A stretch of 64,000 bases of DNA from Chiloscyllium plagiosum (lineage: Eukaryota), in NCBI RefSeq assembly GCF_004010195.1, contig NC_057718.1:71784433-71848432 (forward strand). Direction: 5' to 3'. The translations under genes were made by a program, and so were the position numbers. Positions 1-64,000 of the stretch are shown here, piece by piece. The notes under the pieces are model-generated. The model was given only the letters and a program-made list of their open reading frames with translations. It did no database searches and was not told the DNA's origin. Position 1 is the first letter of the stretch. Each line of letters begins with the position of its first letter.

Positions 1-1028
1 CTCCACTTACCCGCATTCTCCCTGTAGACCTTAATTCCTTGTGACATCAAGAATTTATCAATTTCTGCCTTGAAGATATTTAGCATCCCAGCCTCCACTG
101 CACTCTGCGGCAATGAATTCCACAGGCCCACCACTCTCTGGCTAAAGAAATGTCTCTGCATTTCTGTTCTGAATTTACCCCCTCTAATTCTAAGGCTGTG
201 TCCACGGGTCCTGGTCTCCTCGCCTAACGGAAACAATTTCCTAGCGTCCACCCTCTCCAAGCCATGTATTATCTTGTAAGCTTCTATTAGATCTCCCCTT
301 AATCTTCTAAACTCCAATGAATACAATCCCAGGATCCTCAGCCGTTCCTCATATGTTAGACCTACCATTCCAGGGATCATCTGTGTGAATCTACGCTGGA
401 CACGCTCCAGTGCCAGTATGTCCTTCCTGAGGTGTGGGGACCAAAACTGGACACAGTACTCCAAATGGGGCCTAACCAGAGCTTTATAAAGTCTCAGTAG
501 CACAACGGTGCTTTTATATTCCAACCCTCTTGAGATAATTGACAACATTGCATTCGCTTTCTTAATCACGGACTCAACTTGCATGTTTACCTTTAGAGGA
601 TCCTCAACTAGCACTCCCAGATCCCTCTGTACTTTGGCTTTACGAATTTTCTCACCGTTTAGAAAGTAGTCCATGCTTGTATTCTTTTTTCAAAAGTGCA
701 AGACCTCGCATTTGCTCACATTGAATTCCATCAGCCATTTTCTGGACCACTCTTCCAAACTGTCTAGATCCTTCTGCAGCTTCCCCACTTCCTCAGTACT
801 ACCAGCCTGTCCACCTAACTTTGTATCATTGGCAAACTTTGCTAGAATGCCCCCAGTCCCTTCATCCAGATCATTAATATATAATGTGAAATGCTGCGGC
901 CCCAACACTGAACCCTGCGGGACACCGCTTGTCACCGGCTGCCATTCCGAAAAAGAACCTTTTATCCCAACTCTCTGCCTTCTGTCAGACAACCAATCCT
1001 CAATCCATACCAGTAGCTCACCTCGAAT
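1..1028 (-). mobile_element. CR1/HER1-type LINE, 3' part of ORF2
   Basis: ORF 690-992 reads RRQRVGIKGSFSEWQPVTSGVPQGSVLGP...YINDL...KFANDTKLGG (CR1 RT). The element runs off the window edge. Confidence 0.93.
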
Positions 1029-2380
1029 GGTAGGACACTGGGGAGTGGTGTTGAACAGGAAAATCTAGGGGTTCAGGTATCTCGTTTCTTGAAAATAGTG
1101 TCACAGGTGAACAGGGTGGTGAAATGGGCATTTGGCACACTTACCTTCATTGTTCAGAGCATTAAGTGTAGGAGTTGGACTGCCATGTTGCGGCTACAAA
1201 AACATTGATGTAGCCAGTACTTTCATACAGTTCTGGTCGCCTTGCTATAAGAAGGATATTATTAAATTGGAAAGAGTGCAGAAAAGATTGACAAGAGTGT
1301 TACTGGGAATGGATGGTTTAAGACAGAAAGATAGGCTGAATATGCTGGGACATTTTTCCCTGGAGCATAGAACATTGAGGGGTGACCTTAAAGAAAATCA
1401 TTAGGGACATAGGTAAGGTGAATAGCAAAGATCTTTTCCCTGGAGTAGCGGAACTCAAAACTGGAGGTCATAGTTTTAAGGTGAGAAGGGAAAGTTTAAA
1501 ACGGACCTGAGAGGCAACTTTGTCAGACAGTGGGTGGTACGAAATGGAGTGAACTGCCAGAGGAACTGGTAAATGCAGGTATACTTCCAAAACCTCATAG
1601 AATCGTAGAATCCCACCCAAATCTCCACCTCTCCCCCTGCCATCCTATCCCTGTAACCTTGCATTTTCCCATGACTAATCCACTTAGCCAACACACTGAC
1701 CCTCCGAAGAGCATCCCACCCAGATCTTTGACCGTCTTCCCTCACCCCAACCCTATCCCTATAACCCCTACATTTCCCCATGACTAATCCACCGAGCCTG
1801 CACATCCCCGAGATACAATGGGAAATTTAGCACAGCCTGACTACCTAACTTGAACATCTTTGTACAGCATTTAAAAGACCTTTGGATAGGGGCAGCACAG
1901 TAGGTCAGTGGTTAGCACTGCTGCCTCAGAGCGCTAGGGGCCCAGGTCGATTCCAGCCTCAGGCGATTGTATGTGTGGAGTTTGCACACTCTCCCCGTGT
2001 CTGTATGGGTTTCCTCCAGGTGCTCTAGTTTCCTCCCTCATTCCAAAGATCTGCAGGCTAGGTAAACTGGCCATGCTAAATTGTCCATTGTGTTCAGCGA
2101 TGTGTAGGTTAGGTGCATTAGTCAGGGGTAAATGTAGAGTAATAGGTTAAGGGAATGGGTCTGGGTAGATTACTCTTCGGAGGGTCAGTGTGGACTTACT
2201 GGACTGTTTCCACATTGTAGGGATTCTATTAAAAAAGTGCATAAATTGGCAGGGTTTTTTAGGGATATAGGCCAAACACCATGCAAATGGGATGAGTTAG
2301 TTTGGAAAACCTGATTGGCAGGATGAGTTGGACAGAAGGGTCTGTTTCTGTGCTGTACTATACTGTGCTGTGACTTTCTT
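1029..2380 (+). mobile_element. CR1 LINE 3' fragment with SINE insertions
   Basis: QFWSPCYKKDIIKLERVQKRLTR motif; CR1 3' UTR near 2240-2375; HE1 pieces inside. Confidence 0.85.
1889..2230 (+). mobile_element. HE1-type tRNA-derived SINE
   Basis: Head GGGGCAGCACAGTAGGTCAGTGGTTAGCACTGCTGCCTCA, core TGTGGAGTTTGCACACTCTCCCCGTGTCTG, CR1-like tail. Confidence 0.9.
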
Positions 2381-3175
2381 AACACTACTCTGCCTTTATG
2401 ACACACTTGCCTAATTTCTGCATTTATACAATCTAGCTCTTAAGAGATTGGTCTGTAGTCTCTTCCAGTTTTAAATCCTTTACAGCTCCTCAGTTCTGTA
2501 TAGTGTCTACTGAATGTTATCCCATAAAATATCCTCCCTCAGCATTGAAATTATTCTTATCCACATCGGTATGGCTATTCTACCTCCTCGGCCATTTTCC
2601 CTATCCATTCTTAAATCTGGTCTATGTACTCCCCATGTCAACCTGGTTTTGGGATGGTTGTAAATGTTAGCAAAAGCTTAACAAGAACAACAATTTCGTT
2701 ACAATTTTATCTCTGACTTTTCTGCCCAAACAATGCAAAATCAACCCCAGTATTTAAAGATCTATGCGATTTACAGGAGTTTGACGTTCAAAGGAACTAA
2801 CAATAACCATTAATATAAATTGAATGCTTAGAGGTTGTATCCCACTTTAATTGACTCCCTCAATTTGCTATTGGCTATGGTTTGGGGTTGCTGAAAACAT
2901 TCTTCAGCAATGAAGGAAGACATCTACTTGTTGATACCAAAAAGGCATGCTTGAAGTTTACATCAAAAATGCAAGGTGCAATCTGAAATTAAATATTAAA
3001 GCTAATACAGACTAATTACGTTCCCTACAAAATAAAACACAACAGTTTTTGAAAACAAAGTATGTCAATGACATGGGCAAAGGTGAGAATGTTGGGAAAA
3101 TATGACGAACATGAAAAAAAACGTGATGAGAATCTTGCCAGTGACTGCTGAGGGGCCTAACTGCAGCAATATTTT

Positions 3176-3285
3176 TAATCCACCTGTTCAGAAATGTTAT
3201 TATGCACGTCTGGAGCAGTTGAAACTTGAACCTCGTCCTTCTGGCTCAGAGGTAGGAACACTATCACTACACCCACAAGGGCCTA
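3176..3285 (-). mobile_element. Short tRNA-derived SINE (same family as 42968-43212)
   Basis: tRNA-like head on the minus strand (...tagtgatagtgttcctacctctgagccagaaggacgaggttcaag); similar to the two copies at 42968-43212. Confidence 0.7.
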
Positions 3286-3343
3286 AAGCGGAGCATATTT
3301 GCATGTATTAGCATATCATTATTACTTAATTGAACATCCTTTA

Positions 3344-4756
3344 CCGTGTATAGGTCGGATTTTGAATACAGTTTCTTTAAGCTGAAATTAGGAGGTCAAC
3401 TATGACACAAGGTATTGTTTTCGCGGGGCTGAACGAAGTACCATTTATTAGCATAAGTCGATTTGATCGCACAACTAATCCCAGGTAAAGCAGAATCCTA
3501 AATACTTATTGAATCCTAATCTTCGACTACCTATCTTCCTGCCGGATCTGAGTCAGGAACACAAACTTTAGTCAATTTGCTACGTTCTCTGATACAGTAC
3601 ATGGAGTCCCAATCTCTCTGTGATGATTGGGTAGGTGGGTTCCTTGCCCCCAGGCCGCACTCTGATGGGCTTGCAGCATGTCCATCAAGCAGATGGGCAC
3701 TCTGATTGGTGGGTAGTGATGTTATTGGAGACAGGTGACTGGCATCCCATCCCCACAATGCACCTGCACGGGGCCATGCTCATTGAAGGCGCTGGAGGTT
3801 TGTAGCCTAGCACTGAATGGTGGTGGTGGGGGTAAGGAGGAGAGGGGGAGGGTAGCCACAGGGGGAGTGGGTGGCAGGCCCTGTTACACAGTGGCTCACT
3901 CGTGATTAATGACTGATGGTTGTCAATGCCTCATATCCTCCAGCAGGTAACACCTTAACCTGCGGAAAGGGAACGAGGTGGCTCAATCCGCCTCTCACGC
4001 TCGTTCCCCCTCCCCCCCAACTGGCGTGGGTGGGGAGAACTGTCACTTTTCCCCCAATAATGTTATTTTGAAATAGTTTGACATGTTTTATTCCATTAAA
4101 TGTGGAATATAAAGTCAGTTCATCATACTTAGAGCCGATAATGCACAGCCTTTCCCACTGCCTTCCAGGCTCTCAACCACAATAACTATTTCCCTCTTAT
4201 TTCAAATGATAATGTACTAACTTGCCACTTTTAATGTTGATAAGTACCAATTGACTTAGTACCAGTCTGAATGAATGAATAAATCAAAACGCGCTGTAAT
4301 AAGCCAAGTGCTATAAGTACAGTTATGAATGAAGGAGTGCAGATGCAATTTCTAAACGAAGAACAATAATAGAATTACCAGTCTGAATGAATGAATGAAT
4401 CAAAATGTGCTGAAGTAAACCAAGTACGGTAAGTAGAGTTATGAATAAATGGAGAGGCAATATAGTAAACAAAGAACAATGAGTAGAGTTACTGGTATGA
4501 ATGAATGAATGCAATTTCTTAGAAGTGGATTAATGGGAACATTGACTTATTTTTTTCATTAAGCACATACTTACTGAAAAATCTGAAATTTCAGCAAAAT
4601 ACGTTAATGGGAACACGCAGTTTCCTTTGTAAGAGGTTTATAATGTGATATACTAAGGTCACCTCATATACAAGTTTCATGGAAAATAAAAGATTATTTG
4701 GTCAAAATAAGGGGTCAACTTATACATTAGATCAACTTAGGCACAAGTATATACAG
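3344..4756. mobile_element. Decayed pogo/Tc2-like non-autonomous DNA transposon
   Basis: Left end ta-CCGTGTATA and right end GTATATACAG. The subterminal motif aaattaggaggtcaactat / aaataaggggtcaacttatac occurs near both ends. No transposase seen. Confidence 0.45.
4261..4520. repeat. Diverged ~117-bp tandem repeat (~2.2 copies) with TGAA runs
   Basis: accagtctgaatgaatgaat...atcaaaa...ccaagt...taagta.agttatgaat recurs at ~4261 and ~4377, with a partial third copy at ~4490. Confidence 0.8.
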
Positions 4757-5354
4757 ATATGCAGGTCTCTATTTTCCCCCTACACCAGTGAGAAAGTAGA
4801 TAGGGCCAATACTCGATTGGAAAGTAGTCTGTTTACCTGGTGGATACAGCTTGTTGATGTCTTTTCCAGGCATCCAACTTAGACAGCATTCCCCAACTTC
4901 TCAAAGGCATGCTTGATGGGCAGCAACCGCTGGCATTTGCATCCATGGAGGTTGCATTGGCAAAGCACATTATCATGGCACATCTTGAACGCAGTTCAGC
5001 ATTCCAATATTGCACTTCGGAGTATAAATGACACCTTACATTGCAATATTACTGCTAGCCCGTTTAGTTTCTCACCATCACCATGTCCACTAGGATTTCT
5101 AGATTCCTGTTAGCAAATCCGGTACCAATGTGCTTCTCAGATATCTTGTTTGAAATTGTGCAGCAAGGCACTATGATGAGCTTGGCATCTGGAGTTCAAA
5201 TATGACACCGTTAGTGGGAATGCCAGAATGTATCAGCACTGACAAGCATAACAGCAGAACTATGTGGGGGTCATAATTAATGAGATGAGTGGCAGACAAT
5301 TGTGTGGGAAAAATCACCAGCACTCAGAGGAGGCCCTCCATTAAGCCAAAGTAC

Positions 5355-6278
5355 AAAGGGATATCAGAGTGATGGTACAGGATTCTCTAAGGGTTGTCTT
5401 GCAGATTGAGTCCGTGGTTAAGAAAGCAAATGTAATGTTGTCATTTATCTCAAGAGGGTTGAAATGTAAAAGCAGTGATGCGCTACTGAGGCTTTAAAAA
5501 GCTCTGGTTAGGCCCTATTTGGAATACTTTGTCCAGTTTTGGGCCCCATACCTCAGGAAGGACATACTGGCACTGGAGTGTGTCCAGCGGAGATTCACGT
5601 AGATGATCCCTGGAATGGTAGGCCTAACATACAATGAACGGCTGAGGATCCTGGGATTGTACTCATTAGAGTTTACAAGATTGAGGGGAGATCTAATGGA
5701 AACTTGCAAGATAATTCATGGCTTATAAAGGGTGGATGCTGGGAAATTGTTTCCAAAAAGCGGGGATACTAGGTCCCGTGGGCACAGCCTTAGAATTAGA
5801 GGGGGTCAATTTAGCACGGAAATGAGGAGACATTTCTTCAGCCAGAGAGTGGTGGGCATCTGGAATTCGTTGCCACAGAGTGCAGTGGAAGCCGGAACGT
5901 TAAATGTCTTCAAGGCAGAGATTGATAAATTCTTAATCTCGCAAGGAATTAAGGGCTATGGGGAAAGTGCAGGTAAGTAGCGTTAAAATGCCATTCAACC
6001 ATGATTGAATGGCCGAGTGCACTTGCTGGGCTGAATGGCCTTACTTCCACCCTATTTCTTATGGTCTTGACCTCCTGAAATTTACATTTAGTCAAAATAT
6101 GAAGAAGTTCAGCTCATAGTGTCAGTTCATGAATTTATGGATGAGACACCTTCATGAGCAATCATATAGGAAATGAGAGTACAATTCCACGTGTCAGCCA
6201 TGGCTAAATGGCAGAGCAGACTTGATGGGCCAAATGGCTTTATTTCTGCTCCTATGTCTTATGGTCTTATGGTCCTTA
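5355..6278 (+). mobile_element. CR1 LINE 3' ends (one long fragment plus a second tail)
   Basis: ORF 5732-5980 reads TRSRGHSLRIRGGQFSTEMRRHFFSQRVVGIWNSLP; (ttatggtc) tails near 6060 and 6260. Confidence 0.9.
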
Positions 6279-7880
6279 GCCATTTTAGCACCAGATCAGG
6301 TTCCTCTGATTCAGCATCTGATAAGGGCAGTTCTTGCACCTGCGTGGTTCGGTAGAATTTCACTCATCTTTTAGTGGCAGAGACATCAAGGCGGCCACAC
6401 CCATCTTTGATTCTGAGGACTCATCAATGCCGATGAAGAGGGTAAACCTCTTCTGGCAATATTTCCAAGTGTTCCAATGGGTAAGGCATGTTTTGCTCCC
6501 GCACATTTTTCGAATTTGTGACTTTTATATGGTCCACATGCTTGTTCAGAAGGGTTACACCTACCCGAAATTATAACTTCACTGGTCCTGACCTTGCATC
6601 AATACTGTCTCTTATCCATGATTTTCATGATTCTTTTCATGATTCTTTTTCATGATTCTTACACCAAATTTCATCCCCTATATCAAACTCTCTCAAAGGA
6701 AATGAAAAAGACCTCTAACATCTTTTTCATTGAATTTTGGTAATGTTTGAACATATTCGTACATATCCCTACCAGGCTGTTGCCTACAATGAGTTTGCTC
6801 ATCATCACTTCGACTTCTATCATTTGATTTTTATTTAAATGGTGCTTTTTCTAAGACATAGAGGATCTAGTTTCAAGTTCCAACTTCATCTTTTCCAACC
6901 TGAACATTCTTTCCCTTGCTCTATCTTCTGCCATGGTTATCTGTTCTTTTTCTTCAGCTAGGACACTTCTTCCTCTTTCTTTGTCTTCTAACTCCAGCCT
7001 TTTATGTTCACTTTCTAACTCCAGCTGTCTCATTTGCAATTTAATTTTTTCTAACTTCACACCATTTGACTAATTTTCTGATACACCTAAATGCTTGACT
7101 AACTTCTTATTATCCCTAGTTAAACGCAATTTTAGCTTGTTTGCTAATTTTGAAATTGTCACCTTTTTCTGTCTTTCTAAATACTTGGCAAATATGAGAA
7201 GCATTTTCGACCCCTAGAACAATTTTAGCAATGTTAAGAACCATTTCCCCACTTTTAATTTAAACAACAACGAGCAACTGAAATTAATCACATTTTCCAT
7301 TTCTCACTTAAGTGCTATTTACAGATTTAGGACACTAGTCCCCAAATCAGTTTAAATCTGCTGGGACCTTTTGTACCCTAAATCTGTTCAAATGCATCCA
7401 CATCTGTCCAAATCTATCCAATTCCTGGACCCGAGGGCCCAATCTGTTATAAAGCAGTGGTTGTGGTTGACCTCCCCACCCTGAGAACTAAGACCGAGAT
7501 ACCAAAAAGGAGCATCTTGCCTTTTCATTCGTAAAACGAGTGTGAAAAAGTGGTGTAACCTACTTTTCAACAACTTCTAGTGGTTACATAACACCCTGAC
7601 ACTCACTTTAAAATCAATAAGTAATTGTTTATTTATCTAATTCTAATAGCGAACAAATTAACCAGAATATTTAAAAGCCCAATACATCCCTTCTAACTAC
7701 TAACTATTCCTGAATATAGTAAGATTCTAAAGGTATGCTGTCCCAATAAATACAGATCCACTTAAATAAAAAGAAATAGAATTTAGTCTCTCGAAATTAC
7801 GTGTCTACCAGAATGTTCTGTTCCTTCTCTGTTGATTCATCTGTAAGGAATGCCTTCTGCATCAAAAGAACATAAGAACT

Positions 7881-10800
7881 TCTGTTTTTCATTTCTGTTT
7901 CTCAGCAGCAGCAGCTCGAAGGGTGGGAGCTTGGACCAGGGGCCTGCGAGGAGCGGTGAGCCACTGATTTAAGCTTTTATATTTGAAATCAGAGAGCAGA
8001 GGTTTCTGGGAAAGGAGGGACTTTTTAAAAAATTTTTGTCCAGCTATCTAAGTCAGTGTTTTCTAAACTCGAGACGTTACCTTTGTAGGGCCTCCCACCC
8101 AACCTACCTTTTCTAACCTTAATGACCAGGGACACATCAGGTAAGCGATGCTTCTTTTTTACTTTCTGATCAGGGGACTAGGAGGGATGGCAGTGCAGGG
8201 AGAGAAATGTTCCTCCTGCATGATGTTTGAGGTGAGGGACGCCATTAGTGACCCATGCAAGTACATCTGTAGGAAGTGCACCCAACTCCTGCTCCTCCAA
8301 GACCGTGTTCGGGAACTGGAGTGGGAGCTGGATGAACTTCGGATCATTCGGAAGACAGAGGTTGTGATAGATAAGTGTTACAGGGAAGTAGTTAGTCCTA
8401 GGCATGAAGAAAATTGGGTGACTATTCAAAGGGGGAGAAAACAGTCAGTGGAGGGATCCCCTGAAAAACATGTATACCGTTTTGGATACTGTTGGGAGGT
8501 ACGACTTACCAGCACTATGCAGTGGGGCCCAGGTCTCTGGCACAGAGCCTGTCCCTGTTGCACAGAAAGGAATGAGGGAAAGATGGAAAGTGCTAGTCCT
8601 TGGGGATTCAATAATTAGAGGGTCAGATAGAAGGTTTGTTGGGAATGAACGAGACTCATGGTTGGTGTATTGCCTCCCTGGTGCCAGGGTCTGTGATGTT
8701 TCAGATCGTGTCTTTGGGGGCCTCAGGGCAGAGGGTGACCTCGTAGGTACGAACGACATAAATAGAAAGAGGTATTGGGATGTAAGGGAGTATTTCAAGG
8801 ATCTAGGTTGGAAGCTCAGAGCTAGAACAAACAGAGTTGTTATCTCTGGTTTGTTACCTGTACTACGTGATAGTGAGGTAAGGAATAGGGAGAGATATCA
8901 GCTAAACACATGGCTGCAAGGATGATGCAGGAGGGAGGGCTTCAGATGAGGAATGGATGTTGCAGGTTCCAGGGTTTAAATTTTTCATTAAGAACAGGTA
9001 AGGCAGTAAAAGAAGGGGAGGTGTGGCCTTGTTAGTAAAGGATAGTATAACGGTGGCTGAAAGAACTTTTGACGAGGACTCGTCTACTGAGGTAGTGTGG
9101 GCTGAGGTTAGAAATGGGAGAGGAGAGGTCACACTGCTTGGAGTTTTTTTACTGGCCTCCACAGAGTTCCAGGGAGGTGGAGGAGAGAATTGGCAAAATT
9201 ATCCTGGGTAGGAGTGAAAGGACCAGGGTGGTCATTATGGAGGAATTTAACTTCCCCAACATTGACTGGAAATGTTATAACTCTAGTACGTTGGATGGAT
9301 CAGTTTTTGTCCAATGTGAAGGGGGTTTGCTGACACAGTATATCGAAGGACCACCAAGAGGAGAGGCCACACTGGATCTGGTGCTTGGTAATGAACCAGG
9401 CCAAGTGTTTGATTTAGTTGTAGGTGAGCACTTTGGAGAGAGTGACCATAATTCAGTTATGTTTAGTTGGGGTTGCAAAATGCAGGGGATGCAGATAATG
9501 GAAATGTGGAGCTGGTTTAAGGAACAGATATTGCGTGTCCTCCCTGTCAGGCAGGGAGCAAGTGATAAGGTAAGGGAACCGAGGTTTACTACAGACATTG
9601 CACCTCTTGTTAAGCAGAAGGAGGCTTATGTGTTGATGAGACAAGATGGAGAGTTACAGATCAGCAAGGAAGGATTTAAAGACAGAGTTAAGAAGAGCAA
9701 AGAGAGGACATGAGCAGTCTTTAGCAAATAGAATAAAGGAGAACCCGAAAGCTTTCTATAAGTATACGAAGAATAAAAGGATGACTAGGGTAGGAATAGA
9801 GCCAGTCGAAGACAGAAGTGGGAAGTTGACTGAGCACCCTGTGAGATTGGAGGCATTCTAAACGAACATTTCTCATCGGTTTTCACTCAGGAAAAGGAGA
9901 ATATTGTAGAGGAGAAGAATGAGATGCGAGATATTAGACTAGAATGGATCAAGGTTAGTTACACACAGGTTTTATCAATTCTAGAAGGAGTGAAAGTCGA
10001 CAAGTCCCCTGGGCTGGATGGGATTTATCCAAGGAGTCTCTAGGAAGCTAGGGAGGAGATAGCAGAGACTTTGGCTTTGATATTTGAGTCGCCATTGTCT
10101 ACAGGTTTAGTACCAGAGGATTGGAGGATTGCAAATGTTGTGCTCTTGTTCAAGAAGGGCAGTGGAGATGACCCAGGTAATTATAGACCAGTGAGCCTTA
10201 CTTCTGCTGTAGGAAAGGTTTTGGAAAGGATTATAAGAGATAGGATTTATAATTTGATTTCAGAAAGTCAACATGGTTTCATCAAGGGTAGGTCGTGTCT
10301 CACAAACCTCATTGAGTTTTTTGAGAAGGTGACCAAGCATGTAGATGAGGGTAGGACAGTTGACGTGGTATACGTGGACTTCGTAAAGTCTTTGATAAAG
10401 TTCCACATGGTAGGCTGTTGGAAAAAATGCAGAGGATTGGGATTGAGGGTGATTTAGCAGTTTGGATCAGAAACTGGCTTTCTGAAAGAAGGCAGCAAGT
10501 GGTGATTGATGGAAAATATTCAGCCTGGAGTCTGGTTACCAGTGGTGTGCCACAAAGATCTATTTTGGGACCACTGCTGTTTGTCATTTTTTATAAATGA
10601 CTTAGATGCAGGTGGATGGGTTAGTAAATTTGCAGATAACACTAAAGTTGGTGGAGTAGTGGAGAGTTTGGAAGAATGTTACAGGTTGCAGGGGGACTTG
10701 GATAAACTGCAAACACTAAAGTCGGTGGAGTAGTGGACAGTTTGGAAGAATGTTACAGGTTGCAGGAGGACTTGGATAAACTGCAGAATTGGGCTGAGAG

Positions 10801-11582
10801 GTGGCAAGTGGAGTTCAATGCAGCTAAAATGAGGTGATGCACTTTGGGAAGGACAACAGGAAGGCAGAGTACTGGGTTAATGGAAAGTTTCTTGATAGTG
10901 TGGATGTGCAGAGGGATCTTGAAGTCCATGTACATAGATCCCTGAAAGTTGCCATCCAGGTTGATAGTGCTGTTAAGACGGCATACGGTGTGTTAGGTTT
11001 CATTGGGAGAAGGATTGACTTTCGGAGTCGCAATATCATGCTGCAACTATACAAAACGCTCGTGCAGCCGAACTTTGAATATTGTGTACAGTTGTGAACA
11101 GAATGTGGAATTATTGGAAAAGGTGCAGTGGAGATTTACCAGGATGTTTCCTGATTTGGAGGGAAGGTCTTATGAGGAAAGGCTGAGAGACTTGGGTCTG
11201 TACTCAATGGAAAGAAGAAGGCTAAGAGGGGATTTGATAGAGACACACAAGACGACCAGAGGATTAGATAGGGTAGACAGTGAAAGTCTTTTTCCTCGGA
11301 TGATGATGTCAGCTTGTACGAGGGAGTATAACTACAAATTGAGAGGTGATGGATTTAAGACAGATGTCAGAGGCAGGTTCTTTACGCAGAGAGTGGTAAG
11401 GGCATGGAATGTCCTACCTGCCTAACTCAGCCACATTAGGGAGATTTAAACAATCCTTGGATAAGCACGTGGATGATGATGGGATAGTGTTGGGGAACGA
11501 GCTGAGAATTGTTCACAGGTCAGCGCAACATTGAGGGCCGAAGGGCCTGTTCTGCACTGTATTGTTCTGTGTTCTATGTTCT
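7881..11582 (+). mobile_element. Near full-length but decayed CR1 LINE (ORF1 + ORF2)
   Basis: ORF1 has CxxC...CxxC, a coiled coil and the SGNH esterase motif VLGDSIIRG (8148-8925). ORF2 has the APE motifs FNFPNIDW and FGESDHN and the RT motifs GNYRPVSLTS and SQHGF. (gttctat)n tail. Inserted into the tail of a minus-strand CR1 with aact duplicated. Confidence 0.95.
10638..10785. repeat. 74-bp tandem duplication inside CR1 RT
   Basis: aacactaaagttggtggagtagtggagagtttggaagaatgttacaggttgcagggggacttggataaactgca occurs twice with about 3 mismatches. Confidence 0.9.
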
Positions 11583-13390
11583 AACTAGGAAGAGGAGTAC
11601 ACTGTCCGGCCCTTCGAGCCTTCTTCGCCATTCAATAAAATCATGGCTGATCATTTCATGGACTCAGATCCACTTACCCATGCTCTCACCATATCCCTTA
11701 ATTCCTTTACCGTTCAGAAAAATCTATCTTAGCTTTAAAAATGTTTACTGAAGTATTGTCAACTACTTCACTGGGCAAGGAATTCCATACATTAACCATT
11801 CTCTGGGTGAAGAAGTTCCTTCTCAATTCAGTTCTAAATCTGCTCACTCTAATCTTGAAGCTATGCCCTTTTGTCCAAGCTTCATCTGCCAGTGGAAACA
11901 ACCTCTCTACTTCTATCTTATTTATTCCCTTCATAATTTTTATATGTTTTTGTATGATCCCTCCTCATTTTCCTGAATTCCAATGAATATAATCCCAGTC
12001 TACTCAGTCTCTCCTCATAAGCCAACCTCCTCAACTCTGAAATCAACCAAGTGAACCTCCTCTGCGCCCCTTCCAGTGCCAGTAAATCCTTTCTCAAGTA
12101 AGGAGACCAAAACTACAAACAGTACTCCCCGAGGTGTGGCCTTAGCAGCACCTCGTACAGCTGCAACATAACCTCCCAGCTATTAAACTCAATCTCTTTA
12201 GCAATGAAGGACAAAATTCCATTTGCCTTCCTAATTACATGTTGTACCTGCAGACCAACCTTCTATGATTCATGCACAAGGACACCCAGGTCCCTCTGCA
12301 CAGCAGCATGCTGCAACTTTTTACCATTCAAGTAATAATCATTTTTGCTGTTACTCCTAGCAAAATGTATGACTTCACATTTATTAACATTGTATTCCAT
12401 CTGCCAGACCTTTGTCCACTCACTCAATGTATCTATGCTCCTCTGCAAAGTTTCACAGTTCTCTGCCCGCTTTGCTCTGCCACTCATCTTTGTGTCATCT
12501 GCAAACTTTGACACCCTACACGTGGTCCTAACTCCAACTCATCTATATAAATGGTAAATAATTTCGGTCCCAACACCAATCCCTGAGGCAAACCACTCGT
12601 CACTGATTGCCAGCCAGAATAGCACTCATTTATCTCCACTCTTTGCTTCTTATTAGTCAACCAATCCTCTATTCATGCTAATCCTTTACCTGTAACGCCA
12701 TGCATCCTTATCTTATGCAGCAGCCTATTGTGCGACACCTTGTCCAAGGCCTTTTGGAAATCTAGGTACATCACATCCACTGGGTCCCTGTTGTTCACCT
12801 TGCCTGCAATGTCTTCATAGAATTCCAAAAGATTTGTTAAGCAGGACCTACCCTTCATGAACCCATGCTGCGACTGCCCAAGGGAACAATTTCTATCAAG
12901 ATGCCTGTTATTTCTTCCTTGATAATAGACTCAAGCACAGAATCCGAGAACTCATTTCCTACTGACTCATTTCCTACTCTATTACTCTACATTTACCTGT
13001 GAATAATGCATCTAACCTACACATCCTGAACATTATGGGAAATTTAGCATGGCCAATCCACCTAACCTGCGCAACATTAGATTGCGGGATGAAACTGGAG
13101 CAGCCGGAGGAAACAGGGAGAATGTGCAAACTCCACAGAGACAGTTGCCTGAGGTTGGAATCAAACCCAGCAGTGCTGCCCAGTAAGGCAGCAGTGCTAG
13201 CCACTGAGCCACCATGCCACATCTTCCCCTACAGAGGTTAAGCTAACTGATCTATAATTCCCCATCTTTTGTCTACCTCCCTTTTTAAACAGTGGGGTCA
13301 CATTTGCTGTTTTCCAATCTGCTGGGATTCCAATCTGCCCCAGAGTCCAGTGAATTTTGGAAAATTACTGCCAGTGCACTTGCTATTTCA
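11583..13390 (-). mobile_element. CR1 LINE 3' half (its tail is displaced to 7865-7880)
   Basis: KGRSCLTNLLEF, SKFADDTKMSG, RTELRRNFFTQR. The tail aagaacataagaact is separated from the body by the 7881-11582 element. Confidence 0.92.
12938..13220 (-). mobile_element. HE1-type SINE in CR1
   Basis: HE1 head and core on the minus strand. Confidence 0.88.
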
Positions 13391-14624
13391 ATTCTTCTGT
13401 CAGAAGTATTACTAGTTGTGCCATTGGCACCCTTTTTTATTTAGATGATGCTTTTCCTAAGACATAGAGGATCTTGCGGACAGCAGGTAGCTCTGGGGCC
13501 TTATCCAAGTGCCCCCTTCTTTTATACTTTTGATGACATGTTGATATTTCTACATGTTGATAGTCCTATGTTGTCAAAACCAACAGATTTAAATTTAAGG
13601 TGTTTGGTATCTAAGTACTTGTTCAAATTGAGTGGCTAAATTCAAAAATCTGTTGCCTTGACCTGCTAACTATACGGCCTTTTGATACAAACACTTCAAT
13701 TCAGGTGCTCTCTATATTTGCAAACCTTCAAGCTCATTGACACCTATTTTAAATTTCTAAGGCGATAAAAAGCCCATGATCTTTTAAAGAGACCATGCAA
13801 TACTTCCCCCCAAGCACTTTACAAACATCAAATTCTAACTTCCTACCTCCCAATCCACAAGTATTTGACCCAACTTCACAACAGTGTGAAGCTGCATTAT
13901 ATGTCTAATCCCATTCAACCTTACAAAGTACCCAAATTCCCTGCTCATAAATAATGGCCTGTTATCTGTGACTAACACTTGCAGCACTCTGTGTATTGAA
14001 AACTATACATGCAGTTTTTCTATCATCGTCCCTATGTCTGATAAATGGACCTTTGCACATCCAACCACTTTGAGTAGGTATCTAAAATGACTAAGAACAA
14101 TGAACAAATGGAAGGACCTGCATAATGGAGATGTATCTGAATCCAAAGTTTATCCAGTCATTTCCATGGATGTGGGGGAATCTCTGGTGGTAACTTTTGC
14201 CCTTATTGGCACTTTGAGCAAAGCCACACCATGCGGCTATGTCTGCGTTCAGGCCTGGTCACCAGACATAACATCTCTCCATAACATCTTATTTTGGAGA
14301 TCCTGGATGGTCCTGATGGAGTTCAGCCAGTATTTGATGGCAACACTTGCTCAGGACAATCACCCTTGTTCCCCATAACACTATGTCTTTTCTCTCCTGT
14401 GACCTAGTTTCTCCAGGTCCAAAAAGGTTTCAATTCTAGTTCCCCTCTCATCACCAATTGTTTCCGTTTTGAAAGAACTGGATCTTTCTGCTGATATTGC
14501 AGAGTCTGATATTATCAGCTGTGATGAGAGCGTATCCAGAAAATTCAATATCCTTACAAACTCTTCCATTGGCAGGGTACCACCAGTGCATCTGCAGTTC
14601 ACTACTCAGATAACTTGCAATTTT

Positions 14625-15310
14625 GTTCCTGCACCCCTAGGTACTTCTGCTCTACAATATTCTCAAGGCTCTACCATTAATTGTATAAGCCTTACCCTAA
14701 TCTAATCTAAAAAATGCAACACCTCACAGATTGAAGTCCATCTGCCATTTTTCAGCCTATTGACCCTTTTGTAATCTTAGTAAACCTTCTTCACAGTCGA
14801 CTATGCCACCAATTTTGGTGTCATCCACAAACTTATTAAATACGCCTTCTATATTCTCATGCAAATCATTTATGTAAATGACGAAGAAAAGAGGAACCAG
14901 AACCAATCCCTGTGGAACACTGCTGGTCACAGGCCTCCAGTCCGAAAAACAACCCCACACCATTACTCTCTGTCTCCTGCCATTAAGGCAATTATGCACC
15001 CAATTGGCAAGCTCACCCTGAATCCCATGTGACATAACTTTACTAAATAGTCTACCAAGCGGAGCCTTGTCAAAGGCTTTACTGAAATCCAAATAAACTG
15101 CTCTGCCATCACTAATTTTTTTTGGTAACTTCCTCAAAAAACTCAATTAAATCTGTGAGACATAGTTGTCCTTGCACAAACTATCCTTAAGTAATTTTTC
15201 CCTCTTAAAATGTCCATAAATCCTATCTTTTATAATCACATACAACAATTCATCCACAACTGAAGTCAGATTCACAGGTCTACAGTTCCTTCACTTGTCT
15301 ATGCTTGTCT
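14625..15310 (-). mobile_element. CR1 RT fragment inside the gypsy pol
   Basis: YLDFSKAFDK...RRQRVMV...VPQG...YINDL...KFVDDTKIGG. Confidence 0.88.
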
Positions 15311-15486
15311 ATTTCCAAGGCTAATCCTTTTTAGGAGTCACTGCAAATTTGCCAGGATGGAAGCCAGGTTATATCTGAACTTCCCAAAGTAATGTACTCC
15401 CAGACAGACACTGCAGCTGGGGTGAACCTTTGATCACCCTCACTTTATCTTCCAAATAGTGTAATCCAGCCTTATTCACTCTGTAG

Positions 15487-15698
15487 CTGAAAATGTGTTG
15501 CTGGAAAAGTGCAGCAGGTCAGGCAGCATCCAAGGAGCAGGAGAATCGACGTTTCGGGCCTGAGCCCTTCTTCAGGAATTTTCGGGCTCAGGCCCGAAAC
15601 GTCGATTCTCCTGCTACTTGGATGCTGCCTGACCTGCTGCGCTTTTCCAGCAACACATTTTCAGCTCTGATCTCCAGCATCTGCAGTCCTCACTTTCT
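15487..15698. mobile_element. Penelope-like family 1 short palindromic insertion (two inverted terminal repeats)
   Basis: ~90-bp inverted arms; TSD-like ccttattcactctgtag / ccttgttgactctgtag; hammerhead motif on the minus strand at 15548-15575. Confidence 0.88.
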
Positions 15699-17808
15699 CC
15701 TTGTTGACTCTGTAGATAAGTAGGTCTCTTGGCGGGGTGCCCGGATCACACACTTCTCCTTCTTAGGCATATGCCTGCCTTGGAAAAGTGTCTTTGGATT
15801 ATATTCAAGTTCTCTAAATGTTCCTTATTTGTTTTCCCTATTATTAGTAAGTCCTGTAGGTAAATGGCAACCTGAGGTGGACCTTGCAAAATGTTTTCCA
15901 TTGTATGCTGAGAACCTGAACAGGCTGTCGTTACCAAAAATGGCAGTCTCGTATCCTGGTATAAGCCCTTAAGGGAAGTAATTGTAGCATACTTCTGGGA
16001 ATCATCATCTAAATGCAATTATGTGTAACTTCATGAAGGATAGCACTCCCTTTCAGCTTTGTGTATAAGTCCTCAATTTTAAGGATTGGTTATTTATTCA
16101 GCTTTGTAAAGCGGTTTACCTATTGTTATTAATCCCCACAAAGGCAAATCAACATTCGGGCTTCAAGCTCAGTATGACCAGTGCTGCCCACTCCACAAAT
16201 TGGATTGATTTGATGATTACTCCACCTTCCAGTCTTCTGATTTCTGCCTCTACTTTTTCCCATAAGACAAATGACACTGGGTATGCCTTGCGGAATCATG
16301 GAATTGTTTCCTGGGCAACACAAAGGTGGTCATGTCTCCTCTGCTAGTCCCTAAATCTACCTAGAACTTCCAAGTATTTAATTATGACTTCACTCAGGCA
16401 GCCATTTTCTAATTGAAAAATGTTGAGCCAATCTAGATGAATCTCTCGTAACCAATTGCACCCCATCAAGCGTGGGCCTCAGCTATTATTACAATCGCTG
16501 TAATTGAATACGCCTATATTTTTTACGCAGAGACAACTGTACGACTGATTTCTTCAGGATCATTTTATTACTCTTATTGCCACTAAACTAACTCCAAAGA
16601 GGTGGTATCCCATCACCTAGCAACCCTTATTTATACATGAACAGTCTTTGACTTTAATATTGCCTCAAATTAATAGCCCCAATCAGCGAATTCATATTCT
16701 ATGTGATCCAGCTGGCTGACCTAGTAACAATCACCATACTGCCATGCTACCCCAACGACAATATTAGGCAGGATACTGTTTGATTGGAAATCCACATTTG
16801 TCATGTGGAAATCTTTTTAAAAGCTAATTTGCTCGAATTCAGGAATAGCATGTTCCTGTGAGGATACAAGATGAAAATAGCAAGATTCAGGAGCTTTAGA
16901 TGATGAAATGTTGACAGTTCAGTCAAAAGGAAAAGGAAGTATATGTAAAGTTTACGAAACTGAAACTGAATAAGGCTGTTGAGGATTATGAAAGAAGCAG
17001 ACAAGAACTTAAGCAAGAAATTAGGAGAGCTAGAAGACATCATGAAATGTCATAGGCAAGAAGGATTAACGGGAAATCCCAAGGCGTTTTACACATATTT
17101 TAGGAGCAAGAGGGTATCTAAGGAAAAGATAGGTCCACTCAAAGACCAAAGAAGGAATTTATGCGTGGAACTGGGTGAGGCTCTAAATGAGTACTTTGCA
17201 TCAGAATTCTGGAACAAGTTGACATTAAGGAGAAATAACTCATGCTGTGTGACCTGAAAAATACTAAGGTAGATAAATCCACAGGGACAGATGGAATCTA
17301 TCCCAGGATACTGAAGGTGGTGAGGAAAGAGATTGCTGGGGTCTTACCAGAGATCTTTACAGTGTCTTTAGACTCAGGTGAGATCCCAGAGAACTTGCAA
17401 ATAGCCATGATAACAGGGATAATCTCGGAAGTTATAGGCCATTAAGCCATCCATCGGAAATTCTTGGAAAAAGATTTACTTGTGTTTGGAGACTTTTTAG
17501 GGATGGTCATCATGGCTTCACGTGGGAGAGACCTTGTCTCACAAACATGATTGAGATTTTTGAACAAGTAAAGATAATTGATGAGGGTAGGGCAGTGGAT
17601 GTTGAAAACACTTGACAAGGTCCCTCATTATAGGTTGGTAAGGAAGATTAAGTTGCATGACATCCATTGTGAGGTGGTAAGTTGGATACAAATTTGGTTT
17701 GGTCACAGAAGACTTAGGGTAGGTGAAGGGGAGTGCTTTTCTGAGTAGAAGTCTGTAATTAGAGGTAATCCGTAAGGTTCAGTGCTGGGACCCTTGTTGT
17801 TTTAAGTA

Positions 17809-17957
17809 CAGGTTGTTCTGCTCCGATGCATGTTTTGTCAGTGTGAATTGGCTATAATGCAATTGATGAATTGTGGATGTTGTTTGGACAATGCAAACTT
17901 TCTACTTTTCTGTGGTTACAGAGAAACACCGCTGTCGTGTTATAGCAAAACGACCTG
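17809..17957. mobile_element. 149-bp Tc1/mariner-Tigger-type MITE
   Basis: TIRs CAGGTTGTTCTGCT ... AGCAAAACGACCTG, flanked by TA on both sides; it interrupts a CR1 RT. Confidence 0.8.
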
Positions 17958-18514
17958 TATGATTTGGATGAAAATATAGATGGTCTGATAAGTAAAGTTG
18001 CAGACATGAAAATTGGAGTTGTGGATAGTGAAGAAGGTTATCAAAGGTACAGCACGGCAGAGGCCTTGCAAACAGAGTTTAAGCCAGACAGAGTTTAAGT
18101 GTGATGTGATGAATCTTGTAAGGCCAAATGCAAGAGAGAAGTACACAGTAAATGGCTAGACCCTTAGGTGCATTGAGCGATCCTGGGGTCCAAATCCACA
18201 GCTCCCTGAAAGTGGCAACACAAATGGATAAGGTGGTAAAGAAGGCATTTGGCATGGTTGCCTTTTGTCACTCAGAGTTTTGACTATAAGACTATAAGAT
18301 ATGTTGCAGCATTATAACACTTTAATTAGGCCACGTTTGGAATATTGTGTGCAGTTTTGATCATTGCACTACAGGAAGGATGCAGAGAGTTTGGAGAGAA
18401 TGCAAAAAACATTTATCAGAATGTTGCCTGGATTGGAACATATTGGAGAGATTGGTCAAATATGGATTGTTTTCACGACAGCTTCGAAGGTTGAGGGGCT
18501 GACCTTGTAGAAGT

Positions 18515-19290
18515 AGAGCAAATCTTTTATTAATGGGTGCCTGTGGGACCAGGAGTCTGCTAGTTGATCAAATATTCTGGACAATGAAGAGGTCCACATA
18601 ATCAATGTAAAAACACACAATAATTAATAGCAACATAATGCAGCATGTATACACATCACTGTTATACTTTATTTAAAGCATAACTCACTTAAATAATAAT
18701 GCAACTTTGACTTAAATAAAACGTACTGCTGCCTCACAGCGTCAGGGACCCAGGTTGAATTCCAACCTCAGGAAACTCTCTGTGTGGAGTTTGCGCATTC
18801 TCCCCGTGTCTGCGTGGGTTTCCTCCAGGTGCTCCGGTTTCCTCCCACAGACCAAGCTAAATTACCCATAGTGGTCAGGGATGTGTAGGTTAGGTGCATT
18901 AGTCAGGGGTAAATGTAGGGGAATGAGTCTGGGTGGACTACTCTTCAGAGAGTCAGTGTGGACTTGTTAGGCCGAAGGGCCTGTTTTCACATTGTAGGGA
19001 CTATATTTTAAAAAAGCGCATTCTCACATGCACCCTCAACTGACTGCTCAGATATTGTGTTAGATAGCAGCATTTGAGGATAAATCAACTTGAAATTGAA
19101 TGAACTGTTGATATTTTATGAGGCCATTCAATTGAACAACATGCATATTGACACTAAGGTAATAAATTAAAAACTATAAACATTTCACAGAATAATTCAG
19201 TAAACTCTGCTGTATTTGAATGATATCATGTTTGCCAAATTATTGAGAGAGCCAGTTCATAAGGTGTCTGTTAAAACAAAGTTTGCTACA
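18515..19290. mobile_element. Decayed Tigger-like non-autonomous element carrying an HE1 SINE (18725-19005)
   Basis: Weak terminal inverted match (agcaaatctttt / aaaacaaagtttgct); it interrupts CR1 at the L.E.YK motif. Confidence 0.5.
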
Positions 19291-19934
19291 TGCAAAATTA
19301 AGAGATACATGGATAGTCAGAGTCTTCTTTTTCCACGGTGGAAATGTCAAATATTGGGGGATATAGGTATAAGGTGAGAGGGAAAATGTTTAAAGAGATA
19401 ATTGAACAATTTTATTTTACAAAGAGGATGGTAGGTGCCTGGAACACACTGCCAACAGAAGTGATGGAAGCAGATATGATAGCAAGTTCAACTAGCCAGG
19501 TCAACAAGCAATTGGGAAACCATGCTATTCAGGACTACAAGTGAATTGGAATTCAAGGAACAATCTTGGCATTGTGGCGTTATTGCTGGACCAATAATCC
19601 AGGTACATAGGTTAGAATCCTACCATGGAAGATAGTGGAACTTGAATTCGGTAAAATATCTAGAAATAATTGTATAGAACTTTGATGAGATAACAGCACG
19701 ATTACTGTCTGGTCACCATAATACAGGAAGGATGCAATTGCACAGGAGGGGTGCAGAGGAGGTTCATCAAGATATTGCTTGGAATGGAAAATTTAAAATG
19801 TAAGGATAGGTTGGATAGGTTTGGGTTGTTTTCATTGGAGCAGAGAAGAATGAGGGGCTATCTGATAGAGGTGTATAAGATTATAAGGAGCATGAATAGA
19901 TTGGATAAGGCGCAGCTGTTTGCTTTGTTTGAAA

Positions 19935-20212
19935 GGGTAGCATGGTGGCTCAGTGGTTAGCACTGCTGTCTAGGTTCAATTCCACCATCAGGCAATGCGC
20001 TTGTGGAGTTTGCACATTGTCCTATGTCTGCGTGGGTATCCTCCAGGTGGTCTGGTTTCTTCCCACAGTGCAAAGATTTGCAGGCCAGGTAGATTAGCCA
20101 TGGGACACGTGGGGATGCGGGGCTGGGATGGGTCTCAGCAGGATGCTCTTTGTAGGGTCATTGTGGACTTAATTGGCCAAATGGCCTGCATCCATACTGT
20201 AGGGATTCAATG
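19935..20212 (+). mobile_element. HE1-type SINE
   Basis: Head GGGTAGCATGGTGGCTCAGTGGTTAGCACTGCTG; tgaaagg repeated at both ends. Confidence 0.85.
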
Positions 20213-20489
20213 AAAGGTTAGTCCCGAGGTGGTACAAGTTCAACAGTCAGGAGGTTTGGGGGTATGTGGGGGAAAACCTTTTTAGTCCAGTGGGTGATGA
20301 TCGTCTGGGAGGACGGTAGAGCCAATTGTCTCACATCCTTTAAAAGTTACCTAGATAAGCACTTGGCACGTCATAATATTCAAGTTATGCAGGTAGCAGG
20401 AATCTGGAATTCACTGACTGTAAGGGTGGTAAAAGCAAAAGCCCTCACCACTAATGTATAGGTAGATGTGCACTTGCAATCCAAAAGGG

Positions 20490-23350
20490 ATTAAAACAGA
20501 AGCGACTGAGGAGGATTCCAGGAGTCAGCTCAGTCACCACTGACTGCCCAGGAATAAATAAAAAAGGAGGCAAGCTGTAGCAGAATGGCCATTTTTGGAC
20601 TGGCCAGTTTGAGAAGGACTGCTTTGGAGGTGAACTGATGCTTGAGGCTTAAGTGTGGGCTTTAGTGAATATCAGGCTTCGGTGAGGAGGGCAACCAATA
20701 AAGAGGGAAGGTAAGATTCTCTGCCTTGTCTTAGCATGAAGGGATAGAGATGGCAGTTAGGCCTGCCAGATTTGGGAGATCAGGGAGCAGTCCAGTATCC
20801 CTGACAACTATGTGTGCAGAAGTCTGACCAGCTGCAGCACACAGTTCAGTTGGACAGGCAATCATACACACTGAGGAGCATACACAGGGCAGAGAGTGAG
20901 ATAGACACTAGTTAGAGTGATGTGGTCACACCACAGGTTCAGTCAGGTAGATGGGTCCCTTCTCTAACAGTTACACACTTTTGGATAATATTGGGGCGAG
21001 TAGCCTCTCAGAAGAGTATAACAGCAGCAGCAGGCCTGTGGCACCACGACTAGCTCTGCTGTACAGCAAGATCAAGGCAACGTCCAAGCTAGTATTAGTA
21101 GTAAGGAATTCGTTAGTCAGGGGCACAAACAGGAATGTCTGTGACTGCAATCCAGACTCCAGGATGGTGTGTTGCCTCCCTGGTGCTAAGTCAAGGATAT
21201 CTCTGAGCAGTTGCATGAAATTTTTAAGGTGAGGATGAGCAGCCAGAAGTTGTTGTACATATTGGTACCAATGTCATTGGGAAGAAAAGTGATGAGGTCT
21301 TGAAGAGTGATTATAGGGAGTTAGGCAGAAGGTTAAAATGCAGGACTTCAAGGGTAGTAATTTCTGAACTAATTCCTGTGCCACATGTTAATGAGAGTAG
21401 GAATAGGAGGATTGGCCAGATGAATGTGAGGCTTGAGAACTGGTGCAGGGGTCAGGGATTTAAATTCTTGGATCATTGGGATCACTAGGACACAGTGAGG
21501 ACTGCAGATGCTGGAGATCAGAGTGTAACAGTGTGGGACAGGAAAAGCATCAGAGAAGCAGGAGAGTTGACGTTTCAAGCATTAGCTCTTTATCAGGAAT
21601 GTGGGGTAGGGGTTTGCGGCCAAGAGGGCTGAGAGATAAATGGCAGGGGGGATGGTGCTGGGAGCTAGGTGGCTGGAAATGTGATAGGTAGATGAAGGTG
21701 GGGAGTGATGGTGATAGGTCGGAGTGGAGGGTGGAATAGATAAGGTGAGAAGGAAGATGGACAGGTAGGACAGTTCAAGAGGGCGGTGCTAAGTTGGAGG
21801 GTTGGATCTGGGATAAGGTGGGGGGAGGGGAAATATGGAAACTGATGAAATCTACATTGATCCCATGTGGTTGCAGGGTCCCAAGGCGAAAGATGAGTTA
21901 TTCTTTCTCCAGGCATCGGGTGGCTAGAGTTTAGCGGTGGAGGAGACCTAGGCCTTGCATGCCCTTGGAAGAGTGGGAGGGGGAATTGAAATGTTCGCCC
22001 ATGGGCAGTGGGATCGTTGAGTGTGTGTGTCCCAGAAATGTTCCCTGAAATGTTCCGCAATGTAGAGGAGATCACATCGAGAGCAATAGACACAGTAGAT
22101 GACGTGTGAGAAGGTGCAGGTAAATTTCTGAGTGATGTGGAAGGATCCTTTGGGAAGGAGGTATGGGTCCTCACCTTCAACCCCACCAACATCTGGATGC
22201 AACACATCATCCTTCACCATTTCCACCACCTACAAACAGACCCCACCACCAGAGATATATTTCCCTCAGTGAGGGGGTAGGTATGGCCACAAATTTTGTA
22301 CCTCTTGCTGTGGAAAGGGAAGGTGTCAGGAGTGAAAGGTGGGTTGATGGGGGCATGGACCTAACAAGGGAGTCACGGAGGGAATGATCTCTGTGGAATG
22401 CAGATAGGGCTAGGGATGGAAATATATCCCTGGTAATGGGGTCTGTAGTTGGCAGAAAAGACGGAGGATGATACATTGTGTCCGGAGATTGGTGAGGTGG
22501 AAGATGAGGACCCTCACCTCTTTCACATCCGACAGAGATTTACCTGTACCACCTCACACATCATCTACTGTGTCTGTTGCTCTCGAAGTGGTCTCCTCTA
22601 CATTGGGAAGACAGGACGCCAACTTGTGAAACATTTCAAAGAATATTTCTAGGACACACGTACTAAACAACGCCACCGCCCTGTAGCCAAACATTTTAAC
22701 TCCCCCTCCCACTCTGCCAAGGGCATGCAAGGTCTGGGCCTCCTCCACCACCAAACTCTAGCCACCCAACACCTGGAGGAAGAACGACTTCATCTTCCGC
22801 CTTGGGATCCTCCAACCACATGGGATCAATGTTGTTTCACCAGCTTCCTCATCTCCCATGACCCCACCTTATCCTAGATCAGCCCTCCAACTCGGCACCA
22901 CCCTCTTGTACTGTCTTACCTGTCCATCTTCCTTCCCACCTGCCTGCTCCACCTTCCACTCTGACCTATCATCACCACTCCCCACCCTCATCTACTTATT
23001 GGATTCCCAGCTAGCTTACCCCCAGCTCCACACCCCCACCAATTTATCTCTCAGCCCTCTTGGGCCACCCCCACATTCCTGATGAAGAGCCTATACTCGA
23101 AACATCGACTCTCTTGCTCCTCAGATGCTGCCTGACCTGCTGTACTTTTCCAGATAAGATGTTTAGACTCATTGGGATCTCTTCTGGAGTAGTGGTGACC
23201 TGTACAACACTGACAGACCAATATTCTGGCAGGGAGATTTGCTTGGGAGGATGTAAACCAGTTTGGCAGTGGGGTGGGATCCAAAACAGTAGAGATATAA
23301 AACAGAAGGTTGAGCACAGGACAGAGATTAATCAGAGCAAGTTAAATCAT
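20490..23350 (+). mobile_element. CR1 5' region/ORF1 esterase, interrupted by a Penelope pair
   Basis: NSYTLLD...VRNSLVRG...MVCCLPGAK; RELGRRLKCRTSRVVIS...FKFLDHWD. Confidence 0.85.
21484..23168. mobile_element. Older Penelope-like (Neptune-type) inverted composite insertion
   Basis: GIY-YIG motif HIIYCVCCSRSGLLYIGKTGR on + and a mirror copy on -. Terminal repeats with decayed hammerhead motifs at both ends. TSD tcattgggatc at 21473-21483 and 23169-23179. Confidence 0.88.
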
Positions 23351-25515
23351 AAATGCATATCTGCCTTAACTATCACTCTTAGAAGCAATTTTCGACTCCT
23401 ACCACTCTCTGTGTAAAACATTTGCCCCTCACATCTCCTGTGAATTTTCCCCCTCTCACCTTAAGTGCACACCCTGAGTCTTAGACATTGCAATTCTGGG
23501 AAAAACGATTCTGACTGTCAACCCTATCTAGGCACCTCATAATTTTATAAATTTCTATCAAGTTTCATCCTCCACCTCTCCAGAGAAAACAACCTGAGTT
23601 TTTCTAGCCACTCCTTACAGCTCATACCCTCTAATCCTGGAAGCATCCTGGTAAAGCTCTTCTGGATGCTTCCAAAGCCTCCACATCCTTCCTGTAATAT
23701 GGCAACCGGAACTGAATGCAATATTTTAAATGTGACATAACCAAAGTCTTATGAAGCTGCAACATGAAATCCTGACTCTTGTACTCAATTCCCCAACCAA
23801 TAAAAGCAAGGATGCCATACGCTTGCTTTACCAGTCTATCTACTTGTGTTGTGTCTTTCAGGGAGCTGTGCTTGTGAACCCCAAGATCCCTCTGTACATC
23901 TGCTGTTCATGGTCCTGCCACTAATTTATACTTTTCCTTAACATTTGATCTCCCAAAGTGCGGTACCTCACACATCCTTGGGTTAAACTCCATCTGCTAC
24001 TTTTCAGCCCATATCTGCAACTGATTTAAATACCACTGTATCCTTTGACAACTTTCTATACTATCCACAACTCTATCGAACTTTATATCATCTGCAAACT
24101 TACTAATCCACTCAGTTACATTTTCATTCAAATCATTTAAATGTCTCAGAAGCAGTAGAAGTCCCTGTGGAAATAATGGGCCTCCAGCCAGAAATAGACT
24201 CTTCCACACTACCCTCTGCCTTCTACAGGCAAGCCAATTCTGAATCTATTCAGTTCTTTAACTTTTGGTTTGTTTTTTTTTTATCACCTCTTCTTCCACT
24301 CTATCAGCAGCCACCTCTTAATCGTGGGAAATTCTACTTCAATCAGTTGTCCGAGAGAAGCTATGGCCCATTTTCTCACATTGAGATATCTCTCTCTGAT
24401 ATAGGGAGTGAGGAGGCATTGAAAGTTCTGGCAGGCTGTAAGTAGAATAATTCCCAGGTGCAATGAGCTGTATCCCAGACTGCTGTGGAAGAGGGAGGAC
24501 ATCACTGGTACCCTGATCCAAACTTATTAATTCCTCGCTGGTATTAAGGGAGGTGCCAGAGGGCTGGGGGAAGCTAATGTTGTTCCACTTTTCAGAATTA
24601 TGGTAGAGATAAACCAAAGAATTAAAGAATACCGAGTCTAACAAGTGTTAGGATAACTACTGGAGAAAATGTATTCCACTTAGAGGGAGAATGTTTCATT
24701 AGGGATAATCGGTGTGGTTTTGGCAAAGTGACGGCATGCCAAACAAATCTGGTTAAATTTGTTGAGGAAGTACGTGGGTGAGGATAGTTCAGTTGATGAA
24801 ATTTGTATGGATTTCAGTAAGGCCCCTCATGACAGATGTTATAAAAGATAGTAGCATGTGGGGTGAAGGCTAACTTAGCAAGATGAGAAGTAGGTTTGCC
24901 AGAAGAGATCAAGGAAGACAGGCTGGATAAATTCAGGTCATTTTCTTTGGAGTACAGAAGGTTGAAGGGGACTGATAGAGATGTACAGAGGAACCTCAAT
25001 TATTCGGCATTCATTTATCCGAATTTTGGATTATCCGGACAAGATTGCAAAGTCCCAATGCTTGGCTAACAATGTTATCAGGCATTCGATTATCCGTCAT
25101 TCGATCAACCGAATGAAATACTGCCCGCCCGATTCCTTCAGATGATCGAGGTTATTCTGTATAAATTTGTGAGGAATGTGGACAGGGTGGGTAGAAAGCA
25201 GCTATTTCCTTGGTTGGCAGATCAATAACAAAGGGGCACATTTTTAAGGTGAAAGGTAAAAGGTTTAGCAGGGAGTTGAGAAAAATATTTTTAATCCAGA
25301 GGATGGTGGTGACCTGGAATGACTACCTGGGAAGGCAGTTGACGCAAGTAACCATACAACCTTTTGAAAAAACAACTTAGATGAGCACATGAAATGTCAT
25401 AATACAGAAGGCTAGGGACCAACTGTTCGTAAATGGAATTAGAGTAAATATAACCTATTTTTGGTTGTACAGACTCGATAGCCAATGGGCCTCTTCTGTA
25501 CTGTATGATTCTGCT
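23350..25515. mobile_element. Two decayed CR1 fragments (minus ~23350-24250; plus ~24300-25515)
   Basis: ISKFADDIKF on the minus strand; RT and 3' UTR remnants on the plus strand. Confidence 0.8.
24986..25159. mobile_element. 174-bp Tigger-type MITE
   Basis: TA-CAGAGGAACCTCAATTATTC ... GATGATCGAGGTTATTCTG-TA with internal ttatccg repeats; inserted at the TA of the CR1 IE.YK motif. Confidence 0.82.
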
Positions 25516-25525
25516 CCTATTTATG

Positions 25526-25866
25526 AGGAGGTTATGGTGCATTGGTAATGTCACTGGGCTCATAATATCGAATCTCAGCCCAAGAAACAGATTTGAATCC
25601 CACTATGGCAGATGGTGAAATTTGAATTCAATATCAGTCTGGAATAGAGAACTGGCCTAATGTCACCACCACTAATTGCCCTAAAAAGCTTTTGGTTTAC
25701 TGATATACTATAGGGAAGGAAGTCAACCATCCTTACACAATTTGGCCTACATGTGAATCTGAAACCACCACAATGACTCTTAACTGCCATTTGGGCACAT
25801 AGGGATGGACAACAAATGCTGGCCTAGCCAACAATACTGACATCATGTGAACAAATAATAATAATA
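25526..25866 (+). mobile_element. tRNA-derived SINE with an L2-like (SINE3/SacSINE1-type) tail
   Basis: tRNA-like head and tail ggacaacaaatgctggcctagccaac. Related copies lie at ~19568-19670, 40038-40752, 51575-51803(-) and 52890-53375(-). The family name is from memory. Confidence 0.65.
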
Positions 25867-26002
25867 ATGGATATCTGTCAAAAATTCGTACGTGATTGTT
25901 ATCTCCTAAATGTATCCCAAGAATCAACATTGGAACAATTTTTTATGGTTATCCACTTTTCTATTCTCCGCTGCCAAGCTATTACTACTTGTCTCTTTTT
26001 TT

Positions 26003-26712
26003 TCTTTTTATTCATTTGTGGGTTATGGACTTTCACCAACTCACCAGCATTTACTGCCCATTCCTACTTGCCCTTGAAAGTGGTGGAGAACTTCCTTCTT
26101 GAACTGCTGTTGCAAGATGATCCACAATGTCAGTAAGGAGGAAATTATTTTGACCCAGTGACAGTGAAGAAATGGCAATACATTTTCAAGTCTGAGTAGT
26201 AAGTGGCTTGGAGGAAAACTTGCAGGTAGTGGTGTTCCCATATATCTGCTGCCTTCATCCTTCGATATGGAATGTATCGTGCGTTTGGAAGGTTTTGTGT
26301 AGGGAGCTTTGGTGAATTTCTGCAGTGCATCTTGTAAATAGTACACAATGCGATGGAGGGAAAGGATGCTTATGGATGTGCTGTCAATCAAGCTGGCTAC
26401 TTTTTCCTGGATTCTGTCAAGCTTCTCGAGTGTTATTGGAGCTGAAGCCATCTAGGCAAGTCAGTTGTATTCCATCACATTCCTGACTTGTACTTTGCAG
26501 ATGGTTGTCAGGTTTTGAGAAATTAGGAAATGAGTTATGCGCCACAGTATTCCTAGCCTCTGATGTACTCTTGTACCCACTATGTATATGTGGTGAGTCC
26601 TGGTGAACTTCTAGTCAATGGTAACCCTAGGATGTTGATTGCAGGGGATTCAATGAAAGTAACACCATTGAATGTTGAGAAACGGTGGTTAGATTGCTTC
26701 TTATTGGAGATG
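26003..26712 (-). mobile_element. L2-clade LINE 3' fragment
   Basis: ASAPITLEKLDRIQEKVASLID...VTGSK; it shares its 3' tail with the SINE family above. Confidence 0.75.
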
Positions 26713-29700
26713 ATCAATGGCACAAATAGAGAAATTAGTGTAGATAGAAAGGATGTTCTGAGTGGTTTAGCATGCCAAGAAGTAGATAAAATCTCCAGAG
26801 CTGTAGTAAATGCAAGCTGGGTTGTTGAGTGAGGCAAGGGACAAATTTAGCAGGTGTGTTTGCAAAAATGTTCAATTCTCTCCGTCCACAAAGGACAACA
26901 AAATAGTACTATTATTCAAGAAAGGAACAAGAGTCAAACCAGGAAATTACAATGGTGTGCCAACTGTTGAAATCAATTTTAACTTTAAGGTTAATCTGTG
27001 TTTGGAGAGGCAGGGATTAATCAAGAACAATTAGCATGGCTTTGCTGAAGGGAGGTCATGTCTGATCAACTTGACTGATTTTTTCGAAGTGGTGACTTGG
27101 TACATCAATTAAGGCAACCCTTTTGATGTGGTCTACTTGTACTTCAACAAGGCTTTTGGTAAAGTCCCACATGGGAGACTAATACCAAAGCTAAGAGCCC
27201 ATGAGATTCAAGAAAACTTGACAAATTGGATCCAACATTGACTGAATGGCAGGAAGCAGAGGGTGATGGTTGTAAATAGTACACAATGCGATGGACGTCT
27301 ATGTCCATTGTGATCCCACAAGAGTCAGTGCTGGCACTCTTGCTATTGTAGTTTATATAAACGACTTGACTTGAGTACAGGAAGGTTCATCAATAAGTTC
27401 ACAGATGATACAAAAATTGGTGGGCTGGCAAATAGTGAGAGGATACTTACAGAAGGATATGTAGGGCATTTAGCTTAGAGTAGCATCCAGATGCAGTTGT
27501 GAAACCCCATAGCAGCAGCCAGAAGGTGAGGACACAGTAAGCCTGTAAATCTAGCACAGTGCGGATTAAGATCCAGTCTTTACAGGTCACGTAGCTTGGA
27601 GCAGTATCCAGGAGCAGTCGGGAAACTCTAGTGCAGCAGCAGCAGCAGCTAAGAGGCAAGGATACGGTAACCAATAAGCTGCTGCAGGAACATCAAAAGA
27701 ATTTCCAGTGCAGCTCCTGCTGAGTCATAGCTTCAAAAGATGAGAGGGGCTCTGGACTGGTAAGTGTGGGTCACCTGACAAATACTGGTTAACCCTTTCT
27801 TATCCCAATGGATTTAGAGCAGTGGGAACTCAATTACAGCTAACCTTTTCCATAATCTTAGTGATAAAGGAATAGGAAATCAGCTGCCTATTAAGGATTA
27901 CTATAAGTGAAGCTAAGTTTACCTAATTAACTCAGACCTTATAAGTTTCTAACCCTTTAAGTTTTAGAATCATGGGAATTCTGTCGATACAGAATGAGGG
28001 TAGAAAATATTTGATTTTTATTTGTTAATGGAATACTACCTGTGCGAAGCTTAGTGAGAAATTAGCTCAAGTGACCACCTAATTAGCTAAAACCTAATAA
28101 AATAAGGAAGGGGTTATATATACATACTTTAATAAACTAACTAGAAGATGAAAATGGCGGTCAGGGCCGTCACATGGTCTACCTTTGACATGTAGCAACT
28201 CTGGGAGAGTTCAACAGTCCCAGGTGACTTCATTTACAGGTAGTGTGTATAGCTGCAGCTCTTAACAGATCACTTCAATCAACTGGAGCAGCATGTGGAC
28301 ACACATAGGAGGCCAAAAGGGGAATTTGAAAGAGGTGGCCAACCCAACATTGAGGTAGATAGATGAGTAATGGTCACAAGGGGCAAACAGTTAGTGCAGA
28401 ACTCCCTGTGACTGTTCTCCTTTCGAACAAATATACCGTCTTAGGTGGTATTCAGGGGACAACCTATCAGTGCATGACAAAAGCAGTAGCCAGAACAGTG
28501 ACACCATAACTGGCTCTGTTGGACAGCAGGGTAGGTCGAAATGCAGGCAAGCAGTGGTAGCTGGGGACTCAATAGTTAGAGGCATAGACATGTGATTATA
28601 TGGTTTCAAACGAGACTCCAGGATGGTGTCTTGCCTCCCTGGTGCCAAGGTTAAGGCTATCACCAAGCATGCTCAGGACATACTGAAGTGGGACAGTGAA
28701 AAGCTAGCATTCGTGGTACACAATGACATATGCAGAAAGGGTGACAAGGTCCTGCAAGGACAGTTCAGGGTGCTAGGCCGTAAGTTGAAAAGCAGGACCT
28801 CCAGGATTGTAATCTTGCGATAACTCTCAATGTCAGTGATATTGAGGCAAGGAATAGGAAGATAGTACATTTTAACAAGTGGCTAATGAGTTGATTCAGA
28901 GGGAGGGTTTCAGATTTCTGGATCATTGGGATTTCTTCCAAGGCAGGTGGGACCTGTACAAAAAGGTCAAGTTGCATCTTAACTGGAGGGGTGCCAGCTT
29001 CCTTTTGGGGAGGTTTGCTAATGCCACTTGGGTGGATTTAAACTAATAAGGCAGGGGATGAAAACCAAAGCAACTCATCAGAAAGTGAGCAGAAGGTATA
29101 AGTTAATAGGATAAACAGACAAGACCAGTTTAATAACCATCGTGAGGAAAGGAATCATAAAAGATCAAAATGTGAATTGTAAGTTGGAGCAAATGATAAA
29201 GATGAAGCTCAGGTTCATCAGGATTAAGAAATAAGGATAGAGAGTATAGAAAGTGTAGTGCACAAGAAAATATTAAAAATGAAAGGCAAACCAATATAAC
29301 TTATATTAAAACCTTGAACCTAAACTAGTCAGAATCAAGTTGATGAACTGATGGCTTAAATAGAGAGAAATGGGTAAGACCTGATGAAATGTGGTTACAA
29401 AAGAGTTAAGTGTCTGTGAGTTAAGTGTCTAAGAATACTTAATATTCTGAAAGGATAGTCAAGAAAGAGCAGAAGGTGGAGTTGCTTGACTGATGAAGGA
29501 TGACATTAAGGCTATACTAAGAAATGATATTGGCACGAGAAGCCAAAATGTTGAATCAGTCTGGATGGAAAAGGGAAGAAACGCCTTGGTTGGGGTAATT
29601 TACAGGCTCCTGACAGTATTTCTGGAGGAGGGCATATTGGTTGGATTAATTGACTTGGCACGGGTAGCTGCAAAAAAAGGTTCATGGTTCTCAGTGCACC

Positions 29701-30748
29701 ATGTCATGGAGCCAACTAGAGACCTGGTAACTTTAGATTTGGTATCATGTAACGAAGAACGATTGATAAATGGTCATTAAGGAACCTCATGGAAGGAGTG
29801 ACCATAACAAGCCAGAGTTTCAAATTCAGATTGAAAGAGCGAAGACGGAGTTGCATTTTAACACTAGCCTGACGAAGGAATTGGCTAAGAGATTTTGCAA
29901 TTATATTAAAGAGCAGGACAGTTGAAGTACAGTGGCAAATGTTTAGGGAGATACTAAATACTAAATAACTTAAATACGAAATAACATTTATTCCTGAGAG
30001 GAAGAGGGATTGTAAAAACGGGAAAAATTATCATTGGCTTAACAAGGAAGTCAAGAATAACATAAAGGCATATCATTACTCCAAACGTTAGTGGCACAGT
30101 GGAGGATTGGAAGAATTTTAAGTGTCAGTAAAGTGTTACTATAAGTGAAATTTAAAAAAAAGCTAAGGTGAACTAGGAAAGGAAACTAGTACAAAACATA
30201 TGTCCTTGTACCAAAAGCTTCTATAATTATGTAAAAAGGAAGAGAATAGTGAAAGTAAATGTTGGTCCTTTAGAGTACAACACTGGCGAGGTAATAATTG
30301 GAAACTTAGAAATGGCATAGGCATTAAACCAATATCCTGTCTCTGTTTTCACAGTGCAAGATAACAATTTCTTCCCTAAAATTGTGGTTACTATAGAGTA
30401 ACTTGGTTAAGTTACTATAACTAGGGAGAAACATAGAACATAGAACGTTACAGCGCAGTGCAGACCCTTCCCACCCTCAATGTTGCGCAGACCTGTGAAA
30501 TTACTCTGATGCCCAGCTAACCTATACTATTCCATTATTATGTCCAATGCCTATTTAAATGCCCTTAACATCACTGAGTCTACCACTGTTGCAGTCAGAC
30601 CATTCCACGCCTCTAGTAAAGAAATTACCCCTGATATCTGTTCTAAATCGATCACGCCTCGATTTACAGCTATGTCCCCTCGTTTTCGCCTTCACCATCT
30701 GAGGAAATAGGCTCTCACTGTCCACCCGATCTGATTACCTTATACGTC

Positions 30749-31233
30749 CTCAGTGCTTGGGAGCCTCCTGTGAAGCGCTTCTGTGATCTTTCCTCCGGTA
30801 TTTGTAGTGGTTTGAATCTGCCGCTTCCGGTTGTCAGTGGTCGGTATATTGGGTCCAGGTCGATGTGCTTATTGATTGAATTTGTGGATGAGTGCCCTGC
30901 CTCTAGGAATTCCCTAACTGTTCTCTGTTTGGCTTGTCCTATAATAGTAGTGTTGTCCCAGTCGAATTCATATTGCTTGTCATCTGTGTGTGTGGCTACG
31001 AAGGACCCAATATACCGACCACTTCAGCGGACAGCTGGAACTGACGACCGGAAGCGGCAGATTCAAACCACTACAAATGCCGGGGGAAAGATCACAGAAG
31101 CGCTTCACAGGAGGCTCCCAAGCACTGAGGGTGTCATCTAGACAGGGGACGAAAAATCTGCAATGCAAATTCCCAGCTCGGCGAACAGAACCACAACAAT
31201 GAGCACCCGAGCTACAAATCTTCTCACAAACTT
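30749..31233. mobile_element. Penelope-like family 3 insertion with inverted segment
   Basis: Perfect 17-bp TSD tgattaccttatacgtc (30732-30748, 31234-31250); GIY-YIG C-terminal part on - followed by the terminal repeat on +; decayed hammerhead motif at 31125-31158. Confidence 0.88.
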
Positions 31234-31526
31234 TGATTACCTTATACGTCTCAATTAGGTTACCTCTCAACCTACTTCTCTCCAACGAAAACAGCCTTAG
31301 TTCCCTCAGCCTTTCCTCAGGCAACATCTTAGTAAATCTCCTCTGAACCCTTTCCAAAACTTTCACATCCTTCCTGTAATGCGGTGACCAGAACTGCACG
31401 CAATACTCCAGGTGCGACCTTGCCAGTGTCTCGTACGGCTGAAGCATGATCTCATGGCTCCGAAATTCCCCGACTAATAAACGCCAACACACCATATGCT
31501 TTCTTAACAACCCTATCAATCTGGGT

Positions 31527-32405
31527 TGAAAAATGTGTTGCTGGAAAAGCGCAGCAGGTCAGGCAGCATCCAAGGAGCAGGAGAATTGACGTTTCGGGCA
31601 TAAGCCATTCTTCAGGAATTAGTAAGGTGTGCCAAGCAGGCTAAGATAAAAGGTAGGGAGGAGGGACTTGGGGGAGGGGCGTTGGGAGTTGCCATGGTCT
31701 GGCGATGGAGGAGGCCAAGGACCTGCATGTCCTTGGCGGAGTGGGAGGGGGAGTTAAAGTGTTCAGCCACGGGGTGGTTGGGTTGGTTTGTCCAGGTGTC
31801 CCAGAGGTGTTCTCCGAAACGTTCCGCAAGTAGGCGGCCTGTCTTCCCAATGTAGAGGAGACCACATCAGGTGCAGCGGATGCAGTAAATGATGTGTGTG
31901 GAGGTGGAAGTGAATTTGTCACAGATATGGAAGGATCCTTGGAGGCCTTGGAGGGAAGTGAGGAGGGAGGTGTGGGCGCAAGTTTTGCATTTCTTGCGGT
32001 TGCAGGGGAAGGTGCCGGGAGTGGAGGTTGGGTTGGTGGGGGGTGTGGACCTGACGAGGGAGTCACGGAGGGAGTGGTCTTTTCAGAATGCTGATAGGGG
32101 AGGGGAGGGAAATATATCCTTGGTGGTGGGGTCTGTTTGGAGGTGGCGGAAATGACGAAGGATGATACGATATATCTGGAGGTTGGTGGGGTATTGGTGA
32201 GGACCAGTGGGATTCTGTCCTGGTGGCAATTGGAGGGACGGGTTCAAGGGCAGAGGAGTGGGAAGTGGAGGAGATGCGGTGGAGAGCATCGTCAATCACG
32301 TCTGAGGGGAAATTGCGGTCTTTGAAGAAGGAGGCCATCTGGGTTGTTCGGTATTGGAATTGGTCCTCCTGGGAGCAGATGCGGCGGAGGTGAAGGAATT
32401 GGGAA
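31527..32405 (-). mobile_element. Penelope-like family 1 (Neptune-type) 3' fragment
   Basis: SQFLHLRRICSQEDQF, a CxxxxCxxC linker and GIY-YIG; TSD tca(a/c)tctgggt; hammerhead motif at 31588-31615. Confidence 0.9.
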
Positions 32406-35015
32406 TCACTCTGGGTGGCAACTTTCAGGGACTTATGTACTCGAACACCGAGATTTCTCTGTTCAGCTACCAAAAATTCCACATTAGCCCAGTACTCTGC
32501 ATTCCTGTTAGTTCGTCTGAAATGAACTACCTCACACCATTCCGTATTAAACTCCATTTGCCACTACTCAGCCCAGCTCTACATCTTATCTATGTCCCTC
32601 TGTAACTCACAACATCCTTCGGCACTACCCACAACTCTGCCTACCTTAGTGTCATCTGCAAATTTACGCCCACACCCAGATCATTTATAAAAATGACAAA
32701 CAGCAGTGGCCCCAAAACAGATTCTTGTGGCACACCACTGGTAACTGAGCTCCAGAATGAATGTTTCCCATCAACCACCACCCTCTGTCTTCTTTCAGGC
32801 AGCCAATTTCTGATCCAAACCGCTAAATCACCTTCAATCCCTAAACTCCGTACTTTGTGCAATAGCCGTACTGTGTGGAACCTTATCAAACGCCTTACTG
32901 AAGCCCATATACACCACATCAACCGCTTGACCTTCATCCACCTGTTTTGTCACCTTCTCGAAGAACTAAATAAGGTTAGTTAGACACGACCTACCCTTCA
33001 CAAAATCGTGCTGACTCTCCCTAATCAAATTATCCTTTTCAAGATGATTATAAATCCTGTCTCTTAAAACCTTTCCCAGCACCTTACCCACAACACAATT
33101 AAGCTTACTGGTCTTGTAATTGCCATGGTTGTCCCGACTCCCCTTCTTAAACAAGGGAACAACATTTGATATCCTCCCATCTTCTGGCACTACTCCTTCG
33201 ACAATGATCAAAGGCAAAAGCTCTGCAGTCTCTTCCCTGGCTTCCCAGAGAATCCAAGGATAAAGCCCATCAGGTCCAGGGGTCTTACTATTTTCAGATC
33301 TTCCAAAATTGCTAAAACTTCCTCTTTGTCAGCCACAATCCCATCTAATCTAGTAGCCTCTATCTCCGTATTCTCATTAACATTGCCCTTTTCCAATGTG
33401 AATACTGACAAAAAGTATTCATTATGCGCTTCCCCATGTACTCAGATCCGACACACAACTTCCCACTACGTCTTTGATTGACCCTAATCTTATTCTATTA
33501 AGTATTAAGTAAACTGATGGGATTAAAGACAGTTAAGTCCATGGGGCCTGACTGCCTGCACCCAAAAGAAGCAGAGATAGTGGATGCATTAATTATGATT
33601 TTTCAAAATTCTCTGGGATCTGGAAAGGTACCAGTAGATTGGAAAATTGCTGGTGTGACACCCTTATTCAAAAAAAGACATAGGAAGATAGTGGGAAACT
33701 ACAGACAAGTTAGTCTGACTTCTGTAGTGGGTAAGTTGCTGGAATCAATCTTTAGGGAGGTAAATAAACATAGAGACAAAATGTCAAGCAGGATAGAAAG
33801 AGACTCTTTGGTCCAACCAGTCATACAGACATAGAGATGTGCAGCATGGCAACAGACCCTCCGGACCAACCTGTCCATGCCGACCAGATATCCCAACCTA
33901 ATTTAGTCCCACCTGTCAGCACTCAGCCCATATCCCTCCAAATCCTTCCTATTCATATACCCATCCAGATGCCTTATAAATGTTGAAATTGTACTGGCCT
34001 CCACCTCTTCCTCTGGCAGCTAATTCCATACACATACCACCCTCTGCACGAAAAAGTTGCCCCTCAAGTCTCTTTTATATCTTCCCCTCTCACCTTAAAC
34101 CTATGCCCTCTAGTTCTGGACTCCCCCACCCAAGGGAAAAGACTTTGTTTATTTATCCTATCCAATGCCCCTCATGATTTTATAAACCTCCATAAGGACA
34201 CCCCTCAGCCTCTGACACTCCAGGGAAAACAGCCTGAGCCTATTCAACCTCTCCCTATAGCTCAAATCCTCCAACCCTGGCAACATCCTTGTAAATCTTT
34301 TCTGAACCCTTTCAAGTTTCACAACGTATTTTCGATAGGAAGGAGACCAGAGTTGCATGCAATATTCCAACAGTGGCCTAACCAATGTCCTGTACAGTCG
34401 CAAAATGACCTCCCAACTCCTGTACTCAATACTCTGGCCAATAAAGGAAAACATTCCAAACACCTTCTTCACTATCCTATCTACCTGTGACTCCACCTTC
34501 AAGGAACTATGAACCTGCACTCCAAGGTTCCTTTGTTCAGCAACACTCCCTAGGACCTCCCTAGAACACTCCCTAAGTCCTGCTAAGATTTGCTTTCCCA
34601 AAATGCATCACCTCTCATTTATCTAAATTAAACTCCATCTGCCACTTCTCAGCTCACTGGCCCATCTGGTCAAGATCCCGTTGTAATCTGAGGTAACCTT
34701 CCTTGCTGAATACTGCACCTCCAATTTTGGTGTCATCTGCAAACTTACTAACTATACCTCTTATGCTCACATCCAAATCATTTATACAAATGATGAAAAG
34801 TAGTGGACCCAGCACCAATCCTTGTGGCATTCCACTGGTCACAGGCCTCCAGTCTGAAAAACAACCCTCCACCACCACCCTCTGTCTTCTACTTTTGAGC
34901 CAGTTCTGTAACCAAATGGCTAGTTCTCCCTGTATTCCATGAGTTCTAACCTTGCTAAAAATGTGTTGCTGGAGAAGCGCAGCAGGTCAGGCAGCATCCA
35001 GGGAACAGGAGAATC

Positions 35016-35043
35016 GACGTTTCGGGCATAAGCCCTTCTTCAG
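35016..35043 (-). ncRNA. Minimal hammerhead ribozyme motif (Penelope terminal repeat)
   Basis: CUGAAGA-A-GGGC-UUAU-GCCC-GAAA-CGUC: both conserved core boxes, a 4-bp helix II and a GUC site. Confidence 0.8.
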
Positions 35044-35158
35044 GAATGAGGAAAGTTTGTCCAGCAGGCTAAGATAAAAGGTAGGGAGGAGGGATTTGGG
35101 GGAGGGGCATCGGAAATGCGATAGGTGGAAAGAGGTCAAGGTGAGAGTGATAGGTCAG

Positions 35159-35872
35159 NNNNNNNNNNNNNNNNNNNNNNNNNNNNNNNNNNNNNNNNNN
35201 NNNNNNNNNNNNNNNNNNNNNNNNNNNNNNNNNNNNNNNNNNNNNNNNNNNNNNNNNNNNNNNNNNNNNNNNNNNNNNNNNNNNNNNNNNNNNNNNNNNN
35301 NNNNNNNNNNNNNNNNNNNNNNNNNNNNNNNNNNNNNNNNNNNNNNNNNNNNNNNNNNNNNNNNNNNNNNNNNNNNNNNNNNNNNNNNNNNNNNNNNNNN
35401 NNNNNNNNNNNNNNNNNNNNNNNNNNNNNNNNNNNNNNNNNNNNNNNNNNNNNNNNNNNNNNNNNNNNNNNNNNNNNNNNNNNNNNNNNNNNNNNNNNNN
35501 NNNNNNNNNNNNNNNNNNNNNNNNNNNNNNNNNNNNNNNNNNNNNNNNNNNNNNNNNNNNNNNNNNNNNNNNNNNNNNNNNNNNNNNNNNNNNNNNNNNN
35601 NNNNNNNNNNNNNNNNNNNNNNNNNNNNNNNNNNNNNNNNNNNNNNNNNNNNNNNNNNNNNNNNNNNNNNNNNNNNNNNNNNNNNNNNNNNNNNNNNNNN
35701 NNNNNNNNNNNNNNNNNNNNNNNNNNNNNNNNNNNNNNNNNNNNNNNNNNNNNNNNNNNNNNNNNNNNNNNNNNNNNNNNNNNNNNNNNNNNNNNNNNNN
35801 NNNNNNNNNNNNNNNNNNNNNNNNNNNNNNNNNNNNNNNNNNNNNNNNNNNNNNNNNNNNNNNNNNNNNNNN
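35159..35872. other. Assembly gap (714 N)
   Basis: Run of N. Confidence 1.
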
Positions 35873-36010
35873 GACCTCTCCGCCCCCACCCCCGTCTGAC
35901 CTATCACCCTCACCTTGACCTCTTTCCACCTATCACATTTCCGACGCCCCTCCCCCAAGTCCCTCCTCCCTACCTTTTATCTTAGCCTGCTGGACAAACT
36001 TTCCTCATTC

Positions 36011-36038
36011 CTGAAGAAGGGCTTATGCCCGAAACGTC
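36011..36038 (+). ncRNA. Minimal hammerhead ribozyme motif
   Basis: ctgaagaagggcttatgcccgaaacgtc. Identical copies lie at 36687-36714(-), 55138-55165(-) and 58076-58103(+). Confidence 0.8.
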
Positions 36039-36206
36039 GATTCTCCTGTTCCCTGGATGCTGCCTGACCTGCTGCGCTTTTCCAGCAACACATTTTCAGC
36101 TCTGATTTCCAGCATCTGCAGACCTCACTTTCTCCTCAAAGATTCTAACCTTGCTAACAAACCTCCCATGGCAAAACTTGTCGAATGCCTTACTTAAGTC
36201 CATATA

Positions 36207-36436
36207 AAGTTTAAAATCACACAACACCAGGTTATAGGCCAACAGGTTTACTTGGAAGTACACTAGCTTTCGGAGCGTCACTCCTTCATCAGGTGATCCG
36301 ATGAAGGAACTATCACCTGATGAAGGTGCGACGTTCCGAAAGCTAGTGTGCTTTCAAGTAAACCTGTTGGACTATAACCTGGTGTTGTGTGATTTTTAAC
36401 TTTGTACACCCCAGTCCAACACCGGCATCTCCAAAT
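36207..36436. mobile_element. Penelope-like family 2 short palindromic insertion with two hammerhead motifs
   Basis: Perfect 14-bp TSD cttaagtccatata; inverted arms; CUGAUGA-AGGAG-ugacg-CUCC-GAAA-GCUA at 36264-36292(-) and a variant at 36317-36345(+). Confidence 0.85.
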
Positions 36437-36587
36437 CTTAAGTCCATATAGATCACATCTGCCGCTCTTCCCTCATCAATCCTCTTTGTTACTTCCTCAA
36501 AAAACTCAGTCAAATTTGAGAGACACAATTTCTACGCACAAAGCCATGTTGACTATCCCTAATCAATCCTTGCCTTTCCAAATACAT

Positions 36588-36720
36588 AGGAGAAAGTGAG
36601 GACTGCAGATGCTGGAGATCAGAGCTTAAAAATGTGTTGCTGGAAAAGCGCAGCAGGTCAGGCAGCATCAAAGGAGCAGGAGAATCGACGTTTCGGGCAT
36701 AAGCCCTTCTTCAGGAATTT
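36588..36720 (-). mobile_element. Penelope-like family 1 solo terminal repeat
   Basis: Single ~130-bp unit with an intact hammerhead motif at 36687-36714. Confidence 0.85.
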
Positions 36721-39700
36721 ACATGTCCATGTACATCCTGTCTTTCACGATTCTCTCCAATACCTTGCCCACCACTGACGTCAGGCTCACTAGTCTATAG
36801 TTCTCTGGCTTGTCCCTTACCACTTTTCTTAAACAGTAGCATCACGTTAGTCAACCTCCACTCTTCTGGCACCTCACCTGTGACTAGCGATGCTACAATA
36901 TCTCAGTAAGAGGCCAAAATTCACTTCCCTAGCTTCCCACAGAGTTCTAGGGTACACCTGGTCAGGTCCTGGGGATGTATCCACTTTTATACATTTCAAG
37001 ACATCCAGCATTTCCTCCTCTGTAATATGGACATTTTTCAAGATGTCACCATCTATTTCCCTCCATTCTATATCTTCCGTGTCCTTTTCCACAGTAAACA
37101 TTGGTGCAACATACTCGTTTAGTATCTCCCCCATCTCCTGCGACTCCACACAAAGGCCCTCTTGCTGATCTTTAAGAGGCCCTATTCTCACCCTAGTTAC
37201 TCTTTTGTCCTTAATGTATTTGTAAAAACCCTTTGGATTCTCCTTAACTGTATTTGCCAAAGCTATCTCATATCCCCTTTTTGCCCTCCTGATTTCCCTC
37301 TTAAGTATACTCCTACTCCCTTTATACTCTTCTAAGGATTCACTCGATCCATCCTGTCTATACTAGACATATGCTTCCTTCTTTTTCTTAACCAAACCCT
37401 CAATTTCTCTCGTCGTCCAGCATTCCCTACATCTACCAGCCTTCCCTTTCACCCTAACAGGAATATACTTTCTCTGGACTCTCGTTATCTCATTTCTGAA
37501 TGCTTCCCATTTTCCAGTCGTAGATTACCTGTTAACCTCTGCCCCCAAACAGCTTTTGAAAGTTCTTGCCTAATACTGTCAAAATAGGCCTTTCTCCAAT
37601 TTAGAACTTCAACTTTTACCTTGCTGACCATAATGCCAAATGAAGTTAGTCCCACCTGCCTCTGCCTGGACCATATCCCTACAAACACTTCTTATTCACA
37701 TATTTATCTAAACGTCTTTTAAACGTTGAGACACATTTATCACTTCCTCTGGAAGTTCATTCCACACAAAGTTGTCCCTCATGATTTTGAAAAAATCTTT
37801 CTCTTCTCACCCCAGTCTTGAAATACCCCACTCTAGGGAAAAGATACCTGCCATTCATTTTATCTATACCCCTTGTGAGCAATGAACGCAAGTAGGCTAA
37901 ACACATTCTTATCCACTCTATCTATCTGTGACAGAAACTTCAAAGAATTGTGTACCTGAACCCCTAGGTCTCTCTGTTCTACAACACTACAATAAGGCCT
38001 TACTTTTAATTGTATAAGTCCTGCTTTGTTAGCTTTACCAAAAAAAATTTGGAAAAACAAAGCTCAGTTCACCAGTTATCAGCACTGTTTCATGAAGGGC
38101 AAGTCATACTTGACAAACTTGCTGGACTTCTTTTAGGATGTAACCAGCAAGGTGGATAATGGGAACCCAGTAGATGTAGTATATCTAAACTTCCAGAAGG
38201 CATTTGACAAGTTGCCACATAAAAGATTGATCCAAAACATTAGACTTGTGTGGATTAAGGGTAGAATATTGACTTTGATAGAAGATTGGCTGACTGACAG
38301 AAAGCAGAGGGTTGGGATAATTAGGTCCTTTTCTGGATGGCGATCCGTAACTCACAGAATGCCGCAGGGTTCAGTTCTCAGACCTCAACAATTTACAATA
38401 TATAGAAGTGATCTGCAGGCAGGGACAGAATGTAATATAGAAAAGTTAGTGGATACACTAAAATAGATGGGAAAGCAGGCAGAGATGAGAAGATAAGAAT
38501 TTACAGATGGATATTAATAGGCTAGGAGAATGGACCAGAATCTGGCAGATGTAGTTTCATGTGTGACAGTATGAGATTATCCATTTTAACCTGAAAGATT
38601 AAAGGGCAAATCATTATTTAAGTGGTAAGCCGATTCAAAGTGTGTCACATAGAGAGATTTAGGCGTCTTTGTGCATGAATCACAATAAGTGAGCATGCAG
38701 GTACAACATATAATAAGAAAGGCCTATGGAAACCTGGCATTTATTGCAAAAGGACTGGATTATAAAAATAAAGAAGTGGTGTTACAATTATAAAGCATTC
38801 ATGAGATTACATCTGGAATATTGTGTCCACGTTTAGTCTCCGTATTTGAGGAAGGAAGCGGTGCACTGGAAGCATTTCAGAGAAGATTCACAAAGCAGTT
38901 GAATATCTTAGGCTTTGTACTCATTGGAGTTCAGATGTATGAGGGTGGATCTGATTGAGGTATATAAAATGCAAAGGGGATTGATAAGATGGATGTTGAA
39001 CAGATGTTTCTCCTTGAGGGACAGCTTGAACAACAGGTCATGGATATACCATGTGAGATAATATAGGTTCAAAACTGAGAGGAGGAGAAATTACTACTCT
39101 CACAAGGTTGAGAATGTGTGGAAATCACTGCCCCAGAGTGCAGTGGAGCCAGAATCAATCAACAAGTTCAAGAAAGAAATAGATATGTTTCTGATTTTAA
39201 AAAAAAGGAGAAACAGATATTGGAGAGGAGGCAGAAAGTGAAATTGAAACCAGGATAAAATCAGCCATGATTGTGTTGAACAGCAGAGTGGGCTGAAAGG
39301 GCTGAATTGCCTTCTCCTGATCCAAATTCCTATGTTCCTGTGATATGGTCAGATTGGCTAAATAGAGACAAATGGAATTTAATCCAGATAAATGGTTATA
39401 CACTTGGGCAGGACAAACAAGCCAAAGGAATACATGACGAACATTAGGACCTGGGGAAGCACCAAGGATCAGAGATACTTAGGTGTGCATGTACACTGGT
39501 CCCTTAAGGTAGATAGGTGGATAAATTAATTAAGAAGGCATATGGTATACTTGCCTTTATTTGTTGTCGAGCCAGAGCTTAGCTTAACAGCAGGGAGATG
39601 TGTTCGGAGAAAAAATGTTGGTTAGACCATAGCTTCAGTACTGAGTACAGGTCTGGAATCCAAAATTAGGAAGGATATTATAGCAATGCAAAGGGTGCAG

Positions 39701-40311
39701 AGAAGATTTATCTGGATGTTGCCTAAGCTGAAGAGTTTTAGTTATGAAGGGAGATTGGATAGACAGCAGCTGTTTTCCTTAAAGCAGAGGAGACTGAGAG
39801 GGGTTACACTAAAGATGTAAAAATGTATGAGGGGCATAGATAGCATAGACAGGAAAAAAACTTTTCACCTTGATGCAGGGATTAATGACCAGGGGACATA
39901 GATTTAAGCTATGATTTAGCTTAAATCATAAGATTTAGAAAAGATGTGAAGAAAAGTTTTTTTCACTCAGAGGGTGGTAGGAATCTGCAACTCTGCCTGA
40001 AAGAGGCAGAAATCCAATAAGTTTTAAGAAGTATTAAAGGGAGGTGATGGCCGAGTGGCATTATCACCAGACTACTAATCCAGAGACCCTTGTAATGTTC
40101 TGGGGAGCAGAATTTGAATCCTGCCATGCTAGATGGTAGAATCTGAATTCAAAGACATCTGTAATTAAGGGTTTAATGGTGACTGTGTAACCATTGTTGA
40201 TCATTGGAAAAATCCATCTGGTTCACTAATGACCTTCATGGAAGGCAACTGTGGTGCTTACATGATCTGGCCTACAAGTGATTCCAGACCACAGCAATAT
40301 GATTGACACAC

Positions 40312-40601
40312 TTAGATTACTTACAGGTCCCAACAAGTCCACACCGACCTGCCGAAGCACAACCCACCCATTCCCCTACATTTACCCCTTACCTAACACT
40401 ACGGGCAATTTAGCATGGCCAACTCACCTAACCTGCACATTTTCTGACTGTGGGAGGAAACCGGAGCACCCGGAGGAAACCCACACAGACACTGGGAGAA
40501 GGTGCAAACTCCACACAGTCAGTCGTCTGAGGCGGGAATTGAACCCTGGGTCTCTGACGCTGTGAGGCAGCAGTGCTAACCACTGTGCCACCGTGCTGCC
40601 C
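40312..40601 (-). mobile_element. HE1-type SINE nested in another SINE (40038-40752)
   Basis: Head GGGCAGCACGGTGGCACAGTGGTTAGCACTGCTGCCTCACAG on the minus strand. Confidence 0.92.
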
Positions 40602-42795
40602 AAAAGACATCTGTAATTAAGGGTCTAATGGTGACTGTGTAACCATTGTTGATCATTGGAAAAATCCATCTGGTTCACTAATGTCCTTCATGGAACTGCC
40701 CTCTGGATAATTAGGGCTGGGTAATAAATGCTGCTGTGGCCAATAATGCCCATAGAAAAAAGATGTGCACTGCCAAGGTTAAGAACCTAGTTCTAGAAAA
40801 TAGTATTAGAATAGATTGGTGAGTTTTTTTTTGACCAGTGTGGATGCAAATGGTTTAAGGACCATTTTCTGTCTGAGAGATCTCTGATTCTATGAACCCC
40901 CAACCACCTAGAAAGAATTTTTTGCATATACTGCCCATGCCAATGCCTTCTGTAGCTTACAGTTCAGCTGATTTGCCAGTATATTGTGTAACATTTCAAG
41001 AAATATTGCATGGTTTCTTTCACACAAGCCATTGCTTAATCTTAATCATTTTCACACATATTCTGAAAAATGAGATTTTACATTAAGAATTTTGTTGCTG
41101 ACTCAATGCCTGCACTGACTCAGCTTTCTGTGACTTTGTCCACTATGCTACATCCGATATTTTAATCACTGTGAAGATATTAAACCAGGCCACCATACCT
41201 ACAAAATTCTGATCATCATCTCATATTTTCTGATCCATGACTGTTATGTCATTAAATTCTCAGGCTAAAGAAACACTTACAACAGGGCTTGGTATGTTAC
41301 AACATGCAGTGCATGTATCATATTGTGATGTGATCTGTTGTTTTACCAGGGATTCATATCATTTATCACCAACTCCAATTGCTTTTTAGTAGTATCTTTC
41401 ATTTGTGAGGAGGATGAGTAAATCATTTATGTGATTTCCATTTGGTAATCTTATCAGCTAGACTCATGCCTGCAGACGCCAGTAACACTTCCTGGACTAT
41501 TGACAGGAAACTCCATATTTCTTCAAGACAATAATGTCCAGATCCCAAAAATTGCAAGCTTAGCACTTTACCAAACATAAATGCCTACCATTCTTCGATT
41601 CCAAGAGTGTTTTCACTTTTTCCTTTATAGGCTTATTCAGTATAATGGTATGTCAATATAGATGACATCAGTTCTTGCAAAATAAGACTGTACTGCAATT
41701 TCAAAGGGGAAAAGTTTTTGCTTTAAAGATGGCAACAAATTACCATGCCCAAATCGAGAACAATTTTCATATTTTCAGACCCTGTTTTGTTTGCTTTGCC
41801 CAGGGGATCCAAATAAAGTTTACCCAATTGATGTCACACCCAGTTGAGGTACAACCATCACTTAGTACATCAACTGATGATGTAAAAGCTAATATATTTA
41901 GTGACTGACTTAAGTCTTTGGCCACAAACACAATATTTTCAACGTCAAAACTATCTGTTTCACGAGTTACTCAAAGTACTTAACTTTATTCTTGGACATT
42001 TCCTAATAGTATTAGAGTCATCCTGGAAATCTTGTGGATTTCTGGGATTCAATTGTTGTCAGATATCATACCAATTTCCCTTGATTCAAAATCTATTAAA
42101 AGTCCTTCAGCAATACCGTTGATACCCAGGTGTTTGCAACCAGGGCCATTTGATTTTGAAATCTCTGTTGGAAACGATTTTCTCCCTACAAACCTTAATC
42201 TTTTGTGTAACAGCCATTTGTTCTAAAAGATGTTCATTACAATGAAATTGAACTGCTGTCAAAACCAAAGATCTGTGTCGAATGGTTCATGAACAAGCTA
42301 ATGGTATTAACTCCAGCACAGACTCCGGAATTTCTAGACTTTCTGGTCTTTAGCCTTTTATATAACCATGATATTTTCTTCAATGGACTAATTGTCCATC
42401 TTATTAACTTTATGTAAGATTGACCCATCAAGTCATCCTTTTTATAAACTCTCTACGTAAATTTTAATAGAATCTCCAAAGCCATTTCAATATCTAGTTC
42501 TGTTTCATCCAATTTCAAAAATACTTTATTTCTATTTTGTTCTGTCCTGTTAAGGATAAAGTCAAACCCATGCTTTGTTTCATTTTAGCTAGGGAAGTGG
42601 CCACATCTCCACTTCATTCTTCTACTGCTTGTATGTCCACAATTATGAAAACACTGTTCGATAATCTTAATTTGTGATCATGCAATGTGAGTTAGTCATT
42701 TCACTCTAGAAAAAAACACTGGTAGTTTTGCCTCTGCCACAAATAGGAAATACCTACTGCTTTCTCTGACTTCCCACCTGAAGAATGGAGGATTA

Positions 42796-42809
42796 ATCCT
42801 CTTCTACCA
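42796..42809 (-). promoter_or_regulatory. Primer-binding site for initiator tRNA-Met
   Basis: TGGTAGAAGAGGAT versus the tRNAi-Met 3' complement TGGTAGCAGAGGAT (13/14 match). Confidence 0.8.
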
Positions 42810-42967
42810 TGTTTAACACATCAATATCCTTAGGTTGAGTGAGACAGTAAGACTCTCAGAGATTTACAAGAGTTTTATTCTCAGTCTATAACTTAGTGGA
42901 AACTTTGGTTACCAACTTTCCCTACCCAGAAGTCAATAGCTCACTGGGAAGTACTGAGTTTATTTTT

Positions 42968-43212
42968 AAATCAACCTGATCAGAGGTGTTAGATGCTCTC
43001 AGTATCTGGAGCAGGTAGGATTTGAACCCAAGCCTTCTGCAACAGAAGTAGGCATACACACAAGGGCCCCTGAGAACTAAATTATTTTCAAAATATATTT
43101 CTTAATCAACCTGTTCAGAGATGCTATTATACATCTCTGGAGCAGGTGGGACTTAAACTTGAGTCTTTTGGCCCAGAGGTAGGGACAGTAGTGATGCCTC
43201 ACAAGAACCCTT
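42968..43212 (-). mobile_element. Two short tRNA-derived SINEs inside the copia LTR
   Basis: aatcaacctg.tcagag.tg...ctggagcaggt.gga.tt.aac repeated at ~42968-43070 and ~43104-43212. Confidence 0.75.
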
Positions 43213-43753
43213 AAAGAACTGAGGTGTTTAGTTAATATCCAGAAGTGTTTATACTGAACAAAACTGAATGTTTTTCTTCCCCATCACTAAATCACTGTTA
43301 TCTACCACCACTAAATCACCTGAACTTTTAATTAGTTAAATTACATGCAGTGCCCACCATGTCTCTTAAATACAAAGTCCATTGAGCATCACTTGCTTTC
43401 AACCAACGTTGGTGATGTTCTGTTTGAACCGTAAAGGGACATGCGTTTCAAACTCTGACAGTTTCCCTAGCTACTATTTCCTGTCCTGCACATGTCACAG
43501 AGCAAGTTGCATTGCAATTATCACCCACACTTGCACCAAAAGTGAAACAGTCACTGGCACTTCAACTCTGTCAGTATGTCTACAAGGCATCATTAGAGAC
43601 AACACTCTGAGAATAAGAGTTGCATAGCAACTAGGTCTAACATATTATATTTTAAGATATGTAATATCTTATTCATACCATTAATTGGGTGAATTCTACA
43701 GGGCCATTCACCAAACCTGTTACTAAGCAGCATAATAATTTTTGAATTCCTAC

Positions 43754-43847
43754 CTGCACCCAGATTACTTGGTAGAAATGAAGCCAGTCCCACAATCTTG
43801 AACTTTGTCCCCCAGATGTTGGATGTGACTTGAGCAAGATAGTTGTG
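43754..43847 (-). CDS. TULP4: Next internal coding exon of TULP4 (94 bp)
   Basis: Acceptor ctgttttttcag| and donor |gtagga. It is in frame with the previous exon across a 489-bp intron and encodes HNYLAQVTSNIWGTKFKIVGLASFLPSNLGA(+1 nt), the conserved TULP4 block. Confidence 0.95.
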
Positions 43848-43885
43848 CTGAAAAAACAGGTATATTTTCTGTCAAAATACGATGT

Positions 43886-44001
43886 TATACTGTTATTAAA
43901 TTTAATGCTTAACTGTAGAAAATTTGAACTCAACGTTAGGGTATATACTGTTATTAAATTTAATGCTTAACTGTAGAAAATTTGAACTCAACGTTAGGGT
44001 A
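43886..44001. repeat. Perfect 58-bp tandem duplication in the short TULP4 intron
   Basis: tatactgttattaaatttaatgcttaactgtagaaaatttgaactcaacgttagggta x2. Confidence 0.95.
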
Positions 44002-44336
44002 TACTTTTGAACAAAGTCAGGCTGACAATTGATCTTTGAGTGATTAACATTCATACTGGATTTAAAGAGGCTAATGTTCACTCTCTAACAAGAACAGCTA
44101 TGATCTGAACACATTCCAAATTTAAGACTAGACAGTTCTTCAATGCGCAGTTAACATTTGCAGTATGCATTTTTTTAAGACCTTTCTTTTTTTGTGTTCT
44201 TTTGCACGATATATGTACTTACTAAAAGTAAATTTTGAAAGTCAATTTGCACTTAATACGAATTAATGGCTTAATGGCTTTAACGAATTAAGAATAACTC
44301 CAGTAAAGAATCAAACAAAGCCATCCAGCTTCATAC

Positions 44337-44481
44337 CTGAGTGACATCTTCTAAAGGAAATTCCTTCCGAGTTAAGCTTGGGGATCCAATGGAAGGTTTC
44401 CTAATTGGTAATCGTGGAGACTTTGATATCTCCTGACTAGCTCGAGAAAGTTTGGGTGATTTTCTAGCATCGAGATTAATT
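44337..44481 (-). CDS. TULP4: Internal coding exon of tubby-like protein 4 (145 bp)
   Basis: On the minus strand the acceptor is tttttcaccag| and the donor is |gtatga. After 1 nt it translates without stops as INLDARKSPKLSRASQEISKSPRLPIRKPSIGSPSLTRKEFPLEDVTQ, matching my recollection of vertebrate TULP4 (...RKSPKLPRAAQELSRSPRLPLRKPSVGSPSLTRREFPFEDITQ). Confidence 0.93.
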
Positions 44482-46850
44482 CTGGTGAAAAATGTAAATG
44501 AATTAGCATTTCATTTGTACATACGTGACAGTTATAAAGTTATTATAATCCTCATCTGCTATGGCTAATTTTCACTTGCTGATATCCTTGCTGAAATGAA
44601 ATTTAGAATCACATGGGGGCATAGCCAAATATTGAGAACAACAATGGCTTTTCAAGTTATCAGGAGGTGTATGAAATGTTTCAAAAATGTTACATGCAGT
44701 TTCTAGTCATTCCTTTTATATAATCGATTTACTGAAAATTGGCACGAAATTTCACTTCCTACTGTGTTAAAACAATTCATCTAGGTATGCCCAAGGTTAT
44801 TCTCACCCTAACCATTATTGTTTATGCCACTTGATTTTTCTTCCAACACCCTTGACATCCACTATCACATAAGCAGATGCTTCCTACAGCTAAGCACTTG
44901 CAGGATCAAAGCTTTTGATTAGTACTGATATCTATGTTCCTCCAACAGTGAAACAGGAAAATAGATCAGATAAATGCACAACTGGAAAAATGATGCAGGA
45001 GGAAGGGACTTAGAATTACTGGTACTTATTTTAGGGCAGATGGAACAAATGTGCTACACCCTAGCAGGATCAAAAATCCTTGCAAGGACACTTGTTAGCA
45101 TTGTGAAGGAGGGTTAAAACTCAATTTACAGGGAGATGGGAACCTAAGCAGGGAACCACAACAAAGTGAAACATATTTAGAAATGAAAGAGACATTGATC
45201 TTAAATGGAATGCAGGAGGTCAATAGTATAAAAAGTGTAAAAATGTTCAAAAGATGTATCTAACAGGTACCATATCTGGAAGCATAGAACATTTGTAATA
45301 TGATACATAAGTAAACGATACGAATACTTGCAATAGGCTGGGAACTGACTATCCAAAGATTGTCAATATTTTGTAAATGCAGTCAAAAAGAAAAGGGAGG
45401 TGAGGTAGCTTTGTTGATGAGATCAGAGCAATAGTGAAAAAGGATATTAGTTCCAAAAATCTGAAATTGGTGTAGGCGGAGTTAAAAAAAAATCAAAGGA
45501 TGGAAAACACAAACCATGAACTAGTGTTGTTTATAGACCTCTAAACAGTGATGGTAAGGTAGGGGTATCATTAAGCAAGAACTGAGATGTTGGCAACAGC
45601 AATGCTACTCGTGATTTAATTTAGACAATGATTAAGTAGAAGTGTCTCATAACAATAGTATGAATTCCTGGAATGTGTATAAGTTCTCTTGAGACTAATA
45701 TGTTGAGATAGCAACTGTGGAGCTGACTATCCAAGATTTGGTACTGTGCAATGAGAAGGGAGTTAATTAACACAATGTACTTGGTCCTTCAGGGAAGAGT
45801 AGTCATAACATGATAGAATTCTTTGTTGGGATAGAAAGTAAAGTGATGCAATCTGAAACTAGGGTCTAATCAAAAATAAACTATTCGGATATTAGGCATG
45901 ATTTGGCTGTGATAAAATGGATAACTCATTAAAAGGCATAGCATATAACTTTTTTCTTTAAGGAGCAAATACTTACATTGCAACAATAAAGCATTTGACA
46001 AGGTCCCTCATGATAAGTTGGTCCAAAAAATTAAATCACATGATATTCATGGAAGTTAGCAAGAGGGAGACAAAATTGGCTCAGAAACTGAAGACAAAGG
46101 GGTGTTTTAAGACTGGAGGTGCTGTTCCACAAAGATCAGTGTTGGGACCTCTGTTGTTTAAATTATTTAGATGAAAATCTAGGTAGTCTGATTAGTCAGT
46201 ATGCAGATGAAATGAAAATTAGTGGAGTTGTGTATAGTGAGGAAGGTCATCAAAGGATACAGCAGAATCCGGACAAGTGAGAGGTGATGCATTTTAGAAG
46301 GTCAAATCCAAGAGGAAAGTATTCAGCAAATGCTCAGACCCGTAGCAGCATTGATATTCAAAGGGTCTTGAGATTCAAATCCACAGCACCATGAATGTAG
46401 CAATACTAGTGATAAATGGAGTAAAGAAAGTGTTCAACCTGATTGCCTTCAGCGATCAATGCACTGAATATAAAAGTTGGTCAGTCGGCTATAAAATTTT
46501 AGTTCAGCCACACTTGGAGTATTGTGTGCATTTCTAGTCACCGCACTAATGGAAGGATGTGGAGGGTTTGGAGAGGGTGCAAAAAAGGTTTACTAGAATG
46601 TTGTCTGGACTGGAGTGTATTATCTATAAGGAGAGGTTGGACAAACTTGGAGTGTTTTCAGTAGAGTGTCAGGGGCAGAGGGGCAACTCGACAAAAGTGT
46701 ATAAAATTACACAAGACATAGAACATAAAATGTTACAGCCCTATGAAATTAATCTGATGTCCATCCACATGTATGTCCAATGCCCATTTAAATGCCCCTA
46801 ACTTCAGCAAATCTACTACTGTTGCAGGCAGCTGTTCCACATTCCACATT

Positions 46851-47142
46851 GGGGCGGAACAATGGCTCAGTGGTTAGCACTGCTGCCTCACAGCACCAGG
46901 GTCCCAGGTTCAATTCAAGCCTTGTTTGCACATTCTCCCTGTGCTCATTTCCTCCGGGTGCTCTGGTTTCCTCCCACAGTCCAAACATGTGCAGGTCAGG
47001 TGAATTGGCCATGCTAAATTGCCCATAGTGTTAGGTGCATTAGTCAGAGGGAAATGGGTCTGGGTGGGTTACTCTTCGGAGGTGTGGACTTGTTGGGCCG
47101 AAGGACCTGTTTCCACACTGTAGGCAATCTAATCTAATCTAA
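46851..47142 (+). mobile_element. HE1-type SINE
   Basis: HE1 head and core with an (aatct)n tail. Confidence 0.9.
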
Positions 47143-48094
47143 TTCCCACTAATCTGTGAATAAAGAGACCACCCTGATATCTGTCCTAAATCTATCACCC
47201 TGCAATTTAAAGCTATGTCCCCTTGTGTTAGGGGACATCTGAGGAAAATGTTTCTCACTGTCCACCCTATCTAACCCTCTGATTATCATTTACTTCTTGA
47301 TTCGGTCATCTCTCAACCTTCTTCTCTCCAACGAAAATAGCCTCAGTTCCCTGAGCCTTTCCTCATAAGATCTTCCTTCCATACCAGGCAGCTTCTAGTA
47401 AATCTCCTCTGAACTATTTCCAAAGCTTCCACATCCTTCCTATAATGCAGTTACCAGAACTATACACAATACTCCAGGTGTAGCCTTACCAGCATGACCT
47501 CATGGCTCTGAAACACAATCCGCCTACCAATAAATGCCAACACATCATATGCTTTCTTAACAACCCTATCAAGCTGGGTGGCAACTTTCAGAGATTTATG
47601 CTCTTGGACACAGAGATCCCTCTGTTCATCCACACTGCCAAGAATTTTACATTAGCCCAGTACTTTGCATTTCTGTTACTTCGTCTAAAATGAACTACCT
47701 CACACCTTTCTGCATTAAACTCCATTTGCCACTTCTCAGCCCAGCTCTGCATTTTATCAATGTCCTTCTGTAATCCACAACATCCTTCGACACTATCCAC
47801 AACTCTGCACGCCTTAGTGTCATCCGCAAATGTACTAACCCATCCTTCTACACCCACATCCGGTTCATTTATAAAAATGACAAACAGTAGTGGCCCCAAA
47901 ACAGATTCTTGCGGCACACCACTAGTAACTAAGCTCCAGGATGAACATTTCCCATCAGCCACTACCCTCTGTCTTCTGTCAGCTAGCCAACTTCTGATCC
48001 AAACCACTAAATCACCTTCAATCCTGAAACTCTGAATTTTGTGTAATAGTGGAACCTTATCAAACACCTTTGAAGTCCATATACACCACACCAA

Positions 48095-48640
48095 CACAGA
48101 TCCCTTGGCATCGTGGTAGCCCACAAACCCACTAACACACTAAAACAGCAGCTAATGAACTTGAAAGACTATACAGACAAAACAAATGTCATTTACAAAA
48201 TACCGTGCAAGAGCTGTAACAAATACTACATTAGACAAACAGGCAGAAAACTAGCCACCAGGATACATGAACATCAAATAGCCACAAAACGACATGAGCC
48301 CCCCTCTCACTGGTATCCTTACACACAGATAAGGAAGAACACCACCTCGACGGGGACAACACATCCACCCTAGGACAAGCCAAACAGAGACACGCACGAG
48401 AATTCCTAGAAGCATGGCATTCCAACTGGAACTCTATCAACAAACACATTGACTTGGACTCCATTTACCACCCTCTGAGACAAAGAACTGGAAATGACCT
48501 CATCTACCCAGGGAAACCCAAACATAACACCAAACACCAGCAATGCTTCGTCCGGAAGCTCACTGAAGATGTCACCTAGTTACGGTGATGAAACATCTGA
48601 AAATGAACCTTCCAGCTCAGCGAGCAAACCTACATCCAGA
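48095..48640 (+). mobile_element. Penelope-like family 3 (Poseidon-type) 3' fragment
   Basis: GIY-YIG NVIYKIPCKSCNKYYIRQTGRKLATRIHEH; TSD accaca(c/t)caa; hammerhead-like CUGAAGA-UGUCACC..GGUGAU-GAAACAUC at 48563-48597. Confidence 0.88.
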
Positions 48641-50030
48641 ACCACATCAATCACTTTACATTCATCCACCTGTTTTGTCACCTTCTCGAAGAACTCAATA
48701 AGGTTAGTTAGGCACAATCTACTCTTTACAAAACTATGTTGACTATCCCTAATCAAATTATTGTTTTCCAGATGATTATAAATCCTATCTCTTATAACCT
48801 TTCCCAAGACTTTACCCACAATACAATAAGGCTCACTGACCTATAGTTACCAGGGCTGTCCCGACTCACCTTAAACAAGGGAACAACATTTGCTATCCTC
48901 CAGTCTTCTAGCACTATTCTTGTCAACAATGATGACATAAAGATTAAAGCCAAAGGCTCTACAATCTCGTCCCTGGCTTCCCTGAGAATCCGAGGATAAA
49001 TCCCATCTGGCCCGGGGAACTATTTTCAGATTTTCCAAAATTGCTAAAACCTCCCCTTTGTCAACCAAAATCCCATGTAATCTAGTAGCCTGTACTTCCA
49101 TGTTCTCACCAACATTGCCCTTTTCCAACGTGAATAATGATGAAAAGTATTTATTAAGCGCTTCCCCTATGTCCTCAGATTCCACACACAAATTCCCACT
49201 ACTGTCTTTGATTGGCCTAAATCTCACTCTAGTCATTCTTTTATTTCTGATATACCTATAGAAGGCCTTAGGGCTTTCCTTGATCCTATTCACCAGCAAT
49301 TTCTCATGTCTCCTCCTGGTGCTTCTTAGCCCTCTCTTTACATCTTTTCTGGCTAACTTTCAAGCCCCCTAACTGAGCCTTCATGCCTCATCCTCAGATA
49401 AGCCTTCTTCTTTCTCTTGACAAGAGCTTTAACTTCTTTAGTAAACCATGGCTCCCTCTCTCGACAATTACCTCCATACCTGTTAGGTATACAGCCCATA
49501 GTAGCTGTTCCTTGAATAAGCTCCACATTTCAACTGTGTTCATGGATAGGATGAAGAGTCAGAATCTTTCTACAAGATTGGAAATGGCAAATATCAGGAG
49601 GTTTGGGGTTAAGGTGAGAGGGAAAAAGTTTAAAGGTGATGTGTGAGGAATATTTTTTTAACATAGAGTGATTTAGGTGCCTGGAACACACTGCCAGGGA
49701 AGGTGGTACAATCAGAGATGATAGCAATATTTAGCCACGTGAACAGACAGGCAATAGAGGGATATGGACCATGTACAGACAGATGGGATTAGTTTAGAAT
49801 GGTATCATGGTAGACTAAAGGGTCTGTTCCTGTTCTGTACATTCCTTTCTGATGCAAAAATACATCAGGAAAAGTGACTCAACCATGGCCAACCAAAGAG
49901 ATTAAGGGCAATCACAGATCCAAACAGGAGTGATAAACATTTCTAGAAAAAGGAAGAAATTTGAGGATTGGGAGCAGTTTAGAATTTAGCAAAGGAGGAC
50001 CAAGATTTTGATGAAGAGTGGAAAATACAG

Positions 50031-52360
50031 TGGGCTGGAACTTACATTTATTGACTAAGTCCAATTGACTAAATGCATTGCATTTTTTGGAGAAATTCTC
50101 ACCGTGATATCCAGTTGGTTTTCTCACTGTTATCTTAAACTTGTGGCAACAAATGCTGACCTCACCCCTCTGGCATCCCTCATTGCCAATTTCTTCCCTA
50201 AGTTCCCTTGTACCAATCCAGGAAAAATTCACCTGGTGGAAAAACACTCTCAGACCAGCATCCGTTGCAATCATGCCATCGTTGAAAGCCAGCTGCTCAC
50301 CTCGAGGAGCACTGGCATTTGACAGCTGTCCCTCTCGTTTCTCAAGACAGTGAGGAGAGATGGCTGAAAAGCGTATGTTGACATTATTTTTCTCTGATAT
50401 GAACTCTGAAGCCCTGGTTGTCGGGGTGGGGGTGACAGTGTGTGGTGCATTGAGGAAGTGTCCAGCTCTGAAGGACTCTCAGAGGAGGCCACACCAAAGC
50501 TGCCAAGATTCCAGCTTAGTCAAAGATCACCAACTGTGTCGATGGTATCTCACGAGTGTGGAGAACCAGGATGCCATGCCAAAAGAGATTCAATAGCCTT
50601 CTCCACTCTACCAGACTAAGTGCCATTCTCTGTTCTCTGCTACCTCATGCTCACTTTATCTTTGACACTGAATCAACTTCCCACCAAGGCTCATGCTCTG
50701 ACAGCCCTTCTATGGCATGGAACATCATATTTATCTCATTACCAACCCTCACTCATCCTACCACACCACTAACTCTGCATCCCCTCTGTCTGCCTCCTCA
50801 GTCCCTTAGAACACATAACTCTCCCCCACAAACACCATAATTAATGGCCATGCCATCCATATTAATCAAACTTATTCATCTCTTCATGATATTATAGGAG
50901 AGGACGTCTCCTAACAGGGAAAAGGAGGCACCATATGGGTCGGTGCCTGTACCCGTATCTTTACTCCACACGAGGAGAGAATCTTTGCTTTTGCAGAAAC
51001 GCAGCAGACTCAATAAGCTGTTTGGCTTCCTTCTGCTTCTACATCTTTCAAGAGAAAATTGGGACTACTCTTGCAGGTATTTTGTTATATTATTTTAAAT
51101 TGAAAAGCCATTTTGTGGTTAGAAAAAATCTACATATACTTGTTGCTTCTGACCATAACCTAAATTCAAAATTTAGATCCTCACATCCATCTCCTGGCAA
51201 CTGAGTAAGTTCCACGTGTCATTCCAAAACAATGGAAATATTAACCAGGTAGACAGTGTTATGTATCAAATACCACTTCTAACCACTGATTGTAATGCCT
51301 TCTGTCTCTTATCTTGTAGGTGTAACCCAAGTACATCTGCACAGAACCAACCATCTCCACCAGGAGACACGTCTTTGAACTCAGAGGACAGAAGTGTTGA
51401 AGAAGCTTTAGCATCAGTAAGGCTGTTTGCACCATACCCCTCGATCAACTCTGAGCTGACACCTTGATGGGGGTTGATAGATGCAAAGAGTGTAGAATTT
51501 AAGGTTTGTGACCACTACACAGTGATTTTTCCAAAGGTGGACAAAGAAGAAGGACCCTAACTGCTGACACTTTTGTTTCTCTTTAATCATTCACGGGATG
51601 AGAGTATCGTTGACCAGTCATTTTTTATTACCCATCCTTAATTGCCCAAAGGGCAGTTAAAAGTCAGCCATATTGCTGCAGGTGTAGAGTCACATGTTGG
51701 CTAGACCAGATAAAGATCGCAGTTGCCTTCTGTGAAGGACATTAGTGAACCAGATGGAGTTTTCCAACAACTGACAAGGGATTTATAGTCATCATTAGAC
51801 TCGTGATTTCACACATAGAAGACCAAAAGAGATCAGGCATCTGCTCAACCACAACAGGAGGGGACACTCTGGGCTTAGTGCTGAGGGATTTCATTAACAT
51901 GTATATTGCAGATCAGGAGCGGCCAGCAGGTATATGGGAAACAGTGACATTCATTGCCAAAAAGGTTCACCAGTGCTGCCTCATTGGACAGCTTGGAGGG
52001 ATAGGTTCAACATTCCAGCACCACAACATTCCAGCACCACAACATTCCAGCACCACAACATTCATCCTTAGGACCAAAGGCATGATGAGTGGCAGAGCAG
52101 GGAATATTGACCCAATCCAGATACCTCGTCCTTGGATGACAACAAGATGGTAAGGGGAGGAACTCAGCCGGATGCGAAGCTACATACAGGCCCTTCATCA
52201 GGCTCCACTCAGAAAATTACAGAGGAGGCTGGGCCCTTCAACTCCATTCTGTTTGCCCTCTCCAATACTTGGAACACAGGAACAGGAGAAGGCCATTCAG
52301 CATGTTGCCCCACCATGCAATATCTTTAAGTCTGAACAAATACTGCAATGTCTTTTTCCA
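50031..52360 (+). mobile_element. Harbinger/PIF-like remnant with decayed Myb/SANT-like gene
   Basis: 50360-50605 reads, across a frameshift, FSDMNSEALV...RRPHQ...PA*SKI..V.GIS..WRT..CQKRFNSLL (Myb/SANT-like). Left end GGGCTGGAA. No transposase seen; the right end is uncertain. Confidence 0.6.
52008..52063. repeat. 16-bp tandem repeat, ~3.4 copies
   Basis: caacattccagcacca repeated. Confidence 0.9.
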
Positions 52361-52364
52361 TTTT

Positions 52365-52495
52365 GAAGTAACTGCACAGAGGCTGCTATCCTGTCACTAA
52401 GTCACCCTTTATTTACAAATGCACAGTACACTGGCTGTGGCCAGTCAGCTTGGAGTCAGTCCCTGGACTGAGGAGATTCTGAATCCCCTGCTTAT
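52365..52495. mobile_element. Gypsy LTR-like fragment
   Basis: Resembles the LTR at 16583-16740 (agagg..g.tatcc..tcac...cccttatt). A second related piece lies at ~63455-63806, split by an HE1 SINE. Confidence 0.5.
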
Positions 52496-53459
52496 TTTTT
52501 TCCTACACATACTCCATTGCAGTAGTGCTTATATTCCCCACAGCACCCACGCTGTCTGTGGATATGTGCAGAGACTCAACACCACTGTGCAAATAATTTT
52601 GGTTAATATTTCCGCAACCAGGAAAAACACCACGAGGCTAGGGAATCAGTAACAAGCAAAGCTCGATAGGGGCAATGTTTTTCCCTGTTCATATTGGTTA
52701 GCCAGAACATTTTTAAAGTCCTACAGCACAGAGACAGGCCCTTCAGCCCAAACTGTCCATCCTTCCAAATCCCATTTCCCTGCACTTGGTCCATATCCTT
52801 CTAAAGATTTCCTATCCATGTATTTGTCCAAATGATTTTTAAATGTTGCTAATGCATCCACCTCAACCACTTACACTCATTCCATATGCATTTTTTAAAA
52901 TTCATTTGTGGGACTTGGGCATCACTGGCTGGTCAGCCAGCATTGATAACCCATCCCTATTTGCGCTTGAGAAGGTGGTGGTGAGCTATATTCTTGAATC
53001 ACTGCAACCGATTTGCTGTGGGATCATTTCTTTGTTGTGATCTTCTTGCAATTGACACAACTGAGGGGCTCGCTAGGCCATTTCAGAGGGCAGTTGAGAG
53101 TCAACCACATTGATGTGGCTCTGGAGTCACAAGTAGGCAAGACCAGGTAAGGATTGCAGATTTTCTTCCTTTAAAGGGCATTAGTGAACCAAATGAGCTT
53201 TTCCGACTATTGATAATGGTTTCGTGATCATCAGTCGGCTCTTTATTCTAGAATTTTTTTATTGAGTTCAAATTCTAACATCTGTCGTGGCAAGATTTGA
53301 ACCCAGGTCCCCAAAACATTATTCTGGATTTCTGGACGAATTGTTGAGTGATAATACCATTAGGCCATCGCCTCCCCATGCATACCAAAAGGTTGCCCCT
53401 CATGTCCCCTTTCATTCTTTCCTCTCTTATCTTAAACTGAGGCTGTCTAGTCTTCGATT

Positions 53460-54187
53460 TAGGTAAAAACAATGACTGCAGATGCTGGAAACCAGATTGT
53501 GGATTAGTGGTGCTGGAAGAGCACAGCAGTTCAGGCAGCATCCAAGGAGCAGTAAAATCGACGTTTCGGACAAAAGCCCTTCATCAGGAATAAAGCCTGA
53601 AGCATGGAGAGATAAGCTAGAGGAGGGTGGGGGTGGGGAGAAAGTAGCATAGAGTATAATAGGTGAGTGGGGGAGNNNNNNNNNNNNNNNNNNNNNNNNN
53701 NNNNNNNNNNNNNNNNNNNNNNAGGCGTCTGGTGGTGAGGGAGTGGCGGTGAAGGAGGCCCAGGACCTCCATGTCCTCAGCAGAGTGGGAGGGGGAGTTG
53801 AAATGTTGGGCCACAGGGCGGTGTGGTTGATTGGTACAGATGTCCTGGAGATGTTACCTAAAGCGCTCTGCTAGGAGGCGTCCAGTCTCCCCAATGTAGA
53901 GGAGACCGCATCGGGAGCAACGGATACAATAAATGATATTAATGGATGTGCAAGTAAAACTTTGATGGATGATAGGGCCTTGGATGGAGGTGAGGGAGGA
54001 GGTGTGGGCGCAGGTTTTGTAGTTCCTGTGGTGGCAGGGGAAGGTGCCAGAATAGGAGGGTGGGTTGTAGGGGGGCGTGGACCTGACCAGGTAGTCACGG
54101 AGGGAACGGTCTTTGCGGAAGGCGGAAAGGGGTGGGGAGGGAAATATATCCCTGGTGGTGGGGTCTTTTTGGAGGTGGCGGAAATGT
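53460..54187 (-). mobile_element. Penelope-like family 1 variant, 3' fragment, in a CR1 3' end (~52710-54305); contains the 47-N gap 53676-53722
   Basis: GIY-YIG region (AQHFNSPSHSAEDMEVLGL); hammerhead motif at 53560-53587. Confidence 0.85.
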
Positions 54188-54303
54188 CAGCCCCGAGTTC
54201 CCAACCCTGGGAAAAGACTGAGTGCATTCACCCTTTCCAGGCCTCTCATGATCTTATACCATTCCACAAGATCTCCCCTCAGTCTTCTCTGTTCTAAAGG
54301 AAA

Positions 54304-54500
54304 AAGTCAAAAATCACACGACACCAGGTTATAGTCAAAGGTGTTTATTTAAAAACACTAACTTTTGGAGCACTGCTCCTTCATCAGGTGTCAGTGAGCT
54401 CACTAACACCTGATGAAGAAGCAGCACTCTGAATGCTAGTGGCTTCAATTAATCCCATTGGACCAAAACCTGGTGTCAAATGATTTTTGACTTTGTCCAA
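54304..54500. mobile_element. Older Penelope-like family 2 palindromic insertion
   Basis: Same arms as 36207-36436, with two decayed CUGAUGA motifs back to back. Confidence 0.75.
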
Positions 54501-54689
54501 CATTAAATTCAAACTTGATTGAAGTTTGGTATTTTTTGGGGTATAATTTAAACTGATTGGCCTAATTCAAATTCAAATTTGTTTCTGTCTCCTGGCCACC
54601 AGCTACTACACAAGGTTACACTGGATCTTGTTCAGAACACTTGGTACTGTCAGGTAGTTCTGCTAGCTTTTCACTTGCACATCTTCATA

Positions 54690-56560
54690 ACAACTGTCAC
54701 CTCACCCTTCCAGAGTAGGTCCCTCTATATTCTGCATGAGGAACCTTGCCTGAACACACTTAACAAATTCCACCCCATCTAAGCCCTTAACACTATGACA
54801 GTCCCCTTCTTGAACCTCTGCAGTCCCACTTGCAATGGGTTGACCCCCAATGCCATTCGGGAGGGAATTCCAAGATTTTAACCCAATGACAGTGAAGGAA
54901 CACCAATATATTTCCAAGTCAGGGTGGTGAGTGACTTGGAGGGAAATTTGAAGGTGGTCGTCTTCCCACATGACTGCTGCCCTCATTCTTCTAGATGGAA
55001 GTGGTTGTAGGTTTGGAAAGTGCTATCTGAGAATCTTTGGTGAATTTCTGCAATACATCTTGTAAACAGTACATTGCTGAAAATGTGTTGCTGGAAAAGC
55101 GCAGCAGGTCAGGCAGCATCCAAGGAACAGGAGAATCGACGTTTCGGGCATAAGCCCTTCTTCAGGAATGAGGAAAGTGTGTCCAGCAGGCTAAGATAAA
55201 AGGTAGGGAGGAGGGACTTGGGGGAGGGGCGTTGGAAATGCGATAGGTGGAAGGCGACCGTCGGGTTGTTGTGGTTTGGCGGTGGATGAGTCCAATGACC
55301 TGCATATCCTCGGTGGAGTGGGAGGGGGAGTTGAGATGCTGTGCTACAGGTTGGTTGGGTTGGTTCGTCCGGGTGGCCCAGAGGTGCTCCCTGAATCGCT
55401 CCGCAAGTAGGCGGCCTGTCTCCCCAATATAGAGGAGGCCACACCGGCTGCAGCGGATGCAGTAGATGATGTGGGTGGAGGTGCAGGTGAATCTGTGGCG
55501 GATATGGAAGTTTCCCTTGGGGCCTTGGAGAGAAGTGAGGGGGGAGGTGTGGGCGCAAGTGTTGCACCTCCTGCGGTTGCAAGGGAAGGTGCCGGGAGTG
55601 GTGGTTGGGTCGGTGGGGGGTGTGGATCTGACAAGGGAGTCGCGGAGGGAGTGGTCTCTACGGACAGCTGATAGGGGAGGGGAGGGAAATATATCCTTGG
55701 TGCTGGGTCTGTTTGGAGGTGGCGGAAGTGACGGCGGATGATGCGCTGTACATGGAGATTGGTGGGGTGGTAGGTGAGGACCAGTGGGGTTCTGTCCTGG
55801 TGGCGGTTGGAGGGGCGGGGCTCAAGGGCGGAGGAGCAGGAAGTGGAGGAGATGCGGTGGAGGGCATCGTCGACCACGTCTGGGGGGAAATTGTGGTCTT
55901 TGAAGAAGGAGGCCATCTGGGTTGTACGGTTCTTGAACTGGTCCTTCTGGGAGCAGATGCAGTGGAGACGAAGGAATTGGGAATATGGGACGGCGTTTTT
56001 ACAGGGGGCAGGGTGGGAGAAGGTGTAGTCTAGGTAGATGTGGGAGTCGGTCGGTTTATAGTAAATGTCCGTGTTGATTCGGTCGCCCGAGATAGAAATG
56101 GAAAGGTCTAGGAAGGGGAGGGAGGAGGCTGCTACGCTGCTACAAGTTGCAGCTAGTACTGAGTGTTGGAGGGAGTGGATGCTTGTGAATGTGGTGTCAA
56201 TCAAGTGGGCTGCTTTGTCCAGGATAGTGTCAAGCTTCTTGAGTGTTGTTGGGACTGCACTCATCCAGGCAAATGAGGAGTTTTCGATCACCAACCTGAC
56301 GTGTGCCTCATAGATGGTGGACAGGCTTTCGGGAGTCAGCTAAGTTACTTGCCACAGCATTTCTCGGCTCTGACCACAGCATATATGTGGAGAGTCCAGT
56401 TAAACTTCTGAACAATGATAACTCCCAGGATGTTGACAGTGGGGGATTTGGTGATGGCAACATCATTGAATGTCAAAGAGCGGTGGTTAGATTGTCTCTG
56501 TTGGTGATGGTCACAGTCTGGCATTTATGTGGCATGAATGTTATTTGCCACTTTTCAGCT
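54690..56560 (-). mobile_element. L2-clade LINE 3' fragment interrupted by Penelope
   Basis: WMSAVPTTLKKLDTILDKAAHLID; FTVIGLKSWNSLPNG. Confidence 0.78.
55077..56130 (-). mobile_element. Penelope-like family 1 (Neptune-type): RT thumb, Zn linker, GIY-YIG and terminal repeat
   Basis: LPFLDLSI...TDIYYKPTDSH.YLDY.FSHP...YSQFLRL; CNRRRCNTC; HIIYCIRCSRCGLLYIGETGR; intact hammerhead motif at 55138-55165. Confidence 0.93.
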
Positions 56561-57279
56561 AAAGTCCTTCCTGTCTGGCCCAGGTTAACAATTTCAACAA
56601 AGAATCGCAAAGTTAACAAGATCCATCTGGTTCCAGTCACTTGACACTCCATCCCTATAACCCTTTACACCATTGGCAATCAGAAATCTATTAATCTCTT
56701 CCTTAAACATATTCAAGACGGAGTTTCATCAAGCCTCTGTTGGAGAGAATTCCAAGAGTTCACAACACTCCAAGTTAAAAAAAAATCTGATCTTGCATCT
56801 TCGGCCAACACTGTTTGCACTGAGCATTCATCTTAATGTAAGATCAACTTAACCTACACACCCCTCAATTTACTGCAGTCCAGGTGCATGTCCAGCAGTC
56901 GCTTAAATGTCCCTAATGTCTCTGACTCTACTATCACCACTGGCAGTGCATTCCATGCACCTAACACTCCCTGCGTAAAGAACCTAACACTAACATCTCC
57001 CCTATACTTTCCTCCAATCACCTTAAAATTATGACCCCTCTTGACAGCTATTTCTGCCCTGGGGAAACACCTCTGGCTATCTACTCTATGCCTCTCATTA
57101 TCTTGTACACCCCCATCAAGTCACCTCTCTTCCTTTATCTCTCCAGTGTGAAAAGCCCTAGCTCACTCAATATCTTGTCATAAGACACGCCTCCATATCA
57201 GGCAGCATCCTGGTAAATTTCCTCTGGATCCTTTCTAAAGCATTTACATGCTTTCTATAATGAGGCCATCAGAACTGGA

Positions 57280-57378
57280 GTTGAAAAGTGTGGTGCTGGA
57301 AAAACACAGCAGGCCAGGCAGCATCCGAGGAGCAGGAGAATCGATGTTTCGGGCATAAGCCCTTCTTCAGGAATCATG
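57280..57378 (-). mobile_element. Penelope-like family 1 solo terminal repeat
   Basis: Perfect 13-bp TSD catcagaactgga; hammerhead variant at 57343-57370. Confidence 0.88.
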
Positions 57379-57974
57379 CATCAGAACTGGACACAATATT
57401 CCAAGTGTGGTCTAACCAGGGGTTGATAGAGCTGCAGCAAAACCTCATGGCTCTTAAATGCATTCCCCCTGCTAATGAAAGCCAAAACACCATAGGACTT
57501 CTCAACAACCCCATCAACTTGGGTGACAACTTTAAGGGATCTATGTACGTGAAGCCCAAGATCCCACTCACTATTCCTCCACACTGCCAAGAATCCTATC
57601 TTTAACCCTGTATTCAGCATTCAAATTCGACCTTCCAAAATGAATAACTTTGCATTTATCCAGGTTGAACTCCATCTGCACTTCTCAGCCCAGCTCTGAA
57701 TCCTGTTCTAGTCTGCAACAGCCCTCAACATTATCTACAACACCAGCGACTTCTATGTCATCGGCAAACTTACTAGCCCACCCTTCCACTTCTTCATCCA
57801 AGACATTTATAAAACTACAAACAGCAGAGGCCCAAGAACAAATCCCTGATCACCAACTTCCATGCAGAATTCTTCACATCCACTACCACCCGCTGTCTTC
57901 TTTTGGTCAGCCAATTCTGTACCCAGACAGCCAAATTTCCCCGTATCCCATACCTTCTAACTTTCTGAATGAGC

Positions 57975-58201
57975 TGAAAAATGTGTTGCTGGAAAAGTGC
58001 AGCAGGTCAGGCAGCATCCAAGGAGCAGGAGAATCGACATTTCGGGCATAAGCCCTTCTTCAGGAAATAGGATTCCTGAAGAAGGGCTTATGCCCGAAAC
58101 GTCGATTCTCCTGCTTCTTGGATGCTGCCTGACCTGCTGCGCTTTTCCAGCAACACATTTTTCAGCTCTGATCTCCAGCATCTGCAGTCCTCACTTTCTC
58201 C
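57975..58201. mobile_element. Penelope-like family 1 short palindromic insertion
   Basis: Perfect 16-bp TSD aactttctgaatgagc; ~90-bp inverted arms; hammerhead motifs at 58036-58063(-, variant) and 58076-58103(+). Confidence 0.92.
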
Positions 58202-58904
58202 AACTTTCTGAATGAGCCTACTACTGAGAACCTTATCAAATGCATGTCATCCAAAAGATTGTCAACCGCGCCCCAGTCTCTGAAACACCGTTAGAGAACC
58301 CAGACATGATCCTTTTCACAGATGGCTCCAATTTTCGGCCCTCAGGTCACCAAATGCTAGCTGGCTACGTGATATGCACACCGTTTGAAACCCCTGAATC
58401 GGCTGCACTGCTATAAGGGAGTTCTGTGCAAGCAGCCCAACTGTTTGCCCTTACCAGAGCCTGTATACTTGTTGACAAAAGGTCTATTAACATTTACACA
58501 AACTCCAAATCTGCCTTTGGAGTGGTACATAATTTTGGAACCCTGTGGAAACATAGACAATTCATTACCTCTTCTGGAAGGCCCCTGCAGCATGCCCTGT
58601 TCATCAACAACCTTTTACAGGCTATTATACTCCCCTCTGCCTTAGCTGTGATAAAGTATGCCACTCATACTGCTGTTGAGGAAATGCTTCCACTGACCAA
58701 GCTGCTAGACAAGCAGCATTAGCTCCCACTGTATGGGTTCTACAAGCTCCCAAGGCAGGGGAAACAACAAAGGTTTTACAGCTAGTCCAGGGGATACGGG
58801 CAGCACAACACGTTTCACAAGCCGAGAAAGACAGCTGGGCATGCATAGGAGCTACAAAATCCCTTTTAGGGCGAATGATGCACCCTGATGGAAGGTTCAT
58901 ATGC

Positions 58905-58995
58905 CCTGAAGAAGGGCTTATGCCCGAAAAATCGATTCTCCTGTTCCCTGGATGCTGCCTGACCTGCTGCGCTTTTCCAGCAACACATTTTCAGC
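58905..58995 (+). mobile_element. ~90-bp Penelope family 1 repeat inserted in ERV pol
   Basis: TSD tatgccct (58900-58907, 58996-59003); the insert starts at the CUGAAGA core. Confidence 0.88.
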
Positions 58996-60029
58996 TATGC
59001 CCTACTTTAGCCTTACTTGCATGTTCTTGCACTGGCTGGCCATACAGTAGAAGGAGGGATGATACATGCAGTATGACAAGCTTGGTACACACCAGGCTTT
59101 TCAGCAGCAGCACAAATGTCCAACATGCCTACAAAATAATAATGCTAAACCTTTGGCCAAATATGATCATCCGCCGGTTCCAGGCAGACTATTTAATCAT
59201 TTACAGATTAATTTTCTACACATGCCAGCTAAATAGGGTTGAAGTACATGTTGGTAATTGTCGACATGTTTTCTAAATGGGTAGAAGGCCTTCTCCACAG
59301 GGAAAGACGATGCTAAAACTGTGGTCAAATGCCTCATGAAGGATGTGATCCCTAGGTTTATAATCCCAGGGAGTGTTAACAGTAATAGAAGCACTCATTT
59401 TGCTTGGCAGTCACAGGAAATGTCAGTAAAGCATTAGGCGGCACGTGGAAATATCATATTCTGTATCAGCCCCAGTCCTCAGGTATGGTGGAACGGATGA
59501 ATGTACCCCTAAAACCACACCGACAAAGATCTCACAGGACATAGGCCTGCCTTGGCAAGAAGCCGTACCCTTAGCTCTGTATACCATAAGAAACCCTGTA
59601 TACCAACAGAACCACAGGTCTTATCCCATTTGACGTCCTGATGGAAAGACCAATGCCCATGGGGGCAAGAACTCCTAAATTTCCTGTGGATACGGCATCA
59701 CTCTTTACACAGGAAGATCTTCTGGATTATGTCAAAGCGTTCTGTAAGAAGATTGCCCATAACCACGATTGGGTAAAGGAGGCCATTTCCCCACCTGATG
59801 ATGACCCAATGCATCCCTTCCATCCTTGGTACTACGTCATGATAAAATCATTGGAAAAGAATTCTCTCTCTCCTCGGTGGAAGGGCCTGTACCTCATCCT
59901 CCTGGTAATACGGATGGCTGTAAGGTCGTGGGAAGATCTGAGTGGACGCATGGAACCCACTGCAACAGAGCGCCATCCCCGGAGAGACACAAGCAGGAAA
60001 CGTCAGAAGTATTAGCTCACCTGCCATGC

Positions 60030-61508
60030 ACAATATGTAGGAACTGATTGCCATTTCAGTCTCTGTGTTCCTCATTGCTTTGTTCATACTGACTGAGCAT
60101 GAGGGGAACAGGGAAGACAGGATGATGAACTCTTTCACTAGAGAGTTTTATATCAACCCTTTTCTTTACATGACTTAAATTTACTCACAGAAGGTTAGCC
60201 ACTCTAGCTGCTGGGTGTGCACCCATATCTACATAAACTCTAAGGGAGGAATCCCCCTGAGATTTAATAAATTCAAAACAGCTGAATGGCGGTTGGAACA
60301 AAACTGATCATCCGCTTTGCCTACCTGGGGGGAGGTAGGTTTGACTGAGAGTCTTACAACTCTTTTATGTGAGACCATGATGGGGCCAATTATGCTGCCA
60401 ATGATAAGTTAATTTGGTAGTCTGCAGGTGATAATATGAAAAAGTATAAGAGTTGGTTCCAGCCTTACTACAACCTCTTGTATACATCCCTGGTTCTGTT
60501 CCTCACAAATACCACAGGGAAGGGTACACCCAAGGGAACCATCTGCCTTAAATGCAACCATTCATCAGGGTGGAATGCTGGGACCAGTAAATGTGTCCAT
60601 TCCCTGCTCCTTATCACGTCTGTGTGCTGATCAACTTCCACTAAACGTATCCTGGACCTTGAAGTTCTCAACAAGACTACAACAAGTGCCAAGTTCACAA
60701 CTCCTTGGACTGGAACTCAGACCAATTACTTGAGAACTTATAATGGCACATATTTCATTTATGGCCACAAAGCCTACCCCTGGCTGCCACTCTCCTGGAC
60801 TGGTAATTGCTATCTAGGGTATGTTTATTTACCGCTCGCACCCCTCCCCATTCAAACAGCCTTGGCCTCGCACAAAGAGAGCTAACAGTGAGCTGTTCTT
60901 TGCCATTCTTCTTCCCTCTTATGAGACTGCTCTACAGCAATGGAGGTCAGGATATTGACCTCAGTTCTTGAGAAAATAGTGAATGACACGGCGGCAGCCT
61001 TTGACCAACTTAGTGCGCAGGTGGTCGCCATTCACATAGTTGTCCTCCAAAACAGAATGGCTTGAGATTATCGACTGGCTGAGAAAGGGGGCAGTTGTGC
61101 CCTCATTGGCTTAGAATGTTGCACCTACATTCCCAACTCCAGTGAGAACATTATCAACCTTGCCAATCATATTCAGAAGGCTGCCTCCAAGCTGCATAAC
61201 ACTAGCTTCCCTTGGGATCTGTGCAGCTGGATGGGTTGAGGTTCGGTCCCTTAGGATAGGACCTCTTGCAGCGTCTCATTATACTTGTTGTCATTTTCAT
61301 TGTTATTTCCGTTCTTATCATCTGCCTTTCGCAATGTTGTGCATGCTTTGGATCACTATCACTACCCTCAGTTCCATTAACTTCCCAGTTGGTCAAGATC
61401 CTGTTCGCTGAAATCCCTCACCATGATACAGAGGAGTATCCCTTTGATTCCAAGTCTCCACCACCAGATAATCCCCCAGGCTCCGGTTCCAACCGCCTGC
61501 TTTTATAG
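60030..61508 (+). pseudogene. env: Gamma-type retroviral env pseudogene
   Basis: Hydrophobic leader; CWVC at 60209-60220; NGTYF...YPWLP..WTGNCYLG; furin site RTKR at 60869-60880. Immunosuppressive domain LQNRMA*DYRLAEKGG; CX6CC (CALIGLECC) at 61096-61122; TM helix LIILVVIFIVISVLIICL. Stops and frameshifts are present. Confidence 0.92.
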
Positions 61509-61554
61509 GTAATCTTGACTTGCTGCTTTGATCTTATGATCAAAAAGAAAAGTT

Positions 61555-62003
61555 TGTGGAAGCTTATTTTTTGCTGGACTGTATGTTTGCAGCCTTTTTT
61601 TAAAGTCAGTAATGGTGCTGATCTCGCCTTGGGTTGCCCTGTTGCCCTGGGTGAACTTAGTTATGAGCAATTCTGCTTTTCCCACATAACTGTTTCTCTG
61701 TATTCACTTACTAAGCGACGTGCGAATGTAGTGTGCATTGACTCAAGGTCTGAGAAATGATAGCTCATTAATGTACAGTCTTAGCAAGACCTAAACTCTG
61801 CCTGGTAGATGTTCACGATAGCCATCTAGTGACTATTTTGTGGTTCTGTGTCTGATTGAACAAACTGTCAGCTCAGACTATATAAATCCACAGTGATCTG
61901 AAGTGCTTTGAAATTGCATCCATTCTACAGAAGGTGTGCTTCCCATGATATCATGTAATAAAATTTGTCAATGCTCAAGGTCTGAGCTTGGAAAATTTCT
62001 TCA
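61555..62003 (+). promoter_or_regulatory. ERV 3' LTR (~449 bp)
   Basis: Purine tract aaaaagaaaag, then TG...CA; TATATAAA at 61879-61886; AATAAA at 61957-61962. Confidence 0.7.
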
Positions 62004-64000
62004 ATACCTACCATTAGCTCTTTTCTATTCTCCCCCCTTCCCTTCTGAATCACAGAGCCAGGCTCAGTGCCAGAGACCTGGCCATGATAGTTGTTCCCTG
62101 ATAGTCAAACCCACAACAGTATCCAAAACGGTATACCTATTATTAAGGGGAATGGCCAGAAGGGATCCCTGCACTGTCTGCCTGTTCTTTTTCTGTCCCC
62201 TGACCTGTAACCCTTTCTCATGTACCAGGGGTGAAACTACCTCGCTACAGCTCCTATCTATTACCCCCGCCACCTCCCGAATGATCCGATGTTCATCCAG
62301 CTCCAGCTCCAATTCCCTGAAGCACTTTCCGCAGTTACCTACATCTACTCAGTCTATCCCTTTCAACATTCAATGAGAACACCTCTCTTAAATGCCATAG
62401 AGTGCTAAATGGATAGATAATTGGCAAATGAATTTCAATGCAGAGAAATGTGAGGTAATGCATTTTGGAAAAAGAAACATTGAGAGACAATAGCGGCTTA
62501 CTTATACAACTTTGGGGGTAGAACAGGAGCAGAGGGTTCTCACATTTACATGCATTGAACTAACTCTACCGAAGCTGTTATCCCATCATGAAGTCACCTT
62601 TCATAAACACGTGGAAAGTCCTTGATTCTGACACATCATCAGAGTCAGCATCCAAAATGTGAGAATCTGTGACACTCCTCTTATTTTTTTTCTCTCCCAC
62701 ACTACCACCTAACTGCGGTAGTGCTTATATTTTGACAATCCTCTTTATTTTATCTGTGATGCAACTTTCAACGGACTATATATCTGTTTTACAACATTCC
62801 CAGAGCCTACCATTAAACGTGTAAGTCCTGCACTTATTTGTCTCACCAAAATGCAACACCTTGCATTTATCTAAACTAAACTCCATTTGCCACAACTTGA
62901 CCCACTGGCACAACTGATCAAGATTTCTTTGTAATCTTAGATAACCTTCCTCACTTGCTACTATACCACCAATTTGGAAGTCATCTGCAACCTTACTAAC
63001 CATGGGTGGCACGGTGGCACAGTGGTTAGCACTGCTGCCTCACAGCGCCAGAGACCCGGGTTCAATTCCAGCCTCGGGTGACTGACTGTGTGGAGTTTGC
63101 ACATTCTCCCCGTGTCTGCGTGGGTTTCCTCCGGGTGCTCCGGTTTCCTCCCACAGTCCAAAGATGTGCAGGTCAGGTGAATTGGCCAGGCTAAATTGCC
63201 CATAGTGTTAGGTAAGGGGTAAACATAGGGGTATGGGTGGGTTGCGCTTCGGCGGGGCGGTGTGGACTTGTTGGGCCGAAGGGCCTGTTTCCACACTGTA
63301 ATCTAATCTAATCTAATCATAACTCCTATAATGTGAAAAGTTGTGGTTCCAACACTGACCCCTGTGGAACGCCACTAGTCACCAGCTGCCATCCTAAGAA
63401 AAACACCCTGTGTCTTCTACCAGTCAGCCAACCCTCTATCCACATCCGTAACTTGCCCGAACACAATGGGACACTCCTCTTTTATTCTGTCAACCAGGGT
63501 TCCCTGACTGGACCAGATTACCATCAAGGAACTCATTTTTTTTAGATTACTTACAGTGAGGAAACAGGCCCTTCGGCCCAACAAGTCCACCCGGACCCAT
63601 TCCCCTACATTTACCCCTTCACCTAACACTATGGGCAATTTAGCATGGCCAAGCACCCGGAGGAAACCCACGCAGACACGGAGAGAATGTGCAATCTCCA
63701 CACAGTCAGTCGCCTGATGCCGGAATTGAACCCGGGTCTCTGGCACTGTGAGGCACTGTGCCACCTCATATTCTGAGATCCAGCTGGCTGACCTCATTAC
63801 AATCACGGCATGCATTATTCTCTGAAGGTAATTAGGCAATTTGAAACAGTTAAAAGTCTTATAGGATCCTTGGCTTTAGAAGTACTGGAATAGAGTATTA
63901 AAACGAGGAAGTGATGCTACATTTTTACAAATCATTGTCAGATCACATTTGGAGTGTGTGTCAGTTGTGGGCATCTTATTTAAAAAAGGTTTTTCAAAGA
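62004..64000. mobile_element. CR1 fragments (ORF1 minus 62004-62335; RT plus ~62400-62560; RT minus ~62775-63450; plus ~63810-64000)
   Basis: ELELDEHRIIRE...NRYTVLDTV; SKVADDFQIGG...WQMEFSLDKCKVLHFG. Confidence 0.8.
63004..63317 (+). mobile_element. Well-preserved HE1-type SINE (a second, deleted copy lies on - at ~63541-63765)
   Basis: GGGTGGCACGGTGGCACAGTGGTTAGCACTGCTGCCTCACAGCGCCAGAGACCCGGGTTCAATTCC; (taatc)n tail. Confidence 0.95.

Follow-up and report, generated by a model that had tools for sequence, protein, structure and literature searches.

The 64,000-nucleotide stretch of Chiloscyllium plagiosum DNA analysed here (the window) carries hammerhead ribozyme motifs inside a host gene, which raises the question of whether these ribozymes cut the pre-mRNA of that gene. 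The host gene is TULP4, and its placement on the minus strand in a preliminary description is borne out by two coding exons, 44337-44481(-) (amino acids 544-592 of P0002) and 43754-43847(-) (amino acids 592-623 of P0002), which correspond to residues 544-623 of a 1537-aa shark TULP4 with 100% identity in tblastn and have AG/GT ends. No further TULP4 exons were found in the window with four shark-type queries. These two exons divide the hammerhead copies between two introns, so the single long intronic transcript that had been proposed to hold them does not stand. The motifs very probably belong to 5'-truncated insertions of three Penelope-like families, in which the terminal repeat carries its own minimal hammerhead, and the copies in the TULP4 pre-mRNA are most likely inert passengers that leave uncut with the introns.

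A generic hammerhead-core pattern and a family-1 28-mer with up to 3 mismatches were each searched against 100 shuffles. The generic pattern matches 15 times where 2.82 +/- 1.72 matches are expected, a number reached in 0 of 100 shuffles. The population is dense, as had been stated, with no sign that motif density exceeds the norm for the genome. The family-1 28-mer gives 11 matches at this threshold and 0 in each of the shuffles. It is exact at 35016-35043(-), 36687-36714(-), 55138-55165(-), 36011-36038(+) and 58076-58103(+), and the copy at 15548-15575(-) differs by 2 changes in the loop, which confirms all six family-1 positions of the preliminary description. With degenerate arms included, the three families account for 14 insertions with 19 motif-bearing arms, in agreement with the earlier estimate, and many of the motifs are paired arms of one insertion rather than separate insertions. 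Seven core-competent motifs are sense to TULP4, so several sense copies exist as reported, and two are antisense (P = 0.18); no sense depletion is seen in this single window, which is too little for testing orientation bias. Two of the sense motifs with a full core, 53560-53587(-) and the family-2 motif 36264-36292(-), are additions to the earlier list. None of the 8 Rfam matches at E<=5 is to a hammerhead family; they consist of chance miRNA-hairpin hits and other weak ones, and five fall on palindromes. This is not counted against the motif because it lacks helix III. The exact motif was found at 0 loci in metagenome contigs and its degenerate version at 0 loci in viral contigs, while the degenerate version matched one metagenome locus (L001), a solo copy that does not look like shark DNA and has a different, 3-bp helix I.

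The minimal core (CUGANGA, GAAA and NUH, with helix II closed by G10.1-C11.1) is present in 9 of the 19 arms, and the remaining arms are decayed. An extra nucleotide lies between positions 9 and 10.1 ahead of helix II, as in minimal hammerheads, and is A in families 1 and 2 and U in family 3. The monomer has no helix III, and the 15.1-16.1 stretch is palindromic, with a 15.2-16.2 pair that is C-G in families 1 and 3 and, judged by inspection, switched to G-C in family 2. Helix I is composed of 2 contiguous bp plus a U.U mismatch and one A-U in family 1 and of three contiguous pairs in families 2 and 3. The core and helix II of the motif described earlier are therefore confirmed, but helix I had been omitted from it, and the anatomy supports the assignment to minimal type I hammerheads of the Penelope type, in which helix III is palindromic and of the dimer type. 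These hammerheads are the minimal, dimer-type kind of Penelope-like elements, known since 2014, and represent another sample of a known retroelement motif. The minimal hammerheads reported from the pLTRs of metazoan Penelope-like elements (Cervera and de la Pena 2014, PMC4209133) share the type I core without monomer helix III, the palindromic 15.2-16.2 pair, the extra nucleotide before helix II and the G10.1-C11.1 pair, and they are likewise mostly solo with some close opposite-strand pairs and several families per genome. Their helix I has 4-5 bp in Schistosoma and 2 bp in a D. virilis variant, the latter as in family 1 here, and sharks do not appear to be named in the main text of that report. 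The summed contig depth of the family-1 tail is ~10^5x that of unique flanks in two DNA-type runs, which is not a copy number. Abundance looks far above the 4,000-9,000 reported for coelacanth and Xenopus (PMC4209133).

Insertion 1 (15485-15701) is a family-1 head-to-head palindrome with a 9-nt exact target duplication; its sense motif 15548-15575(-) is intact with a loop variant common to both arms, and its plus arm lacks the first half of the core. An older, family-1-related inverted insertion with GIY-YIG pieces (insertion 2, 21487-23153) has an 11-nt target duplication and two decayed motifs, 21569-21596(-) with G8 changed and 23079-23106(+) with the 15.2-16.2 pair lost. The next, 30748-31233 (insertion 3), is a family-3 inverted insertion with an endonuclease C-terminus, a 17-nt target duplication and a decayed motif at 31125-31158(+), and is followed by a 5'-truncated family-1 element (insertion 4, 31530-32404(-)) whose motif 31588-31615(-) is broken by changes at G10.1 and position 1.1. 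Insertion 5 (34954-36142) is one inverted family-1 insertion across a 714-N gap (35159-35872). Its motifs 35016-35043(-, sense) and 36011-36038(+) are intact, its 205-nt arms are 97% complementary, and a 15-nt target duplication at 34944 and 36143 rules out an assembly artefact as the source of this 35-36 kb inverted pair. Insertion 6 (36206-36436) is a family-2 palindrome with a 14-nt target duplication, in which 36264-36292(-) is intact and 36317-36345(+) is damaged in helix II. Insertion 7 (36587-36718(-)) is a family-1 solo stub that starts 4 nt before the core, has the long tail and carries the intact sense motif 36687-36714.

Upstream of the two exons, insertion 8 (48130-48643(+), left boundary approximate) is a family-3 element with a GIY-YIG fragment and a partly decayed motif at 48563-48597(+). 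A 5'-truncated element of a family-1 subfamily (insertion 9, 53460-54230(-), boundaries approximate, with a 47-N gap within) carries the sense motif 53560-53587(-), which has a full core and one G.U in helix II. The decayed family-2 palindrome at 54299-54494 (insertion 10) has both motifs, 54359-54387(-) and 54410-54438(+), broken in the GAAA half. Insertion 11 (55075-56140(-)) is a 5'-truncated Neptune-type element, identified by Pfam GIY-YIG, homologues, tblastn and the linker motif; it comprises a region upstream of the endonuclease, a CX4CX2C linker, the GIY-YIG domain and the pLTR with the intact sense motif 55138-55165(-). The family-1 solo stub at 57278-57374(-) (insertion 12) starts 4 nt before the core and has a 13-nt target duplication, and its motif 57343-57370(-) has lost the 15.2-16.2 pair. 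Insertion 13 (57971-58201) is a family-1 palindrome with a 16-nt target duplication, a U.G wobble at 15.2-16.2 of 58036-58063(-) and an intact motif at 58076-58103(+). The last, insertion 14 (58905-58999(+)), is a family-1 solo stub with an 8-nt target duplication and a broken motif at 58906-58933(+), and forms a free antisense arm.

In families 1 and 3 the hammerhead comes after a GIY-YIG fragment encoded on its own strand, while family 2 has no ORF in the window and its Penelope origin is inferred from structure. The family 3 endonuclease differs from that of family 1, with no visible linker, and resembles that of Penelope/Poseidon. The endonuclease of insertion 11 matches Pfam GIY-YIG (E=1e-4) and has chondrichthyan homologues; at 55300-55671(-) the CX4CX2C linker is followed by a CxxC inside the endonuclease, the combination of linker and C-terminal GIY-YIG with CCHH that is expected of Neptune. 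The CX2-5CxxC linker with GIY-YIG seen in family 1 is common to Nematis also. Matches to full-length homologues all start at or beyond residue 576 of 894-897 (693 of 1010), and the reverse-transcriptase core is absent from all element fragments in the window. Inverted arms occur in 6 of the 14 insertions, target duplications of 8-17 nt in 8 of them, and the one-sided tail is 35 nt, which together with the 5' truncation are hallmarks of EN+ PLE insertion. Neptune-clade EN+ PLEs (Craig et al. 2021, PMC8557442) are described with the same C-terminal GIY-YIG, CX2-5CxxC linker, 5' truncation, inverted adjacent copy and one-sided tail (30-40 bp), whereas the window holds only fragments with no reverse-transcriptase core for phylogeny, and a different endonuclease in family 3.

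Of 13 aligned arms, 11 have a 3' end in one of two clusters that are separated by 35 nt, and 4 of 7 short family-1 stubs start exactly 4 nt before the core. None of the seven starts at the cut site, which rules out stubs as cleavage products and indicates that they were likely copied from uncut RNA. The fixed start is perhaps the transcription start of the element. A single short master copy is rejected, as both family-1 sequence variants are found as long and short arms. Reverse transcription would have begun on uncut element RNA at one of two points, 62-69 or 97-98 nt beyond the cut site, and in many cases would have folded back to give a second arm. The PAc (Poseidon) element of the green anole (Frangieh et al. 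2024, PMC11167929) similarly has two reverse-transcription starts and 3' end points, an optional tail and copies of uncut RNA, while short copies whose 5' end is fixed immediately ahead of the core do not appear to be described for PAc.

Two other classes of hammerhead carrier were rejected. Non-LTR retrozymes (Cervera and de la Pena 2020, PMC7229834; Li et al. 2026 preprint), reported from one chondrichthyan, have PLE-related type I hammerheads that need dimers, but they are head-to-tail tandem repeats with units under 1 kb. No tandem array covers any motif here, and the nearest same-family sense copies are at least 1578 nt apart in separate insertions. Host-coopted intronic ribozymes (the HDV-like CPEB3 ribozyme and the ultraconserved amniote intronic hammerheads) also place a sense self-cleaving motif in an intron. 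The amniote hammerheads are single-copy, conserved and active as monomers. The CPEB3 ribozyme is likewise single-copy, conserved and monomer-active, with a half-life of 2-3 min (PMC10919898), whereas the copies here are high-copy, decaying and, without monomer helix III, monomer-incompetent by anatomy.

The TULP4-sense copies lie 1.2-19.5 kb apart. Because six insertions are inverted pairs, folding predicts that three of the seven core-competent sense motifs lie in their own hairpins and that two share one antisense arm. Most sense copies are thus predicted to be locked in double-stranded RNA, and the host transcript is therefore likely not cut. The modelled cost of becoming dimer-ready in context is 36-54 kcal/mol for 15548-15575, 58036-58063, 36264-36292 and 36687-36714, and 4-5 kcal/mol for 55138-55165, 53560-53587 and 35016-35043 folded without its partner arm. 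The model treats equilibrium rather than co-transcriptional folding, has no tertiary or protein terms and no positive control, and its energies therefore only rank pairs. The sense copies would be unable to form a double hammerhead because helix I has 2 bp, partners are kilobases off and antisense arms capture most of them. One caveat is the pair 55138-55165 and 53560-53587, the only competent sense motifs for which no dedicated antisense arm is predicted; the closest free arm, 58905-58999, is 3.7 kb upstream and has a nearer partner in 57278-57374. The 714-N gap could also hide another sense copy beside 35016-35043. The depletion of retrozymes from introns in Xenopus also suggests that insertions of this kind carry a certain cost.

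It is possible but unlikely that the relevant feature is instead the long inverted arms, which would be double-stranded in the pre-mRNA and might attract RNA editing or alter splicing in the manner of inverted Alu pairs. Near-perfect hairpins are predicted, at -175 kcal/mol (z -23.5) for 15480-15705, and the arms of the 35-36.7 kb cluster are predicted to form duplexes of -430 and -250 kcal/mol. The RNA run does show A>G and T>C excesses, but the DNA-type runs match them and they come from other copies, giving no evidence of editing, and such double-stranded RNA would be a side effect compatible with inert passengers. A highly improbable reading is that the ribozyme, with perhaps 10^5 copies, conditionally cuts shark pre-mRNAs throughout the genome: free sense pairs such as 55138-55165 with 53560-53587, or germ-line protein-bound singles, would cut introns, and the frequent fold-back arms would neutralise most copies.

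There is only a very slight chance that Penelope protein, where expressed (e.g. the germ line), attaches to the tail of an individual intronic copy and assists its cleavage as a chaperone, with no need of a cis partner. The anole hammerhead cut only with the element's protein added, an endonuclease-dead version included (PMC11167929), and the free sense copies 55138-55165 and 53560-53587 retain the core and part of the tail. Because the reverse-transcriptase core is missing from every element in the window, the protein must come in trans; moreover, that report found no RNA-seq ends at the anole cut site in vivo, and the stubs here run intact across their own cut site.

That two sense copies in one nascent intron pair into a double hammerhead that cleaves TULP4 pre-mRNA at a meaningful rate, as first proposed, is scarcely probable, given the split over two introns, the antisense arms predicted to out-compete dimer formation for 5 of 7 competent copies and the 2-bp helix I. 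The only credible cis pair, 55138-55165 with 53560-53587, has complete cores, 1578 nt apart in the same intron, with all four helix-III pairs possible and each core accessible in the model, but its active double hammerhead is placed ~25 kcal/mol above the free fold by an uncalibrated model, against 82 kcal/mol for 36687-36714 with 35016-35043. The isolated two-strand active form is predicted at 10-15 kcal/mol above free monomers, with an inactive dimer more stable, and family-1/family-2 heterodimers lose half of helix III, which, like the lack of sense depletion, disfavours cis dimers. Amphibian retrozyme hammerheads cut better as dimers, at a spacing of ~330-350 nt (PMC7229834), while for minimal hammerheads the monomer was inactive and adjacent dimers weak (PMC4209133), and 1 of 9 Xenopus dimers cut (bioRxiv 10.64898/2026.07.22.740005). 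Cleavage within an intron can lower expression, as for CPEB3 (PMC10919898), but may not matter: in work cited by PMC2995048, intronic hammerhead cleavage left splicing unblocked and a fast HDV ribozyme did block it. A poly(A) single-cell RNA run (~2% of the run) gave zero depth on both TULP4 exons; 4847 reads were placed, 96% running on into other loci, with no spot where many molecules begin or end. A library of this type is unable to show cut ends, and the run therefore carries no weight as evidence on cleavage.

As it stands, the finding of inert passengers matters little, since it adds one sample of a familiar retroelement motif from a shark genome that is full of it. What Penelope hammerheads do is described as still open (PMC8557442), and the abundance of family 1 permits a clean genome-wide sense/antisense test with core-broken copies as the control. 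The stub start may mark the transcription start of the element; in that case the ribozyme would remove the cap together with the first 32 nt of the element's RNA, a testable alternative to unit-length excision. Host pre-mRNA cleavage, if shown, would mean that transposons burden host genes in a new way.

The generic hammerhead core matches the window 15 times against 2.82 expected, a count reached by none of 100 shuffles. The family-1 28-mer gave 11 matches at up to three mismatches, five of them exact, and none in shuffles; all six coordinates listed for this family in the preliminary description were right. Self-alignment and inspection resolved 19 motif-bearing arms in 14 insertions belonging to three families of Penelope-like elements, and two further arms (15584–15701 and 30748–30838) end inside or before the core. 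An Rfam scan found no hammerhead family in the window. The motif population is confirmed as real and far above chance.

The elements are of a known kind, Penelope-like and bearing the minimal hammerhead. GIY-YIG fragments precede the family-1 motif on the same strand; of 299 candidate homologues of the family-1 fragment, 65 reach E ≤ 1e-10, and those with names are chondrichthyan. Family 3 is preceded by a different endonuclease fragment, which we take to resemble Penelope/Poseidon, and no family-2 ORF was found in the window. Since matches to three full-length homologues all begin at residue 576 or later, no copy in the window encodes the reverse-transcriptase core. Family 1 carries the CX2-5CxxC linker that is given in extracts of PMC8557442 as a mark of Neptune and Nematis. 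Summed contig depth at 58158 in two DNA-type runs was 2.8 and 3.9 million against 6–18 for unique contigs; this sum is not a copy number and points to family 1 being very high-copy.

Inverted pairs make up six of the 14 insertions, and target duplications of 8–17 nt flank eight, with none convincing at the other six. The minus-strand motif 35043 and the plus-strand motif 36011 are two arms of a single insertion around a 714-N assembly gap (35159–35872), which could hide a further motif; a 47-N gap (53676–53722) also lies within a Penelope insertion. Four insertions are compact head-to-head palindromes of about 200–230 nt (15485–15701, 36206–36436, 54299–54494 and 57971–58201), three of them with target duplications, and a private loop variant common to both arms of the 15.5 kb palindrome points to fold-back copying. 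Insertions 5, 6 and 7 are nested inside 1.8 kb at 34400–37400 among LINE fragments, presumably CR1/L2-type from the appearance of their ORFs, and several other Penelope stubs (short copies) also lie within LINE relics. The family-1 stub at 58905–58999 is inserted in a broken LTR-retroelement pol relic (58417–60015; weak Pfam matches to RNase H and integrase C-terminal). LINE-type inverted arms of 636 nt, 86% complementary and 4.7 kb apart (5–640 and 5343–5978), could give the pre-mRNA a further long duplex. When 13 family-1 arms were aligned to the 36011 arm, their 3′ ends lay 62–69 nt past the predicted GUC cut site in seven, 97–98 nt in four, and 47 and 83 nt in the remaining two; these clusters agree with the optional 30–40 bp tail and the pair of sites at which reverse transcription of the anole element is described to start (PMC11167929).

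All three families show the marks of minimal hammerheads named in sections of PMC4209133, namely an extra nucleotide before helix II, G10.1–C11.1 and a palindromic 15.2–16.2 pair. At this last pair family 1 has C-G where family 2 has G-C, their sequences for helix II and for helix I differing too, and such differences with pairing kept would fit selection on structure in active parent elements. Helix I, left out of the family-1 motif in the preliminary description, consists there of two pairs, a U.U mismatch and one A-U; families 2 and 3 have three pairs. On a metagenome-collection contig that gives only the impression of being fish sequence, L001:3001–3028 (minus strand) is near-identical in core and helix II and has another helix I, of 3 bp.

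The host gene is TULP4, on the minus strand. Four chondrichthyan TULP4 queries identified exons at 44337–44481 and 43754–43847 and none beyond these two in the window; the 49-aa exon translation matches TULP4 proteins and is 100% identical to one recorded as Hemiscyllium ocellatum. Because these exons separate the motifs, the motifs are divided between an upstream intron of at least 19.5 kb and a downstream one of at least 43.7 kb, the rest of the window appearing intronic from the absence of neighbouring exons. The short intron between the exons holds a perfect 58-nt tandem duplication (43886–44003) that may be recent; a related species' contig has an alignment break there. Core-competent arms are 15575, 35043, 36292, 36714, 53587, 55165 and 58063 (by wobble) on the minus, sense strand and 36011 and 58076 on the plus, antisense strand, the plus-strand arm 36317 being borderline. 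A depletion of sense motifs had been predicted, and the window shows if anything an excess, at seven against two (P = 0.18; a tiny sample of non-independent arms), or nine against six for all core matches (P = 0.61).

The proposal that sense copies pair in cis and cut the TULP4 pre-mRNA was evaluated by folding, with energies that include no stabilisation by tertiary contacts or protein, leave N unpaired, lack a positive control, and rank pairs without proving inactivity. The predicted cost of becoming dimer-ready in context is 36, 54 and 44 kcal/mol for 15575, 58063 and 36292, all in their own hairpins, and 42 kcal/mol for 36714. The latter encounters the antisense arm 35896–36136 before its partner 35043 is transcribed; this arm pairs with either 35043 (−430 kcal/mol) or 36714 (−250 kcal/mol), and therefore no more than one of them is free. 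It is 19.5 kb to the next intact copy of family 1 in sense, which lies within a hairpin, and family-1/family-2 heterodimers keep only two of four helix-III pairs. Local openness (4–5 kcal/mol) is confined to 55165 and 53587, and forcing their double hammerhead in the natural 1731-nt context costs 25 kcal/mol, against 82 kcal/mol for 36714 with 35043. For bare 54-nt family-1 strands, active forms are 10–15 kcal/mol less favourable than the free monomers, the preferred dimer being an inactive one. Cleavage of the host pre-mRNA by cis dimers seems very improbable, and putative protein-assisted cleavage hardly less so.

Related systems vary in activity. A Schistosoma minimal hammerhead with longer helices did not cut as a monomer, and its adjacent dimers or trimers cut weakly (PMC4209133); among nine Xenopus dimer elements a single one cut in vitro, and retrozymes in Xenopus introns show some depletion (preprint 10.64898/2026.07.22.740005). 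Cutting by the anole ribozyme required the element's protein, insertion could do without the ribozyme, and no ends from it appeared in RNA-seq (PMC11167929); axolotl retrozyme dimers spaced about 330–350 nt cut efficiently (PMC7229834). Splicing went ahead despite a hammerhead cut in an intron but was stopped by a fast HDV cut (cited second-hand in PMC2995048), and intronic cleavage by CPEB3 can lower output (PMC10919898). Searches of the open literature turned up no paper whose subject is the Penelope hammerheads of sharks or host pre-mRNA cleavage by them, and the supplements of PMC4209133 and the Xenopus preprint may list shark motifs.

Of the seven short arms of family 1, four have their start exactly 4 nt ahead of the core (15575–15579, 36714–36718 and 57370–57374, minus strand; 58072–58076, plus strand), the other three starting at −1, about −9 and +8 (P about 6e-4 for four at one position, assuming a uniform 40-nt zone picked after seeing the data). 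The cut site lies 28 nt further along, and no arm begins there. At 36.3 kb, the two family-2 arms have only 5 nt before the core in common. Because starts coincide and none lies at the cut site, stubs are likely copies of RNA that was uncut and had a fixed 5′ end. At the start boundary there is a pyrimidine-A-pyrimidine context, which we take to resemble the initiator consensus. Passages of PMC2377424 describe an internal initiator-type promoter in D. virilis Penelope, and passages of PMC3846280 initiator-like motifs in rotifer pLTRs. We tentatively prefer to read the stub start as the element's transcription start. It might instead be set by the endonuclease with its ATT preference (PMC11167929), or by microhomology or polymerase stalling. 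If the stub start is the transcription start, the ribozyme would lie at the very 5′ end of the element RNA.
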